Shown here piece by piece: positions 1-63,028 of a stretch of DNA of 63,028 bases (within the stretch, counting starts at the first letter, position 1; the number at the start of each line of letters is the position of its first letter). The translations under genes were made by a program, and so were the position numbers. Source of the DNA: Tolypothrix carrinoi HA7290-LM1 (lineage in GTDB: Bacteria > Cyanobacteriota > Cyanobacteriia > Cyanobacteriales > Nostocaceae). A model generated the notes under the pieces. The model saw nothing but the letters and a program-made list of their open reading frames with translations, was not told the origin of the DNA and did no database searches. The DNA lies in the NCBI GenBank assembly GCA_019358935.1, contig JAHHIK010000042.1, forward strand, positions 1 to 63,028, in the 5' to 3' direction.

Positions 1-109
1 CCGGAATCTACTTGATTCATTTCTATCAACAATTCTAAAAAGGGCTGATTTCAGAAATACTTGTTTCTAGTACTAAATTACTACTAATTGGCGATCGCAA
101 TGTGCCAGT

Positions 110-121
110 TGCGTAAGTCCT
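110..121. mobile_element. Right terminal inverted repeat (TGCGTAAGTCCT) of an AGGACTTACGCA-type MITE-like element; the rest probably lies to the left
   Basis: Identical to the outer 12 nt of the right TIR of the element at 16235-16418; sits exactly where the HNH reading frame breaks. Confidence 0.65.
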
Positions 122-123
122 GA

Positions 124-885
124 AAAAATAAAATTCAGCAATTTGGAATAGATTGCAGTCACTTCACAGGACAGTCTTGGGCTAAAGGTCAAACAGCAGA
201 TACAAGTGACCCTATTCGCAGGGTAAGGATAAAACTCTCATATTCAGATGATGAAGTATTTGTCCAGAACTCCAAATATTCAGGATCTGGCAGACTAGCA
301 TCACGACTATTGAGAATGGGATGGGATTATATTTGCCAGGAGTGTGGCTTGTCTGAGTGGAGAGAAAAACAACTAACATTGCATGTAGACCACATCAATG
401 GTATTCCTGATGACCATCGTTTAGAAAACCTACGTTTTCTTTGTCCTAATTGCTATCAGCAAACTGAAACTTGGGGAAGTCAAAAAAGAGGTAAAAATTT
501 TAGTAATACGCTTTTGTTAAATGAACAAAATATGCTTATAAAACAAGCTCAACTAAAGTCCTCAACGAAAAACAGTAATACCACCTTTAATCCTCAACAT
601 CAACAGAATAATTGTTCTCACTGTGGTAAGGCTATAAATAACTCAAATCAACACATTTACTGTTCGATGCAATGCTTTAACTTGGCATCTAGACGAGTGG
701 TAAGACCTTCTAAAGAAGAGTTAGAAAAGATGATTTGGACACAACCAACTATTCACGTTGCGAGACATTTTGGTGTCAGTGATAAGGCAGTAGAAAAATG
801 GTGTAAAACTTATGGTATAGAGAAACCTCCAAGAGGTTATTGGGCTAAGAAACAATCGTCCAAAAATCAAAATTTGTTGTTTTAA
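124..885 (+). pseudogene. HNH endonuclease with C-terminal zinc-finger/HTH, 5'-disrupted, embedded in a tRNA array
   Basis: Frame is open from 124 (KNKIQQFGIDCSHFTGQSWAKG...) with no start until 310; CxxC...HVDHING..DHRLENLRFLCPNC HNH motif; C-terminal VARHFGVSDKAVEKWC HTH; CPNCY instead of the usual CPNCH. Confidence 0.8.
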
Positions 886-900
886 TAGACACCCCTGAAT

Positions 901-983
901 GGAAGATGCCGCTGAATGGTCGGCAACTGGTCTTGAAAACCAGGGTACAGGCAACTGTAAGGGTTCGATTCCTTCATCTTCCT
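901..983 (+). tRNA. trnS: tRNA-Ser(TGA)
   Basis: Acceptor GGAAGAT/ATCTTCC; anticodon arm CTGGT-CTTGAAA-ACCAG; long variable arm; GGTTCGATTCC T arm; no encoded CCA. Confidence 0.92.
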
Positions 984-986
984 TTA

Positions 987-1059
987 TCCACCTGAAGCCG
1001 AGAAGTGAGGCGCTGTGCTGATAACACAGAGTTAGGCTCAACGTATCTCCCAGGTGGAT
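987..1059 (+). pseudogene. Degenerate tRNA-Ile(GAT)
   Basis: Acceptor TCCACCT/AGGTGGA and anticodon arm CTGTG-CTGATAA-CACAG intact; T arm (GGCTC-AACGTAT-CTCCC) does not pair and lacks TTC. Confidence 0.7.
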
Positions 1060-1061
1060 TT

Positions 1062-1134
1062 GGGATCGTCGTCTAATGGATAAGGCTTTCGGCTTCTACC
1101 CGAATAATTGGGGGTTCAAGTCCCTCCGATCCCG
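1062..1134 (+). tRNA. trnR: tRNA-Arg(TCT)
   Basis: Acceptor GGGATCG/CGATCCC; TTCGG-CTTCTAC-CCGAA; GGTTCAAGTCC. Confidence 0.92.
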
Positions 1135-1138
1135 TTAT

Positions 1139-1208
1139 CCCTTGTCTGCCGGATGCAGACTTATCTCTCCTAAAGACGAGTAGCCAGGTTCAACTCCTGG
1201 GCAAGGGG
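1139..1208 (+). tRNA. trnR: tRNA-Arg(CCT), atypical short D arm, possibly pseudo
   Basis: Acceptor CCCTTGT/GCAAGGG; loop CTCCTAA; CCAGG-TTCAACT-CCTGG T arm; mismatched anticodon stem. Confidence 0.7.
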
Positions 1209-1220
1209 CTAAATGATTTT

Positions 1221-1325
1221 GGAAGGTGCTGGTGTGTGGACGGCAGCTGGTTTGGAATACCAGAGTACAGCTTGTGCTGTAGAGGTACCCTGCACAGAAG
1301 CAAGCTACGACTCCTCCACCTTCCG
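1221..1325 (+). pseudogene. tRNA-Ser(GGA) with a ~21-nt insertion in the T loop
   Basis: Acceptor GGAAGGT/ACCTTCC; CTGGT-TTGGAAT-ACCAG; long variable arm; T loop reads GAGGT[ACCCTGCACAGAAGCAAGCTA]CGACTCCTC. Confidence 0.8.
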
Positions 1326-1331
1326 TTTTAT

Positions 1332-1405
<74 letters not shown>

Positions 1406-1410
1406 TTTAT

Positions 1411-1482
1411 GGGTGGTTGGCATAACGGCTGTGCAGCTGGCTTTTAACCAGCACTACATAGGTTCGACTCCTATACCACCCA
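1411..1482 (+). tRNA. trnK: tRNA-Lys(TTT)
   Basis: Acceptor GGGTGGT/ACCACCC; GCTGG-CTTTTAA-CCAGC; ATAGG-TTCGACT-CCTAT. Confidence 0.9.
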
Positions 1483-1753
1483 TTTTTAATTAATAGAATT
1501 TAATTTTATTTTTAGTATTAAATTCTAGATTAGAGAAAATACTTTAACTAAAATTTTTCTGGCGGTTACAATTAAATTATCTGTCTCTAAACGAAAAATG
1601 ATTTAGAGGCGATCGCTTAATTACATTTCTTAAATATCTGTTAAGTAGTTGACAATTAATTACTTTATGACTATAAATAAATTAAGTAATTAATCAATTA
1701 AACTTAATATCATCTACATTTATAGTAAAAAGACCAAAAGAGAATTAAGTTTA

Positions 1754-1769
1754 TCTATCTATAGAGTGA
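1754..1769. promoter_or_regulatory. 7-2-7 inverted-heptamer box (TCTATCT-AT-AGAGTGA); related copies at 1799, 1984, 2759, 4939, 5929, 16465, 39394 and 57423
   Basis: Recurring approximate palindrome TCTATCT-N2-AGATAGA in intergenic regions upstream of stress genes. Confidence 0.5.
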
Positions 1770-2101
1770 TTCTATTGCGAATAAAAACAAATATAATTTC
1801 AGTCTTGGGGTCGATTCAAGTGTTAGCGTCCTAGAAGTATAAAAAAATAAGCGAACCTTGAAAGAAGAATCTATTATGTGACCCGCAATACTTTTATAAA
1901 AAAGTCACGGTTGATTTGCTTGTTTCCCCTTACTTAGCCGATGCGGAACATACAGCCCCCCTCTTCACAAGGTTTGTAGAGCAAGAACGTAAAGATAGAA
2001 GTACAGCTTGATAATTTGATTGCTCAAATTGATAAGCTATAGGTACAGGCTTCTCTATAATATTAAAAGTTCTGCTTTAGTGCTGTTATCGAGGATTTAA
2101 A

Positions 2102-2464
2102 ATGAAAATAATTGGTTTTGTTTCGTCTCTAGTACGTCCCGTGCGCTTTCTAGTTGTGGCTTTCACCTGTGCCTTACTACTTTTAACTAACGCTTTTCCG
2201 GCTTTGGCGATCGGTACTACTAAAAGCGACCCAACAGAAGGTACACAGCAGCTAAATCAAATTCAGCGCAAAACTGATGAATTATCTACACAAAAGCCTC
2301 CCGGAACCGATGTGTATCAAGAAAATACAAGCGGCGGAGGACTTAACGAGATTCAGGGAACCGCTGACATTGATAAAATGAATCGTCCTGAGAATTCACA
2401 AAATGCTACAACTGTGGAAGATAAAATTAATAATTTTCTGGATAAGGTGACAGGTAAAGACTAA
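2102..2464 (+). CDS. Low-temperature/desiccation-induced protein-like, secreted
   Basis: Signal peptide ending PALA; GGLNEIQGTADIDKMNRPENS motif typical of cyanobacterial Lti proteins; GAGG RBS. Confidence 0.7.
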   Translation: MKIIGFVSSLVRPVRFLVVAFTCALLLLTNAFPALAIGTTKSDPTEGTQQLNQIQRKTDELSTQKPPGTDVYQENTSGGGLNEIQGTADIDKMNRPENSQNATTVEDKINNFLDKVTGKD

Positions 2465-2528
2465 GTAGGCTTAGAACCTTCACAATTTGAACATCTTTGC
2501 TGAAAGTAGGTTTTGGTGTTTTCCATTG

Positions 2529-2566
2529 TAGACATCTTGATTGCTGAATGTAGTCAAGGTGTCTAT
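2529..2566 (+). terminator. Stem-loop downstream of the lti-like gene
   Basis: TAGACATCTTGA...TCAAGGTGTCTA inverted repeat followed by a T-rich tract. Confidence 0.5.
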
Positions 2567-2796
2567 TATTATTTGCTCTAGGAAAATTTAATTTGTGTAT
2601 TAAGTTATTTTAAGTGATGACAGGTAATTATTGTTAAAGAAATAATTATCAGTCTTTACCAAATGTTAAATTATTTACAAATATATAATTATTCCTTTGA
2701 GAATCTATTTGCCTTTCATAATACTTCCTTAGGTTGATGTTGCTTGGGGGTAAATTGGTGAACCTAGAAAGAGAGTTAGCCTAGAGATTGAAAATT

Positions 2797-3339
2797 ATGC
2801 GTAAGTTAAACATTGGTTTGACAGAAGAACAGCGTCAAGGTGTAATTAACCTGTTGAATCAAGATTTGGCAGATGCCTATTTACTCTTAGTGAAAACGAA
2901 GAAGTTTCATTGGGATGTCGTCGGACCTCAGTTCCGCAGTCTGCACCTGCTTTGGGAAGAACACTACACAACATTAACTGAAAGTATCGATTCAGTAGCC
3001 GAACGGGTTCGTGCTTTGGGTGGTTATCCAATTGGGACTATGGAAGGATTTCTGAAGGTTGCTTCACTCAAAGAGCAGCCTAATAACGTTCCCGTAGCAA
3101 CTGAGATGGTGGCTCTATTGGTGCACGATCATGAGCAGGTCATTCGCAATTTACGCGACCATGTAGACCAGTGTAGCGAAAAGTTCCATGATGAGGGAAC
3201 TGCTGACTTCTTGACTGGATTGATGGAAGGACATGAAGAAATGGCTTGGATGCTGCGCTCGTTTATCGAAGGGGAAGCATTGCAATCAGATGGTAATCAG
3301 CAAGCGTCTGGTGGAATAAAAACACCTGTAGGTGTGTAA
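2797..3339 (+). CDS. dps: Dps DNA starvation/stationary-phase protection protein
   Basis: KTKKFHWDVVGPQFRSLHLLWEEHY, AERVRALGG and HEEMAWMLRS ferritin-like Dps motifs. Confidence 0.95.
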   Translation: MRKLNIGLTEEQRQGVINLLNQDLADAYLLLVKTKKFHWDVVGPQFRSLHLLWEEHYTTLTESIDSVAERVRALGGYPIGTMEGFLKVASLKEQPNNVPVATEMVALLVHDHEQVIRNLRDHVDQCSEKFHDEGTADFLTGLMEGHEEMAWMLRSFIEGEALQSDGNQQASGGIKTPVGV

Positions 3340-3384
3340 CCGCAAGCAGATATAGCGTAATCGATAATGTCTGATTAGAAGATG

Positions 3385-3420
3385 GCAGATGCGTGGAAGA
3401 GAAAATATTCCCGCATCTGC
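3385..3420. terminator. Hairpin between convergent genes
   Basis: GCAGATGCG...CGCATCTGC. Confidence 0.55.
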
Positions 3421-3542
3421 ATTCTCAGTTTTATTAATACAAAAGCAAGATATAAGGTGCATTAAAATGACTGAAGCATATTCAAAAGGGTTTAGAAGTT
3501 AGGAGAACGGAGTAGGAGTTAGTAGTTGCTAAGTATTTAATG

Positions 3543-3941
3543 CTAGGGTGATTTATAGCTGGCAACTCGCAGAGTTAATTGACCTTTGCGAGGGTCAGTG
3601 CTAAATACAAAAGCTCCTTCTTCTTTTTCACTAGTAGATAAAAAATCAATCTGTTGTTCTCCGGTTTCTGCAACTTCATTGTTAATTTTTAATTCAGCGA
3701 TAATTTGCACTGATTCGGCTGTTTCTCCACCGTTATTAATGATTTCAAAGGGGACATAGAATTGTCCATCTACCTCGCGAATTTTCTCTTTGTTAGTTAC
3801 AGAAAGAATGGGGGGTTCATGCTTATCGTTCACCCAGGTGTAACATACCAGACCGACAATTACTGTGAGGATTAATGTTGCGATGCTAAATGTAACCCAT
3901 TCAGCAAGCGATCGCTTTGGTCGTTGTTCTGTTTGATTCAT
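3543..3941 (-). CDS. TIGR02588-family protein
   Basis: AEWVTFSIA N-terminal TM; N.GGETAESVQI..EL; QQIDFLS; ATGA overlap with the upstream TIGR02587 gene. Confidence 0.85.
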   Translation of the reverse strand: MNQTEQRPKRSLAEWVTFSIATLILTVIVGLVCYTWVNDKHEPPILSVTNKEKIREVDGQFYVPFEIINNGGETAESVQIIAELKINNEVAETGEQQIDFLSTSEKEEGAFVFSTDPRKGQLTLRVASYKSP

Positions 3942-4822
3942 ATCGCTAACCTTCCAGCTGCACCGCCAATTGTTGCAGGTAAACCAAGCAGCAAAGCATG
4001 ATCTAACCACATTGTCCAAGGATCGCTAAATGTCAACTTTTGAAAGAACCACAACATAAAAGCACCTGCTAGCAGCGACACTAAATAAGACATAATAGTT
4101 TCACCTAATGGGCGTTGGAAAATTCCTTGTTGCTGTCTGCGCTTTTGTTGGTCTGAAAAACCCGCTTCAAATACGATTCCATAAGAAATCAGCAAAGATG
4201 CAGCAATAATTGATAAAAGCCAGAATGGAGACACCGCTGCTGCTAACATGGGAATTTCATCTGTTGGGGCAATATTAAAGGCTATTACGGTTGCACCAAT
4301 GAGGGTTGCACTAATATCGGCGAGAGTCACTTGTAACTCATCGGGGTTTTTCTGCTGAGGAGCTTTGTTTGCCTCACCATTTTGTTGTGTATTGGCGTTA
4401 CGGTTATCTCCTAAAAAATGGTTCGCTAATGCTACCCCTAATGAAAATGGTACACTTTCAAAGATGATTTTACCTACAGCTTCTTTTAAGGCGGTTTCTG
4501 GTGTAATTTCTCGCAGTAATAACAGCACAAAAGCAGAGCAAACTATGCCGATCGCCATCGCTTCTACAGTATCAAATACTGCGTCATAAGCTTGTGCTGT
4601 ATGTCTGCGTTTGCGAAAGCCTTCAGTTTGATTGAGCCAGAAAACCACAATAAATGTCAGTGCGATCGCTACCATCATCATTCGTGGTTTTGCTAGCGAA
4701 CCAATCCACCAAACTTCCATCGTGTAAAGCAAAGGGATGCCAAACAAAAATCCTCCACACGCACCCCTAATTATGTTATTAAATTCACTTGCCCATATAT
4801 TTTTCTTTCGCTTAATTGCCAC
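3938..4822 (-). CDS. TIGR02587-family integral membrane protein
   Basis: RGACGGFLFGIPLLYTMEVWWIG, FNIAPTDEI, LGLPATIGGAAGRLAI. Confidence 0.88.
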   Translation of the reverse strand: MAIKRKKNIWASEFNNIIRGACGGFLFGIPLLYTMEVWWIGSLAKPRMMMVAIALTFIVVFWLNQTEGFRKRRHTAQAYDAVFDTVEAMAIGIVCSAFVLLLLREITPETALKEAVGKIIFESVPFSLGVALANHFLGDNRNANTQQNGEANKAPQQKNPDELQVTLADISATLIGATVIAFNIAPTDEIPMLAAAVSPFWLLSIIAASLLISYGIVFEAGFSDQQKRRQQQGIFQRPLGETIMSYLVSLLAGAFMLWFFQKLTFSDPWTMWLDHALLLGLPATIGGAAGRLAI

Positions 4823-5026
4823 GTCTAGACTTTCCTTAAATATTTTTTATTTGCTGAAATTATAATTTAATTACATTTATTAATTTTTTTTAAGTCTTAT
4901 TTGCATTTATCCATCAAAGGCGGTGTTTCTCTAAAAAATCTATCTCAAGTCCAGTTATCAAATAAATCATATATCGATATAATAGATTCTTAGGTTACAA
5001 AATAATAATTAGAAGAGGTAAAAGAT

Positions 5027-5209
5027 ATGAGCGCGGAAAATAGAATCAAGGCAACTGCTAAAAATATTGAAGGTAAGGTTCAAGAAGCTCTTGGTGAATT
5101 GACTGGCAATCCAGAAGACAAGGCTGAGGGCAAAGTAAAGCAAGCTGAGGCTCAAGTTATTCACACCGCTGAAAACATAAAAGATGAATTTAAAAAATCT
5201 TTACAATAA
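5027..5209 (+). CDS. csbD: CsbD-family general stress protein
   Basis: KNIEGKVQEALGELTGN...AEGKVKQAEA; GAGG RBS. Confidence 0.9.
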   Translation: MSAENRIKATAKNIEGKVQEALGELTGNPEDKAEGKVKQAEAQVIHTAENIKDEFKKSLQ

Positions 5210-5598
5210 TCAGGCTTGTCCAGATTAGATATTAGGCTGCATATACCTAAAGAGTAGTTGGATTTTTTCAAATAAAGATTAGGGTGTATCTACAATTTTC
5301 TCGCATTTGAGAATTTAAATATTCAAGTAAAATAAATCACGAGCATTGCATAACCGTGGAATGAATCGTAGCGTAGAGACGTTCCGCGCCTTACATCTGT
5401 ACAATATGTTCAATTTTTGACGTATAATGCAAAATCACGCATTCATAGGCTGGAAAGTTAGCGCTATTAATATTTACCCGGATATATAACTAAATACTCC
5501 ACTGGCGTTAAGCAAGTAGAGTATTTTTATATACTTGAAATAGTAATGAGTTAGTTCCTAATAAATTGGCTCTAACTACAATTCTTATTGCCATTCAA

Positions 5599-5871
5599 CT
5601 AAGCACTAGTACGTCCAGCAATTAATCCCCACAGGAAAATAGCAATCATTGCCCCAATCACTGCAACAATTAGACCAGGAATACTGAGAGTAGCGGCAGA
5701 AAATTGTAGTGTTCCTGTCTGTAAGACAGTAACTATGGTTCCCCCAACGAAAGCGCCAATTATACCTAAAATCATTGTTGTGAGAATACCACCGCCTTGA
5801 CGACCGGGATAAATAGCTTTAGCGATCGCTCCGGCTATAAGACCGAGAATAATCCAAGCAATAATGTTCAT
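5599..5871 (-). CDS. GlsB/YeaQ/YmgE-family stress response membrane protein
   Basis: MNIIAWIILGLIAGAIAKAIYPG...ILGIIGAFVGG. Confidence 0.9.
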   Translation of the reverse strand: MNIIAWIILGLIAGAIAKAIYPGRQGGGILTTMILGIIGAFVGGTIVTVLQTGTLQFSAATLSIPGLIVAVIGAMIAIFLWGLIAGRTSA

Positions 5872-5955
5872 TTTCTAGTCCATCAAGAATCTTGCTATTA
5901 CTTTATCAATTAGTTATGAACTTATTCTTCTATCGTAAGAGATAACTAATAAATG

Positions 5956-6094
5956 TTAATAAAAATAAAGTATTTTGATGTTTTGTAGATATAATGGTGG
6001 TACATTATCTACTAACCAAACATTATTATCAGAACAGTAAAACTCGTAACCTGCCTGATACATTGCCCTAGTATTCACAGCAAAAACTATTGCC
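5956..6094 (-). pseudogene. kptA: C-terminal remnant of RNA 2'-phosphotransferase (KptA/Tpt1)
   Basis: AIVFAVNTRAMYQAGYEFYCSDNNVWLVDNVPPLYL matches the KptA C-terminus; upstream catalytic regions absent. Confidence 0.7.
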
Positions 6095-6367
6095 AAATGG
6101 GAAAATGTAGCATCATCTACTGTTTGGGCTGCAACTGAACCGAAGTGTGAGAATGAGATTTTCAACTGTCGCTGCGATCGCATAAATTGCCCATTCGAGT
6201 TGTGCCATCCTCACAAGTCAACAAAAGCCTGCTGTAGTTGCTACGAATAAGGGCAAACACTTACAAATACGGTTTTTGCGGCTTTTGGGTTCAAATGAAG
6301 CAGATGAAGCACAAGAGCGCAAGAGTTATGCGATCGCGGTCATTTACAATCCAACTCGTTTGATTAT

Positions 6368-6565
6368 TCAAAATGTGCCCTTAATTGCCGCGTATGTAAG
6401 GGTAATGATAATTGGGATGACAATTGGGATAGCAACAATGAGTCCTATTTTGCCAAACCTAATTTCTTGCCCATCCATTTTCAAGATAGCTATTACCCCT
6501 GCGATTCCCATTAAAATCCATATAGTTCCAAAGACAATAAAGATAACAAATGATGAGTCATTCAT
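6368..6565 (-). CDS. Small two-TM hypothetical protein
   Basis: 65 aa with two hydrophobic helices. Confidence 0.65.
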   Translation of the reverse strand: MNDSSFVIFIVFGTIWILMGIAGVIAILKMDGQEIRFGKIGLIVAIPIVIPIIITLTYAAIKGTF

Positions 6566-6753
6566 AGTTTTTTTCTTTAAGTAGGTCGCCGTAAATAATT
6601 AAAGGTTTGTAACAAGCAATTAGTGCTATATGAGCGCTCACTACGAGTTTATTTTAAATGCTTTATGTTTCTTTATATAATTTTATTCTCGCCTACCTTT
6701 TTAATAGAGCGTTGCCGCTCTGCGGCTTGCCGAAGGCATCGCCATCTAATTTT

Positions 6754-9700
6754 TCAGCTAGTTTCAGACGATTTGTTTAGGGAAGATAACTTCATCCTGC
6801 GACTCTCACGCGATAGTGGTACTAAAGCTGGGGCTTGATTTTCAGCATTGATGAGTTTAAAGCTTTCCACCACCTTAGATAATTCTGCAATTGTCGATGC
6901 CTCAAATACGCTACGCAAAGGTAACTCCAACCCAAAGCTGTCGCGCACTCTAGAGACAAGCTGAGTTGCTAATAACGAATGACCACCTAATTCAAAGAAA
7001 TTGTCATGAATTCCTACGTGCTTGAGTCCCAAAACTTCAGCAAAAATTTTCACCAACACTTCTTCAACCAAAGTCCGAGGTGCGACATAACAAAATTCTG
7101 ACTTAATCAAAGGTACTCTTAAAGCACGGCGATTTACTTTGCCATTAGCTGTTAGAGGTAAAGATTCCAGCACTACAAAACTAGATGGCATCATGTACTC
7201 AGGCAGCTTTTGTGCTAAATAAGTTTGCAACTGCGGTACTAACTTACGTGCTGAAGAAGATTGTAAAGGATTATTAGCATAACTTCGCCACGGACGCAAG
7301 TCAGTGCTGGGTGAAAAAATAATTCTTTTATTTATTGCTTCTTGCTGTACAAAAACTACATCGTAGCGTCCTTCACTACTCGAATCTGACCAGCTAATAT
7401 TAACGCTGTAGGGTACATCCATATAAAAATCTTCTGGATCTACTCCTAAATTTTCGAGTTCTTGCAAAGATGAGCGCATTACTCCCGCTGTTTTAAAATC
7501 TTCTATACCTGATAGCCATTCTGCTGTTTTAACTGCTGTTATCACTCGCGCATTAGGTACATTGGTAATAGCTAAAATATTTGGTTGGTTTTCAATTAAT
7601 AGCTGACGCACTGCTGAGAGTGTTAAGTTATTTTTGTCCCAATCCAGCCAATGCGATCGCTCCTGTGCTTGAAAAGGAAGTTTGTTCTGATATACTTTAC
7701 TATCAATATGCAGAATCGCATTGTAACGAAACTGAGTTAATTCATTGCGATCGCGTCCTCGGTTCAGTTGAATTTCTACATGGCTAATTTGGGGAAAACG
7801 CTGCTTTAATGCATTGAAAAAAGCTGGATCGATGACTAACTCTGTTTCTTCAAAAATTTCCATTTGTACCCGTTGCTGTAACTGTTCGCGGGTGAGAGAA
7901 GGTTCTGCTTGATACAGTTGCACAGATGTGTGAAAAGCTTGCAAAAGTTGCAGATTACGCACATCTCCTATAAAGATAAAGCCACCCGGTACAGTTGCCT
8001 GCACAGCACCTTCTAATACGCGAATAAGATAATCAATATTAGGAAAATATTGCACAACAGAATTGAGAATCACCGCATCAAAAGCAGCTTCTATTCCCTC
8101 AAAGTCAGTAGCCATCTTTTGGTGCAACGTTACTTGCGGCATTTCTTGTTTTGTCAACTGCTGTTGAATGTAGTTAAGTGAAATCGGGGAAAAGTCCGTT
8201 GCATAATACTTAGTACAGTGAGGGGCAATTCTGAAGAGTAGTAAACCTGTTCCACAACCAATTTCTAGAACTCGCTTAGGTTGTAAAGTTAGAATTTGCG
8301 CTACTTGGTTATTCACCCATTCGCGTATTTGTTCTGCTGGAATAGGCTGATTTGTGTAACTACTATTCCAGCCGATAAAATTGAATGTTGGATCGCGATC
8401 GGCAGCAGGTTGATTATAAGTGTCGTTATAAAGCATCTGCCATTGCGAAATTTGTTCATCCTGCAATTGCATTAATTGTATATTTTCCTGCTGGTTGCTA
8501 TATTCAGTATTTAGCACAACATAAGCTACTAAACGTTTCTCACCCGCATCCTCAGAAGTCATCACAACATTTTGCTGCACTGCTGGATGCTGACTCAGCA
8601 CCGCTTCAATTTCTCCCAACTCAATGCGATAGCCACGAATTTTTACCTGTTCATCCTCGCGATTTAAAAATTCAATCTTACCATCTAATCGATAGCGAAC
8701 TAAATCACCTGTTTTATAAAGCCGTGCTTTTGAATCGTGGCTAAAAGGATGAGAAATGAATTTTTCAACAGTTAAATCAGAAAGGTTTAAATAGCCTCGT
8801 GCTAACCCATCACCACTTATGTACAACTCACCTGGTACACCAATAGGTACGAGTTGTAAATGTTTATCAAGTATATAAACTTGTGTGTTGTCAATGGGAC
8901 GACCAATTGCAGGTGCGATCCCCCCTTGCCCCCCGAGGATCGGGGGGTTGGGGGGATCTTCTTGATTTATAACAATAACTTGACCGGAAGTTGTCACAAC
9001 TGTATTCTCAGTCGGTCCATAGTTATTAACTACCTGGAAAACATGGTCAGCTAAAGGATATTGATGTAGTTTGTCACCACCTGTAAGCAATATTCGTAAA
9101 GCTGCGTTCTTCGGAAAATCTAATGTGAGAACTTTTTCTGCCAAAGGTGTTGGGAGAAAGCAAATTGTTATCGCTTTTGATATTAGCCAATCTCGTAAAT
9201 GCTCAGGATTTAACTTAATTTCATCATCTACAAAATATATGCTTGCTCCAGCACTAAGATACGGCAAAATTTCCCAAACACAAGCGTCAAAGGCAACCCC
9301 AGCTATCTGCGTTGCTCGGTCAAGGTGTGAAACTGCAAACGCTTTTTGATGCCAAAAAATCAGATTTAATAATCCCCTATGTTCAATTTGTACTCCTTTA
9401 GGCTTTCCAGTTGAGCCAGAGGTATAAATGACGTAAGCGAGGTTGTCTACTGTGACTTGACTGGGAAGATTATCTTCAATTTCTTGAGCAATAATATCCC
9501 AATCTTTATCTAAACAGATTACCCGGCAATTATGGGTTTCAAGCTGTTGAATCCATCGCTCGTGAGTTAATAAAATTGGTACTTGAGCATCTTCAAATAG
9601 AAAATTAAAACGCTCATGCGGATAAGTTGGGTCTAAAGGTACATAAGCTCCCCCCGCTTTCAAAATACCCAACATCCCGATTATCATATCAAAAGAGCGT

Positions 9701-11514
9701 TCTACACAAAGTCCTACTAAAACTTCGGCTTTAACACCCAATTTTTTCAGATAATGTGCAAGTTGGTTGCTGCGTAGATTTAATTCTTTGTAGCTGAGTT
9801 GCTTATCTCCAAATACCAATGCTGTAGAATCAGGAGTTTGCTCTGCTCTATTTTCAAATAATTGATGAATGCATCTATCTTGAGGATAATCTACTTGAGT
9901 ATTGTTCCATTCAATTAACAACTGATGTTGCTCAAGTTGACTTAAAAGTGGTAAATTTGCAATTCGCTCTTCGGGATTTGCAACTATACCCTCTAGCAAT
10001 ATTTGGAAATGTCCAAGCATCCGGGTAATAGTAGCTTCATCAAATAAATCAGTTCTGTAAATTACAAAACCGCTGATTCCTTTCGAGCTATCTACCCATA
10101 ATTGATTGTTTGGTTCTCGCTCCCACAAATGAAATTCTAAATCAAAGCGCGTTGTCTGAGTATCAAATTCCAAAGGACTAAGTATTAAATTAGGTAGCTC
10201 TAACGCAGACATAGGCGCATTTTGAAGCGCAAATACCACTTTAAATAACGGATTTTGATTTAAGTTACGCTCTGGATGCAGTTCTTCTACCAGCTTTTCA
10301 AAAGGCAAATCTTGATGAGCATAAGCACCCAAAGCTACCTCTTTGACTCGACTTAATAATTCTCGAAAAGTTGGGTTTCCACTTAAGTCGGTACGCAGCA
10401 CTAAGCTATTGACAAAAAAGCCAATTAATGACTCAATTTCACTACGGTTGCGGTTGGCGATCGCTGAACCCACAGCAATATCTTCTTGCTGGGTGTAGCG
10501 GTAAAGTAAAATTTTGAATGCTGCCAGCAAAGTCATGAACAAAGTCACTTCTTCTTGCTGCGATAGAGTTTCCAGCGCTTCGCTCAGGCTTTTTGGTAGT
10601 TGCAGAAGTTGCCTTGCACCCTGATAAGTTTGAACTGCTGGTCTTGTGTCAGTAGGCAGATTTAGCATGGAAATGCCGTTTAATTGCTTCTGCCAGTAAG
10701 CTAACTGAGTTTCTAACACTTCCCCTTGCAGCCATTCGCGCTGCCATTGGGCAAAGTCTGCATATTGGATGGCTAGTTTCGGTAAAAAAGAAGGCTGATT
10801 GCTGCGTCTTGCTGTGTAAAGTGCTGCTATTTCACCAATTAGCACCCCCATAGACCAACCATCGGAGACAATGTGGTGCATATTCAATAATAGAATATGT
10901 TCTGTTTCATCCAACCGCAAAAGTGTTACTCGTAGCAACGAATCAGTTGATAAATTGAAAGGACGTTGAGCTTCTTGAGTAGTAAGTTGTCGTGCTTGTA
11001 TTTCACGTTCGGCTTGTGGCAGTTGCCGCAAATCTATTATTGGTAAGGATATTTTTAATGTGGGATTAATTACTTGAACTGGTTGCCCTTGCACCATGAC
11101 AAAATTGGTGCGTAAAGCTTCGTGACGCTGCACTATTTCATTAAATGTTTGCTCTAATGCGGTTGAATTGAGCGAACCTTTTAAATGCAGTGCTGCGGGA
11201 ACGTTATAGAAAGGATTGTTAGGTATTAATTGGTCAAGAAACCATAACCGTTGTTGAGCAAAGGAGAGGGGAAGGTTTCCTGACCGCAAAATAGGTTCGA
11301 GGGGTGTAGAAGTATAGTTGGTAGTACGATTAGCTACTTTTAAAAATTGAATAATTTCTGCTTTATGTTGTTGAATTTCGGCACGCAGTTCTGGTGTTAG
11401 AGTTTTTTCAGGTGCGTTACAGCGCAATTTTTCTTGTTCTAGAAAAATTTGAATATCTAAGCTGCGAAGATAAGATAGAAATTCAACTATTTTCAAAATT
11501 ATACTCCTTGGCAA
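6754..11514 (-). CDS. NRPS module: TubC_N/betaHD docking-C-A(Leu)-N-methyltransferase-T
   Basis: IVEFLSYLRSLDIQIFLEQEKLRCNAP docking domain; HHIVSDGWS; YTSGSTGKPKG; code read by eye DAWFLGNVVK; VLEIGCGTG and NSVVQYFP NMT motifs; FFELGGHSLL; true start may be TTG at 11496. Confidence 0.93.
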   Translation of the reverse strand: MPRSIILKIVEFLSYLRSLDIQIFLEQEKLRCNAPEKTLTPELRAEIQQHKAEIIQFLKVANRTTNYTSTPLEPILRSGNLPLSFAQQRLWFLDQLIPNNPFYNVPAALHLKGSLNSTALEQTFNEIVQRHEALRTNFVMVQGQPVQVINPTLKISLPIIDLRQLPQAEREIQARQLTTQEAQRPFNLSTDSLLRVTLLRLDETEHILLLNMHHIVSDGWSMGVLIGEIAALYTARRSNQPSFLPKLAIQYADFAQWQREWLQGEVLETQLAYWQKQLNGISMLNLPTDTRPAVQTYQGARQLLQLPKSLSEALETLSQQEEVTLFMTLLAAFKILLYRYTQQEDIAVGSAIANRNRSEIESLIGFFVNSLVLRTDLSGNPTFRELLSRVKEVALGAYAHQDLPFEKLVEELHPERNLNQNPLFKVVFALQNAPMSALELPNLILSPLEFDTQTTRFDLEFHLWEREPNNQLWVDSSKGISGFVIYRTDLFDEATITRMLGHFQILLEGIVANPEERIANLPLLSQLEQHQLLIEWNNTQVDYPQDRCIHQLFENRAEQTPDSTALVFGDKQLSYKELNLRSNQLAHYLKKLGVKAEVLVGLCVERSFDMIIGMLGILKAGGAYVPLDPTYPHERFNFLFEDAQVPILLTHERWIQQLETHNCRVICLDKDWDIIAQEIEDNLPSQVTVDNLAYVIYTSGSTGKPKGVQIEHRGLLNLIFWHQKAFAVSHLDRATQIAGVAFDACVWEILPYLSAGASIYFVDDEIKLNPEHLRDWLISKAITICFLPTPLAEKVLTLDFPKNAALRILLTGGDKLHQYPLADHVFQVVNNYGPTENTVVTTSGQVIVINQEDPPNPPILGGQGGIAPAIGRPIDNTQVYILDKHLQLVPIGVPGELYISGDGLARGYLNLSDLTVEKFISHPFSHDSKARLYKTGDLVRYRLDGKIEFLNREDEQVKIRGYRIELGEIEAVLSQHPAVQQNVVMTSEDAGEKRLVAYVVLNTEYSNQQENIQLMQLQDEQISQWQMLYNDTYNQPAADRDPTFNFIGWNSSYTNQPIPAEQIREWVNNQVAQILTLQPKRVLEIGCGTGLLLFRIAPHCTKYYATDFSPISLNYIQQQLTKQEMPQVTLHQKMATDFEGIEAAFDAVILNSVVQYFPNIDYLIRVLEGAVQATVPGGFIFIGDVRNLQLLQAFHTSVQLYQAEPSLTREQLQQRVQMEIFEETELVIDPAFFNALKQRFPQISHVEIQLNRGRDRNELTQFRYNAILHIDSKVYQNKLPFQAQERSHWLDWDKNNLTLSAVRQLLIENQPNILAITNVPNARVITAVKTAEWLSGIEDFKTAGVMRSSLQELENLGVDPEDFYMDVPYSVNISWSDSSSEGRYDVVFVQQEAINKRIIFSPSTDLRPWRSYANNPLQSSSARKLVPQLQTYLAQKLPEYMMPSSFVVLESLPLTANGKVNRRALRVPLIKSEFCYVAPRTLVEEVLVKIFAEVLGLKHVGIHDNFFELGGHSLLATQLVSRVRDSFGLELPLRSVFEASTIAELSKVVESFKLINAENQAPALVPLSRESRRMKLSSLNKSSETS

Positions 11515-11771
11515 GAGTTGTTAGTTACTGCTTTAGGACTAAAAAACGAACCGCAGAGGCGCAGAGTACGCAGAGAAGGAATAAGAGTTTAAGAGAGTTT
11601 TTGTACTTGTTGATTAACTCAGCATTTGTACCACACTTAGAACATCATAAAAATCATTCTTTGGATTGAGAATATAGAACATTTGAGAGATTGCGTAATT
11701 TAGATTTTTTGAAGTATGGTGTTGAAGCACAAAGGTAACGCAGTTTACAAGGTATCGCAAGGTTTAGGCTC

Positions 11772-12899
11772 ATGATATTTATGCCCGTCAATTTCCTGTT
11801 TGTATGGCTGGTTCAACTGCTGTCCATTGGGGTACTTGGTGGGGGAATCTACATTCTTTATGAGTGGTACGAACGAGAACTTGTGGGAACTTTCTATTTG
11901 GTGGTTGGATTAGTAATGGTTTTGTGGTCTATTGGTGGTCGTTTTATTAGTTTGCCACTTTTGCGGCGTCCTGGAACTGATGAACCGAAGTTTATGCGTA
12001 GCAAAACTGTGCAGCGCTTGCCAAGACCGGATGGTAGTGTACTGCAAGTAGAGTTTTTTGGTCCGGAGGATGGTCAACCGATTATTATGTCACACGGTTG
12101 GGGACCGAACAGTACTGTATGGTATTATGCCAAGCGACAATTGAGCGATCGCTTCCGAGTAATTGTATGGGATTTACCAGGGTTAGGAAAATCTTCTAGA
12201 CCGAAGAACAATGATTACTCGGTAGAAAAATATGCTCGCGATTTAGAAGCGGTTGTTGCGATCGCCGGGGATAAGCCTGTTTTCCTGCTAGGACACAGTA
12301 TGGGTGGTATGATTACACTAACGTTCTGTCGGCTGTTTCCAGAGCTTTTGGGGAGTCGGGTAGCTGGCTTAATTCTTGTGGATACTACTTACACCAATCC
12401 GGTAAAAACTTGTATTTTTAGTAATTTGGTACGTAAATTACAGAAGCCGTTGCTCGAGCCTTTGTTGTACGTTACCATTTTGCTGTCACCGATTTTCTGG
12501 TTGATGACTTGGCTCTCGTATCTTAATGGTTCGCTGTATATCAGTGTAGAACTATCTGGATTTACCGGTACAGAAACACGCGGTCAATTAAATTTTGCTG
12601 GTTTCTTATCAGCGTTGGGTTCCCCTGGTGTTTTGGCTCGCGGCACATTGGCAATGTTGAAATATGATGAAACGATGACTTTGCCGATGGTTAATGTTCC
12701 GGTGTTGGTTGTCTGCGGTGCTTCAGATATAGCGACTAAACCTGTTGCGAGCGATCGCATGAAAGCTGAATTACCTTCTTCTGAATTAGTCAGCATCAAA
12801 CGCGGTGGACATATGGCATTGATGGAGCAAAACCAGCGTTTTTCCGAAGCTGTCAGCACGTTTTGTGCTGGTTACTCGAACTCAAGCGTTTTTCCTTAA
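11772..12899 (+). CDS. Membrane-anchored alpha/beta hydrolase
   Basis: Two N-terminal TMs; HGWG oxyanion motif; GHSMGG nucleophile; GGHM; stop overlaps the NRPS stop (TTAA). Confidence 0.88.
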   Translation: MIFMPVNFLFVWLVQLLSIGVLGGGIYILYEWYERELVGTFYLVVGLVMVLWSIGGRFISLPLLRRPGTDEPKFMRSKTVQRLPRPDGSVLQVEFFGPEDGQPIIMSHGWGPNSTVWYYAKRQLSDRFRVIVWDLPGLGKSSRPKNNDYSVEKYARDLEAVVAIAGDKPVFLLGHSMGGMITLTFCRLFPELLGSRVAGLILVDTTYTNPVKTCIFSNLVRKLQKPLLEPLLYVTILLSPIFWLMTWLSYLNGSLYISVELSGFTGTETRGQLNFAGFLSALGSPGVLARGTLAMLKYDETMTLPMVNVPVLVVCGASDIATKPVASDRMKAELPSSELVSIKRGGHMALMEQNQRFSEAVSTFCAGYSNSSVFP

Positions 12900-15800
12900 A
12901 ATTCAACTTCTTCTCGCTCCTGACTTATAGTACCAGCTTTATCTAATGAAGCTGCCCAAGATGTTGTTTCAATGTACTTAGCAAGTTGTTCAACAGTCGG
13001 TGCTTCAAACAAATTGCGTACAGGTAAATCTATTTTAAAGGTGTCCCGAATTCGAGAAACTAACTGAGTAGCTAGTAAAGAATGACCACCCAATTCAAAG
13101 AAATTATCGTGGATACCTACTTGTTCTTTTCCTAAAATTTTAGCCCAAATTTCCACAAGTAAATCTTCAACCTGCGTCCGTGGTGCCACATAATCTGGTT
13201 TATCAAAAGTAATATCAGGTGCTTTTAAGGCACGACGATCCACTTTGCCATTAGGTGTTAGTGGTAGAGATTCGAGTAATACATAGGCTTTTGGCACCAT
13301 GTATTCTGGTAACTTTTCTTTCAAAAATTGACGAAGTAGTAACGCAAGTTTTTGTGCTGATTGCGTCGGTATCTGTTCTTGGTTGGAAACAATATAAGCC
13401 ACCAACTGCTTATCACCAGCTATTTCCTCATCGGCAATAACTACTGTTTCTCTCACCGCTGGATGTTGACTCAGCACCGCTTCTATTTCTCCCAACTCGA
13501 TGCGGAAGCCACGAATTTTAACTTGATTGTCAATGCGACCTAAAAATTCAATATTGCCATCTGGTAAATACCGAGCTAAATCACCCGTTTTGTAAATTGT
13601 AGAGACGCGATATATCGCGTCTCTACAGGAAATGAAAGGATTAGGAATAAAGCGTTCAGCAGTTAACTCAGGACGATTTAAATATTCTCGCGCAAGTCCA
13701 TCACCACCAATGTATAATTCGCCAACAACGCCAATTGGCACAGGTTGTAAATTAGCATCTAATAAATAAATTTGTGTATTTGCAATCGGGCAACCAATGG
13801 GAATAGATGTAGCTGATTCTGGTACGTTTTCCACCCTGTAATATGCAGAAAATGTTGTACTTTCTGTAGGACCATAAACATGAATTAAGTGTTTTGGCGA
13901 ACCATTTTTGATAATCTTTTTCACCCATCTAATATCAACAGTTTCACCCCCAAATAGTAAATATCGCAAGGTCGCGAAAGCTTGCGGAACATCTCTGGCA
14001 ATTTGTTGAAATAAAGCAGTAGTCAAAAACAGAACGCTGATACCTTTTTGTTGTAGTTGTAATGCAAATTCCTGAGGTGAAAGGATGACATCTTTGCTAA
14101 TTCCCACAAGTTGAGCACCATTAAGTAGCGCTCCCCAAATCTCGAATGTCGCTGCATCAAAGGAAGTATTCGAGGCTTGAGCAATTTTATCAGTAGGTTG
14201 CAATTTTATATAGTTTGTATTGCACACCAATCGATTTACAGCTTTGTGAGTTACAGCCACTCCTTTAGGTTTTCCTGTAGAGCCAGAAGTATAGATTACA
14301 TAAGCTAAATTATCGCTGCTTACGCTATTTTTCGGGTTTTCTTCGCTTTCTTGGGCAATAATTTCCCAGTCTTTATCTATGCAAATAATTGGATTTGAGA
14401 AGCTTTGAAAATGCTTGAGCAACTTTTCTTGTGTTAGCAATACTGAAACTTGTGCATCTTCCAGCATGAAATTTAAACGCTCTTGAGGATAGCTTGGATC
14501 TAAAGGAACATATGTTCCCCCAGCTTTCATAATCCCCAACAACCCGATTATCATTTCTGGTGACTGTGAAATGCAAATGCCTACTAAAACTTCAGATTTT
14601 ACCCCCATTTTTTGCAAATGCTGTGCTAGTTGATTGCTGCGAACATTCAACTCTCCATATGTCAGAGACGCGATATATCGCGTCTCTACATTTTCAAAGA
14701 TTATTGCTATCGAATCAGGATGCTGCTTCACCTGATTTTCAAACAACTGATGGATACACTTATCTTGAGGATAATCAACTTGAGTATTATTCCATTCGAC
14801 TAATAGCTGATGTAGCTTTTGTGCGTTTAATAGCGGTAAATGAGCGATGCGTCGATCTGGATTAGCAACAATGCCTGATAACAGAGTTTGAAAATCTTCC
14901 AGCATCCGAGTAATAGTGGCTGGCTCAAACAAATCTGTGCTGTAAACCATTACACCTCTAATACCCTCAGAATGCTCCCATTTTGCACCCCATAAACTTC
15001 TAAAATCCTCGGAACACTTCCACAGATGCAACTCCAAATCAAAGCGTGTTTTCTTCAAGTCAATATTTATAAAACTAGGCACTAACCCAGGCATTTCTAG
15101 CGCTGACATTGGTGCATTCTGAAAACCAAACACCACTTGAAATAGCGGATGCTGGCTCAAGTTTCGCTCTGGATGCAGTTCTTCTACTAGCTTTTCAAAG
15201 GGCAAATCTTGATGACTGTATGCTCCTAGTGTTACTTCCCGTACTCTAGATAGCAATTCGCGGAAAGTCGGGTTTCCACTTAAGTCGGTGCGTAGCACCA
15301 AACTATTGACAAAAAAGCCAATTAATCCTTCGATTTCGCTGCGGTTACGGTTAGCAATTGGCGAACCTACCGCAATATCTTCTTGATGTGTGTAGCGGTA
15401 AAGCAACGTTTGAAATGCTGCCAGCAGCGTCATAAATAAGGTGACACCTTCTTGCTGCGAAAGCTTTTCTAGTGCATCAGTTAGGTTTTTCGGTAACTCT
15501 AGAAATTGCGTTGCTCCTTGATAGCTTTGTATAGGCGATTTTAATTTTTCGGTAGGCAGATGTAGCATGGAAATGCCGTTTAATTGCTGACGCCAATAAG
15601 TTAACTGATTTTCCAACACTTCTCCTTGCAACCATTCGCGCTGCCAGTGAGCAAAATCGGCATATTGAAGAGGCAATTCTAACAGTGAAGCCTGATTTTG
15701 TGCAAAAGCTGCGTACAGCGTTCCCAATTCGCGAATTAGCACCCCAATAGACCAATCGTCGCAGATAATGTGGTGCATATTCAGTAATAGAATATGTTCT

Positions 15801-16204
15801 GTTTCCCCAAGCTGTAGCAGCGTCACTCGCAGCAACGGACCAGTAGACAAATCGAAAGGACGTTCTATCTCTGCGGTGATGATGCGTTTTGTTTCAATCT
15901 CGCGTTCATCGCTTGGCAATTGTTGAAGGTCTAATATAGAAAAAGGTATTGTTAAGCTGGGAGCGATCGCTTGCAGGGGTTGCCCATCTAATACTATAAA
16001 TGTGGTGCGTAAAGTTTCATGACGGCGCACGATTTCATTAAAAGTCTGCTTCAGTGCTGCTAAATTAAGTCTCCCTGTCAAGCGAATGACTGTTGGCACA
16101 TTATAAATAGCATTACCGGGGATCAATTGGTCGATGAACCACAGTCGCTGTTGGGCAAAAGATGCAGGAAAGACGAAGACCTCTTCAGAAGACATAACGT
16201 ACAA
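12896..16204 (-). CDS. NRPS module C-A(Ile)-T with C-terminal SLiM docking motif
   Basis: HHIICDDWS; code DAFFLGVTFK; FFELGGHSLL; ends EREEVEF. Confidence 0.93.
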   Translation of the reverse strand: MYVMSSEEVFVFPASFAQQRLWFIDQLIPGNAIYNVPTVIRLTGRLNLAALKQTFNEIVRRHETLRTTFIVLDGQPLQAIAPSLTIPFSILDLQQLPSDEREIETKRIITAEIERPFDLSTGPLLRVTLLQLGETEHILLLNMHHIICDDWSIGVLIRELGTLYAAFAQNQASLLELPLQYADFAHWQREWLQGEVLENQLTYWRQQLNGISMLHLPTEKLKSPIQSYQGATQFLELPKNLTDALEKLSQQEGVTLFMTLLAAFQTLLYRYTHQEDIAVGSPIANRNRSEIEGLIGFFVNSLVLRTDLSGNPTFRELLSRVREVTLGAYSHQDLPFEKLVEELHPERNLSQHPLFQVVFGFQNAPMSALEMPGLVPSFINIDLKKTRFDLELHLWKCSEDFRSLWGAKWEHSEGIRGVMVYSTDLFEPATITRMLEDFQTLLSGIVANPDRRIAHLPLLNAQKLHQLLVEWNNTQVDYPQDKCIHQLFENQVKQHPDSIAIIFENVETRYIASLTYGELNVRSNQLAQHLQKMGVKSEVLVGICISQSPEMIIGLLGIMKAGGTYVPLDPSYPQERLNFMLEDAQVSVLLTQEKLLKHFQSFSNPIICIDKDWEIIAQESEENPKNSVSSDNLAYVIYTSGSTGKPKGVAVTHKAVNRLVCNTNYIKLQPTDKIAQASNTSFDAATFEIWGALLNGAQLVGISKDVILSPQEFALQLQQKGISVLFLTTALFQQIARDVPQAFATLRYLLFGGETVDIRWVKKIIKNGSPKHLIHVYGPTESTTFSAYYRVENVPESATSIPIGCPIANTQIYLLDANLQPVPIGVVGELYIGGDGLAREYLNRPELTAERFIPNPFISCRDAIYRVSTIYKTGDLARYLPDGNIEFLGRIDNQVKIRGFRIELGEIEAVLSQHPAVRETVVIADEEIAGDKQLVAYIVSNQEQIPTQSAQKLALLLRQFLKEKLPEYMVPKAYVLLESLPLTPNGKVDRRALKAPDITFDKPDYVAPRTQVEDLLVEIWAKILGKEQVGIHDNFFELGGHSLLATQLVSRIRDTFKIDLPVRNLFEAPTVEQLAKYIETTSWAASLDKAGTISQEREEVEF
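13598..13627. repeat. Perfect 30-bp REP-like palindrome inserted in frame in the NRPS gene; second copy at 14660-14690
   Basis: TGTAGAGACGCGATATATCGCGTCTCTACA. Confidence 0.85.
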
Positions 16205-16234
16205 ACTTTTTGAGCCATGCTTTCAGCATATGAC

Positions 16235-16418
16235 AGGACTTACGCAAAAACTCTCTCGCTCCTCTTATTCCTCTGTGAACTCTGCGTTCTCTGCGGTAGC
16301 CTTCTCTTCTCCCAAAGGGAGACGCTTGCGCGAACGAGAGGCTTGTCTGCGACACGCTCCGCGAACGCCAACGGCAACGCCAAGGGCGAACGTTATTTTA
16401 TAATTTTGCGTAAGTCCT
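16235..16418. mobile_element. MITE-like element with 15-bp TIRs and nested short dispersed repeats
   Basis: AGGACTTACGCAAAA...TTTTGCGTAAGTCCT; internal CTCCCAAAGGGAGACGCTTGCGCGAACG and similar units. Confidence 0.75.
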
Positions 16419-16534
16419 AATATAGATGTAAACAATTGATGATATTTCCTAATTTCAACAAACATCTAACTTAAGATAGATGCCTAAATCATCAGCTAAC
16501 TGCATCTTCACCTTACAGACGCGATAAAACAAAA

Positions 16535-19500
16535 ATGAGTATCACCATTGCCGGTTACAACCTCATCGAAGTCATTTGTGACGGTAATACTACCTGTGTT
16601 TACCGTGCTACGAGGGAACCAGAGCAAACCTCGGTGATTATTAAAACTATTAAAACTGAGTATCCGACTATAGAACAGCTTACCCGATTAAGACATGAAT
16701 ATCAAATACTTCAATCTTTAGAGATAGAAGGAATTGTTAAACCCTTAGCTTGGATGAGCGATCGCAATGGTCTAGCGCTAATCTTATCAGATTTCGGGGG
16801 AGAACCCCTGAAAAATTTTATTACCGCGCAAAATTTGGATTTAAGCAATTTTTTGCAAATTGGTATTCAATTGTCTTCAACACTTGCTCAAATACATCAA
16901 AACAATATTATTCATAAAGATATTAAACCCCAAAATATCCTGATAAACGCGAAAACTGGTCAAGTTGAAATTATAGACTTTAGTATTTCATCGCACCTGT
17001 CAAGAGAAAATCAGACTGTCAGCAATCTCAATTTGCTGGAAGGCACCCTTGCTTATATGTCACCAGAACAAACCGGGAGGATGAATCGAGCAATTGACTA
17101 CCGAACTGACTTTTACTCCTTAGGCGTCACCTTTTATGAAATGCTAACAGGACAGCTACCCTTTCAAGCTACTGACCCTTTGGAATTAGTTCACTGCCAT
17201 ATTGCTAAAACACCAGTTCCACCTAAAGAAGTCAATTCAGAAATTCCTCAAGCAGTTTCTCATATTGTCATGAAATTATTAGCCAAGACTGCTGAACAGA
17301 GATATCAAAGTGCCTTGGGACTAAAAGCAGACTTGGAAGAATGTTTAAGAAAACTGCAAGCAACTGGGACAATTGAAAATTTCATTGTTGGTCAACTAGA
17401 TTCATACAGTCAATTTATCATTCCCCAAAAACTTTATGGTCGTGAAAAAGAAGTTGCAAGCCTAATAAATGCCTTTGACCGAGTTAGCCTTGGGGCAACC
17501 GAGATAATTTTGGTGAGTGGTTACTCAGGTATTGGAAAATCCTCCTTGGTAAATGAAATTCATAAACCCATCGTCCGTCAGCGAGGTTATTTTATTTCTG
17601 GGAAGTTTGACCAATTTAAGCGGAATATTCCTTATGCTTCTATAATTCAAGCTTTTCAGGAATTGATTCGGCAGTTGTTAACAGAAAGCGCTGAAAAAGT
17701 AGCAGTTTGGAAAGCAAAACTTTTAAACGCTGTAGGTTCCAATGGTCAGGTGATTATTGATGTAATTCCGGAAGTTGAACGAATTATTGGTTCTCAGCCT
17801 GCGGTTCCGCAATTGGCAGCAACTGAATCCCAAAACCGATTTAATCGGGTGTTTCAACAATTCATTCATGTATTTTGTCAACCCGAACATCCGCTGGTAC
17901 TATTTTTGGATGACTTACAGTGGACAGATTCAGCTTCTCTAAAGTTAATTCAACTGCTTGCTTGTGACCTAAATAGCCAATATTTGTTGCTGATTGGAGT
18001 GTATCGAGATAACGAAGTTAGTGCAACTCATCCGTTGATGTTGACTTTGGAGGAAATTCAAAAAACGAATGCGGTTGTCAACAATATTGTCCTGCAACCT
18101 TTACATATCACTCATGTCAACCAATTGGTAAGCGATACCCTACGCACTGACCAACAAAAGTCACAGCCACTAGCTAAGTTACTGTTTAACAAAACTCAGG
18201 GAAATCCTTTCTTTTTAACTCAACTGCTCAAATCTCTTCATCAGGAAAATCTGTTGTCATTTAACTTCAGTCAAGGTTGTTGGCAGTGGGATATCGAGTT
18301 GCTGAAAGACATTGATATCACTGACAATGTTGTTGAATTAATGGTCAATCAGATTCAGAAGCTGTCACCGACGACGCAAAATGTCTTAAAGTTAGCTGCT
18401 TGTATTGGGGATAAATTTACCTTAGATATTTTGAGTATTGTTAATCAAAAATATTTGTCACAAACAGCAGTAGATTTGTGGGAATCTTTGCAAGCAGGTT
18501 TAGTTCTACCCTTAGATGAATCTTACAAAATACCTCTAGTCGGGGAATGGGGAGACAAGGAGACAAGGAGACAAGGAGACAAGGAGACAAGGGGGAGCTT
18601 TCTTCTTTCTTACCCTTTTCCCCTCCTCAAAATGCCCAATGCCCAATTTCCAATTTCATACAAGTTTCTACATGACCGCGTGCAGCAAGCGGCTTATTCT
18701 CTGATTGCAGATTCGCAGAAAAAAGAAACTCATCTAAAAATCGGTCAGTTGCTTCTACAAAAGACTACCCTTGAAGAACGAAAAGAAAATATTTTTGCTT
18801 TGGTTAATCAACTTAATTACGGCACCGACTTACTCACCTTAGAGTCAGAAAAATATGAACTGGCTGAACTTAATCTTATAGCAGGTCAGAAGGCGAAAGC
18901 AGCGACAGCGTATGAGTCTGCTATCCGCTATTTAAAGGTGGGTTTGGACTTATTGACAGCAAATAGCTGGGAGGAACAGTACGAAATCACGCTGGCACTT
19001 TATGAATTAGCAGTGGAAACAGCGTACCTGAACGGCGATTTTCAGCAGATGGAGAAATGGGCAACAATTGTTTTGCAACAGGCAAAAACCTTTATTGACA
19101 AAATGAAAGTCTATGAGGTGAAAATTCAAGCTTGCATGGCGCAAGTCAAGCAACTCGAAGCGGTTAAGATTGGGTTAGAAGCGTTGGAACTTTTGGGGGT
19201 GAGGTTCCCATTGCCAACGGATTTGGATATCGAACAAACACTCTCGCAAACAGCAATAAATTTGACTGGCAAGAGTATAGAAGACTTGATTAATTTACCG
19301 TTAATGACAGAGGTAGATAAGCTAGCAGCCATACGTATGCTAACGAGTATGGGTTCTCCTACCTATCAAGCTGCACCTGCACTGTTTCCGTTGATTGTTT
19401 GCGAACATGTTAATTTATCTATCAAATATGGAAATGCTCCTTTCTCTGCATACGGTTATGTTTGTTACGGTGTGATTTTAAACGGGGTAATTCAGGACAT

Positions 19501-22500
19501 TGATTCGGCTTATAAATTTGGCAAGTTGGCTTTAAGCTTGCTGGAACGATACAACGTTTTAGAAATTAAGACAAGTGTATTCTTCGTAGCAGCGGCATGT
19601 ACGATTCATGGTAAAGTTCATGTTAGGGAAACTTTGCCACTTTTACAACATGGATATGAAAGTGGACTGGAAAACGGACATTTTGAATATGGTGGCTATG
19701 CCGCTATGCAAAAATGCCAATATTCATATTTCATCGGTGAGGAACTGACAAGCCTTGAACGAGAAATGGCAACAATTAGTAATTCCCTGGCTCAACTCAA
19801 GCAAGAAAACGCCTTGAGTTGGAATCAAATATTTCAGCAGTCAGTTCTTAACTTACTGGAACTTTCTGAAAATCCGTGCTGTTTGCTGGGTGAAGTATAC
19901 AACCAGGAGAAATCATTACCGCTTCTGAGAAAAGCCAATGATAGAACTGGACTCCACTATTTTTATTTAAACAAACTTATTCTCTGTTATTTGTTTGGAG
20001 AGTACCAACAAGCATGGGAAAATGCTGCTTCTGGTTCTCAGTATTTAGATGGGGTAAAAGCGTTTCTTGTTGTACAAGTGTTTTATTTATACGATTCTCT
20101 AGCACAACTAGCCATATATTCATCAGTACCACACTCACAACAAGAACACCTATTGAGCAAGGTGACGAAGAATCAGGAAAAAATGCGAAAATGGGCAGAC
20201 CATGCTCCAATGAATTTTCAGCATAAGTACGAGCTTGTGGAGGCAGAAAAAGCGCGAGTATTAAGTCAATATTGGCAAGCGATGGAATTTTATGACCGAG
20301 CGATCGCTCAAGCTAAAAACCAGGGATACATCCAAGAAGAAGCACTCTGCAATGAACTGGCAGCAAAGTTTTATTTTGAGTCTGGCAGAGAAAAGGTGGC
20401 TCAGACTTATTTGACTGATGCTTACTATGGATATATTCGCTGGGGAGCGACGGCAAAAGTCAAAGATTTAGAAGCAAGATATGCTCATATCTTCTCTCAC
20501 ATATCGCAGGAAAAAGCCAAAGTAGAGATAAGTCAGACAATTAGATCTACGACTATAAATAGTCCCGCTTTTCTGGATTTAGCCGCAGTTATGAAAGCAT
20601 CTGTTGCCCTTTCTGGTGAAATGCTTCTGGACAAATTGCTGGCGAAATTGATGCAAATTGTTTTGGCAAATGCCGGAGCAGAAACAGGATTTTTAATTTT
20701 AGAAAAATCAGGGCAGTTATTTATAGAAGCCTCTGGAAGTGTTGGGCATGAAATAACGGTGCAGCAATCAACACCTATAGAATCTAGTCAGCAGCTACCA
20801 ATATCTTTGATTAATTATGTGCGAAGTACTCAGGAGAATATTGTACTGAACGACGCTAGCCGTCAGGGAGTATTTACCACAGATAGCTATATCCTCAACA
20901 AAAAACCAAAATCTATTTTGTGTACGCCAATTGTTAATCAAGGTAAACTTATTGGCATTCTTTATTTAGAAAATAACTTGACCACTGCTGCATTTACACC
21001 AGAGCGATTGGAAGTATTACAACTTTTATCCTCTCAAGCAGCAATATCGATTGAGAATGCGCGTCTTTATAATGATTTAGAGGAGTATAATCAAACGCTC
21101 AGTGCGAAAGTCGAAGAGCGAACGTTGGAGTTACAAGAGAAAAATTTACAATTACAACAGGAAATTAAAGAACGGCAGCGAGCAGAAGAAGCAGCAAAAC
21201 AAGCCAACCGTGCCAAGAGCGAATTCTTAGCTAATATGAGCCATGAATTCCGCACCCCGCTCAATGGTATTTTGGGTTATACGCAAATTTTTCAGAAAGA
21301 TAAAAATTTAACTTCTCAGCAAAAGAATGGTATTAATATTATCCATCAGTGTGGGGAACATCTACTGACACTGATCAACGATATTTTAGACCTCTCCAAA
21401 ATCGAAGCTCGGAGAATGGAACTTGAGGCAAAAGAGTTTGTTTTTCCGGAATTTATTGAGAGTATTGCTGATATTTGCCGCATTCGTGCCCAACAAAAGG
21501 GAATTTCCTTAATTTACAAAACGTTTTCTCCACTACCAAGAGTCATTCGAGCAGATGAAAAACGGTTGCGTCAAGTCTTGATTAATTTACTTAGCAATGC
21601 GGTTAAGTTTACAGAAAAAGGATGTATAACTTTTAAAGTGGGCTATCTAAAGGAGAAACTTCGGTTTCAAGTGGAAGATACGGGTATTGGCATTGCAGAA
21701 GAGCAATTAGAAGAAATATTTTTGCCATTCCAGCAGGTGGGTGAGCATAGTCGGAAGATTGAAGGAACAGGATTGGGATTGGCAATTAGCCATCAATTAG
21801 TTGAGCTCATGGGTGGGGAATTGATGGTAAAGAGTACTTTAGGGAAAGGAAGCGTTTTTTGGCTAGAGTTGGATTTACCTGAGGTTTTGCAACAGATTAA
21901 TGTGAACAGCGTCGATCGCCGCCACATCATTGGTTTTCTTGGCTGCAAACGGAAAGTTTTGGTGGTAGACGACAAATGGGCAAATCGTTCGGTTTTGCTG
22001 AATCTACTAGAGCCTTTAGGGTTTGAAGTCGCAGAAGCGACAGATGGCTTAGACGCTCTTAATAAAGCGCATGAATTTAAGCCCGATGTCATTTTTATGG
22101 ACTTGGTAATGACCGTGATGGACGGTTTTGAAGCTACCCGTCGCCTCAGAATGTTACCAGACCTGAAGGAAGTGGTGGTGATTGCTGCCTCGGCTAGCGT
22201 TTTTGATTTCGATCAAAAGCAAAGTCGAGAAGTTGGTTGCGATGATTTTATCCCCAAACCAATCCGGGAAGCAGAGCTTTTAGAAAAATTACAAATTCAC
22301 TTGGGGCTGGAATGGGTTTATGAGGAGCAAAAAAGCAGGGAAGAACTCAGCAGTCCCCTACGCACTCAGGACTCATTTGTGGCTCCACCAGCAGAGGAAC
22401 TAGCTGTCTTGCTTGATTTAGCGATGAGGGGAGACTTAAGAGGCATTACACAACGAGCGATAAAATTAGAGGAGTTGGATGAACGATGGATACCGTTTGC

Positions 22501-22570
22501 CACTCATTTGCGCCAACTTGCCAAAGGTTTTAAAGGGAAACAAATCTTGGAGTTTCTCAAGCAATATTAA
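16535..22570 (+). CDS. Multi-domain Ser/Thr kinase-AAA ATPase-GAF-His kinase-receiver
   Basis: IHKDIKPQN; GTLAYMSPEQTGRMNR; GYSGIGKS; GAF (ILYLENN); ANMSHEFRTPLN; DTGIGI; GTGLGL; receiver VVDD...FMDL...PKP. Confidence 0.93.
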   Translation: MSITIAGYNLIEVICDGNTTCVYRATREPEQTSVIIKTIKTEYPTIEQLTRLRHEYQILQSLEIEGIVKPLAWMSDRNGLALILSDFGGEPLKNFITAQNLDLSNFLQIGIQLSSTLAQIHQNNIIHKDIKPQNILINAKTGQVEIIDFSISSHLSRENQTVSNLNLLEGTLAYMSPEQTGRMNRAIDYRTDFYSLGVTFYEMLTGQLPFQATDPLELVHCHIAKTPVPPKEVNSEIPQAVSHIVMKLLAKTAEQRYQSALGLKADLEECLRKLQATGTIENFIVGQLDSYSQFIIPQKLYGREKEVASLINAFDRVSLGATEIILVSGYSGIGKSSLVNEIHKPIVRQRGYFISGKFDQFKRNIPYASIIQAFQELIRQLLTESAEKVAVWKAKLLNAVGSNGQVIIDVIPEVERIIGSQPAVPQLAATESQNRFNRVFQQFIHVFCQPEHPLVLFLDDLQWTDSASLKLIQLLACDLNSQYLLLIGVYRDNEVSATHPLMLTLEEIQKTNAVVNNIVLQPLHITHVNQLVSDTLRTDQQKSQPLAKLLFNKTQGNPFFLTQLLKSLHQENLLSFNFSQGCWQWDIELLKDIDITDNVVELMVNQIQKLSPTTQNVLKLAACIGDKFTLDILSIVNQKYLSQTAVDLWESLQAGLVLPLDESYKIPLVGEWGDKETRRQGDKETRGSFLLSYPFPLLKMPNAQFPISYKFLHDRVQQAAYSLIADSQKKETHLKIGQLLLQKTTLEERKENIFALVNQLNYGTDLLTLESEKYELAELNLIAGQKAKAATAYESAIRYLKVGLDLLTANSWEEQYEITLALYELAVETAYLNGDFQQMEKWATIVLQQAKTFIDKMKVYEVKIQACMAQVKQLEAVKIGLEALELLGVRFPLPTDLDIEQTLSQTAINLTGKSIEDLINLPLMTEVDKLAAIRMLTSMGSPTYQAAPALFPLIVCEHVNLSIKYGNAPFSAYGYVCYGVILNGVIQDIDSAYKFGKLALSLLERYNVLEIKTSVFFVAAACTIHGKVHVRETLPLLQHGYESGLENGHFEYGGYAAMQKCQYSYFIGEELTSLEREMATISNSLAQLKQENALSWNQIFQQSVLNLLELSENPCCLLGEVYNQEKSLPLLRKANDRTGLHYFYLNKLILCYLFGEYQQAWENAASGSQYLDGVKAFLVVQVFYLYDSLAQLAIYSSVPHSQQEHLLSKVTKNQEKMRKWADHAPMNFQHKYELVEAEKARVLSQYWQAMEFYDRAIAQAKNQGYIQEEALCNELAAKFYFESGREKVAQTYLTDAYYGYIRWGATAKVKDLEARYAHIFSHISQEKAKVEISQTIRSTTINSPAFLDLAAVMKASVALSGEMLLDKLLAKLMQIVLANAGAETGFLILEKSGQLFIEASGSVGHEITVQQSTPIESSQQLPISLINYVRSTQENIVLNDASRQGVFTTDSYILNKKPKSILCTPIVNQGKLIGILYLENNLTTAAFTPERLEVLQLLSSQAAISIENARLYNDLEEYNQTLSAKVEERTLELQEKNLQLQQEIKERQRAEEAAKQANRAKSEFLANMSHEFRTPLNGILGYTQIFQKDKNLTSQQKNGINIIHQCGEHLLTLINDILDLSKIEARRMELEAKEFVFPEFIESIADICRIRAQQKGISLIYKTFSPLPRVIRADEKRLRQVLINLLSNAVKFTEKGCITFKVGYLKEKLRFQVEDTGIGIAEEQLEEIFLPFQQVGEHSRKIEGTGLGLAISHQLVELMGGELMVKSTLGKGSVFWLELDLPEVLQQINVNSVDRRHIIGFLGCKRKVLVVDDKWANRSVLLNLLEPLGFEVAEATDGLDALNKAHEFKPDVIFMDLVMTVMDGFEATRRLRMLPDLKEVVVIAASASVFDFDQKQSREVGCDDFIPKPIREAELLEKLQIHLGLEWVYEEQKSREELSSPLRTQDSFVAPPAEELAVLLDLAMRGDLRGITQRAIKLEELDERWIPFATHLRQLAKGFKGKQILEFLKQY

Positions 22571-22583
22571 TTAAGAAATTTTT

Positions 22584-24545
22584 ATGAGTGATTTTACTGA
22601 AAAAGGTGTAATTTTAATCGTTGATGACACTCCCACAAATTTAGAGATATTGTTCGATTTTTTAGCCGATGCTCGATTTACAGTGTTGGTTGCAGAAGAT
22701 GGCGAAAGTGCGATCGCCAGAGCTGAATATGCTCCACCCGACTTGATTTTGTTAGACATACTCATGCCGGGAATGGACGGTTTTGAAACGTGCCGCCGTC
22801 TGAAAGACAATGAGTTAACAAAAGATATTCCCGTCATTTTCATGACCGCACTTTCCGAAACAGTGGATAAGGTCAAAGGCTTGAATCTTGGTGCAGTGGA
22901 TTATATCACCAAACCGCTTCAGCATGAAGAGGTTTTAGCCCGTATCGAACTTCATCTCAGGCTGCGGAACCTAACTAAAACACTCCAAGAGCAAAATCTG
23001 CAAATCCGCGAACAAGCTGCTTTGCTTGATATCACCACAGATGCAATTTTGGTTAGAGACTTCGACAACCAAATCTGTTTTTGGAACAAAGGAGCCGAAC
23101 ATTTGTATGGATGGAAGGCAATAGAAGCAATTGGCAAGAATGCCAATCAACTTCTGTATCCGCTGGAAGCTCAATCTCAACTCCAAAACCTCCAAGAAAG
23201 TTTACCTATTGGTGGCTCCTGGCAGGGTGAGTTGCATCAAGTAACCAAAGAAGGCAAGGAAATAATTGTTGCTAGCCGCTGGACTTTGATGCGCGATCAT
23301 AATGACCAACCTAAATCGATTCTTACGGTCAATACCGACATTACAGAGAAAAAACAACTCGAAGCGCAGTTTCTCCGAGCGCAGCGACTGGAGAGCATTG
23401 GCACACTTGCCGGCGGCATTGCACATGACCTGAACAATATTCTGACTCCAATTCTGGCGGTAGCGCAACTGTTGCCGCTAAAACTCTCCCATATTGATGA
23501 GCAAAGTCAGCAGATGTTTAAGATTATAGAAATTAACGCTAAACGCGGGGCGGCTTTGGTCAAGCAAGTGCTACAGTTTGCACAGGGAGTTGAAGACAAG
23601 CGCACGATTGTGCAAGTGAAGGATTTGTTCTCAGAAATCAAGCAGATTGTCCAACAGACATTTCCCAAATCGATTGAATTTTCCACAAATATAAAGTCAG
23701 ACCTTTGGGCTGTCGTTGCCGATGCCACACATTTGCATCAGGTGCTGATGAACCTAGTCGTCAACGCTCGCGATGCCATGCCCGACGGCGGGAATTTGAG
23801 TATCTCTGCGGAAAATGTGTTCATCGACCAACAGTATGTCCGCATGAATCTTGAGGCAAGTGTTGGTCCCTACATTGCGATCGCTGTTGCAGATACAGGC
23901 ATCGGTATGTCCCTAGAAATAGTGGATAGAATATTCGAGCCGTTTTTCACTACTAAAGAGTTTGGCAAAGGTACAGGTTTGGGTCTTTCAACCGTGAGGG
24001 GCATTATAACAAGTCATGGTGGTTTTGTCAACGTATCCAGCAATGTTGGAAGAGGAACTGAATTTAAAGTGTTCTTGCCAGCAGTGCAGGCAACAGCAAC
24101 GTCACTTGCAGAAAACCTCGAACTACCAAAAGGAAACGGAGAATTAATTCTCGTTGTCGATGACGAAGCCCCAATTTTAGAGACGACCAAAATCTCGTTA
24201 GAAACGTACAATTATAGAGTGTTGACAGCCAGCGATGGAATTGAGGCGATCGCGCAGTATGCCCAGCACAAAGATAAAATTAGTGTAGTGTTGGTGGATA
24301 TGATGATGCCGTCGATGGACGGAGCGCTCACCATTCGCGCATTGCAAAAAATGAATTCCCAAGTCTTGATTATTGCTGTCAGCGGTTTGGTAGCCAGTAA
24401 TAAACTCATCGGGGTTGCTCAAGTCAAAGCATTTCTTTCTAAACCCTACACTACAAAAGAATTATTGCAAACTTTACACAAATTAAAGCTGAAGGAACAC
24501 GAAAATGTGCCTCGTACCCAGACGACGAAATTAATACCCAACTAA
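22584..24545 (+). CDS. Hybrid REC-PAS-His kinase-REC protein
   Basis: ILIVDD...LLDILMP; PAS ([11 protein letters not shown]); [25 protein letters not shown]-terminal receiver. Confidence 0.93.
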
Positions 24546-24546
24546 A

Positions 24547-24716
24547 ATCATGTCTGGTTAAAAACTTATCATTAAGGGGGCAGGGGGCAGGGGGCAGGGG
24601 GAGCAGGGGGAGCAGGGGGAGCAGGGGGCAGGGGGAGCAGGGGGAGCAGGGGGAAAGAGGATTTGAAGACATTTGCATAAAAGCCCTTTTTTATAACTAA
24701 TAAGCGCGGACATGAT
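24547..24716. mobile_element. MITE-like element with ATCATGTC(T/C)G TIRs containing GGGGGAGCA/GGGGCAG tandem repeats
   Basis: ATCATGTCTG...CGGACATGAT. Confidence 0.6.
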
Positions 24717-24789
24717 ATAAAACTATATGTAAAGTTTTGTTGCTAAAGCTTGATTTAATAGCTTCAGTTGTTGTCAATTAAAAAATTTG

Positions 24790-27700
24790 TTAACCGACAG
24801 ATAAATTTTGTGCTTTTTCAATACAGACTCTTAACTGTTCGGCAAGAACCTGGATATGGGGTTTTCTCAGCATGGTGAGGTGATTACCAGGAATAGTATG
24901 AATTTCTGTTTTTTCAACCGCTAGCTGATTCCAACCCATACTCAAATCTTCCTCGGCAATATTTGACTGAACCTTTGTTCTGAAAAGATTAATTCGCTTC
25001 GGGTAGACCTGGGGAACGTAGTTGAGAACTGCTTGGTTATTAGCATAAAAAACACGAAGCATGGGACGAATTGTTAACTCGTTTAAAATTCTTAACCGGA
25101 ATTCCTCAGGCATCGAGTTGACTATAGCAGCTTCTTTCAAGATAATGTGTGAAAACAAATTTGTTTCCAGCCATTGAATAAATTTATGAAAATTAGGAAG
25201 ACGAAAAATTAAACTTTTAATTTTGTTTTTGCTAGGAGCAGTAATTAAACGCAAATAATCGAAGAAAAATGACCATATATATCGCGCTACTGTCGTGAAA
25301 AGAAACTTTAACCCATTACCAAAGTCAGGTATATTGCTCTTAATTGGTGCTAAAGTATCAAGTATAGCAAGTAAAGCGACTTCATCCCCAGATTTTTGCA
25401 GTTGTTGAGCCATTTCAAAAGCAACCAAACCGCCAAAAGACCAACCTCCTAAATAATAAGGTCCTTTTGGCTGTACTTTACGCAATGCTTCAATATAGTG
25501 GGCAGCCATTTCCTCAATGTGAGTTAGTGGCGTTTCTCCGTCAAGTCCAATCGGCTGTAGCCCGTAAAATGGTTGATTTGTCCCCAAATGATGAGCTAAT
25601 TCGTAATAAGGAAAGACAACACCAAAGATTGGATGAACGCAAAAGAAAGGCGGATTTGAACCAGCAGGCTGAATCGCAACTAAGGGAGACCAAGACAGAG
25701 AATTTGTTTCTGGGCAGAGAGAATTTGCTAAACTTTCAATTGTGGGATTTAAAAATATGGTAGATAGTGGCAATTCACGCTCAAATTGCTTGTGTATTTG
25801 CTCCAACAAGCGTACAGTTAACAGCGAATTTCCTCCCAAGTCGAAGAAGTTATCGTAAATACCCACACGCTCAAGTTGAAGGACTTCAGCCCAGATTTTT
25901 GCTAATGTTAACTCGGTTGAATTACGAGGAGCGATATAAGTTTTATCTATTGAGCGATTAGTTGTGTCGAGTGCTGTGAGTGCAAAACGATCTAGTTTGC
26001 CATTAGGCGTTAGCGGCAGAGAATCCAGCACTATAAAGGCTGCTGGTATCATGTATTCTGGCAGTTTTTCTTTTAAGAATTCACGTAGTTTGCTAGTTGT
26101 TGCTGACTGCTTCGTGGGAATAATATAAGCCACCAAGTAGCGATCGCCTGACACGTTCTCTTTAGCAATTACTACCGCTTTTTCCACGCTTTGATGCATC
26201 ATCAGCACCGTTTCAATCTCTGATAACTCAATGCGAAAGCCACGAATTTTAACTTGATTATCGATGCGACCCAAAAATTCAATATTACCATCTACTCGAT
26301 AACAAGCTAAATCACCGCTCTTGTAAAGTCGCGTTTTTGGGAGAAACCCGGTTTCTTGAAGAAACCGGGTTTCTGTTAGAAGAAACCGATTTTGTGTTAA
26401 TTCGGGACGATTGAGGTAGCCTTGACCCACACCCTCACCACCGATGTATAATTCACCAGGAATTCCAATTGGTACAGGTTGTAAATACTTATCTAATATA
26501 TAAATTTGAGTGTTAGCAATAGGACGACCTATAGAGGGTTTTTCATCAAGAGCGCTAATTTCCGCAACCGTTGACCAAACAGTTGCTTCAGTCGGACCGT
26601 AAGCATTAAAAAATCGACGATTAGAACTCCACCAGCGTTTTATAATATCCTGTGAACAGAATTCGCCTGCACAAATTATACTTTGCAATGCTGGGAGTGA
26701 TTCTGTCGGTAGAACTGCTAACACCGCAGGTGGAAGGGTGACGTGAGTAATAGCTTTTTCGCGCAATAATTGCAGCAAAGCTTTTCCGGGTAGAAGCGAT
26801 TCTTTCTTTGCTAAATAAAGAGTTCCTCCTGTTCGCAGTGCCATGACAATCTCAAAAATTGAGGCATCAAAACTCAATGATGCAAATTGCAAAATGCGAT
26901 CGCTCGGTTGCAAGTTGAAAACTTCAATTTGAGCTGATGCCAAGTTAAACAGTCCTCGGTGCTTGATTAAAACACCTTTAGGTTGTCCTGTTGAGCCAGA
27001 GGTGTAAATAACATAAGCTAGGTTATCAGATGTTACGCAACTAATGGGGTTTTCCTGGCTATGTTGTGTAATAGTTGCCCAATCTTCATCTATGCAAATA
27101 ATTGGATTCGAGAAGTGCTGAAAATGCTTGAGTAAGTTTTCTTGTGTTAGCAATACTGAAACTTTCGCATCTTCTAGCATGAAATTTAGACGCGATTGAG
27201 GTAGGCTCGGTTCTAAAGGCAAGTATGCTCCACCTGCCTTAAGAATGCCCAACAAGCCGATTATCATTTCGAGCGATCGCTCTACGCAAATGCCAACTAA
27301 AACATCTGGAACTACTCCTAATTGTTGCAGGTGATGTGCAAGTTGGTTAGCTCGGATGTTCAGTTTCTGGTAGGTTAATTGCTGGTGTTCAAAAAATAGT
27401 GCGATCGCATTCGGAGTTTCCGCCACAATTGCTTCAAAAAACTGATGAAAACACAGTTGGATTTTAGATTTTGGATTTTGGATTTTGGATTGATTCTGAT
27501 TAAATTCTATTAATAATTGATGTCGTTCTGCTTTTGTTAAAATTGACAAGTCGCAAAGGCGCTGTTTTGGATTAGCAACAATGCTTTCTAGCAGCGTTTG
27601 GAAATGTCCCAACATCCGGGTAATAGTGCTGTCATCAAATAAATCGGTGCTATACACTACTTGTCCTTTAAGGCTTTCCAAATCTTGCCAGAGGTGAAAC

Positions 27701-28902
27701 TCCAAATCTAGCTTTGCGGTTTTGCTGTCAAACTCGAATTGCGAAAGCGTTAACCCAGGTAACTCTAGCGCAACGATTGGAGTATTTTGCAGGCTAAATA
27801 CGACCTGAAACAACGGATGACGGCTTAAATCTCGTTCTTGGTGTAGTTCCTCCACCAGCTTTTCAAAGGGCAAGTCCTGATAAGCATAAGCGCCCAAAGT
27901 TACTTGTCGCACTCGATTCAACAGTTCTTGGAACGTTGGATTTCCTGAGAAATCGGTACGCAGTACTAAAGTATTGACAAAAAAGCCAATTAACCCTTCT
28001 ACCTCGCTGCGGCTGCGATTGGCAATGGGCGATCCGATCGCAATGTCCTTCTGTTGCGTGTAGCGATAAAGCAACGTTTGAAACGCTGCCAGCAGAGTCA
28101 TGAACAAGGTAACGCCTTCTTGGTGGCTAAGTGTCTCTAGCGCCTGAGTTAAATAGGGCGGTAGTTGTATAAATTGTTTCGCACCTTTGTAAGTTGGAAC
28201 TGCTGGTCTTAATCGGTCAGTGCGGAGATTCAGCACCGAGATTTTATCTAACTGATGACGCCAGTAACGTAACTGGGTTTGTAGCACTTCTCCTTGCAGC
28301 CATTCCCGCTGCCATTCGGCGAAATCTGCATACTGAATGGGTAGTTCCGGTAGGGGCAATTGCTTATCCTCTAAAAAGGCTTTATATAGTGTCCCCAGTT
28401 CTTTAATTAGTACTCCAATAGACCAGCCATCAGCAACAATATGATGTAGGTTCAGTAGTAGCACGTATTCGGCTTCATCGAGTTGTAGCAGCGTCAATCG
28501 CAGCAACGGTCCGGTGGTGAGATTGAAAGAACGTTCAGCCTCTTCGCTTAAAAGTCGCCGCGCTTGTGTTTCACGTTCTTGGCTTTCAAATTGATTGCAT
28601 AGGTCTATTACTCTAAGAGGTATAATTAAGGTGGGAGCTATTACTTGTACTGGTTGCCCCTCTACCATGACAAACGTGGTACGTAAAATTTCGTGACGGC
28701 GTACTACCTCGTTGAATGTCTGCGTTAAAGCGGTGAAGTTGAGGCTCCCTGTCAGGCGAAGTGCTGTTGACACATTGTAAAATGGATTGCCTGGTGCTAA
28801 AGAGTCGAGAAACCACAGCCGTTGTTGAGCGAAAGAAGTGGCAAAAACGAAAACCTCTGCTTCTTCAGTAGCAGTGGAATTACTGAAAAGATACTGGCTC
28901 AT
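24790..28902 (-). CDS. NRPS termination module C-A(Phe-like)-T-TE
   Basis: HHIVADGWS; code DAFTIAAVWK; FFDLGGNSLL; TE GWSFGG and PGNHLTM; ATG at 28902. Confidence 0.93.
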   Translation of the reverse strand: MSQYLFSNSTATEEAEVFVFATSFAQQRLWFLDSLAPGNPFYNVSTALRLTGSLNFTALTQTFNEVVRRHEILRTTFVMVEGQPVQVIAPTLIIPLRVIDLCNQFESQERETQARRLLSEEAERSFNLTTGPLLRLTLLQLDEAEYVLLLNLHHIVADGWSIGVLIKELGTLYKAFLEDKQLPLPELPIQYADFAEWQREWLQGEVLQTQLRYWRHQLDKISVLNLRTDRLRPAVPTYKGAKQFIQLPPYLTQALETLSHQEGVTLFMTLLAAFQTLLYRYTQQKDIAIGSPIANRSRSEVEGLIGFFVNTLVLRTDFSGNPTFQELLNRVRQVTLGAYAYQDLPFEKLVEELHQERDLSRHPLFQVVFSLQNTPIVALELPGLTLSQFEFDSKTAKLDLEFHLWQDLESLKGQVVYSTDLFDDSTITRMLGHFQTLLESIVANPKQRLCDLSILTKAERHQLLIEFNQNQSKIQNPKSKIQLCFHQFFEAIVAETPNAIALFFEHQQLTYQKLNIRANQLAHHLQQLGVVPDVLVGICVERSLEMIIGLLGILKAGGAYLPLEPSLPQSRLNFMLEDAKVSVLLTQENLLKHFQHFSNPIICIDEDWATITQHSQENPISCVTSDNLAYVIYTSGSTGQPKGVLIKHRGLFNLASAQIEVFNLQPSDRILQFASLSFDASIFEIVMALRTGGTLYLAKKESLLPGKALLQLLREKAITHVTLPPAVLAVLPTESLPALQSIICAGEFCSQDIIKRWWSSNRRFFNAYGPTEATVWSTVAEISALDEKPSIGRPIANTQIYILDKYLQPVPIGIPGELYIGGEGVGQGYLNRPELTQNRFLLTETRFLQETGFLPKTRLYKSGDLACYRVDGNIEFLGRIDNQVKIRGFRIELSEIETVLMMHQSVEKAVVIAKENVSGDRYLVAYIIPTKQSATTSKLREFLKEKLPEYMIPAAFIVLDSLPLTPNGKLDRFALTALDTTNRSIDKTYIAPRNSTELTLAKIWAEVLQLERVGIYDNFFDLGGNSLLTVRLLEQIHKQFERELPLSTIFLNPTIESLANSLCPETNSLSWSPLVAIQPAGSNPPFFCVHPIFGVVFPYYELAHHLGTNQPFYGLQPIGLDGETPLTHIEEMAAHYIEALRKVQPKGPYYLGGWSFGGLVAFEMAQQLQKSGDEVALLAILDTLAPIKSNIPDFGNGLKFLFTTVARYIWSFFFDYLRLITAPSKNKIKSLIFRLPNFHKFIQWLETNLFSHIILKEAAIVNSMPEEFRLRILNELTIRPMLRVFYANNQAVLNYVPQVYPKRINLFRTKVQSNIAEEDLSMGWNQLAVEKTEIHTIPGNHLTMLRKPHIQVLAEQLRVCIEKAQNLSVG

Positions 28903-28943
28903 AACTAATAAGGCGATCGCTCCAGCAATTAACAAACATCAAA

Positions 28944-29466
28944 TTACTTACGCTCCTCCAAGACTAACGTAGAATCAGCCGATCGCCCAAATTCTTCTGG
29001 TGCGTATTGCAAGTGTACTTTCGCACCCGGATAAATAAATGTGCCTGGTGTCACTCCACGCACTAAATAATGAAGGCTATAAACGCCTGGATCTAGATGG
29101 AAGGATTGGGCGATAATGCGATCGCGATAAATTGTTTTAAAACCAAGTTGCCAACTATCTGCTTTTGCTTTTAACGCAGATGTGGCAGTTTGAAAGCTTT
29201 CATCGACAGCTTCAAATCCCGCAGGTAGCGGATCGTTAATCACCACATGCTCCACTCTACGATCTACAATAACTTCTAAACCTATATCAAACACTTGTCC
29301 TGTTTCTATTGTCAACGGCTTATCAAAAGCATAAAGTCCTATTTTTTGCAACATTTCATCACCGACACGGCTAATTTCTCGCGATATTCGTAAAGCGTTA
29401 AATCCCCCAGGTTGATTTCCTGGCAAGCGATAGCGATAAGCTAGTTTATTGTGTAATCTGCCGGAA
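28944..29466 (-). pseudogene. Duplicated 3' fragment of the alpha-2-macroglobulin gene
   Basis: Near-identical to 31048-31573 (DPLPAGFEAVD...YAPEEFGRS); no upstream part. Confidence 0.88.
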
Positions 29467-29835
29467 ATTGGTTTTTTAGTGCAAAATTACGCCCTTTTCC
29501 CCTCTTCCGGTAATATGTCGTAGTGAGCGGTAAACCGCTCGTCGAGTCGGGATTTTAACGGCTGAAGCGCGGAGCTTTCCCGTAGGGTAGCCGTTACTAC
29601 GTTGAGGAGCGTTTATTTATACCCATCTACTTATGACAGTTATTAAAAAATAATTAAGAAGTATTGATATAGGAACTGAAAATATGCGATAGTTTCCAAC
29701 ATAAAAAGTAATAACAAAACGTTGAAAAGAGTTAATACTCAACAAGTAAAGTGTCATTGTTTGTTCAGGGAAGAATTAGATTCTCCCAATAGTTTCTTTG
29801 TTAAATGAAAAATTCAATAACCCCTTAACTAACCT

Positions 29836-30951
29836 ATGGAAGCAGTTTGGAACACACTGAAAAATATCGATTACTCCGGCATACCCATTGGCAAAATAGT
29901 TACCGTCATCATCCTCCTGACGTTGACACAGACCTTGAGACGATTTGTTGTTGCAGCTATTGTTAACACTATTGAGCGCTTTACTCGCAAAACCAAGAGC
30001 AACCTCGACGATGAGTTAATTGCGATTCTCAAACCATCCTTAAGTTGGTTGATTCTGGTTGCTGGACTGTGGCTTGCCAAGGAAATTCTGGCACCGAACA
30101 TAGGGTCTCAATTGAGCGAAGCAATCGGTAGCACGCTCAACTTAGTAGTTGTTTTTATAGTTGCATACTTTGTTTACCGAGCCTCTTCCATCTTGGGTCA
30201 GATAATTGCTAACGTATTGCTGCATACTGACACTGAGCTTGATGAATTGCTCAGACCCTTGATGCCGAAAGTTTTTCAATCGGCAGCAGTTATCGTAATC
30301 ACTATTAAGGTAAGTGAAATCTTTTTAGGACAATCGGCAGCAGCACTGGTTGGTCTATTAGGTGGTGCTGGTATCACTTTAGGTTTGCTGTTGAAGGACA
30401 TTGTTTATGACTGGTTTTGTACAATTATTATCTACTCTGATAATCTCTATCGAGAAGGTGACTGGGTAGGAATATCAGGAGTAGAGGGTTTTGTGCAAAT
30501 ACTCAATATTGGATTTCGAACCACAACTCTGCATATATATCAGTGGGGTTCTATTATGAAAATGCCCAATTCTAAAATGATTTCTGGAATTGTGGAGAAT
30601 TGGTCACAAAATCCAGGTAAAGAATTAAAGTGGGGCATTAGTTTAACTCTCAAGATTGATAATATTTCAGCACAGCAAACTGCCAGAATATGTGATAGTA
30701 TTCGAGAAATGCCCTCATTTATTAAGGGCTTATCAAAAGAGATAATAGTTCGTTTTAGCAAGATTGAAAATAATGCCCGCGTCATTAAAGTTGTCGCTTT
30801 TGTTAATGATGACAATCTCTATTTTGATGCTGAAAAAAACTTAAATTTAGCCATATTAGAAGTACTGGAGAAAGAGAAAATCGATTTCCTGTATGTGGAA
30901 TTAGAAACCAGTCCAGAAAAGTATAAACATCTACAAGCACCCAACAATTAA
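29836..30951 (+). CDS. mscS: MscS-family mechanosensitive channel
   Basis: TM helices; GGAGITLGLLLKD; GDWV...GFVQILNIGFRTT...MPNSKM...ENWS. Confidence 0.85.
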   Translation: MEAVWNTLKNIDYSGIPIGKIVTVIILLTLTQTLRRFVVAAIVNTIERFTRKTKSNLDDELIAILKPSLSWLILVAGLWLAKEILAPNIGSQLSEAIGSTLNLVVVFIVAYFVYRASSILGQIIANVLLHTDTELDELLRPLMPKVFQSAAVIVITIKVSEIFLGQSAAALVGLLGGAGITLGLLLKDIVYDWFCTIIIYSDNLYREGDWVGISGVEGFVQILNIGFRTTTLHIYQWGSIMKMPNSKMISGIVENWSQNPGKELKWGISLTLKIDNISAQQTARICDSIREMPSFIKGLSKEIIVRFSKIENNARVIKVVAFVNDDNLYFDAEKNLNLAILEVLEKEKIDFLYVELETSPEKYKHLQAPNN

Positions 30952-31047
30952 AAAAACGAAGGGGAACGAAGCAATCTCAAACTCTTGCGATTGCTTCACT
31001 ACGCTATCGCAATGAAGCGATCGCGTAAGCAATTAACAAACATCAAA

Positions 31048-34000
31048 TTACTTACGCTCCTCCAAGATTAACGTAGAATCAGCCGATCGCCCAAATTCTT
31101 CTGGTGCGTATTGCAGATGTACTTTCGCACCAGGATAAATAAATGTACCGGGTGTCACTCCACGCACTAAGTAATGAAGGCTATAAACGCCTGGATCTAA
31201 ATGGTCAGCATAGGCGATAATGCGATCGCGATAAATTGTTTTAAATCCAAGTTGCCAATTATCTGCTTTTGCTTTTAATGCAGATGTGGCAGTTTGAAAG
31301 CTTTCATCGACAGCTTCAAATCCCGCAGGTAACGGATCGTTAATCACCACATGCTCTACAGGATGATCGGCAATAAGTTCTAATTCTATATTATACACCT
31401 GTCCTGTTTCTATTGTCAAGGGTTTATCAAAAGCATAAAGTCCGATTTTTTGCAAGACTTTTTTATCACCGACACGGCTAATTTCTCGCGATATCCGTAA
31501 ACCGTTAAATCTCCCAGGTTGATTTCCTTGCAAGCGATAGCGATAAGCTAGTAAATAGTGCAATGTCCCAGAAGGTGATTTTTGCAGAGTTAGATCGTGA
31601 TGTCCGCGAGGTAAGTTAGCGATCGCTACATTTAGCTGTAAACTAGAATTACGGTATCCTTGAAACCGATTTTCTCCCAGTTTCTTACCGGCTAATTTCA
31701 CAGTTGCAGTAAAATTCGGTGGTGTTGGTTGCAGTTTGGCATATTCCACCAAAGCTGTCAGCGCTTGGGCATTGTCATAACTAGTTTGCCATGTCCCATT
31801 GCGTCGCAGTGTTAAAAGACTTTGAAATAACTTATCGATAACTTCTGGTTTAGCTTGGAGAGTGATAAACAAACGTAAAGCTTGCGCTTGTGCGGTTGTC
31901 GGTGAACTCATCCATCCCCAACTCCTGGGTAAATTTATCACTGCGCTGCGACCAGTTTCATATATATATTGTTGTAACTGCTGTAAAAGTTGTTTAGATT
32001 CATCTTGCCATTCGGGAAACTCAGATAGATACCGCGTTAATTTAATTTGCGTCACTAAATCAAAGTTGTTGCGTTGTTGGTAAATATCTGTCAAAAAGCT
32101 ATTGCGTTTTTAGCCAAATTGTGCAGTGGCAATTAAAGCATTAAGTTGGATTTGGCTTTTGCAGGGTTGCTGTTTACAAAACTCAAATTGTCCGGGGTTG
32201 GCGAGGATTTTCTGCAAATATCCCTTGAGGCGTGGTATCATCGTCGAATTGCTATTTGCTTTCGCCAAAGACTCAGCCACATAAAGAGAAATCCAAGGAT
32301 CTGACTTTTCTTGTCCTGGATAAGCTGCAAAACCACCATCGGCAAGTTGGAGTTTTTGCAATTGGGCGATCGCTTGGGTTGATTGTTTGGTAAAATTCAA
32401 CTCTGGGAAAGTCTGACCGTATTTTTCTGAGAGTGTTTGCAGATTAGCGGCAATTATCAATCGACTCGCAGCTGGTTCAGCAAAAGGTAAATCATCATCT
32501 TCTATAACCTGTTTTGCGGGTGCTTTAATTTCCGGAATCAAAGTACTCGCTAATTGAATGTCTAAACCTCCCGCTCCGGGGAAGACATTTTTATCGACAT
32601 TCAAAGGAATTTTTACTTGATTCGCAATTTGACTCTTAAAAACTCTGCGATCCTTTGCGTTACCCTTTGCGCTCCTTTGCGTTTCAAACGAATTTGATAT
32701 TACACCAGTTTCGACAACTTCTTCTGTGACTTCCAGCGGTTTAATTTCTAAAGGTACTTCAAAAGCATCGGTGCTGCGATTTAGTTGAGTGGTGAAGCGG
32801 ATTTGACTTTCACCAACACTTGAAGCGACGATGGGAAAGCGATAAGCAGAAGTAGCTGATTCAGCTTGGGTTTGTAAAAAAGCGGTTGTGGGATTTTTGC
32901 CTTCAAAGTTGATTGTACCGCTAACTGTACCATTAATTGCCAGAGTACCAGATGAGTTAGTGTTGTTAGTTACGGATAAACCAGAGAGAATGCGATCGCC
33001 TGGACGCGCAAATTGTGGCAATATTGGATTAGTTAGCAGTGGCTTTGTGGTGATAAAGGTTGTTTCACCATTACCAAAACGTAGATTTCCATCAGTAGCT
33101 ACAGTCATTACTCGCCATGTAGTTAAATTATCTGGTAATTTAAATGTTATCTGTGCTTTACCATCAGCGTCTGTACGTACATTATTATAGTAAGCTAAAG
33201 CTTGAAAATCTCTGCGGATGCGGGTATTTGCTGCACCGGCTGAGAACCCACCCCCATAACCCCAACCTTTCGGTTTAGCGACAGCGTTTTGTTCTACCAC
33301 CACATTTTGACGATTATCGCTAAAGCGGGTAGATATTGATTGTTCAGCATAAACTGTATTTACCAAATCTGGGGGACGATAGCCAGAAAGTTGTAACACC
33401 GCATCATTCACCACCATAACAGTGAATTGTCCTTTGGTGGGATTTCCTTGATTATCCTTCAATTGTAATTGTACCGTTTCTGACGCACCAGGTTCTAATG
33501 AAATTTGCAAAGGTGTAACTTGCACCTTTAAATATTTATCTGACAAATTAACTTTAAAAGGTACAAAGCCAATTTTTACTAAATTATTTAAACTTCCGGG
33601 TGACAATTTATTCAGAGGAACACCCTGACGCAGCAACACAGCTTCAACTGCTGCATTTGGTAGCATTTCCGGTGTAACTTTAAATTGAATTTGTGGTGCA
33701 CCGCCCTTAACTTTGGTAATCTGTTGATAAATAGGTTTATCTTTGACAACAGCAAAGTACAATTCTGCTTCTGGATAGGGAGATTGAATCAGTGCGGTAG
33801 CAGTTTCACCGACTTGAAACTCTTTTTTATCAAGTTTCACCTCCAACTTATCTTTTTCACCTTCACCCCAAGCTACTGGATTTTCACCAGTTGCCCAAAT
33901 TTGCAAATCTGTAGCGCTTAAATCATCTTTCGCATCGCTAAAATTAGCTTGAATTCTGTAAGAACCAGATTCGGGTGGTGTTAAACTTACAGATTGAGGA

Positions 34001-36795
34001 CTGTTACCTGATGTAACTTCTACTTTTCCAACCGTCTTATATTCAACTTGATTTTTTGCAGTTTTGCTACCTTCCACCACTTGAGTTAAGCTGCTGTATT
34101 TCATCTGCTGCAATTCCAGCTTAATGCGTTGACCTTCCAGCACTTTTCCCGTAAAGTCAGAAACGATAACTTGAATCGGAAAAGCAAGACCTGCTTCAGC
34201 GACAAAGTTGCTTTTTAAACCGATGAGACGATTACTCGGCAAAGCTGTAAAAGTCTGAGAATTCGCTACAGATAAATTAGAAACATCTGACACTTCAACA
34301 TCCACCCGATAAATCATCGGATAAGGTAATTTCTCCACATTTACAATTTGACTACTTTTACCATTAGCATCTAACTGGGTATCGATTTGCAAAACATCGC
34401 TTGGTAAAGACGGAGATTCCTCCGGAAAAAGCCATTGTCTACCAAAACTGAATTCTTCCCAACCCTTAGGAATAAAATTCGTTTGGTTTCTCGTAACAAA
34501 ATATTTTGCCTTTCCTGCTGACACAGGTGAACCGAACAGATAATTACTGACCGTTTTCGCTGCAATATTATCACCAATAGAAGCAAATTGCTTATCTAAA
34601 GCTAGTTCAACTTTAAAATTTGGTGGTTTAAACTCAGCGACGCGAAATTCTCCAGAAATTTCGTGTCCGTTTTTCCCCTTCGCTTGAATTGTATAATAAC
34701 CTAATTTTTGATTGTTCTTAATCGGTAACTCTAGAGAAAACGTACCAAACTCATTCGTTGTTCGCGTACCTAAATCTGTCTTTTGCCCATCTGGATTTAT
34801 AATAGTTAATTGGTAAACAGCATTTTTATCTTGCTGAATCGTACCATTTTGCAAATAATCAGCAAAGCCAGTAAAATAAGCTTTTTCATTTGGTTGATAC
34901 AACTGTCTATCAGAGAAAATTATTCCGCGTGATTCAGGTTTATCATTTTGCCAACCTGCATCAATACCGTAACCATAAGCACCGCTATATTCATCAGTGC
35001 GTGTAAATGCCCAATCTTGATTTTCACGCGCTACTACTAATAGTTCTGGTGATTTTTTCAAGCTTTTACTTTGAGAATAACATGACTGCAAATCTGAACG
35101 ATTCAGCTTTAAGTTTCCATTTTCATCAGTTTTACTCGATGCACAAGGTATCGGTTGCGGACGAGATTTGGCATTCAATTTTGATTCATAAATTTCCACA
35201 GCAGCACCTTTGACAGGTGAACCATCAGCAAGATGATGAACCCGAATCAAACTCGATTCTGGAAACCACTGCGAAAATACACCCAAATTCGTTAATTGAA
35301 CTAACCCATAACTTGTAGGTTCTCTCCAAAGTTGTTTATTATTCTCTTTATATTGATTAGTGCGTCCCTGTACTCCATAAGCTAGCATTCCTGTAGACGT
35401 ACCCAGCTTTTCTTGTAAAGGAATACTCACATCAACTGATTGATTCTTCTTCGTCGCTAATTTAAAGCTTTGCCATTTGGATGATTTAGGTAATAAATCA
35501 TTTCCACTATTAAAATAAACTAAATCTGTTGGTTGAACTACTTTATAAGCAGCTTTGTATTTTGATTCAGGCAAGTTGACTGTATTAATATTGAGTTGTA
35601 AATTCTTACCCGCAGGGAAAATATTTAATCCATCAGGAACCCAGATATCCCCGGCTAAATCTCCTGTATGATAATTGACGGTAACTGATTTACCTAAAGT
35701 CTGCCCAAACTTATCTTTGAGATTTGCACCAATCGCGATCGCATAATGAGTCGCAGGTTTTAAAGCATAAGGATTGATGCTGACAAGTTTATCTTGGTCA
35801 TTCACTTGAATAAGTCGAGATATGTCTTGCGGTGCAGGATTAATTTTAATATTTTCAATAGCCGAATCTGCCACTAAGACGTTATTAAATTCTAGCTGTG
35901 GACTACCTTGAATAAATCTGCCATATGTTCCACCTGCATCAGGTTGTCCGTAAAACTTAATTCCTTGAAATGTCAATGGTGAATAAGTTGTTAACTTACT
36001 GACAAACTCTTTCTCACTTAAGAGATTACCATTAGCCGGACGCACACCCGGAGAAAATTGCAAGCGATAACGAGTTGCTTTTTCTAGGTTCTGCTGGGGA
36101 ATCAGGTTATAAATCCAATTGCGTGTTGAAGGGTCAAACTTTTCCAGCGGTTCTTCATTTTCTTCTTTTGCTAAATCAACTTTAAAGCGTACACCCTGCT
36201 TTTTCCCTTCCGGTAGAAGTTGCAAATGCTTTTCCACTGAAGCTAGATTCAATTCTACATTTGATGTAAATTGCAATTTATCTTTTAAATCAATCGATTC
36301 TTCAGTCTTGTCTATAGGGTTAACACCTGGTAAATTACTTAAATTGATGAGTTCGGTGTTGAAAGTCCAAGCTAAATCTTTCTCAAGACGGTGTTTTTGT
36401 AAGTCAGCTAAACCAGCTTTGAGAGTAACTTGAAACCGCGTTGCTTTTGGTAACGCTTTCTCAGCTTTAAATCCTACCATACGCGGTGTCAAAAATTGAA
36501 AATGACCGGGTAAATTTGGCGTAAGTTCAAATTTTTGTAACAAAGTTTCTTGTTCTGGGTTATCAAGACTGGACAGGGGAATTAAAGCTTCTTTAAAACG
36601 GATGCGAATTTGCTGAAGAGGTTTAGCATCTCCGAGTGGACTAATTTGTTCAATCCAATCTGGTAAAATCGGGGGAGTTAGTGCAGAAACTTCTGGAAGT
36701 TGTTCTTTACCTGGAGCGATACCAATTAAATTACACCCTGTTACTCCTACTACAAATGTTATGATAAGCAGGGACTGCATTATTCTTATGAGCAT
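31048..36795 (-). pseudogene. Bacterial alpha-2-macroglobulin lipoprotein interrupted by one in-frame TAA at 32110-32112
   Basis: Lipobox VTGC; SDRQLYQP; FRVAEFKPPNF; LPDNLTTWRV; both ORFs in one frame: ATAQFG*KRNSFLTDIY. Confidence 0.88.
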
Positions 36796-37007
36796 GTTAA
36801 AAAAAATAAAATAAAGTAACGTAGCAGTTTATAACTGTTATAACAATCCTAAATAAGAGCGTCAAAATTTCTCTCTTTTCTTTCCTCTGTGTCCTCTGCG
36901 TCTCTGCGGTTTGTTAACTCAAATCTTCTTCACAAAATAGTAATAAACTATTTAGACAACCAATTAAATCTAATTGTTTCCGAAAAACATTACAAATCTT
37001 AATATAG

Positions 37008-39302
37008 ATGAGTAGAAAGAAGTTTATAATAAGGGCTTCAGCCCTGAAAATTATTATGAGGGCTAAAGCCCTGACTACGGTTATCGTAATCCTGCTATTA
37101 TGCGTGACAGTACGCTTATTGCCATATTTAGCACCAATTCGTACCGCAGATATTGCCCAAGAGAAACAAGCGATCGCCTTTACAGACCGCAATCAGCTAT
37201 TATTAGGAACGCTACTCACACGAGATAGCGAACATACCGCAGTCGTACCCCTAAATCAAGTTTCCCCCCAATTTATCCACGCGATTTTAGCAGCTGAAGA
37301 TGGTACCTTTTATCACCACGGCGCACTTGATTTAAAAGCGATCGCCCGCGCTATCAAAGACGCAATTCACGCCAAACGAATACTTTCCGGTGCTTCTACC
37401 ATCACCATGCAACTAGCCCGCATGTTGGATTCACTGCCCCGCACTGTATCAGGTAAAACTCAGGAGATTTGGTTATCTTGGCGATTAACAGCCGGAATGA
37501 ACAAAGATGATATTCTGAGTGCATACATCAATCGTTTGCCGATGGGAGGAAATATCTACGGTGTAGAAGCTGCATCTCGCATCTATTTTTCCATACCTGC
37601 AAGCGATTTGAATCTAGCACAAGCAAGTTTCTTAGCTGCTATCCCCAATAATCCAACTTACTTTAATCCTTACGAACATTATCAACGCTTGAAACAGCGG
37701 CAAAAATACGTCCTTAATCGAATGATACAGGATGGGTATATTACGAGCGCGATCGCACAACGAGCATACATCGAAAAAGTTATATTTGCCTCTCGTCAAC
37801 CGGGAATCATTGCTGCACCGCACTTTTTATTTTGGCTATCAAGTCAAATCCCGCCAACTTCGCTTAACAAATCTTCATCTCCCATCCGCACTACCATCAA
37901 TCGTCCTTTACAGCAGTTTGTGGAAGCACAAGTACAGCAAATACTTACCAATCTTGCTGCTAACAACGTTCATGACGCAGCTGCTTTAGTAATTGACAAC
38001 CACACCGGGGAAGTTTTGGCTTATGTCGGTTCCCCTGATTACTTTAACGAAGCCAAACTCGGACGTAATGATGGAGTTCAGGCGTTGCGTCAACCAGGAT
38101 CTACACTCAAGCCGTTTTTATATGAGTTAGCTTTAGAAAAATCTGTAATTCGTCCCAATTCTATTTTAGCAGATGTGCCGGCAAATTACGCGATTCCGGG
38201 GGCGAAACTTTACAGTCCTACAGATTATACGCGAAGCTTTACAGGACCTGTCCGGGTGCGCGTTGCTTTGGCGAATTCGCTGAATGTACCAGCAGTTAGG
38301 GTGTTAGAAAAGGTTGGCGTGCAGGCTTTTTTGGATCGTCTGCGTGAGTTGGGGTTTGCACATCTGACTCAGCCAGCAGAATATTACGGTTTGGGCTTGA
38401 CTTTGGGTAGTGGCGAAGTCAGTTTATGGGAATTAGCTAAAGCTTATGTAATTATAGCACGATTTGGACAAGCCATACCAATTATAACCACATTTCCCCC
38501 TCCCCCCCTCTCCCCCTCTCCCCCTCTCCCCCCGACGACGTGGCAATTAATTACTGACATGTTGAGCGATCGCTATGCCCGTGCGACAGCTTTTGGTGTA
38601 GACTCGGTATTAAATTTACCATTTGCCACAGCGGTCAAAACGGGCACATCCTCTAATTTTCGCGATACATGGACTGTCGGCTTTTCTAGCGATTACACAG
38701 TGGCTACCTGGGTAGGTAATTTCGACGGCAAACCGATGCGCCAAGTCTCCGGAGTTACAGGTGCAGCGCCTTTGTGGAATCGAATTATGTTACATTTGCA
38801 CTCCTCACAAGAACCAGCTAATTTTCCTTCTCCGTCAGGGATGGTAAAACTACCGATGTGTGCAATTTCGGGGTTAAAACCTACACCAAGCTGCACCTCG
38901 GTTGTAGAAGAATATTTCTCTTTAGAAGATAAAAGCAGTTATGAACGTCTTCAGTTCAATTTACCCGGTGAGTATGATGAATGGTTAGCAAGACAAAATC
39001 AATTCAATTTAACTTCTAACAATTTCAAGATTTTATCGCCTCACAATCGCGATTTATTCTTATTATATCCAGGTGAAGAAGGAAAGCAAAAATTAGAATT
39101 TAAGCTAGGAGGAATATCATCTGAGCCTGTAGAGTGGTGGTTGAATGGTGAAAAGCTAGATACATCAGCGAATGCGTTGTTTTGGACATTACGTCCCGGT
39201 AACTGGACTTTATCAGCAAAAAGTGGTGAAATCAGCGACAAAGTAACTTTTCAAGTACAGTTAGCAAATATCAAACCCACACGTCGCGGCTTTTCTTATT
39301 AG
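37008..39302 (+). CDS. pbpC: Penicillin-binding protein 1C
   Basis: AEDGTFY and GASTITMQLAR transglycosylase; PGSTLKPF, SLNVPAV and KTGTS transpeptidase; divergent from the A2M gene, its usual partner. Confidence 0.92.
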   Translation: MSRKKFIIRASALKIIMRAKALTTVIVILLLCVTVRLLPYLAPIRTADIAQEKQAIAFTDRNQLLLGTLLTRDSEHTAVVPLNQVSPQFIHAILAAEDGTFYHHGALDLKAIARAIKDAIHAKRILSGASTITMQLARMLDSLPRTVSGKTQEIWLSWRLTAGMNKDDILSAYINRLPMGGNIYGVEAASRIYFSIPASDLNLAQASFLAAIPNNPTYFNPYEHYQRLKQRQKYVLNRMIQDGYITSAIAQRAYIEKVIFASRQPGIIAAPHFLFWLSSQIPPTSLNKSSSPIRTTINRPLQQFVEAQVQQILTNLAANNVHDAAALVIDNHTGEVLAYVGSPDYFNEAKLGRNDGVQALRQPGSTLKPFLYELALEKSVIRPNSILADVPANYAIPGAKLYSPTDYTRSFTGPVRVRVALANSLNVPAVRVLEKVGVQAFLDRLRELGFAHLTQPAEYYGLGLTLGSGEVSLWELAKAYVIIARFGQAIPIITTFPPPPLSPSPPLPPTTWQLITDMLSDRYARATAFGVDSVLNLPFATAVKTGTSSNFRDTWTVGFSSDYTVATWVGNFDGKPMRQVSGVTGAAPLWNRIMLHLHSSQEPANFPSPSGMVKLPMCAISGLKPTPSCTSVVEEYFSLEDKSSYERLQFNLPGEYDEWLARQNQFNLTSNNFKILSPHNRDLFLLYPGEEGKQKLEFKLGGISSEPVEWWLNGEKLDTSANALFWTLRPGNWTLSAKSGEISDKVTFQVQLANIKPTRRGFSY

Positions 39303-39350
39303 AAACCCGACTTCTTTAGAAACCCGACTTCTTAAAGAAGTCGGGTTTCT
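39301..39350. repeat. AGAAACCCG(A/G)-type palindromic repeat; family members at 26342-26374 and 59626-59657
   Basis: AGAAACCCGACTTCTTAAAGAAGTCGGGTTTCT. Confidence 0.7.
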
Positions 39351-39516
39351 GGGCAGCATCAGAAATTTATTTTTTATCTTTTTTCAGGAAAGAACTATCT
39401 AAAGAGTGAAGAGATAAATAAAGCCATAGGCTTTAATTGTAAATTAAGGGATGCGCCACTGTGATTTTTCCGGTAAGAGTAACTAAGATCTCAGTGGCAG
39501 CATAAAGGTAAATAAA

Positions 39517-39678
39517 ATGACAACCACACAAACTAGCTCAAAGAAAACAGAAAACAAATCAGCCAAGAAGAAACAATCTTCTTATCATACAGATATCGGT
39601 ACTCCTAAAGTACCAGTTCGCCAACGCAAAACGAACCAGCAACATGAAATCTTAAGTGACTGGAACCACGCAAGTTAG
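39517..39678 (+). CDS. 53-aa small basic protein, below the ORF-track cutoff
   Basis: MTTTQTSSKKTENKSAKKKQSSYHTDIGTPKVPVRQRKTNQQHEILSDWNHAS*; AAGG RBS; upstream 7-2-7 box. Confidence 0.6.
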   Translation: MTTTQTSSKKTENKSAKKKQSSYHTDIGTPKVPVRQRKTNQQHEILSDWNHAS

Positions 39679-39748
39679 TATCAGGAAAACATGGTGTTTG
39701 CTGGTTATAAGCTGGATAATTTATGCAACCTAGCTTTTTGTGTTGTCA

Positions 39749-41599
39749 CTATCTAATATTCACCTCTTGCATGTAATTTCCTGGCTGAAAATTGTCCAGC
39801 TTAGTAGTGGTTTTGCTGTGGATGAATGAATTAGTCCACATAGCTTTGGCTATTGGTGATGTAGCTACCTTTTCATCTTGTGTCAGTTGCGATCGCCTGC
39901 TATCATCATTAGGAGTTTTGTCAGCTTGCAGACGCTGCTTTTGCGTATACTCAATTAGTTTAGCTTGAGCTTGAGCGTAAACTGAACTACCTTGAGGAAC
40001 TTGTTGGAGAAACTCCACAGCACCATCAAAGTCACCCTCTGCTGCTTTGTTGTAAGCCTTTTGGACAAAGTAAGCTGCTCTAATTTGCTGCTTTTGATTG
40101 TATTCAGTCAACTTTTGTTGAACTATAGTTTTAGAAGAGCTTTCTTGGGGAATTTGCTGCAAGTAGTTTAAAGCAGTAGAGAAATCTTTTTCACCTGCTC
40201 TTTGGTAAGCCTTAGCTAATAAGTCTTTTGACTCGACTTCGAGGTTAGCGCGTGCAGATTTAGCTAGTTTATCAGTTTTCGATTGCCAATATAAAATATC
40301 CGGAACTTGAGCAGCAGTACGAAGTACATCTGTCCAACGATTTTCGCTATTAGCTTTTTCTACAGCTTGATAGCGTTGTGCTGCGAGTTGCCATTGCTGA
40401 CGCCATTCGCCAATTGTAGCTTGAGCTTCTGAATAAACGCTGCTGTTTGGCTTAATTGTTCGCGCTAAAGCGATCGCTCCTTCTAAATTTCCCGCTTGAT
40501 ATTGTTCGGTTGCTTTATATAAAGCTTCTGTTTCTGAATATGCCGGCGAATTATTAGCTAAAGAATATACTCCTAATCCCATCACCAAAGAATTAGCCGC
40601 TAATCCTACTCTCATTCCTGTCACTAGAGAGGGTGATTTTATAAACTTAAACCGTCCTTGGGAGTTATCACCTGCGGACACAGTATATTCTGCATCTAAT
40701 ACTTGCGACTCTTTCAAAGGCATTTGCTTGAGCACTTGCAACACCTCAACCGCTGACCCAAAGCGGTTTTCGTGGTCGTAACGAATCATTTGGCTGAGGA
40801 CAGCAGCTAGATAATCATTAACTGGCGTATCATTCAAACGCCAATAAATGTCATTTGTATAAGGATCTATTTTTAATTGTAACGGTGCTAACCCTGTTAA
40901 ACCTTGGATAGCAATCATGCCCAAAGAATAAATATCACTATTGGGCTGCGCTTGACTAATAAATTGCTCTGGGGGTATATATCCCAAAGAGGTGACGGGA
41001 AGTCGATAAATCGGCAATGCTGCATCTACACCAAAATCAACCGGCACAATTGAACCAAAGTCGATCAAAACTAACTTGCGATCGCAAGCGCGTCTGATCA
41101 AGTTTTCCGGTTTAACGTCGCAATGGATAACTCCTTGCGAGTGAACAAATTCGAGAATTTCCAGAACATCATTGAGAAATTGGATAACTTCGCTTTCACT
41201 CCAAAGACTCCCCCATTGTTGACCCATCGGCAATTCAGCCGTCAACGCATGTCCTTCAATAAACTCTTGTACTAGATAGAATCTTTCATCTTCTTCAAAA
41301 CAAGCAAGAAGTTCGGGAATCTGGTTATGATGTCCCAACTGCTTGAGGGTTTCGGTTTCCGTAAGAAAGCGCAACCTGAGAGTATCCAAGTAACTTGGTT
41401 GAGAACCAGTCACCTTTAGCTGTTTAACTACGCATTTTGGGTTCTCAGGGTGATCTATATCTACGGCGATGTATGTTTGTCCAAATACGCCCGCACCGAG
41501 GTTTTGAACGATTTGGTACCGTCCTTGTAGTACTTTACCGATCATGTATTGAGTCATGAGTTGGTTGCTGAGTAAGTCGCTATTTAGGTTTTCTGACAT
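39749..41599 (-). CDS. Pkn2-type membrane Ser/Thr protein kinase with periplasmic helical repeats
   Basis: LGAGVFGQTY; IHCDVKPEN; DFG; GYIPPEQ; SDIYSLG; TM followed by repeats. Confidence 0.9.
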   Translation of the reverse strand: MSENLNSDLLSNQLMTQYMIGKVLQGRYQIVQNLGAGVFGQTYIAVDIDHPENPKCVVKQLKVTGSQPSYLDTLRLRFLTETETLKQLGHHNQIPELLACFEEDERFYLVQEFIEGHALTAELPMGQQWGSLWSESEVIQFLNDVLEILEFVHSQGVIHCDVKPENLIRRACDRKLVLIDFGSIVPVDFGVDAALPIYRLPVTSLGYIPPEQFISQAQPNSDIYSLGMIAIQGLTGLAPLQLKIDPYTNDIYWRLNDTPVNDYLAAVLSQMIRYDHENRFGSAVEVLQVLKQMPLKESQVLDAEYTVSAGDNSQGRFKFIKSPSLVTGMRVGLAANSLVMGLGVYSLANNSPAYSETEALYKATEQYQAGNLEGAIALARTIKPNSSVYSEAQATIGEWRQQWQLAAQRYQAVEKANSENRWTDVLRTAAQVPDILYWQSKTDKLAKSARANLEVESKDLLAKAYQRAGEKDFSTALNYLQQIPQESSSKTIVQQKLTEYNQKQQIRAAYFVQKAYNKAAEGDFDGAVEFLQQVPQGSSVYAQAQAKLIEYTQKQRLQADKTPNDDSRRSQLTQDEKVATSPIAKAMWTNSFIHSKTTTKLDNFQPGNYMQEVNIR

Positions 41600-41929
41600 C
41601 GCCCGGTTTTTCCGGAAACCCTTACGAATTCTTCAATATAGCGCTGATTTATTCGATAAATTTTTATTAAGTTCTCAGTGCTAACACGTAACTCTTTACA
41701 AGAAGTTTATAAGATTAGTCACAAAAAAATAAACGCACATCAGGTATGAAATATTGCCCCTCTTGTCGAATATCGACATTATTCTTCACATATCGACTAT
41801 GCCAGTTTGGGTATCTGGTTGAGTAAGTATGAGGAATTGAGCAATTAAGCAATAATCCAACCAGGTGCAACTTTTATGTGGAACAGCTTATCGATCTGTG
41901 CAAGACCAACCAACCAATGGCTATACACG

Positions 41930-42031
41930 AGACCTCTTGCACTCATTCCTTTTTAGACTGTCGTGAGAGAGCTTTTTTCCTACCCTTTCCCCTTTCCCCT
42001 TTCCCCTTTTCCCTACTTCTGCAAGAAGTCT
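41930..42031. mobile_element. MITE-like repeat with AGAC(C/T)TCTTGCA TIRs
   Basis: AGACCTCTTGCA...TGCAAGAAGTCT enclosing TTCCCCT repeats. Confidence 0.55.
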
Positions 42032-42282
42032 ACGGTGAGCGAGGTCTTCGGGGTCGGTTTCCGTCCCGTCAACAGCTGCGAACCCGAAAAGCTGGACATT
42101 TTATTACTTGTCAGTGCCTATTAACAGCATATTTGCTATTTGTCTACTAGCTAGAGAGTGTTTTTAGAAATATACAGTTAACTGTATAGTCCTTACAGAT
42201 GTATAAACTAATAAATATATATTTACTTAGTACTACATTGAAAAACTTGCATGTGATTTGAAGAAATTCATGGTAACGTAGG

Positions 42283-42322
42283 GGCATTTTTTAATACCCG
42301 ACATCGGGTATTAAAAAATGCC
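42283..42322. repeat. Perfect inverted repeat with 19-bp arms
   Basis: GGCATTTTTTAATACCCGA-CA-TCGGGTATTAAAAAATGCC. Confidence 0.85.
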
Positions 42323-42572
42323 TGCGTTATCGCCCTCCAGTGCTAAGTATGAATTTTATCTTTGCTGGCAAAGCTGTTCACGCAGGGTAAGTATTCAGAT
42401 ACTTGCGCGTTTTGTGTTGGGGCTGTCCGTTTTCAGTAGGCAATCTTCCAAACCCTTGATTCGGAATTTACGCAGCTTGACACGAATTAACAAACGTAGG
42501 CTGGACATTTATTTATTGGCAGAGCCTTAGCAAATTTTTTCCACACATTCACTCAAAAAGGACAATACTTCT

Positions 42573-43142
42573 ATGGCATCTTCGGTTAATGATAATTTTA
42601 CAAAGCGTTGCCGACTATCAGCTTTTGCTTGCGCTATTGCTGCCACTGTGCTAAGTGCTGATTTCGCTTTTGTAAATCAGTCGGCTCGCGCTCAAGTCCT
42701 TGAGCTTACTTGCACAGGCTCGCAGACGACCACTTACTCTCCAGGTCTCCAGCTAACTCCGCAACCGACAAATCTTACCATACAAGGTGCAGCGACTACG
42801 TGTACTTCCCTCACTGATTCGAGCGTCAAATCAGGCACTTATACAGCCACAGGTCAAGTGACTAACTCGTGTCTTTTAAGCTCTCCCACACCTGCATTTG
42901 ACCTGACGATCAATTGGAACAATGGGCAATCTAGCACTATAAGCTTTACCAGCAATACCGTTTTATCGCCATTGGCTACTACCCAGGTGGTAAGTACCGG
43001 TCAAGTCACCTCCGGTCTGTTCCAAGGTGCGATGGCAACATCAAGTGTCACCGTCGTCACGCCACAAGCGACGCAATGTCTCTCCCCTGGAGGGGTAACT
43101 ACTCTGAGTGGACCTCTGGTGCTAACGCTTACTAGAGTGTAA
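42573..43142 (+). CDS. Secreted Thr/Ser-rich, Cys-containing beta protein
   Basis: Signal peptide ending ARA|Q; CTGSQTTTYSPGL, WNNGQSS and CLSPGGV motifs; AAGGA RBS. Confidence 0.75.
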   Translation: MASSVNDNFTKRCRLSAFACAIAATVLSADFAFVNQSARAQVLELTCTGSQTTTYSPGLQLTPQPTNLTIQGAATTCTSLTDSSVKSGTYTATGQVTNSCLLSSPTPAFDLTINWNNGQSSTISFTSNTVLSPLATTQVVSTGQVTSGLFQGAMATSSVTVVTPQATQCLSPGGVTTLSGPLVLTLTRV

Positions 43143-43340
43143 AGACACCTAAAGAATAAATTATCCAAAAAGCTCAATGATATTTGAGTAATGCCAGAAG
43201 AAGGGGTTGTTGATGGCAACTCCTTCTTCTTAATACCTTTTTTAGCCGCAGGATTTTATTGTGTTACCTCAAACCCTGTTGTCGGGATAACAGATTATTC
43301 GGATGCCTAAGTGTAGAGAATTGCAAACAGAGGGACAGTC

Positions 43341-43922
43341 ATGATAAATCGTCAAACTTTCATCGTATTGACAATTTGTGCCTTTTTGACATTCATCATT
43401 ACAAGTGTCTTTTCTATGCGCCCAGTAAAAGCTCAATCCGTAGCGGACGCGAGTCTTGACCAAGCGCGTTGTCGTAGCTTAATTGTCGGTACATACATCG
43501 CCCAAACTTTTCTTAATGGCGATTTTGTCGGACGTAGGGTGATAACACTGACCAAAGAGGGCAACTTTTTTGCCACTGACTCAAACCAAGGGGGTACTCA
43601 GGGTGTACCCCCAGCCGCTCAATCGTTCCCCAACAATCGTTTCACCAGTGGACAAGGCGTTTGGAAATGTACTAAAACGGGAGATTTGACTGCCAAGTCA
43701 CTCAATTTCAATTTCCCTGCTCCACAAAGTACACTGTCCGTCACGACTGCTCGATCCGATTATCGTGCAACATTCAATCCACAGACTCAAACTCTACAAG
43801 GGACATTCGAGGTTCGGACTTTCAACCTAACCGAAAATCCCTTAGAAGATAATATTCCAGTGGGTGAAGGTGAGCCTTTCACATTCACTTTTACAGCACA
43901 GCGCGTCACTATCGGCAACTAA
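43341..43922 (+). CDS. Secreted hypothetical beta-barrel-like protein
   Basis: Signal peptide ending VKA|Q; FTSGQGVWKC; ends FTFTAQRV. Confidence 0.75.
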   Translation: MINRQTFIVLTICAFLTFIITSVFSMRPVKAQSVADASLDQARCRSLIVGTYIAQTFLNGDFVGRRVITLTKEGNFFATDSNQGGTQGVPPAAQSFPNNRFTSGQGVWKCTKTGDLTAKSLNFNFPAPQSTLSVTTARSDYRATFNPQTQTLQGTFEVRTFNLTENPLEDNIPVGEGEPFTFTFTAQRVTIGN

Positions 43923-43956
43923 TTAAGGGACTTCCAAAAAATAAAATCCTCAATAT

Positions 43957-44103
43957 TTAATAATGACAATTATTATTCTCGCATTCCAGGGACAGATAGC
44001 AAGTATGTTCACCCCTGATGAGAACAGGCTTGTGAGATTGGACAACTTGAGCGATGAGTTGTTGTAGCTGACGAGATGCCTCACTGACGGGAAGATCGGA
44101 CAT
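43957..44103 (-). pseudogene. Truncated Phd/YefM antitoxin
   Basis: MSDLPVSEASRQLQQLIAQVVQSHKPVLIRG then loses similarity; no partner toxin. Confidence 0.65.
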
Positions 44104-44230
44104 TATACCCCTTACCTGTAATCGCAAAGCGCGATAGCGTTCAAAGGAGCGTCTCGTAGAGAAGCGCTGCCGCAAGGTGCGGCGGATCGCAGTATAGTTT
44201 TAGTTTAAAATAAGTACTTCAAATAAACCG

Positions 44231-45793
44231 TTAATCTCCAGTCTCCAGTTCCTTTTCTTCCACCGCGTCAACTTTATCTTGCAACGGTTTGACGACTCGT
44301 GCGATCGCCTGTTGAATAAAAGCCTTAACAAATTCATCGCGCCGGTTAATTTGAAACTGTCGCTGTACTACTTCCGTCATCCCTCCATCACCCCAATCTT
44401 GATCGTGACGGAAATACTCAATAAAACTCTTACCAGCAATTCGAGTTAAATAAGCCGCTGTAACCCCTTGAATTGCCCGACCGACAATAAACGTGGCAAC
44501 ATTAAGTTGCAATGCAGTTGAAAGTAATTGAATCGCTCCCTTGACAATACCCAAACTGGCAAGAGTTTTCGCTAAAGACAACGCTAACTCTCGTCCGCGC
44601 TCCAGATTCAACTCACAGCCGTAAATTTTACCAATTTCCACGACCATTTGCGCGTTGACGGCGGCTGTAGCCAGCAAATCGACCATCGGTAAAGGCGTTA
44701 CCGAAACTACACCAGCACCAATCCACTGAAAGCGCTCAACAATTTTATCAGCTTGACGGCGACGTTGAGCATCGATGAGTTTGCGGGCTTCTTCTCCCAA
44801 TCGCATTGATTGCAGCAAAATATTATCTGCCACTAAATCTTCACCTTCTGCCCGCAATATTGCCGCCATGCGTCGCAATAATGGTAAAATATCAGGCTCA
44901 GGTTGATAAATTTCGCCATTTTCTAATTGTGCAGCTTCGGGATTTGCGGCGATCGCCACAACATCACTTGCGGCAATAAATCCGCGCACTCGTTGGCGCA
45001 ACCGTGCGAGAATGGCTTCTTTATCTTCTTCGGTGTACATATCGATTTTGTTGAGAACTAGAAGCGATCGCTTACCAATTTCCGCCAAACTCCGCAGCGG
45101 TTCATATTCAGAGCGCCGTAAATCATTATCCACCACAAACAACAGCAAATCAGCTTCAGTCGCCAATTCTCGCGCTAACTGTTCGCGTTCGGTTCCCGCT
45201 ACCCCCGCTTCTAAAATCCCCGGCGTATCCGTTATTAAAATTTTACGTTCTAATCCCTTCAACCGCAAACAATAAGTTTCCCCTACCTGAGTAGTTCCCA
45301 TCGGCGCATCGACACGTCCGACCATGCGTCCCATCACCCCATTTACCAAAGAAGTTTTACCAGCACTTCCCGTGCCAAATACTACTACTTGAATTTCGCC
45401 GCGTGCTAAATTTGCCTCAATCTCACGCGATCGACTCAGTAAAGCTTGCCTTTGCACTTCATCTTGAATTATTGATACTTGTTGCCGCACAGCTTGTAAT
45501 GTAGAAGAAGCCGCTTCAGATTTCACGGCAGGAATTTCTGCCGCAGTCACACGACGTTTGCGTTGCGATCGCTTCTCACTTTTTTGAATTACCAACACAT
45601 AGTAGACAAAAGCGGCAATTAATGCTCCAATCAAAACAACCAGCAGCATTAACAGCAAATTGCCCAAAAGCGGCGAATAAGACAACTGCCAATAAAGGCG
45701 TGATAGCGAATCAATCAGCCACAGGCTTAGTCCTAAAATAAGAATCAGACCAACAATCAACGTTACTATGCGCGACAGAGGCATGGATGGCAA
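44231..45793 (-). CDS. YcjF/DUF697-family membrane GTP-binding protein
   Basis: GTGSAGKTS, DTPG and NKID GTPase motifs; TPLPMVDLLA DUF697 segment. Confidence 0.88.
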   Translation of the reverse strand: MPSMPLSRIVTLIVGLILILGLSLWLIDSLSRLYWQLSYSPLLGNLLLMLLVVLIGALIAAFVYYVLVIQKSEKRSQRKRRVTAAEIPAVKSEAASSTLQAVRQQVSIIQDEVQRQALLSRSREIEANLARGEIQVVVFGTGSAGKTSLVNGVMGRMVGRVDAPMGTTQVGETYCLRLKGLERKILITDTPGILEAGVAGTEREQLARELATEADLLLFVVDNDLRRSEYEPLRSLAEIGKRSLLVLNKIDMYTEEDKEAILARLRQRVRGFIAASDVVAIAANPEAAQLENGEIYQPEPDILPLLRRMAAILRAEGEDLVADNILLQSMRLGEEARKLIDAQRRRQADKIVERFQWIGAGVVSVTPLPMVDLLATAAVNAQMVVEIGKIYGCELNLERGRELALSLAKTLASLGIVKGAIQLLSTALQLNVATFIVGRAIQGVTAAYLTRIAGKSFIEYFRHDQDWGDGGMTEVVQRQFQINRRDEFVKAFIQQAIARVVKPLQDKVDAVEEKELETGD

Positions 45794-46104
45794 AGATTAA
45801 TGGGTAAAGCAGATGATGCTTTTTATCTTAATGGTTTGGTGTTGTAGGTGGGGCAGACAAGGAGACAAGGAGACAAGGAGACAAGGAGACAAGGAGTGGG
45901 AAAGTGGGGGAAGTTTCTGCCTTCGACGTGCTGAAGAGCGTTTTTATGCAAGCGATGTCTAACGACAAGACGATGCAGCGTCTACATGCAGCGTCTTAAT
46001 ATCAAGGTGATTAAAAGCTAATTTCATCACACTTGCAACTTTAGTTGCACTCAACATGTGAAAATTTGCATTTAATACCTCAAAACAAAAGGAGAAAAAA
46101 TCTT

Positions 46105-46629
46105 ATGGGACTTTTTGAGCAAATTATTGGTGCTGTTGCCAATCCCAATCAACAAGGCAACATCGGACAAATAGGTAATATCATCAACACCGTGCAGCAA
46201 CTGAGTAATAGCACTGGGGCAGATTCTAACACCATGCAGTCGGTTTTCTCAATTGTCGGTGGACAAGTGCGTTCTGCTTTACAACACAAGCGAGATACAG
46301 AGGGTAATGAAGCAGCAGAAGCTGTAGTAAATCAATTTGGTGGTACTTCTCCCAATCATAACGCCGTTGCTTCGCTGTTCTCATCTGGGATGCAGCAACA
46401 AGTAGCTGAAATGGTTGCCCAACGTACTGGGTTAAATGCAAATATGATTCAACAATTGCTACCGATGCTGGTTCCGGTAGTGTTGAATGTGTTGAAATCT
46501 GGAGCAAATACTCGAAATCCCCAAGGGGGAGGGAATCCGGTGCTGAATTCTTTCTTGGATGCTGACAACGATGGCGATGTTGATATTGCTGACGCAATGC
46601 AAATGGCTACTCGCTATATGGGAAGATGA
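46105..46629 (+). CDS. DUF937-like protein
   Basis: MGLFEQIIGA...FLDADNDGDVDIAD; AGGAG RBS. Confidence 0.8.
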   Translation: MGLFEQIIGAVANPNQQGNIGQIGNIINTVQQLSNSTGADSNTMQSVFSIVGGQVRSALQHKRDTEGNEAAEAVVNQFGGTSPNHNAVASLFSSGMQQQVAEMVAQRTGLNANMIQQLLPMLVPVVLNVLKSGANTRNPQGGGNPVLNSFLDADNDGDVDIADAMQMATRYMGR

Positions 46630-46827
46630 AAAAGAGGGGGAAAGGGTAAAGGGTAAAGGGTAAAGGGGTTTTTAAGAGGGGGAAAGGGGAAAGGGGAACC
46701 CGCGCAACGCACTGCCTCCCCTTTCCCCTTTTCCCCTCCTGGATAAGTTAGTGGGAGGGTTGTTAGTATACAAAATAACAACTAACAATCATAGGGCTTA
46801 CGCTTTCATCATGAAAAAACGAACCTA

Positions 46828-46922
46828 ATACCGTTTTTCTTTAAGGTTGATACAAATAGACCGCAAAGAGTGCAGGCGGAATGGGAGAATAATTTGTATC
46901 AACCATTTTCTGAAATGGCATA
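46828..46922. repeat. Inverted-repeat MITE-like unit
   Basis: GGTTGATACAAAT...ATTTGTATCAACC. Confidence 0.5.
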
Positions 46923-47082
46923 AGGCAAAATCTTTTGCTTTGGGTAATAAAACTGAATATTTTTCTCTGGCTAAGTATTAATAAAGACTTCTTTTCTAAG
47001 TCTTTACCAGGACTTCATCCAACTTTAGATTTCCTCTGATTATAATTTTATCTGTTGAGTTTCAGAAATAATACTGATATCA

Positions 47083-47286
47083 ATGAAACAAATAGATAAA
47101 ACTTTTACATGTACGCTATTTCTACCAATCTTACTAAATCTAAGTCTATTTACTCAGGCTGAGTCAGAATTAAAAACCAGAAGTACCTTTTTACCAGAGC
47201 AAATCATTTTGGCAGAGAATTTTAACCCACCAAACAGAGGGAAACCAAAGGATACCTACGGTGCAGGTTCTCGCGGTAGGTTCTAG
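47083..47286 (+). CDS. 67-aa secreted peptide resembling the N-terminal motif of DUF928 proteins
   Basis: Hydrophobic signal followed by FNPPNRGKPKDTYGAGSRG. Confidence 0.55.
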   Translation: MKQIDKTFTCTLFLPILLNLSLFTQAESELKTRSTFLPEQIILAENFNPPNRGKPKDTYGAGSRGRF

Positions 47287-47424
47287 TATTATCAAGAACA
47301 CAGTTAGATGGGCAATTGAAGAGGGGGAAAGGGGAAGGGGGAAGGGGGAAAGGGAAAAGAATTATTACCAATGCCCACTTGGACGATGCCCACTTGGACG
47401 ATGCCCAATGCTTTATTTTTTGCC

Positions 47425-50196
47425 TCATGGATAATTTAACTCTTCAAAAGAACCTGATATTATCTGCTCAATAAATACTTGATTTTCTTGATTTTCTGCT
47501 TGCTTGAGATATTCAATGGCAATTTGTCCGGCAGTTGGTTGTTCTTTACAAATAGCCACGAGTAATTCTACAGTCTGACGAAGTTGAATTTTTTCTAAGT
47601 GTATGGTGGTGACAATTGGCAAAGTAATAGCACTAACTACTAGCCCGATGATTGAGGGAACAACAGGAATCCACCAACCGTGTAAAAAGGCAACGTAAGC
47701 AATTGCCTTTACTGACGAAGCAGCAATCATCACAATTATTACCTGTTTTCTCGGTGACTTCACCTGCCAACTTAACGCCGCTCCCACAAAGCAGCAAAGC
47801 AAAATCCACAAGCAATCCACCCCTTGAGACCAAACCCGTAGCATCGGACGTCCATGCAGGGCTGCACTCAAAATTTGGCTGGTAATATTAGCGTGGATCG
47901 TTACTCCTGCCATTTGTTTGGGGGAACCAAAGATGCCACTGCTGTAGGGTGTTTGAAAGAAGTCTTTGACGCTCTCAGCGGTTGAGCCAATCAGGACTAT
48001 GCGATCGCGCACTTTCTCTTGTGGTATCCGATTATGCAACAAATCTGTGAACGAGAAGGTTTGAAACTGTTGTTGAGTGCCGTGATAATTGAGTAAGATT
48101 TGATACCCACCATCATCAGCCCGGACATAGCCACCGTCCGACGCTTGAAAAGGAACAATCACCGCTTTCCCTAATTGGATTTGATCGGCATCGTTGGGTC
48201 CGCTTTGGGGGGTGATGTAGAGACGTTCTAGATAGCGTAGCGCCAGTTTTAAGCCCAAATTAAAGCGTAATTCACCGTTATCGAGTCGAACTGAAAGCAA
48301 GGCACGACGCAGCTTGCCATCTCCATCCAAAACCTGATCGGCAAGACCCACCTGACCCAGTTGCGCTAAAACTGGTGGTGGTGCAACTTGACTACCTACA
48401 GCCTTTTCAATACCAATCAAATTCGGAGTCGTTTTAAATAAACTGACTAATTCCTGATAACCTGGTTCTACAGGGAAATCTCGATATAAATCCAGCCCGA
48501 TCGCTGTAGGTTTGTAGCTTTTTAATCTCTGGATTGCTTGAGTTAAGACTCGATCCGATAAAGCATACTCACCCATTTGTCTAATATCTGGCTCATCAAT
48601 TGCAATAATGGTAATATAAGGGTCAATTTCGGCTTTGGGACGTGCCTGAAAAAAGCGATCGAGCATCGTCAACTCCATACCCTGTAGTATTCCACTAAAA
48701 CGCCCAAGAGTAACTAAACAGGCAACTCCAAGAGCGATGCTGGCAATCCAACCTTTGCCCAAACGTAGTTTTTGGGCATGTCTTCGTGCGCTTTTTCGTG
48801 CATCTACCAAAATTTGATTTGCTTGCTTTGCCGCTTGCAGAGCAAATTGTGCTTTTTCTCGTTCAATTTGGCGATCGCGTTTTTCTGCGGCTAAATCGCT
48901 TTCAATTTTTCTTTTTGCGAGTTCCTGACTTGCAGCTAAAAAGCGATAATCTAAATCACTAAGTTTTTTATCTTTTGCCCACAAGAGTGCAGTATACAAC
49001 GTTATACCTACCAAAAGCTGCGACTCATCCTGCTGTTTTGAAGCAATCCAAGCTTTAAAGTTTTGCCGGTAAGGACGGAGATTGTCCATTTGAAGAGCAA
49101 CCCATTCTGAGTTAAAGACAGCTTGATAAATCGGGTTTTTTATTTTTAGGTATCCTTGCTGATTGACAATTAAACCTGATAAAAGAAGTTCAATTTGTTC
49201 TCGACTGTCATCAGCTGGTACTTCCTCTACCAAAATCTGCTGACATATTCCTAGTATCCGTCCAGAAAAGCGCTCATTGCCCAACAAGCGATCGCGAATT
49301 GTCCGCAAATGCTCCGGTTCGTCTTGAAATTCCCACTTATGGATGATGCGTGACTTAACAATACTTTCTATGCAAAATGCTTCAGTTCCAGGGGGAATAG
49401 TCAGTCTTTCATTTACTGTATCTTGACTCGAATTCAGAATTAACTGACATAGTTTTTGTGTGAGAAACGGCTGTCCATTTGTCCAAGCTAAGATTTCTTT
49501 GACAATTGCTTGAGCATTGCTGCCAAAAAGCTCTAATCCCTTAACTAATGGTTGGACTTCATCTAAATTAAAGCCGTGCAATTCTATGGCTTTACCAATA
49601 TTAAACGGAGTACGGTTTAAATCTTGAATTAAATCTGATGGTGTTGTTACCCCAAAAATAACAAACGTAATGCGGTTGTATTCTGGATCGATAGCTCGCT
49701 GATTATAGCAGAACCGAATTAAGGCAAAAAAGTCATCAACAGAAAAATCAAGGCTCTTGATACTATCAACTTCATCGATAAAAATAAACAGTCTTTTATT
49801 GGGAAACTGAACCAATAGTACTTCGGAAATAAATCGGCTCACTCTTTGAAGTAAGGGGATATCTTCATGCTCTTGCCACCAAGCTTTTAAGTTAATTTTT
49901 CCTAACAGCTTGAAACTGGACCATAACTCACCAACTACTCCCTTGTACCACTGTGGGGTAATATTTTCACAGCCAACATTTGTCAGATCAACCGAAGCGC
50001 ATATAAAACCTTGTTGTTGCAAGCGATGCCGAGTTCTTACTAGCAAAGAGGACTTACCCATTTGCCGGGAGTTGAGGACGTAGCAAAACTCTCCCTCCTG
50101 CAATGCTTCATAAAGTTGCGAATCAGCTATTCGTTCTACATAACTTGGAGCGTTACTAGTTAGACATCCACCGACTTGGTATTTATAACAGGTCAT
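47425..50196 (-). CDS. AAA_35 NTPase-CHASE2 membrane sensor
   Basis: YQVGG...YVER.AD; SRQMGKSSL; FIDEVDS; TPFNIG; CHASE2 (IDEPDI, IGLDLYRD, DGDGKLRR, RIVLIG, GVTIHA); three C-terminal TMs. Confidence 0.9.
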   Translation of the reverse strand: MTCYKYQVGGCLTSNAPSYVERIADSQLYEALQEGEFCYVLNSRQMGKSSLLVRTRHRLQQQGFICASVDLTNVGCENITPQWYKGVVGELWSSFKLLGKINLKAWWQEHEDIPLLQRVSRFISEVLLVQFPNKRLFIFIDEVDSIKSLDFSVDDFFALIRFCYNQRAIDPEYNRITFVIFGVTTPSDLIQDLNRTPFNIGKAIELHGFNLDEVQPLVKGLELFGSNAQAIVKEILAWTNGQPFLTQKLCQLILNSSQDTVNERLTIPPGTEAFCIESIVKSRIIHKWEFQDEPEHLRTIRDRLLGNERFSGRILGICQQILVEEVPADDSREQIELLLSGLIVNQQGYLKIKNPIYQAVFNSEWVALQMDNLRPYRQNFKAWIASKQQDESQLLVGITLYTALLWAKDKKLSDLDYRFLAASQELAKRKIESDLAAEKRDRQIEREKAQFALQAAKQANQILVDARKSARRHAQKLRLGKGWIASIALGVACLVTLGRFSGILQGMELTMLDRFFQARPKAEIDPYITIIAIDEPDIRQMGEYALSDRVLTQAIQRLKSYKPTAIGLDLYRDFPVEPGYQELVSLFKTTPNLIGIEKAVGSQVAPPPVLAQLGQVGLADQVLDGDGKLRRALLSVRLDNGELRFNLGLKLALRYLERLYITPQSGPNDADQIQLGKAVIVPFQASDGGYVRADDGGYQILLNYHGTQQQFQTFSFTDLLHNRIPQEKVRDRIVLIGSTAESVKDFFQTPYSSGIFGSPKQMAGVTIHANITSQILSAALHGRPMLRVWSQGVDCLWILLCCFVGAALSWQVKSPRKQVIIVMIAASSVKAIAYVAFLHGWWIPVVPSIIGLVVSAITLPIVTTIHLEKIQLRQTVELLVAICKEQPTAGQIAIEYLKQAENQENQVFIEQIISGSFEELNYP

Positions 50197-50990
50197 TTAA
50201 TTGCTTAATTAATAATTTGACAATCTCCTAGCTGGAAGTTGAAAGCTTAGTATATCCTGGGGTAAAAACTTTAAACGCACATCCTTCATGTGCTACTAAA
50301 TCAGGAATTGATATCTAATCTATTTCTACTCTACATAAATCTGTTTGTATCGACTTCGATACCTTGACTAAAAGCGTTTATTATTAGCCAGATTTTACGT
50401 TTGCTTGCACAAGTGTCACCCTGCATAAAAAAGATATTAAATATAACCTTGCAACACAATATGTAGGTTTTGTCAAGCATTAAGGCGACACCAAACTACA
50501 GTTTCTTCAGGGATAAAAAATTAAAGAGATTAAATTTTACTTTTTTCTTTAACCAAAACTGCTTGACTCACTTTTCTTACCTTTCTTACCTTTTATATCC
50601 TTATTGCCAACGGTGTCGATGTCAAGCAGGAACCTGACAGCTATCTTTATAACTCCAAACGTCGAGTTGGGCAGAGTGTCGCACAAACTGAAATGGAGAT
50701 TTCCGACTTGATGTACAAATAAATCGGGTATGGGACTACCGCAAAATTTTCACTATTTTGCAATAAACATGACTAAACATAACCTCAATTCAGAATTGCT
50801 CTCTCAAAAAACTGTTGCATTTCGAGAGCGATGGCACTGCATATGCGGTGACTCTAAATTACATCCGCAAGGCATCGGAAAGTTTACTTTTGAACCCACT
50901 CGCTCTTTTATTGATTCGATTTATACAGCTAAATCAAACTCAGCAGTATTTTAAAGTCTATAAAAGCTAAATGTAAATGGTTCATAAATA

Positions 50991-51798
50991 ATGCATATAA
51001 AAATCGACTTGATAGCAAATAAAAATCAAGTATCTACTTCTTCTATAAGTTTTTGGCAGCAAATTCAAGAAGACTGGATTGCCCACGGACGTGATTGGAG
51101 TAAACCTGGATTTAGAGCAGTAGCAGTTCACCGTTTTGGAGTTTGGAGGATGAAAATTCAACCGAAATTACTTCGTGCACCGTTCAGCATTCTATATCAG
51201 ATGTTGTTTCGGAAAATTCGCAACACTTATGGAGAAGTTGTAATTGGTTCAACATTAGAAAAGTTGACCCCAGCTTTAAAAAAACAAGACCGCTTGCTAG
51301 TCGTTGCTGATAATTGTAATGATGCGACAGCTGAGATAGCCCGTGCAAGGGGTGCAACAGTTATTGAGCGTCACGATATTGAGCGCAAAGGTAAGGGATA
51401 CGCTTTAGATTATGGCTTACAGTTCATTGAGTCAGATCCTCCTGATGTGGTTGTAATAATTGATGCTGATTGTACAGTTTATGAAGATGCGATCGCTCTT
51501 ATGCAACCGATTCAAGCTACCTACTTGATGATTAGACCGAAAAACTCTCAGTCCTCAAAAGACTTTGTTTCACAATTTTCACAACATCATGGATAGCAGC
51601 AGCAATTGTCGCTACAGCGGGATTTTGTTTCTTGATGGCAATTCTTATCGCTTGGGCTAAATTCGCTCGTCAAGATTTACCTCTACACGAACTTTTAACC
51701 ATTCCTTTTTACGTTTTCTGGAAGATACCAGTTTATCTTCAATTTTTAGTAAAACCTCAAAGCGTGTGGGTTCGTACAGAAAGAGACAAGATATCGTA
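50991..51798 (+). pseudogene. Chimeric remnant: serine-acetyltransferase-like N-terminus fused to pieces of a GT2 glycosyltransferase
   Basis: IQEDWIAHGRDWSKPGFRAVAVHRFG...IRNTYG joined to EVVIGSTL...VVADNC.D...GKGYAL...IDADC; GT2 C-terminus IAWAKFARQDLP...WVRTERD in another frame. Confidence 0.8.
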
Positions 51799-52107
51799 AA
51801 ACTTGCAGGAAAAGCCAGTTTAAATGAGGTATTACAAATACCTGAAACCAAAGAGTATATAAAAAACTTTTCTGTCGGATCTTGGTTACGGTGCGCTTTT
51901 TGAATTATTTATAACTATGCCAAGGCAGCTATGGCTAATCGAGAGCGCTTTGCTGGGTAGATTGATTTAATTTAAACAATCGAATTGGTAGAAAACGGCG
52001 TGGATTTGTTTGTGTGGCAACTCCTCGCAGCCGAAAAGATACCAAATTTAGAGGCTTAGAAGACAGACTTGCAGTGTGTCAGAAAACTAGATGGGGAGTT
52101 TGTGAAA

Positions 52108-52578
52108 ATGCGCTTGTTGATTGTCCAGTACGGTGGTGATTATCGCGAAGCTTTTCGACGAATTACATCTGATGGAGTAGAAACTTATCACGCTCAAAAA
52201 TATGTAATTGATGCGATCGCGTCAATTGGCAAGCAAATTGAAGAAGCTACCTTTTTTTGTTGCCACACCAACGAAGCATATAACGAACTACTTCAAGATG
52301 GACTGCGGGCAATTGGTGCAGGATTGGAGCCATATCAAAATTCCAAACAAATAATCAAATTAATTCAAGAACAAAAGCCCACACATTTAGTGATTCATGC
52401 TCCAATTCCAGGGCTATTTAAATGGGCAATTCAACAACGAATTAAAACTATCGCCATCCTCGCAGATTCTTTTTTGAAAAAAGACTTAATTAGTAAAATT
52501 AGATATTATACATTGGCTCGCTTATTAAATCATCAACAAATTGACTGGGTAAGTAATCATGGCTTGAACAGGGTGTAG
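52108..52578 (+). pseudogene. Truncated GT4-like glycosyltransferase (N-terminal part only)
   Basis: MRLLIVQYGGDYREAF...ETYHAQKY...WVSNHG; ORF ends inside the tandem repeat. Confidence 0.7.
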
Positions 52579-52935
52579 GGGGTAGGGTGTGGGGTGTAGG
52601 GTTCGGTTGGATGGGGATTCTAACCCCAACCAACCTTTATACACCGCCTATACGGTGGGGTCTTAAACCCGAATGCTCCTGGGGCGGGGTGTGAGCATTC
52701 TTCAAGGTATTCCCCACACCCCATCACTGCAACCCCACACCCAGGAGCGAAGCGACGTTGAACAGGGTGTAGGGGGTAGGGTGTGGGGTGTAGGGTTCGG
52801 TTGGATGGGGATTCTAACCCCAACCAACCTTTATACACCGTAAGACGGTGGGGTCTTAAACCCGAATGCTCCTGGGGCGGGGTGTGAGCATTCTTCAAGG
52901 TATTCCCCACACCCCATCACTGCAACCCCACACCC
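52564..52935. repeat. Two tandem ~178-bp multi-hairpin elements (52564-52742, 52758-52935)
   Basis: Near-identical copies; GGGTGT(A/G)GGG...CCCCACACCC ends; internal hairpins. Confidence 0.9.
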
Positions 52936-53081
52936 TTCTTATTGACAATAGCCAATTTATAGTGATTAATACTTAATCAATAATTTTCTTTTAAAGGGTG
53001 CAAAAATGTGCTCATAACGGTAAAAATCAAAGAAATAGTTATTTCTTGTTTTATCCTTGCCCGATTAAGTGAAAGCGCAAA

Positions 53082-54596
53082 ATGAATCATTCTCTAGCTC
53101 AGGATGTGTCTATATATCAGCTAGCTTTGGGTGTAAAAACGCCTCCCCAACCATTATCTCTTAGTCCTGCTACTCTGCTGTCACTGGTGCGATCGCAAAT
53201 TGACTTATTAATTGAGCAGAAAATTGCAGCCACTTTATGGGTGAAGCTACCACCACAGAAAATTTGGCTTTCAGAATTAGCGCGTTATCACTCGTGGGTA
53301 AAAGTGTCTGATGTCATCTATAGTTGTGACGTGGGTTCGTCTCAAAGGTCCATAGAAGTCCTCAGTTCAGATGACTCAAATGCAGACTTCGCTTCTAGTG
53401 AGGAAAAAGGCATCATCCCATCACTTCATTACCAGAGAGTGCAACTACTCCCAGATAGCCAACTGCGACGGGAATACTTTTTAATGGTATTGTCACCGCA
53501 GTTTTGTAGTTTAATTTTGGCACAGCGATGTCTGACGACAAGCCGCTTCTCTACGAGACGCTCCGCGAACGCGTCTACGCACAAAATACGCAAAACCCCT
53601 AAAACAAGTGCGTTACTAACGATAAATACTTTTGAAGGAAGAATAATTCAGCGAGTTTTAGATGGTATAAAACAAGCAACTGCACCAGATTCATTTTCTC
53701 TCGTCCCGGCTGATTTTATTTGCCCAAGTGTGCCGGATGCAACACTGATGAGCTCCCTGCTGCAAAAACAACTTCAGCGACAAGAAGAAATAAATCGGCA
53801 AATCGCTGTTGAACGCTTTAGCAAAGTTCAGCAGCGAAATCAAAAACAGCACAATAAAGAAGAACTTAAGGATGAATACTTAAACAATGTGTGTCAAGAA
53901 TTGCGTACACCCTTAACGCATATGAAAACAGCACTTTCATTGTTAAATTCTCCCAATCTCAAACCGCCGCAGCGACAACGTTATTTACAAATGTTGAATA
54001 ATTTGTGCGATCGCCAAAGTTCCCTAATTACTGGTTTATTGGATCTAGTAGAATTAGAGCGCAATTTAGACTTAACTACTTTAGAGTCGGTACGCCTCTC
54101 GGACATTGTACCGGGCGTAGTCAGTACCTATCAACCTTTAGCCCAAGAAAAAGGCATTCTGCTTGCCTACACCGTACCTAATGACCTACCAGCAGTTAGA
54201 TGTGTCACTGGTAGGTTAAGGCAGATTGTAATTAATTTATTGCATAACAGTATTAAGTTTACACCTAATGGTGGTCAAGTGTCGGTGCGAGCCTTTCTCG
54301 GCGGAACTTCCCCGCGTGAAGGCATCCAAAAAGCATCTACCACTACTGAGGGTAAAAGCAATTATGTCCAACTAGAATTTCGCGACACAGGTATAGGTAT
54401 TGCCGAAAACGAGATTCCCAAAATCTTCGATCGCTTTTATCGCGTGCGTTCAGGCACAACAGAAGACAAGGGAGGCGCCGGTTTAGGATTAATGATTGTT
54501 CAGCAACTGCTGCGACGCTGTGGAGGCTCGATATCTGTCAAAAGTAAACTGTCTGAAGGTTCTATTTTTACAGTACAGTTAGTGGTTAGTGGATAG
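53082..54596 (+). CDS. DICT-domain sensor histidine kinase-like protein (H-box His replaced by Gln)
   Basis: LRREYFLMVLSPQFCSLI DICT-like segment; CQELRTPL; NLLHNSIKFT, DTGIGI, IFDRFYR, GAGLGL. Confidence 0.85.
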   Translation: MNHSLAQDVSIYQLALGVKTPPQPLSLSPATLLSLVRSQIDLLIEQKIAATLWVKLPPQKIWLSELARYHSWVKVSDVIYSCDVGSSQRSIEVLSSDDSNADFASSEEKGIIPSLHYQRVQLLPDSQLRREYFLMVLSPQFCSLILAQRCLTTSRFSTRRSANASTHKIRKTPKTSALLTINTFEGRIIQRVLDGIKQATAPDSFSLVPADFICPSVPDATLMSSLLQKQLQRQEEINRQIAVERFSKVQQRNQKQHNKEELKDEYLNNVCQELRTPLTHMKTALSLLNSPNLKPPQRQRYLQMLNNLCDRQSSLITGLLDLVELERNLDLTTLESVRLSDIVPGVVSTYQPLAQEKGILLAYTVPNDLPAVRCVTGRLRQIVINLLHNSIKFTPNGGQVSVRAFLGGTSPREGIQKASTTTEGKSNYVQLEFRDTGIGIAENEIPKIFDRFYRVRSGTTEDKGGAGLGLMIVQQLLRRCGGSISVKSKLSEGSIFTVQLVVSG

Positions 54597-54804
54597 TGGG
54601 CATGGGGCATGGGGCATGGGGCATGGGGCATGGGGCATGGGGCATGGGGCATGGGGCAAGCGTCCAAGTAGGCAAGTGAAATACGCGATCGCTTCTTTTT
54701 ATTCCCATTGCCCATTGCCCATTGCCCATTGCCCATTGCCCATTGCCCATTGCCCATTGCCCATTGCCCATTGCCCATTGCCCATTGCCCATTGCCCAAT
54801 GCCC
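54596..54804. repeat. STRR heptamer tracts (GGGGCAT)n and (CCCATTG)n in inverted arrangement
   Basis: Read directly from the sequence. Confidence 0.92.
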
Positions 54805-54815
54805 AACACCCAACT

Positions 54816-55607
54816 ATGTTCATCACCTTAATTGCAGACTACGGAAATGGCGATCCGGCTTTTGCTGAGGTTACGCAGCGTTTATTAACGGAATTACCGC
54901 AAGCGCAAATCAATTTAGTTTCAGCTCCAGCTTTTAGTACCCTGGCTACAGGGTTTTGGATTGCTCAACTCGGTCTGAACATTGGTCCGGAAGAACGTTT
55001 AATTTATCACAATTGTGCGCCCCGCCAAGATGATAAACAAGCCAGACGGGACAATGAAGGCGAGGGATTAACTTATGCTCTGCTTGACAATAATGTTAAA
55101 GTCGTGGGTGTTAATGCTGGTTACACCCTCTCGTTTATTAAAGATTATGCACAAGTGCTGCATATTGTCAAGGTTTCTAGAGGCGGTTCGCAATTTCGCT
55201 CGCGTGATGTATTTCCCAGTGCAGCAGGTGCAATTGGTAGAGGCGATTTAAGCGTTTTGGGAGAAGTTTTGAATAAAAGTGATGTTCCTGATGCACCAAG
55301 CGATCGCGTAGCCTGGATTGATGGTTACGGTAACATCAAAACCACCATCCCGGCAGATAGCCTTAACCTCAAACCCGAAGCCAAAGTAATTATCCGCGTC
55401 GGTGATGTCGTAAGTGATGCAGTATACTCCGACGGTAGCTTTAAAGTGCCAGAAGGAACATTAGCCTTTGCACCGGGAAGTTCTGGTTGGTTAACACCTG
55501 ATGGAAAGCGATCGATTCGTTGGATGGAATTATTTCTGCGCGGTGGTAACGCTTGGGAACGCTTCGGTAAACCGCGTGTGAATCAGTTAGTTACTTGTAT
55601 TGGGTAA
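54816..55607 (+). CDS. DUF62 SAM hydrolase/halogenase-superfamily protein
   Basis: [33 protein letters not shown]. Confidence 0.8.
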
Positions 55608-55745
55608 TGGGGAATGGGGAATGGGGAATGGGGAATGGGGGACAAGGGGGACAAGGGAGACAAGGGAGACAAGGGGGACAAGGGAGACAAGGGAGACAAT
55701 TTCTTTCTATTACCTATTACCTATTACCTATTACCAATGCCCCAT
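55607..55745. repeat. Mixed short tandem repeats (ATGGGGA, GGGAGACAA, TATTACC)
   Basis: Read directly; lies between convergent genes. Confidence 0.85.
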
Positions 55746-55749
55746 TTCC

Positions 55750-57156
55750 TCAATCCTTCAGTGGCAGAAAAATCGTTAAAACTTCGCCATGCTGCGGACG
55801 CTGACGGACAATGAGTTTACCCCCGATCGCTTGAAATAAATGCTTTGTCGCAGAAAGATTCAAGCTAATTACACCTGTCTCTGGCTGGAACATCAACAAT
55901 TGACCTAAAGCCTTACGAATTGGCGGGGTTACGGCTGCGAAGGGGTTTTCACTGTCTTTGCATTGAGCTTGGGGTGATAATTGTAACTTTAATTGATCGC
56001 CAGCGGGAATTACCTGTACTTGAATATGGCTACCAGCTGGTAAGCTGCGGGTAAAATTTTCCATCAAACCGGTGAGAACGCGATCGAGCATTGAAGGATT
56101 GCTTACCACCGTTGGTAATTGCTGCGGTAAGACAACATCCAAAGTTAAATTACGCCGATTTGCGGTTTGTTGCCAACGGGGAATGCTTTGCTGTAAAACT
56201 TGATCTAGAGAAGTTGGTGTAAGTTGAGTGTTGCTCGATTTCGCGGGAGCAGAAGTTTCTAATTCTGCGGCTTTAAAGAGCAACTCCATACGATCAATTT
56301 GCTCTGTACACTCGCGATCAATAACTTCCAAGCGCTTGATAACGTTTGCTGGCAAGGTTTTCTGCTTCAATAGCAGACGTGTCATGGTGCGAATTGTTGT
56401 CAAGGGTGTGCGGACTTCGTGAGCAAAAGCTTGAAGCAATTCTACATCGGGACGGGACGAACGGTGAGCAGAGGCATCGGCGCAATTTTCTTTATCGTGT
56501 CGGTTCGCGGCTTTTTCTTCTTGGGGTAATTGCGTTAACAATAACTGACTAAATTGCATCAAAATGTGGTAATCTGGTGCAACTGGTTCGTATTTTTGCA
56601 CTAAAGAATTTAGTTCGGCGTAAAAATCTGGATTGTTTAGCATGACTCTCGCACCAAGCGATCGCCACGCCATCTGAACCACTTCTGGGTCAAAAGAAAA
56701 CGAAAACCTTTTTTTACCGCAATTATCTTCTGCTAAAACTAATACTAATCTAAATTTTTCTGTAAAAATTAAGCAAAACTGCTCTCTCCCCAACGGATCG
56801 GCAGCCAATAAAGGCAGTACCGATTCATGAGGAGCAATTTCCGATGCTATTACTGTCGTCCCAGTCGGCATTTGAAATGGCATCAATGCCAACGGGTTAA
56901 ATGGTTTTGCTGTAAAAGTTATTGTCTGCAAGCTTTGAGTTACTCTTGGCTCACTAAACAAAGGTGCCGGTGCAGCTAAAACTAATCCTTGGGTGGCATC
57001 AGTTGAAGTAGTTGCTAAAGTATTTAATAGCAACTGTTCAGTTGCGGCTAAACTGACGCACCACTGCCGGTCTGATGCAGCAGGTGAACATTCAGCCACG
57101 CTTAATTGACTTTCGGCTAAAATTTCACTCAGACTTGGCAAGATCCATTTGTACAC
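55750..57156 (-). CDS. Soluble histidine kinase with degenerate ATPase domain (Hik34-like)
   Basis: AHEVRTPLTTIRT H-box; no DxGxG or GxGLGL boxes; FQPETG.ISLNL tail; orthology tentative. Confidence 0.7.
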   Translation of the reverse strand: MYKWILPSLSEILAESQLSVAECSPAASDRQWCVSLAATEQLLLNTLATTSTDATQGLVLAAPAPLFSEPRVTQSLQTITFTAKPFNPLALMPFQMPTGTTVIASEIAPHESVLPLLAADPLGREQFCLIFTEKFRLVLVLAEDNCGKKRFSFSFDPEVVQMAWRSLGARVMLNNPDFYAELNSLVQKYEPVAPDYHILMQFSQLLLTQLPQEEKAANRHDKENCADASAHRSSRPDVELLQAFAHEVRTPLTTIRTMTRLLLKQKTLPANVIKRLEVIDRECTEQIDRMELLFKAAELETSAPAKSSNTQLTPTSLDQVLQQSIPRWQQTANRRNLTLDVVLPQQLPTVVSNPSMLDRVLTGLMENFTRSLPAGSHIQVQVIPAGDQLKLQLSPQAQCKDSENPFAAVTPPIRKALGQLLMFQPETGVISLNLSATKHLFQAIGGKLIVRQRPQHGEVLTIFLPLKD

Positions 57157-57564
57157 AGGTTTTCACCTCTTAGTTCACTCAACGGCTGACAGCATCTATA
57201 AAAGACATTCCACTATGAGGTTATAGTTATTTGTGTACTGGTAACAGTCGTAGAACCGAACACTCTTAGGCGCAATTTCCCCTAGAATAGCGATTGAGTA
57301 TTCATCGTGGTGAAAAAGTCGGTTTATTTTCGTTTATAGGTTTTCTCTACAAGAGAAACCGGATTTTTGGCATTAGCTAGGAATTAAAACTAATTTTGTC
57401 ACGTATTCTTGACTTGCTTACCAGATACTTTGGATAGAATCTTTTATCAAACAGTTAAGTTTTCTTTATATCCTGGGGGAGAGGTAGATAAACCTATTTG
57501 GAGGGAATCTAAGTAGAAGAGGTGAAACTCATGTTGACACCCCTTTTGGGCAAATAAAGATTCC

Positions 57565-58704
57565 ATGCAAACCAACTTAGTTAGGTTCCCCATCGCATCG
57601 ATGTCGGGAAACACTGAACAAACACTTAAGACAGCATCTACCAAGTACGATTGTGCAATGCAGCAATTTCAAGAGCTGCTGGCAACTGAGGATTTGGATA
57701 ATAAACTGGATGCACAAGCATCTATAGTAAGTGAGTTTGAAGACGCACTACGATCGGCAATTAGTGACGCTTATCAAAAAGGCTATGGTGATGATGATGC
57801 TCACTGTTTTTTACAGCGAATTCTTTATGGCATCAATCGGCTGAAGTTGTTTTGGTATGACGATTTGCGGCACTATAATAATGAGCGATCGCTTTATTTA
57901 TCCTCATTGTGCCAGCAAATTGAAGCAGCTTGGCAAAATTGGGAATTAGCACAAATCGATGTTGCTTGTCTGCAACAATTGGATGTCAAAGATGCTTTAA
58001 TTAAACGTGCTGCTGAGGACTTAGATCCGCCATTATCCTCGGAAAGTCGCTATATTCGTGAGGAAATGAGCGTAGTTGGTTATCGTCACTTGTTAGCGAT
58101 CGCCTCGTTTGATGGTTTAGTCGAAGGTAGTCGGCTTTCCCGCATTTTAGGTGGTGCGGCAAATGAGGTGCAATGTACGCTGGTACGGGTACTGCTAGAA
58201 GAATACGGCAACGGGCGCTTATCTCGCAAGCACTCGACATTTTTCAAGGCAATGATGGCTGAGTTTGGTATGAACACTCAGCCAGAAGGATACTTCGATT
58301 TAGTGCCTTGGCAAGTACTAGCTTGCGCTAATCATAACTTTTTGGTGACGGAGTGCAAGCGGCATTTTCTGCGTTATAGTGGGGGGTTGACCTATTTTGA
58401 AGTGGCGGGACCCGCAGCTTATAGAAATTATCTCACGGCGGCGCAACGATTGCAACTGTCGGAAGCGGCAATGGGTTATTGGGAACTGCACATCAGGGAA
58501 GACGAACGCCACGGACGTTGGATGCTGGATGATGTAGCTTTGCCTTTGGCAGAACAATATCCCTCGGATGCGTGGGAACTGGTGCTGGGGTATGACCAGG
58601 AAAAATTGATGGGCGATCGCGCTGCTGCTGCTGTGGTGCGATCGATACGCGAGGCAGAACATTCTGCTTTACTCATCAAAGAGATAGAAAAAGTTAAAAA
58701 ATAA
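57565..58704 (+). CDS. Heme-oxygenase-like diiron (iron-containing redox) enzyme
   Basis: LLEEYGNG...KH; YFE; YWELHIREDERHG iron-ligand pattern. Confidence 0.85.
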   Translation: MQTNLVRFPIASMSGNTEQTLKTASTKYDCAMQQFQELLATEDLDNKLDAQASIVSEFEDALRSAISDAYQKGYGDDDAHCFLQRILYGINRLKLFWYDDLRHYNNERSLYLSSLCQQIEAAWQNWELAQIDVACLQQLDVKDALIKRAAEDLDPPLSSESRYIREEMSVVGYRHLLAIASFDGLVEGSRLSRILGGAANEVQCTLVRVLLEEYGNGRLSRKHSTFFKAMMAEFGMNTQPEGYFDLVPWQVLACANHNFLVTECKRHFLRYSGGLTYFEVAGPAAYRNYLTAAQRLQLSEAAMGYWELHIREDERHGRWMLDDVALPLAEQYPSDAWELVLGYDQEKLMGDRAAAAVVRSIREAEHSALLIKEIEKVKK

Positions 58705-58715
58705 AAATTAAACAT

Positions 58716-58738
58716 GGCAAGTTTTCTCTTGCCTTTTT
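58716..58738 (+). terminator. Putative intrinsic terminator after the HDO gene
   Basis: GGCAAG-TTTTCT-CTTGCC-TTTTT. Confidence 0.5.
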
Positions 58739-58886
58739 AATTTTGTTTCTTAATTCTCTAATTGGAAACTTGCTTATCAAAATATTCCTTTAGTCATTAA
58801 TTATTAGCTAAAGGAACAATTCTTGCTCGCTTTTTTTAAGCAAGTAATTAATGCTTTCGCTAATTATATCATAAAGTGCAATTCCC

Positions 58887-59582
58887 ATGAAAGAAATTTT
58901 TGTTTGTCCGGAAGAATCCAACTTTTACTCGAACTGCGTGGAAAATCTTGTCATCAGAAATTGCCAAAATGACGAGTCTGTCGTTGAATTTGGTTCAGGA
59001 GATGGTAGTCCCGTTATCAATTCATTATTAAGAAACAAATTTGATGGTGTCATACATGGATTTGAATTGAATACTTCTGCGTGGAAAATTGCCAATTCCA
59101 CAATTGATGAATATAATCTCACGAATAAATACGTCATCAATAATTCATGTTTGTTTAAATCGTCTAAACCTAAAGCCGAGTATCTAATTGCTAATCCGCC
59201 ATATTTGCCTGCACCAGACAAAGATATTTACATGCCATTGTTATTTGGTGGTATAGATGGCGCCGCAGTTACCAACGAGCTTTTGTCATTAGGTTATGAC
59301 AATGTGTTACTTTTAGTATCTAGCTATTCTAATCCCGAAAGTACGATTGAAAAGGCAAAAGAAAACGGCTACAGTGTTAATAATTTTGTCGTCTTGCCGT
59401 TGAGATTTGGCTACTATAGTTCTGAACCAAAAGTCAAAAAACACATCGAAGAATTAAGAAAGCATAAAATGGCGTTTTATTCTGGTGACTATTATTTTTT
59501 GGCGGGAGTTTTATTTAAAAAACGCCATGAGTGTGATGTTGATTTATCTAGTGAATTAGCTAATGTGATGACGAGTTTATAA
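58887..59582 (+). CDS. Class I SAM-dependent methyltransferase with NPPY motif
   Basis: VEFGSGDG motif I; LIANPPYLP; GGIDG. Confidence 0.85.
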   Translation: MKEIFVCPEESNFYSNCVENLVIRNCQNDESVVEFGSGDGSPVINSLLRNKFDGVIHGFELNTSAWKIANSTIDEYNLTNKYVINNSCLFKSSKPKAEYLIANPPYLPAPDKDIYMPLLFGGIDGAAVTNELLSLGYDNVLLLVSSYSNPESTIEKAKENGYSVNNFVVLPLRFGYYSSEPKVKKHIEELRKHKMAFYSGDYYFLAGVLFKKRHECDVDLSSELANVMTSL

Positions 59583-59671
59583 GTAACCGACACTCACATT
59601 TATGGAGAAAATTTCGCTTTTTCCAGATACCCGACTTCTCAAATCAATCGGGTATCTAATTTATCTGTGGG

Positions 59672-59950
59672 TTATTGGATCAAAATTTGACGGCTTAAAA
59701 TACTCATGAATTCACCCGGGTTAGCGGTTGGTAGCAGTGGACTCCAGTCTCCCACACTGGCGTAGCCAATTACTTGCAAATTGTGAATTGTACTGGTAAC
59801 GGCTTTGGCAGAACCAATCAATAGATGTTTAATCGGTTCTCTCTTGGGAGGATGTTCAGTTGATTGATTGAGGATGGGTGTATTTAAATCTTCGTTACGC
59901 AAGTACTGCTCTAACTGGGATTGGGCGGACTTTTGTAATTGTGCCATCAT
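59672..59950 (-). CDS. Small conserved cyanobacterial hypothetical protein
   Basis: REPIKHLLIGS..AV..TIH.L...GYA..GDWS; GGAG RBS; preceded by a hairpin leader and a sigma70-like promoter. Confidence 0.75.
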   Translation of the reverse strand: MMAQLQKSAQSQLEQYLRNEDLNTPILNQSTEHPPKREPIKHLLIGSAKAVTSTIHNLQVIGYASVGDWSPLLPTANPGEFMSILSRQILIQ

Positions 59951-59978
59951 TGTAGTTGTACTCCAATATTTGGGGACA

Positions 59979-60078
59979 GATAAAGGCGATCGCACTTTTC
60001 TTGGCGGAACAGGGGGTCGCCTTTATCATATCTTCATATTAAAGTATAATTTTATACTTGTCAACTACTATTGACAAA
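59979..60078 (-). promoter_or_regulatory. TTGACA-17-TAATAT promoter with two palindromes and a 5' leader hairpin
   Basis: -35 at 60064-60059; -10 at 60041-60036; AAGTATAA-TT-TTATACTT; TTGTCAA-N6-TTGACAA; GATAAAGGCGA...TCGCCTTTATC. Confidence 0.6.
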
Positions 60079-60333
60079 TTTATTGTTAATAATTTCCAAG
60101 TTTGAACGAGAATAAATTATGTTCAATTTGTGTGATATTAGCAACATAAACTAACAAAATTACCCTCAATTTAGGGCTGTTATACTAGTTGAAAAAATAA
60201 AGCTGCAAATGAGCCGTAGTAAAACAAGACCTTGCATGACTACAGATTTATCTGTTGCTAAGATTTTGGTAATCGGTATTATTTATACCAATTCAATTAA
60301 TGATTGCAACACTTGGTATTAAAACTTCATCTA

Positions 60334-60363
60334 GCGATCGCATTACGTGAAGATAGCGATCGC
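60334..60363. repeat. 30-bp HIP1-bounded direct repeat, copy 1
   Basis: GCGATCGC-ATTACGTGAAGATA-GCGATCGC; identical copy at 61033-61062. Confidence 0.92.
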
Positions 60364-60411
60364 TTAACATTACTCACTCTTGTAGATTATCAGGGTCGAT
60401 CTTTAAGATTA

Positions 60412-60669
60412 TTAATTTAATAATGCGTCATACTCATCATGAGTACCTATCCAAAACCAGTAATAATCATCTTCCTTCTTTAAGGCTAAAGCACGGTATC
60501 CACCACTAACACGCGCAGACCACAGGTTTTTACCCACTTTTTTAAAATGTAAAGACGGATGAGATTGATTTTCTTGCCAAAGTTGATAAGCTTTTCTAGC
60601 TTGCTCTTTTATTTCTTCTGGTAGCTGTGCGTATGCTTGCCAAAAATCAGGTGTCGTCAATGATTTCAT
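60412..60669 (-). CDS. RelE/ParE-like type II toxin
   Basis: TTPDFW..Y..LP...HPSLHFKKV...WSARV...YRAL...WFWIGTHDEYD. Confidence 0.85.
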   Translation of the reverse strand: MKSLTTPDFWQAYAQLPEEIKEQARKAYQLWQENQSHPSLHFKKVGKNLWSARVSGGYRALALKKEDDYYWFWIGTHDEYDALLN

Positions 60670-60868
60670 TAATATCTCGCACCTTGTTTGCTGCAATATC
60701 AGCTTCGGCTTTAGCAATTAGTTTATCTAGTTTTCCCGATGTCAAGTCAGCTTCAATTTGCCGATCCCACATTTGTTCTAAATAGTCTTCCAGCCAAGCA
60801 GCTAGCTGACGAATATCATTTTCTGGTAGTTGTTTGATAGCAGCTTCGATTTCTGGCAAAGTACCCAT
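60647..60868 (-). CDS. Cognate antitoxin-like protein
   Basis: IEAAIKQLP...WDRQIEAD...GKLDKL; overlaps the toxin start. Confidence 0.8.
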   Translation of the reverse strand: MGTLPEIEAAIKQLPENDIRQLAAWLEDYLEQMWDRQIEADLTSGKLDKLIAKAEADIAANKVRDINEIIDDT

Positions 60869-61032
60869 ATTTGTTTCCAAGAATGTATTTAGATACAACA
60901 AATTAAGGGGCTGCAACAATTGACCTCGCCAACAAAGCAAGACAACACCTTAGTTTCTACAAAGCATAAAACAGTCAGCTTCATAACGCGGTTCTACTTC
61001 AATATAGCGTGTGTGACAGTTTTCATATAGGC

Positions 61033-61062
61033 GCGATCGCATTACGTGAAGATAGCGATCGC
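61033..61062. repeat. 30-bp HIP1-bounded direct repeat, copy 2
   Basis: Identical to 60334-60363; extended by ATAGGC/GCCTAT arms. Confidence 0.92.
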
Positions 61063-61110
61063 GCCTATTAGTGTTCTATAATCGCGGGTGAAACAAGTTT
61101 CACGCAATGT

Positions 61111-61548
61111 ATGCCTGCCAGAGATCGCTACCACGAGAATGTCAAAAATGCTCTGATCAAAGATGATTGGACAATTACTGACGATCCTCTGCATTTGAAG
61201 TGGGGCAAAAAAGATTTGTATGCCGATCTGCGAGCGGAAAGGCTGCTTGTGGCAGAGAAAGGTGTGCAAAAGATCGCGGTTGAAATCAAGACCTTCGGCG
61301 GTGACTCTGAAGTAGCAGATATTGAACAGGCGATTGGTCAGTACTTCACCTATCTGGCTGTAATAAGTCAGAATGAACCAGAGAGAGTTTTATATCTTGC
61401 TGTGCATGAGGATGTTTTCATTGACATTTTTGAAGAAGAACCGCTTGGTAAACTGTTAATGGAGAGCTACAAGATTCGTTTCATTGTTTTCAACCCGATG
61501 CAGGAGATTATTGTGCGATGGATACCCTGGAACACTACAGAAATCTAA
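61111..61548 (+). CDS. xisH: XisH-family protein
   Basis: RDRYHENVKNALIKDDWTITDDPL; KIAVEIKTF; AIGQYFTY; PERVLYLAV. Confidence 0.92.
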   Translation: MPARDRYHENVKNALIKDDWTITDDPLHLKWGKKDLYADLRAERLLVAEKGVQKIAVEIKTFGGDSEVADIEQAIGQYFTYLAVISQNEPERVLYLAVHEDVFIDIFEEEPLGKLLMESYKIRFIVFNPMQEIIVRWIPWNTTEI

Positions 61549-61877
61549 TTTGCAGCATCCTGAGTGAACATACGAAGATTCCTTACTCTTATGGCGATAT
61601 TCAACATGAAACTGTTTTTGATAGAGAACAGGATCGATATTTGGTGATGATTCTGGGTCGAGAGCCTGTGCCTAACTTTTCTCCGACGGCAACTCGTCGG
61701 GTACATGGCTGTTTGATCCACGTTGATATCATTGATGGCAAAATTTGGATTCAGAGAGATGGTACGGAGGAAGGGGTGGCATCATTACTGGTCAGGGCGG
61801 GTGTGCCGAAGAATCGGATTGTGTTAGGCTTCCGCTCTGAGGAATTGAGAAAAGATTCAGAATTTGCTATCCGCTAA
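61518..61877 (+). CDS. xisI: XisI-family protein
   Basis: FDREQDRYL; HGCLIHVDIIDGKIWIQRDGTEEGVA..L...GVPK..IVLGF. Confidence 0.93.
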   Translation: MDTLEHYRNLICSILSEHTKIPYSYGDIQHETVFDREQDRYLVMILGREPVPNFSPTATRRVHGCLIHVDIIDGKIWIQRDGTEEGVASLLVRAGVPKNRIVLGFRSEELRKDSEFAIR

Positions 61878-61887
61878 ACGGTGAACA

Positions 61888-62120
61888 GGGCTGGACAACC
61901 AGCCCTTTTGCTGGACAGATAGCCAGTTCCTAAGCCTTAAATGGCTACGTTAAGAAGGTCAAGACACCTAAAAGTGCTTTCCAGCTTTTAGCTCTGTCGA
62001 TTAACTTTAAACATCCGTATTTAGCTAAGGAAGTGAGTTAATCCCAACAAGCCTTTTTAACATTGGCGTTCGCGAAGCGTCTCCCTTTGGGAGAGGAAAA
62101 CATAACCTGAGAAATCAGAG
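61888..62120 (+). ncRNA. IscB omegaRNA/HEARO scaffold with a 25-nt repeat insertion; 5' boundary uncertain
   Basis: Ordered HEARO-like blocks CCAG..CTAAG, CTACGTT, ACACC, TGC..CCAG..CTCTG, TTAAACA and ACATTGGCG..AGG directly upstream of iscB. Confidence 0.8.
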
Positions 62121-62126
62121 GACAAA

Positions 62127-62903
62127 ATGTCTAACTTTGTATTCGTGCTTGATACCAACAAACAACCGTTAAGTCCAGTCCATCCAGGGCAAGCAAGGCG
62201 ACTATTAAATTTACAACAAGCTGCGGTGTATCGGCGCTACCCATTCACAATCATATTAAAATATGCAGTTCCCGACCGCACAATACAGCCCTGTAAACTA
62301 AAGATTGATCCAGGCTCTAAAACTACTGGCTTGGCGATTGTGCAAGATGATAAAGTTATCTGGGGTGCTGAGTTGACGCACCGAGGACAGCAAATCAAGG
62401 ATGACTTAGAATCGCGTCGCGCTATTCGTCGCAACCGTCGCAATCGCAAAACTCGTTACCGCAAACCGCGTTTTTTGAACCGTACTCGAAGAGAAGGATG
62501 GTTGCCACCAAGCCTAGAATCTAGGATTGAAAATATCCTTACTTGGGTTAGGCGAATAACTCGATATGTCCCGATTACAGGGATATCTCAAGAACTGGTC
62601 AAATTCGATCTTCAAGCAATGCAAAATCCACAAGTTTCGGGGAAAGAGTACCAGCAAGGCGAACTTGCAGGGTATGAAGTCAGAGAGTACTTACTAGAGA
62701 AGTGGGGTAGGAAGTGCGCTTACTGTGGTGCTGAAAACGTGCCTTTTGAAATAGAACACATTCACCCGAAATCAAAGGGAGGTAGCGATCGCGTTTCTAA
62801 CCTCACTCTTGCTTGCCATTTATGCAACCAAGCCAAGGGTAATAGAGATATTAAAGATTTTCTAGCCAAAAAGCCTGACGTGCTATCCCATGTTTTAAGA
62901 CAA
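62127..62903 (+). pseudogene. iscB: RNA-guided endonuclease IscB, truncated before RuvC-III by an IS insertion
   Basis: VFVLD..KQPLSP..PGQARRLL (PLMP); IDPGSKTTG RuvC-I; Arg-rich bridge helix; QELVKFD RuvC-II; CAYC..EHIHPKSKGGSDRVSNL HNH. Confidence 0.92.
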
Positions 62904-63028
62904 TTGACATCCTCCCCGGTCTGAAGACACGGGGATTCCAAGAATCACTTCTTGGGTTTCCTCTTTCCGCGACTCGGCTTATTTAAAGGAGTTTCCCCAC
63001 CCAAACAGAGGTCGATGTCTCCAGAGGC
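62904..63028 (-). mobile_element. Right end and omegaRNA region of an IS200/IS605-family (tnpB) element
   Basis: Minus strand ends GAATCCCCGTGTCTTCAGACCGGGGAGGATGTCAA, a typical right-end hairpin plus TCAA. Confidence 0.85.
62945..63028 (-). CDS. tnpB: C-terminal tail of TnpB (partial, runs off the window)
   Basis: ASGDIDLCLGGETPLNKPSRGKRKPKK* immediately before the IS605-type right end; catalytic domains not visible. Confidence 0.7.
   Translation of the reverse strand, partial: ASGDIDLCLGGETPLNKPSRGKRKPKK

Follow-up and report, generated by a model that had tools for sequence, protein, structure and literature searches.

An intact copy of the orphan NRPS family CF-39 in Tolypothrix carrinoi: predicted peptide core and the status of the neighboring kinase and hydrolase genes

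On one contig of Tolypothrix carrinoi HA7290-LM1 (JAHHIK010000042.1), three single-module NRPS genes are interleaved with a kinase pair and the gene of a membrane-anchored hydrolase. Such an arrangement raises the question whether a peptide, its sensor and the enzyme that destroys it are encoded together. Indeed, peptide signaling systems of the Agr and Com type combine a synthase, a cognate sensor kinase and a means of turnover, and the original prediction for this locus was a circuit of this kind. We analyzed a stretch of 63,028 nt of the contig, hereafter called the window.

The locus and its family

The six genes are uninterrupted open reading frames, and domain matches bear out the anatomy expected for the NRPS trio, the hydrolase and the kinase pair. 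Alternative TTG starts would lengthen the reading frames of N2 (16204) and N1 (28935). The features are as follows.

6754..11514, minus strand: N3, TubC_N-C-A-MT-T, probable second module; code DAWFLGNVVK, predicted Leu; methyltransferase embedded in the A domain
6781..6834, minus strand: conserved basic C-terminal tail of N3 (APALVPLSRESRRMKLSS), putative donor docking tail
11338..11490, minus strand: TubC_N docking domain of N3, residues 9-59 (PF18563, E 8e-19)
11772..12899, plus strand: membrane-anchored alpha/beta hydrolase, accessory gene, divergent from N3 and convergent with N2
12896..16195, minus strand: N2, C(HHIICDD)-A(DAFFLGVTFK)-T, probable first module, predicted Ile; acidic C-terminal end ..REEVEF
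15755..15775, minus strand: HHIICDD active-site motif of the N2 C domain
16535..22570, plus strand: K1, Pkinase-AAA_16-GAF-HisKA-HATPase-REC, dual Ser/Thr-His kinase of the cbSTKIII/HstK type
22584..24545, plus strand: K2, REC-PAS-HisKA-HATPase-REC hybrid kinase
24790..28902, minus strand: N1, C-A(DAFTIAAVWK)-T-TE, probable last module, predicted Phe-like; thioesterase motifs GWSFGG and GNH

As had been stated, neither a PKS nor an ABC exporter was matched among the 33 open reading frames scanned in the window. Scans of positions 11000-25200 returned 29 promoter and 15 terminator matches, both at chance level (30.3 +/- 5.8 and 12.2 +/- 4.0 expected by chance). The flank of the window carries Dps, DUF2391 and a GlsB/YeaQ-type gene. 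The hydrolase and N2 stops do overlap, sharing the four bases TTAA; this overlap was rejected as a conserved trait, being found in three same-genus relatives while most loci have other genes or gaps at this place.

The NRPS trio and the hydrolase form an intact copy of CF-39, an orphan NRPS family of cyanobacteria, with its catalytic motifs preserved and with purifying selection on the genes. Its proteins are 77% (N3), 87% (hydrolase), 81% (N2) and 74% (N1) identical to those of a relative's locus, L085, whose span from N3 to N1 (13,699 bp) is that of the CF-39 entry for PCC 9009 (Calteau 2014, PMC4247773); the strain synonymy behind this match is given in PMC5987646. CF-39 comprises NRPS-type clusters of 4-6 genes with protein identity >52% to members, and the 74-87% identity to L085 lies within these bounds. 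The window also has the conserved hydrolase gene, already noted for CF-39 in the legend to Figure 5 of Calteau 2014 (PMC4247773). Similarly, compared by published domain orders and codes, it agrees with Cluster 16 (Micallef 2015, PMC4558948), and the earlier guess that the trio belongs to a known orphan family was thus correct. CF-8 of Calteau 2014 was discarded as a candidate, being a hydrocarbon PKS (PMC4247773). CF-39 was present in 59/301 sampled genomes of the order, and no product assigned to it was found in the open-access literature.

Kinases and hydrolase beside the NRPS genes

Synteny excludes the kinases from the conserved part of the cluster. Of 123 orthologous loci, 4 have kinase orthologues beside the NRPS genes and 119 do not; among the 51 loci picked by NRPS alone, none has. 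Of 20 other K1 loci, 15 have K2 next after K1 and one has an NRPS. The gap that holds the kinases is filled by many different genes in relatives, and a plasmid copy of the cluster is made up solely of the NRPS trio and the hydrolase gene.

Two observations would suit a circuit in which K1/K2 sense a peptide signal that the hydrolase destroys, or a variant with kinase control of the NRPS genes through the divergent region that they share: K1 stands head-to-head with N2 in the window, in three same-genus genomes and in G345, a genome of a second genus, and K1 is enriched in the N3-bearing genomes of the family (15/31 vs 33/170). The K1 of G345 is not sister to that of the window in a quick tree without bootstrap, so that K1 and N2 either came together before the genus arose or did so on two occasions. 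On the contrary, K1 lies beside the NRPS in 5 of the 15 family genomes having both, window counted; of the 31 genomes that carry a K1 orthologue, 16 are without one of N3, 33 of 48 N3 genomes lack K1, and K1 has seven further full-length-like paralogues in its own genome. Neither the membrane sensor domain nor the exporter of a signaling module was recognized in the window: no transmembrane segment was found in K1, the one hydrophobic segment of K2 lies in its last REC domain, and no ABC family was matched. Soluble sensing by the GAF domain of K1 is possible. Considering both forms of the circuit together, we judge them very improbable, and K1 and K2 are likely unconnected neighbors inserted in this lineage and not a peptide sensor. 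We are highly confident in this verdict and in the assignment to CF-39. According to the original prediction itself, absence of the kinases and hydrolase beside orthologous trios would mark them as unrelated insertions; such absence applies to the kinases, whereas the hydrolase link holds.

The hydrolase begins with two hydrophobic segments (residues 8-26 and 37-55) and presents the catalytic features GHSMGG (Ser176), Asp319 and a GH motif. The serine is kept in 105/105 orthologues and the aspartate in 104/105, with a dN/dS of 0.085. No close solved or curated relative was found (best PDB E 2e-19, no NCBIfam cut-off reached), and an Atlas search returned generic alpha/beta hydrolases only. The claimed link with the NRPS is real but optional. 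Among sampled genomes of the order, 35 of 38 that bear the hydrolase also have the NRPS, including genomes in which the genes lie at distant sites, compared with 37 of 99 carrier genomes for the control gene DUF2391, and within DUF2391-bearing genomes too the hydrolase is confined to those with the NRPS (27/27); related genomes are not independent, which inflates these and all other co-occurrence counts. Conversely, 24/59 NRPS genomes are without hydrolase, the hydrolase is without NRPS in 7/30 family genomes, no NRPS gene is in view in 25/80 hydrolase-selected loci, and the gene is broken in two close relatives. With moderate confidence, we propose an optional enzyme that may strip a cap from the peptide or degrade it at the membrane.

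Alternatively, the hydrolase could be a general-stress gene that shares a genomic island with the NRPS genes, is inherited along with them and acts on a different substrate. The Dps, DUF2391 and GlsB/YeaQ-type genes in the flank fit such an origin, as do the distant hydrolase homologues, which sit among general-stress genes (Dps, GlsB, BON, hemerythrin) with no NRPS, and the many Nostoc loci where the hydrolase lies beside a sucrose-phosphate-synthase-like gene, again without NRPS. Its near restriction to NRPS genomes, which DUF2391 does not share, makes a mere stress role somewhat doubtful. A core tailoring role for this sucrose-phosphate-synthase-like glycosyltransferase was discarded: it occurs in 26/123 NRPS loci, of which 25 belong to the hydrolase-selected set, and is missing from the window's cluster (best match in its genome 26%).

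Predicted assembly line and product

The A-domain codes of N2, N3 and N1 were read out by motif anchors at positions that we take to be those of PheA numbering, and all three codes of the original prediction were re-extracted. Tallied among orthologues, they are near-invariant across CF-39 (N2, 46/49 and 39/45; N3, 43/54 and 45/52; N1, 37/41 as well as 7/7 complete ones); N3 also occurs with the variant code DAFIIGAIW. The identical three codes stand for Ile (100%), Leu (100%) and Phe (80%) in Micallef 2015 (PMC4558948). Of the three predicted residues, Phe is the least secure.

Of the 51 NRPS-selected loci, 44 have N2 upstream of N3, 23 have N1 downstream of N3, and 15 show the order N2-N3-N1 with N2 directly 5' of N3. 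Together with the docking ends, these collinear operons suggest the module order N2 (Ile), N3 (N-methyl-Leu), N1 (Phe, thioesterase), and the three separate proteins likely dock in this succession. Following the pairing of a C-terminal motif with a beta-hairpin partner (PMC9113145), the acidic C-terminal motif of N2 would bind the TubC_N of N3, the basic tail of N3 would bind the N-terminal strand of N1, and the thioesterase of N1 would set the product free, three steps that we hold with strong confidence. The basic tail is conserved in 100/101 N3 orthologues and, in the window's genome, is borne only by N3 and one NRPS of a different cluster. Codes and module order support the residues and order claimed before (Ile, N-methyl-Leu, Phe-like), and the predicted peptide is small and hydrophobic, with Ile-(N-methyl-Leu)-Phe as its core.

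The N-terminus of this peptide depends on the C domain of N2. By sequence, this domain is of the elongation type, not the starter type, and the solved structures closest to it are elongating C domains. Its motif HHxxxD[D/E] keeps the catalytic HH and D in 89/89 orthologues, and the last position, usually Gly, holds Asp in 84 of them and Glu in the other 5, a change confined to this domain. For 25 orthologues of each C domain, dN/dS is 0.134 here and 0.142 and 0.160 in the two elongating domains, which places the N2 domain under strong purifying selection. Since the motif is retained under such selection, the peptide is likely capped or extended at its N-terminus. We tentatively suggest that the N2 C domain is active and couples Ile to an acyl group drawn from primary metabolism, a step that is possible but falls short of probable. 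A free Ile-N-Me-Leu thioester would tend to escape as diketopiperazine, a loss that a cap would block. Both the cap and its donor are conjectural, because no acyl-loading gene (fatty acyl-AMP ligase or ACP) recurs near CF-39 loci and the first C domain is elongation-type. A motif census of the window's genome, read by eye, showed no anabaenopeptin-type starter NRPS. In the fuscachelin NRPS, an HHxxxDE domain is active, and its acidic residue cut the turnover of a large acceptor, Leu (PMC8097023), so the acidic residue of N2 is not obviously suited to Ile.

If this C domain were structural only, the product N-terminus would be free; candidates are the tripeptide Ile-N-Me-Leu-Phe, for which [M+H]+ is calculated to be near 406, a cyclodimer formed by the thioesterase, or a diketopiperazine by-product, cyclo(Ile-N-Me-Leu). 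The lack of a conserved donor gene near CF-39 and the confinement of the Gly to acidic swap to N2 are consistent with a scaffold, and the catalytically inactive X domain of glycopeptide systems also ends in DD (HRxxxDD). Micallef 2015 left undecided whether such C-starting clusters are complete (PMC4558948). However, a dead C domain would be expected to drop its His in some lineages, so that retention of the catalytic His and Asp in all 89 orthologues, under a constraint equal to that of working C domains, makes a purely structural role unlikely. Another departure from the simple tripeptide would be an iteration of the rhabdopeptide kind, in which the N3 tail docks on N2 as well as N1 and the chain cycles through N2-N3, until N1 terminates it, to yield a series (Ile-N-Me-Leu)n-Phe with members about 240 Da apart. 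N2 and N1 both begin with an E-V-F-V-F-P strand motif (89/89 N2 and 39/47 N1 orthologues), predicted as a beta strand at residues 7-10 when the N2 C domain was modeled as a single chain (mean pLDDT 77, about 61 for this block). The three C domains are moreover mutually nearest in the genome (64-68% vs at most 60% to others), the conserved and nearly exclusive N3 tail agrees with such docking, and promiscuous docking leading to iteration is documented for rhabdopeptide NRPSs (PMC9113145; bioRxiv 10.1101/349555). Yet the common strand may be structural or a relic of module triplication, and a beta-hairpin domain on N3 alone with thioesterase release is unlike the rhabdopeptide subunits, which leaves iteration distinctly unlikely. 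Still more doubtful is the idea that CF-39 ranks among the most widespread orphan peptide pathways in cyanobacteria and yields a conserved regulatory peptide, the N2 C domain with its invariant acidic substitution retaking the chain from N3 to give the series (Ile-N-Me-Leu)n-Phe, the thioesterase ending it, and a dedicated membrane hydrolase setting its level.

The account that we favor as a whole, a CF-39 trio docking as N2-N3-N1 on a capped Ile-(N-methyl-Leu)-Phe core, with the hydrolase turning the product over and the kinases being unrelated, seems moderately probable. The built-in kinase sensor, which was the surprising element of the original prediction, falls and the rest is already catalogued, leaving the window itself ordinary. 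What is added here is that CF-39 occurs in about a fifth of the sampled genomes of the order with its predicted residues nearly unchanged. The family is compact, three to four genes of about 14 kb being sufficient, and exists as a plasmid copy too. The identity of its product would name a very common cyanobacterial metabolite and inform the role of HHxxxD[D/E] first condensation domains.

Comparison with known systems

K1 has the domains that define the cbSTKIII dual kinases of filamentous cyanobacteria (HstK/Alr2258 type, PMC2176072), namely an N-terminal Ser/Thr kinase, a GAF domain and a C-terminal His kinase. It differs by a terminal REC domain and its partner K2, and for the members described in PMC2176072 the stimulus is the nitrogen source or iron rather than a peptide.

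The rhabdopeptide/xenortide (RXP) NRPSs of Xenorhabdus (bioRxiv 10.1101/349555, PMC9113145) resemble CF-39 in their single-module subunits, embedded N-methyltransferase, TubC-type docking pair and a first module that includes a C domain. RXP subunits each bear a beta-hairpin docking domain and a terminal C domain adds an amine, whereas the window has TubC_N on N3 only, another tail type at the other junction, and release by a thioesterase. Iteration is demonstrated for RXP and possible for CF-39.

Cluster 16 of Mastigocladopsis repens PCC 10914 (PMC4558948) encodes C-A-PCP, C-A-MT-PCP and C-A-PCP-TE with the identical three codes, in collinear genes between which no hydrolase is listed. In the window, N1 is upstream of N2, and hydrolase and kinases break up the trio. 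CF-39 as described by Calteau 2014 (PMC4247773) likewise has three NRPS genes of unknown product, a conserved hydrolase and a shuffled gene order; the window copy has in addition a kinase pair between N1 and N2, and the word "kinase" is absent from the main text of that paper. The family counted 8 clusters in 126 genomes in Calteau 2014 (PMC4247773), compared with 59 of 301 genomes of the order here.

Genes and distribution of the locus

The locus holds three single-module NRPS genes (N1, N2 and N3), a membrane-anchored alpha/beta hydrolase and a kinase pair (K1 and K2), arranged in the window as follows.

6754-11514, minus strand: N3, TubC_N-C-A-MT-T
11772-12899, plus strand: hydrolase
12896-16195, minus strand: N2, C-A-T
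16535-22570, plus strand: K1
22584-24545, plus strand: K2
24790-28902, minus strand: N1, C-A-T-TE

All six ORFs are intact and bear the domains of the original prediction, whose three A-domain codes, read by eye (N2 DAFFLGVTFK, Ile; N3 DAWFLGNVVK, Leu; N1 DAFTIAAVWK, Phe-like), are those extracted here; its statement that PKS and ABC exporter are absent also held, with no PKS or ABC family match among the 33 window ORFs scanned. The window lies on contig C42 of a 7.96-Mb genome whose relatives, judged from named related loci, are cyanobacteria. LGG[H/N]SL is found in every carrier domain of N1, N2 and N3, the LEIGCGTG motif of the N3 methyltransferase and the GWSFGG and GNH motifs of the N1 thioesterase are intact, and K1 and K2 present both kinase and receiver motifs. 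At residues 950-958 of N3, the A8 hinge reads NREDEQVK, a form seen in 2/54 orthologues, versus GRLDEQVK in most. Repeats occur in two gaps: small dispersed ones between N2 and K1 (about 16230-16420), and a run of short tandem repeats of the GGGGGAGCA type in the K2-N1 interval (about 24575-24655). The neighboring alpha-2-macroglobulin gene (28944-29426 and 31048-36795) is split into two ORFs (1561 and 348 aa), against a single 1923-aa ORF in the related genome G001; a second copy of its last domain (89% identical) sits immediately upstream of N1, and an MscS-type gene separates the copies.

In an order sample of 301 evenly drawn genomes, with orthologues listed manually on the basis of identity and frame length, N3 was present in 55, N1 in 52 and either in 59; N1 adjoins N3 in the locus view of 4/7 N3-only genomes. 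A family-level sample yielded N3 in 48/201 genomes. Among the named carriers are Nostoc from lichens and soil, Microcoleus, Scytonema, Calothrix, Brasilonema and Coleofasciculus, and on a 63-kb Nostoc plasmid the cluster consists of N3, hydrolase, N2 and N1 only. On the 105-kb contig G006:C13, which carries partition genes, the entire cluster with its flanks occurs twice in inverted orientation, either a true inverted duplication or an assembly artefact.

The codes are unchanged in 46/49 (N2), 43/54 (N3, with nine further showing one difference) and 37/41 (N1) orthologues of a first set, and similarly in 39/45 (N2, two truncated), 45/52 (N3) and 7/7 complete (N1) orthologues of an NRPS-selected set; dN/dS of all NRPS domains ranges from 0.13 to 0.26 (25 orthologues per domain). 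In six genomes of one family (L144, L147, L150, L153, L156, L157), DAFIIGAIW replaces the Leu code of N3, perhaps giving a natural variant product with a different, possibly aromatic, N-methylated residue; five of these genomes also encode HHxxxDE in N2.

Hydrolase and kinase pair

Within the order sample, 35/38 hydrolase-bearing genomes also carry the NRPS, but 24/59 NRPS genomes are devoid of the hydrolase, so that the dependence of the hydrolase on the NRPS is stronger than the reverse. The control gene DUF2391 coincides with the NRPS in 37/99 carrier genomes, and among these carriers all 27 hydrolase-bearing genomes have the NRPS; in the family sample, N3 occurs in 23/30 hydrolase carriers. 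Among 123 loci with an N2 or N3 orthologue (10 duplicates removed; views of 20-40 kb or smaller), 69 include the hydrolase, a number inflated by the 80 starting loci that were hydrolase-selected, and 19/51 do so when loci are selected by N3 alone. The gene is under strong selection (dN/dS 0.085), is broken in G003 and G009, and was found with no NRPS gene in view in 25/80 hydrolase-selected loci, some of them short contigs. Distant homologues sit amid stress genes. The hydrolase is an optional accessory of the NRPS family.

General-stress genes also flank N3 in the window (2788-5871: Dps, DUF2391 and its small companion, and a membrane protein of GlsB/YeaQ type); in eight Nostoc loci that lack the NRPS, this GlsB-type gene is found within a few genes of the hydrolase. 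A glycosyltransferase absent from the window (L043:7533-9062 and similar loci) is close (E 1e-151) to 2r60, the structure of a Halothermothrix-type sucrose-phosphate synthase. In 26/123 NRPS loci it separates N2 from the hydrolase, and it occurs in 40/80 hydrolase-selected loci, some without NRPS.

The original prediction joined these genes in a signalling circuit, in which a peptide made by the NRPS would be sensed by K1/K2 and degraded by the hydrolase. The kinase part was not borne out: K1 or K2 orthologues occur in 4/123 loci carrying N2 or N3 and in 0/51 selected by N3 alone, and among 20 other K1 loci fetched, K2 follows K1 in 15 and an NRPS is present in one. Of 104 loci, 41 have N1 directly upstream of N2, 4 have K1, 2 the hydrolase and 53 another gene; that gene is unseen in the remaining 4. 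Within the genus, three genomes (G001, G005, G009) place K1-K2 between N1 and N2. In G003 this position is taken by other genes and K1-K2 lies on a separate contig; G006 has nothing inserted. K1 has the layout of a cbSTKIII dual kinase as defined in PMC2176072; the genome encodes seven other long paralogues of it, and no transmembrane segment was found in K1. In favor of a circuit, K1 stands head-to-head with N2 of a collinear N2-N3-N1 operon in the NRPS-bearing one of those 20 other K1 loci, G345 of another genus, and is commoner in N3-bearing genomes (48% vs 19%), an enrichment that kinship and genome size may explain. Orthologues of K1 (at least 73% identity) occur in 31/201 family genomes, 15 of them with N3 and 5, window counted, with both adjacent. 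As K1 of G345 in a quick tree, and likewise its N2 (FastTree, 77 of 102 N2 sequences), group with another lineage, apart from those of the window, the adjacency is probably an old gene order since broken in most descendants. A loose regulatory link may exist between K1 and the NRPS genes; the full circuit is highly improbable.

Probable assembly order and the first condensation domain

The C-terminus of N2 carries an acidic motif (EVEF in 43/89, DVEF in 26/89, close variants in most others) and N3 opens with a TubC_N domain; a short C-terminal motif and a beta-hairpin of this type form a known docking pair (PMC9113145), and N2 would thus dock onto N3. The basic C-terminal tail of N3 (100/101 orthologues) would in turn meet the E-V-F-V-F-P strand starting N1 (39/47 by pattern match). 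N2 lies upstream of N3 in 44/51 NRPS-selected loci and N1 downstream of N3 in 23/51. Docking ends and gene order agree on a likely assembly order N2, N3, N1, despite N1 being transcribed first in the window. A second NRPS cluster of this genome shares both ends, and its basic docking tail is the only other one in the genome; the NRPS of that cluster at G000:C63:9082-19512 begins with this docking strand too, and one of its internal C domains reads HHIISDD.

The condensation domain of N2, the first module, is of elongation type and starts with the same E-V-F-V-F-P strand as N1 in 89/89 orthologues. HH and D are kept in all 89, the Gly position being replaced by Asp in 84 and Glu in 5. Since the domain is constrained as strongly (dN/dS) as the two working C domains of the trio, and an HHxxxDE domain of the fuscachelin NRPS is active, with its Glu close to the acceptor amine (PMC8097023), we think that it works catalytically. 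No donor gene recurring near the loci was found in the neighborhoods compared, which leaves a primary-metabolism acyl group, no donor, N3 or another cluster. We tentatively prefer the acyl group as putative donor; that the domain has no donor whatever is rather unlikely, iteration with N3 itself as donor is doubtful, and supply by another cluster is improbable.

A published orphan family

The cluster is a further member of a known, published orphan family; this part of the original prediction stands, and the signalling circuit is unlikely. What keeps this family, CF-39, of interest is its frequency and conservation, and its unusual first condensation domain. No assigned product was found in the open-access literature, subscription journals and bioRxiv supplements lying outside the search. 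CF-39 was described as 8 NRPS clusters of 4-6 genes each, product unknown, with gene shuffling described in the text and "the conserved hydrolase gene" marked in the Figure 5 legend (Calteau, 2014; PMC4247773). Its entry for PCC 9009 measures 13,699 bp, exactly the N3-to-N1 span of L085 (record Tol9009DRAFT), to which the window is 77% (N3), 87% (hydrolase), 81% (N2) and 74% (N1) identical. Similarly, Cluster 16 of Mastigocladopsis repens PCC 10914, reported with product unknown and calls of Ile (100%), Leu (100%) and Phe (80%), is identical to the window trio in domain orders and in all three codes (Micallef, 2015; PMC4558948).

What the first reader, a model, noticed from the sequence alone, without database searches (positions are those of the whole stretch)
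62127..63028. TnpB element nested inside iscB, so its predicted guide is iscB sequence
Seen: iscB stops matching right after the HNH domain (...HVLRQ at 62903), where the right end of an oppositely oriented IS200/IS605 element begins. Established: TnpB guides come from the flank just 3' of the right-end TCAA. Here that flank is TTGTCTTAAAACATGGGATA, antisense iscB. Inference: one OMEGA nuclease has disabled another and would cut intact similar iscB alleles, allowing homing through an iscB family. The remaining 265-aa IscB keeps HNH but lacks RuvC-III.
Basis: partly seen in the sequence, partly recalled or inferred. Interest (0 to 1): 0.72.

Follow-up and report, generated by a model that had tools for sequence, protein, structure and literature searches.

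The report
TnpB insert in HIP1-targeting IscB element
One of many recent copies of a common jumping gene landed in and broke another jumping gene's DNA-cutting enzyme (IscB), which is ordinary, but the broken element appears to be moved by a serine recombinase and to insert into HIP1, the abundant 8-base cyanobacterial palindrome, a pairing that the papers I read do not describe for IscB.

Summary
Observation confirmed. iscB (62127-62903) is cut after Q259 by the right end of an antisense, tnpB-only IS1341-type element. This end has 15 identical copies in the assembly and about 30-fold read depth; its inferred TAM is TTAC (11 of 11 left ends). Homing through the iscB family is not supported. 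The only intact paralog lacks the TAM and has 5 of 20 mismatches. None of 108 homologous loci has the TAM with fewer than 9 mismatches. The guide fits only its own empty site, as for any TnpB insertion. The tnpB body and the rest of iscB are unassembled. The scan judged similar nestings ordinary elsewhere.

The host element is less ordinary. Its clade inserts into HIP1 (GCGATCGC): 7 of 9 informative empty sites, including this one; the scan noted this once before. The end beyond iscB, read from the paralog and relatives, has no IS605-type hairpin in the paralog. It matches the left ends of IS607 serine-transposase elements flanked by the same motif. I infer an IS607-type IscB element with a HIP1-derived TAM. 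A published survey found no iscB next to a serine resolvase. Not tested at the bench.

The parts
61111..61548 (+). xisH, upstream host gene
   Evidence: PF08814, E 3.8e-50
61518..61877 (+). xisI; the IscB element sits in its last codons, so it ends FAIR* here and FAIA* at the empty site
   Evidence: PF08869; empty site in G001, locus L073
61847..61866 (+). predicted IscB guide, taken from the xisI flank
   Evidence: inference from the element boundary; no second target with CGATCG and at most 5 mismatches in G000
61866..61867 (+). GC left over from the HIP1 target site GCGATCGC; crossover dinucleotide in the serine model
   Evidence: empty site in G001 reads GAATTT-GCGATCGC-ATAG; runs X2-X4 leave the window after 61871
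61866..62106 (+). HEARO/omegaRNA scaffold, intact, 97% identical to the C144 copy
   Evidence: RF02033, 109.9 bits, gathering 83; blastn
62127..62903 (+). iscB 5' part, 259 codons: N-terminus, RuvC-I D61, arginine-rich helix, RuvC-II E156, HNH 197-240
62884..62903 (-). predicted TnpB guide (20 nt), antisense to iscB
   Evidence: flank 3' of the right end
62904..62907 (-). terminal TCAA of the IS right end
   Evidence: 15 identical copies diverge right after it
62904..62924 (+). six insert-derived codons and the stop that end the truncated IscB
62913..62938 (-). right-end hairpin with GAAT at its 5' foot (IS608-like layout; label recalled)
62945..63028 (-). last 27 codons and stop of tnpB, inside the predicted reRNA scaffold; the contig ends here
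   Evidence: 88.9% identical to the C-terminus of L002 TnpB; L002 is guided_TnpB, 305.6 bits

Best explanation
Two layers. (1) A recently expanded, tnpB-only IS1341-type element was inserted by a Y1 TnpA acting in trans. It went in after a TTAC on the antisense strand of this one iscB allele. The TAM implies that the allele read Q-V-K rather than the usual Q-A-K (inferred). Its TnpB guide therefore copies iscB, but it can cut only the empty version of this same site (sister chromosomes, or after excision). That is ordinary transposon retention, not spread through an iscB family. (2) The broken host is a non-autonomous IscB/omegaRNA element. Its clade shares the end beyond iscB with IS607 serine-transposase elements and inserts into HIP1 at G/CGATCGC. 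It is most likely moved in trans by IS607-type TnpA through a G(C/G) crossover dinucleotide. Its IscB should then need a HIP1-derived 3' TAM (CGATCG or GATCG). Shown: junctions, copy numbers, TAM at left ends, mismatches, empty sites, shared ends. Inferred: this copy's left end and intact tnpB, the pre-insertion codon, serine-mediated movement, and the IscB TAM.
For: 15 identical right ends with unrelated flanks. Run X1 depth is 15773 against 529 for single-copy DNA, about 30-fold. 11 left ends are all preceded by TTAC, and one runs into a TnpB N-terminus 31/35 identical to the same relative's TnpB. Relatives with this TnpB type also show TTAC before the left end. G000 has 7 Y1 TnpA matches over the cut-off. 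None of the 15 guides has a TTAC target in G000 with a 5-nt seed and at most 5 mismatches. Other iscB copies in G000 are broken by a DDE_3 transposase element (C38), a group II intron (C180) and a frameshift (C131). Host layer: the clade forms one branch (31 of 75 rows, SH-aLRT 99, quick tree). G precedes the omegaRNA end in 36 of 37 clade elements and in 29 of 29 pattern hits scored. Empty sites are exact HIP1 at 7 of 9 informative sites. Four loci with the same end carry an IS607 transposase (L284 scores 190.8 bits on NF033518, cut-off 110, followed by tnpB). Over the 36 bases outside the search pattern, clade ends match IS607 left ends at 18-28 bases (n=38) and other iscB ends at 15-20 (n=53). 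The C144 end has no hairpin (z -0.18). Unequal GG/GC cores at the two junctions echo those reported for IS607 TnpA (10.1101/2023.11.20.567912).
Against: This copy's left end, tnpB body and the iscB remainder are unassembled. No empty allele was found in either collection (0 matches) or among the listed loose ends of run X1 (46 loose ends not shown). No element with both iscB and a serine transposase turned up among 70 end-pattern loci. None of the 7 assembled IS607 transposase loci of G000 has the matching left end. Two of 9 empty sites (L181, L182) are not HIP1, and the window's site is GCGATCAC in G009 and diverged in G013. HIP1 is so common that 87% of CGATCG sites in G000 are followed by C, so part of the match is background. 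The right flank of C144 differs from the G006 empty site beyond the motif. The tree is the quick one.
Confidence: 0.8

Rival explanations
1. One reading: TnpB guided by iscB sequence cuts intact similar iscB alleles and homes through the iscB family.
For: The guide is iscB sequence. Five homolog rows are only 3 mismatches from it. Dead TnpB binds TAM sites with little seed match in ChIP-seq (PMC10055086). Val at residue 260, which can create the TAM, occurs in 6 of 108 rows.
Against: 0 of 108 loci combine TTAC with fewer than 9 mismatches. Both full-length paralogs in G000 lack the TAM. No exact allele in either collection. No listed homolog showed this insertion at residue 259-260 other than the window's own locus.
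Confidence: 0.04
2. The junction is not a clean insertion but a deletion or rearrangement end: the element removed the iscB 3' half, or the contig end is misjoined.
For: Neither the iscB remainder nor the first 1 kb of DNA that follows xisI in G001 and G009 is in the assembly.
Against: Contigs under 10 kb are absent from this assembly (minimum 10054), and there are 15 right ends but only 11 left ends, so missing pieces are expected. The break falls exactly at the TCAA, as in all copies. Run X1 covers all 30 bins.
Confidence: 0.12
3. The host IscB element is a classical ISC (IS200/IS605, Y1 TnpA) whose 4-5-nt target lies inside HIP1; the likeness to IS607 ends is incidental or a relic.
For: The published ISC families seen are Y1-linked (PMC4810608). 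No serine resolvase was found beside iscB in a large survey (PMC10055086). No target-site duplication, which fits both families. G000 has Y1 TnpA genes.
Against: No subterminal hairpin at the C144 end, whereas several iscB loci outside the clade show one by eye. About 80% identity over 56 nt to IS607 left ends. TGGACA-type repeats at both ends. 0 of the 70 end-pattern loci was tested for a Y1 gene, so this is not excluded directly.
Confidence: 0.2

Closest known systems
IS1341 group / IS608-type IS200/IS605 elements with TnpB (ISGst2-4 of PMC10055086, passages seen; IS608 motifs recalled)
   Same: tnpB-only body, hairpin ends, TAM before the left end, TCAA right end, guide from the right flank, many near-identical copies, retention by cutting the empty donor joint.
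   Different: Nothing of substance. This copy happens to lie in iscB. All 15 right flanks begin with A or T.
ISC2 / IscB-omegaRNA (HEARO) elements (PMC4810608; ISGst5 of PMC10055086; passages seen)
   Same: HEARO RNA upstream of iscB, about 1.55 kb, no transposase gene, no target-site duplication, protein-less derivatives, one end shared with TnpB-carrying siblings in the opposite orientation.
   Different: The target is G/CGATCG(C), inside HIP1, not GT|GG, GT|GA, TT|GG or N|ATGA. The shared end belongs to serine-transposase IS607 elements, not IS605. No hairpin at that end in C144.
IS607 family, e.g. CboIStron TnpA_S/TnpB (10.1101/2023.11.20.567912, passages seen)
   Same: Serine transposase with MerR-type HTH then tnpB in the siblings; repeats near the ends; crossover dinucleotide; unequal cores at the two junctions.
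   Different: The passenger nuclease is IscB rather than TnpB. The target is GCGATC-G(C/G) rather than TGGG or other G-rich sites. No intron.
SDR5, a 21-nt repeat found in HIP1 sites (as cited in PMC5861425 and PMC13756078; the original paper not seen)
   Same: Mobile DNA that sits inside HIP1 in heterocystous cyanobacteria.
   Different: SDR5 encodes nothing and has no known mobiliser; no link between it and these elements was tested.

Membership tests
IS200/IS605 (IS1341 group), inner element | tnpB ending just inside the right end | tested here: met
   27 C-terminal codons 88.9% identical to L002 TnpB
IS200/IS605 (IS1341 group), inner element | subterminal hairpins at both ends | tested here: met
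   right end z -1.64, left end z -2.41, same CCCCG/CGGGG stem; modest z-scores
IS200/IS605 (IS1341 group), inner element | fixed 4-5-nt TAM before the left end | tested here: met
   TTAC in 11 of 11 left ends; left and right ends paired through shared relatives, not by one contig
IS200/IS605 (IS1341 group), inner element | no tnpA between left end and tnpB | tested here: met
   tnpB starts about 118 nt inside the left end on C108
IS200/IS605 (IS1341 group), inner element | intact, active TnpB in this copy | not testable with these tools
   element body unassembled; contig ends at 63028
Homing through a gene family | other family members carry the TAM plus a seed match | tested here: not met
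   0 of 108 loci; paralogs fail; no exact allele
IscB-omegaRNA (ISC2) | HEARO RNA upstream of iscB | tested here: met
   RF02033, 109.9 bits
IscB-omegaRNA (ISC2) | complete split RuvC plus HNH | tested here: not met
   window copy stops at 259; complete in paralog C144
ISC as IS200/IS605 (Y1) | subterminal hairpin at the end beyond iscB | tested here: not met
   C144 end, z -0.18; one copy folded
ISC as IS200/IS605 (Y1) | end shared with IS605 (Y1) elements | tested here: inconclusive
   among 70 end-pattern loci 4 hit a serine TnpA query and 1 a TnpB fragment; no Y1 query was used
IS607 family, host element | left end shared with elements encoding a serine transposase | tested here: met
   L217, L218, L273/L285, L275/L284
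IS607 family, host element | short repeats near the ends, no target-site duplication | tested here: met
   TGGACA-type repeats at both ends; empty sites hold one copy of the motif
IS607 family, host element | GG crossover dinucleotide | tested here: inconclusive
   cores read GG or GC at one junction and GC at the other in the iscB clade; GG, GG, GC at three IS607 right ends
IS607 family, host element | serine transposase inside the element | tested here: not met
   none seen; elements are 1535-1587 nt with iscB only; non-autonomous
IS607 family, host element | excision as a dsDNA circle by TnpA_S | not testable with these tools
   needs a bench assay

The most novel reading that the evidence does not exclude
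A cyanobacterial IscB clade has moved from Y1 (IS605) to serine-transposase (IS607) mobilisation. Transposase and nuclease both read the HIP1 core, so this is an RNA-guided Cas9 ancestor whose TAM is the host's most abundant palindrome (7,884 sites in G000), a site that host methylases modify. Together with its IS607-TnpB siblings and protein-less derivatives it forms a HIP1-targeting mobile family. The window's intact omegaRNA could still be loaded by the intact C144 IscB.
Probability: 0.7. Interest if true: 0.65.

Novelty: new variant of a known kind. Interest (0 to 1): 0.5.

Why it matters
The nested insertion itself matters little: every TnpB insertion carries a guide against the gene it broke. 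The host element matters more. The papers read place IscB with Y1/IS605 elements, and one survey found no iscB beside a serine resolvase. An IS607-borne IscB would show that the IscB/omegaRNA module can change transposase as TnpB does. It also gives a concrete TAM prediction (CGATCG or GATCG) for a 434-aa nuclease, and a direct test of whether methylation of HIP1 allows or blocks integration and cutting. That bears on the open question of what interacts with HIP1.

Tried and rejected
Looked for the iscB remainder by blastn and tblastn with the C144 C-terminal half: only C144, C131 and C180. Looked for the DNA that follows xisI in G001 and G009: the first 1 kb is not in G000. Tried to pair left and right flanks by open frames: ambiguous, dropped. 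First considered the 14-copy TTAT left end as partner because of its count. Rejected: the TTAC end leads into the matching TnpB and shares the hairpin stem. Exact empty allele: 0 matches in both collections. A near-identical full element: best relatives 89% in 41 genomes and 91% in 389. Read runs X1-X4 are contigs only, so they give no expression data and a missing allele proves nothing. I first read the empty site from run X2 as GCTATCGC; genome L073 shows GCGATCGC. The IS607 gene beside L183 lies outside that element and was not counted. A 15/16-copy GG-ended element of G000 has similar repeats; its end had no match in 60 other genomes or in plasmids, but its protein tail matched about 490-aa ORFs, two with a serine-transposase-like tail upstream, judged by eye. 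No trans target was found for the window's IscB guide. Paper searches with no hit: IscB+cyanobacteria+HIP1, HEARO+HIP1, TnpB mismatch terms. Searches listed nothing whose title or seen passages describe iscB nested with tnpB, or iscB in IS607 elements.

Full report
Observation. The window is the whole contig C42 of genome G000. A HEARO RNA lies at 61866-62106 (109.9 bits), followed by a 265-aa ORF at 62127-62924 with RRXRR and HNH domains that scores as guided_IscB. Against the intact 434-aa paralog on C144 (92% identical) the match ends at Q259, base 62903, and six insert-derived residues follow. RuvC-I, RuvC-II and HNH remain; the KTHWLD segment (RuvC-III, label recalled) and the C-terminus are gone. 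From 62904 the minus strand holds the last 27 codons of a TnpB (88.9% identical to L002; L002 is guided_TnpB), a hairpin and a terminal TCAA.

The inner element. The same 122-125 bases end 15 contig termini, with identical sequence and unrelated flanks. In run X1, probably the source sample and so not independent, the end has depth 15773 against 529 for single-copy DNA, about 30 copies. Eleven left ends are all preceded by TTAC. One continues into a TnpB start 31/35 identical to the same relative whose C-terminus matches our right end, and no tnpA lies between. This is a tnpB-only IS1341-type element with TAM TTAC; the AAAG/TTAC and GAAT/TCAA layout is that of IS608 (recalled). G000 has 7 Y1 TnpA matches over the cut-off. 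The body of this copy and the rest of iscB are on no contig, and contigs under 10 kb are missing from the assembly. An intact tnpB here is therefore likely but unproven.

Would it home through iscB? A target needs TTAC next to a guide match. C144 has TTGC and mismatches at positions 1, 4, 7, 12 and 14; C131, which is frameshifted, has 9. I pooled 29 loci (which gave loci for 30 of its matches in 101 of 389 genomes), 80 (the best 80 of 119) and the two paralogs. 108 of these 111 covered the site (84 distinct; some loci appear twice). Three rows (two alleles) have TTAC, with 9, 9 and 10 mismatches. The five closest rows have 3 mismatches and no TAM. Residue 260 is Ala in 96 rows and Val in 6. 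The TAM exists only in the rarer Val-codon alleles, so the pre-insertion allele was probably one of these (inference). No exact allele was found in the metagenome or genome collections (records very near this genome may be left out). None of the 15 guides has a near target in G000. In passages seen, single TAM changes abolished cleavage by GstTnpB2 and GstIscB (PMC10055086), and double mismatches in positions 1-12 abolished ISDra2 TnpB cleavage (PMC10097598). The first paper also reports loose seed needs for binding, which counts against me but concerns binding only. What remains is the known retention role at the element's own empty site.

Chance. The three iscB stretches counted hold 18 of 39,540 TTAC-A/T sites in G000, roughly 1-2% for 30 insertions of this family alone. 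Many other multi-copy families end contigs in this genome, and iscB is dispensable. Two other iscB copies are broken by different elements: a DDE_3 transposase on C38 and a group II intron on C180. The scan's own notes list comparable nestings in other genomes and call them ordinary (unchecked).

The host element. The empty site in G001 reads GCGATCGC exactly where the window's element begins; G009 has GCGATCAC and G013 is diverged. C144's site is GCGATCGC in G006, though its downstream flank differs. Flanks of 15 related elements gave 3 junction-level hits in G000, all GCGATCGC. Of 15 further, mostly protein-less elements, 4 gave informative sites: 2 HIP1 and 2 diverged. That makes 7 of 9 distinct sites. 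Homologs at least 68% identical to C144 form one branch (31 of 75 rows, SH-aLRT 99, quick tree). Of 37 distinct elements, 36 have G before the omegaRNA end. At the other end 28 read ..GATCGC, 4 ..GATCGG, 3 other variants, and 2 have no motif. A pattern without the G found it in 29 of 29 loci scored, of 30 fetched. Background is high: G000 has 7,884 HIP1 sites, and 87% of CGATCG sites are followed by C. The enzyme may therefore read CGATCG rather than all eight bases. The scan noted HIP1 insertion once before (e1-2466671, seen, after my own test).

Which transposase? The C144 end beyond iscB has no hairpin (z -0.18) but carries TGGACA-type repeats, as does the omegaRNA end. A 20-base pattern from this end gave 40 metagenome loci and 30 genome loci (some are chance hits, and 6 more matches were not listed). 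23 of the 70 hit IscB. Four (L217, L218, L273, L275) have a serine-transposase ORF starting about 75 bases inside the end, antisense to where iscB lies. L284, the full L275 element, encodes an IS607 transposase (190.8 bits, cut-off 110; Resolvase plus MerR) followed by TnpB. All 6 such left ends are preceded by GCGATC. Over the 36 bases outside the search pattern, clade ends match these left ends at 18-28 bases (n=38) and other iscB ends at 15-20 (n=53). The junction dinucleotides are GG or GC at this end and GC at the omegaRNA end. IS607 TnpA gave the same kind of unequal cores when donor and target differed (10.1101/2023.11.20.567912, passages). I infer movement in trans by an IS607 serine transposase. 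Against this: no element with both genes was found, no Y1 query was run on those loci, and none of the 7 assembled IS607 loci of G000 has this left end.

Comparison with print. PMC4810608 (passages, part of Table 1) ties ISC elements to Y1 transposases, with targets such as GT|GG and N|ATGA, and contains no 'HIP1' or 'GATC'. [quoted passage not shown] PMC13565253 (passages) lists IscB under IS605 only. PMC10691335 and PMC9956272 (passages) report no IscB-IS607 link in what I saw. PMC5861425 and PMC13756078 (passages) name only SDR5 as mobile DNA in HIP1, and PMC2779907 only counts HIP1. Searches for IscB+cyanobacteria+HIP1 and HEARO+HIP1 gave 0 papers; IscB+IS607+serine gave 15, 11 listed. The library lacks most subscription papers and I read no supplements, so prior description is not excluded.

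Verdict. The finding as posed is a real but ordinary nested insertion, and its homing claim fails the TAM and seed test (interest about 0.15 alone). The host element is probably a new variant: an IscB element with IS607-type ends that targets HIP1 (probability about 0.7). Overall interest 0.5.

Noticed in passing
window 62903 and the 14 other right-end flanks in G000: The first base after the right-end TCAA is A or T in 15 of 15 copies, against 52.5% after TTAC genome-wide (p about 6e-5). A second TnpB-type element shows it in 9 of 9 by eye. This suggests a +1 preference of the transposase.
   Followed up: partly
window 61866-62106 and G000 C144:4386-5948: The window's omegaRNA is intact and 97% identical to that of the intact C144 IscB, so it could be loaded in trans and still guard the xisI site.
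   Followed up: partly
L069:1055-1132 (G000 C180): A group II intron 3' end sits inside another iscB, just before the HNH domain.
   Followed up: partly
L306:255-1441 (G000 C38): An iscB N-terminus is cut after about 83 codons by a DDE_3 (IS630-like, label recalled) transposase element.
   Followed up: partly
L157, L159, L181, L182, L274, L282: Protein-less 330-410 bp elements with the same ends, several with an omegaRNA-like body; genome G744 has 15 matches to the end pattern.
   Followed up: partly
G000 contig ends such as L186 and L187; L198:125-400: A 15/16-copy GG-ended element with TGGACA repeats. Its protein tail matches about 490-aa TnpB-like ORFs; several relatives have a small divergent gene upstream instead of a serine transposase.
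   Followed up: partly
L284:439-2172: In the HIP1-flanked IS607 elements the tnpB frame stays open across almost the whole tnpA gene (577-aa ORF overlapping the 215-aa transposase; similar in L218).
   Followed up: no
window 60412-60940: A ParE-like toxin gene (PF24732) with a small upstream partner ORF, a likely toxin-antitoxin pair next to xisHI.
   Followed up: no
L162, L163, L164: Remnants of the element's omegaRNA end sit at what looks like one orthologous site in four genomes of one genus, apparently decaying stepwise.
   Followed up: no
L068:2042-2121: PsrR1 small RNA lies next to the C131 iscB element.
   Followed up: no
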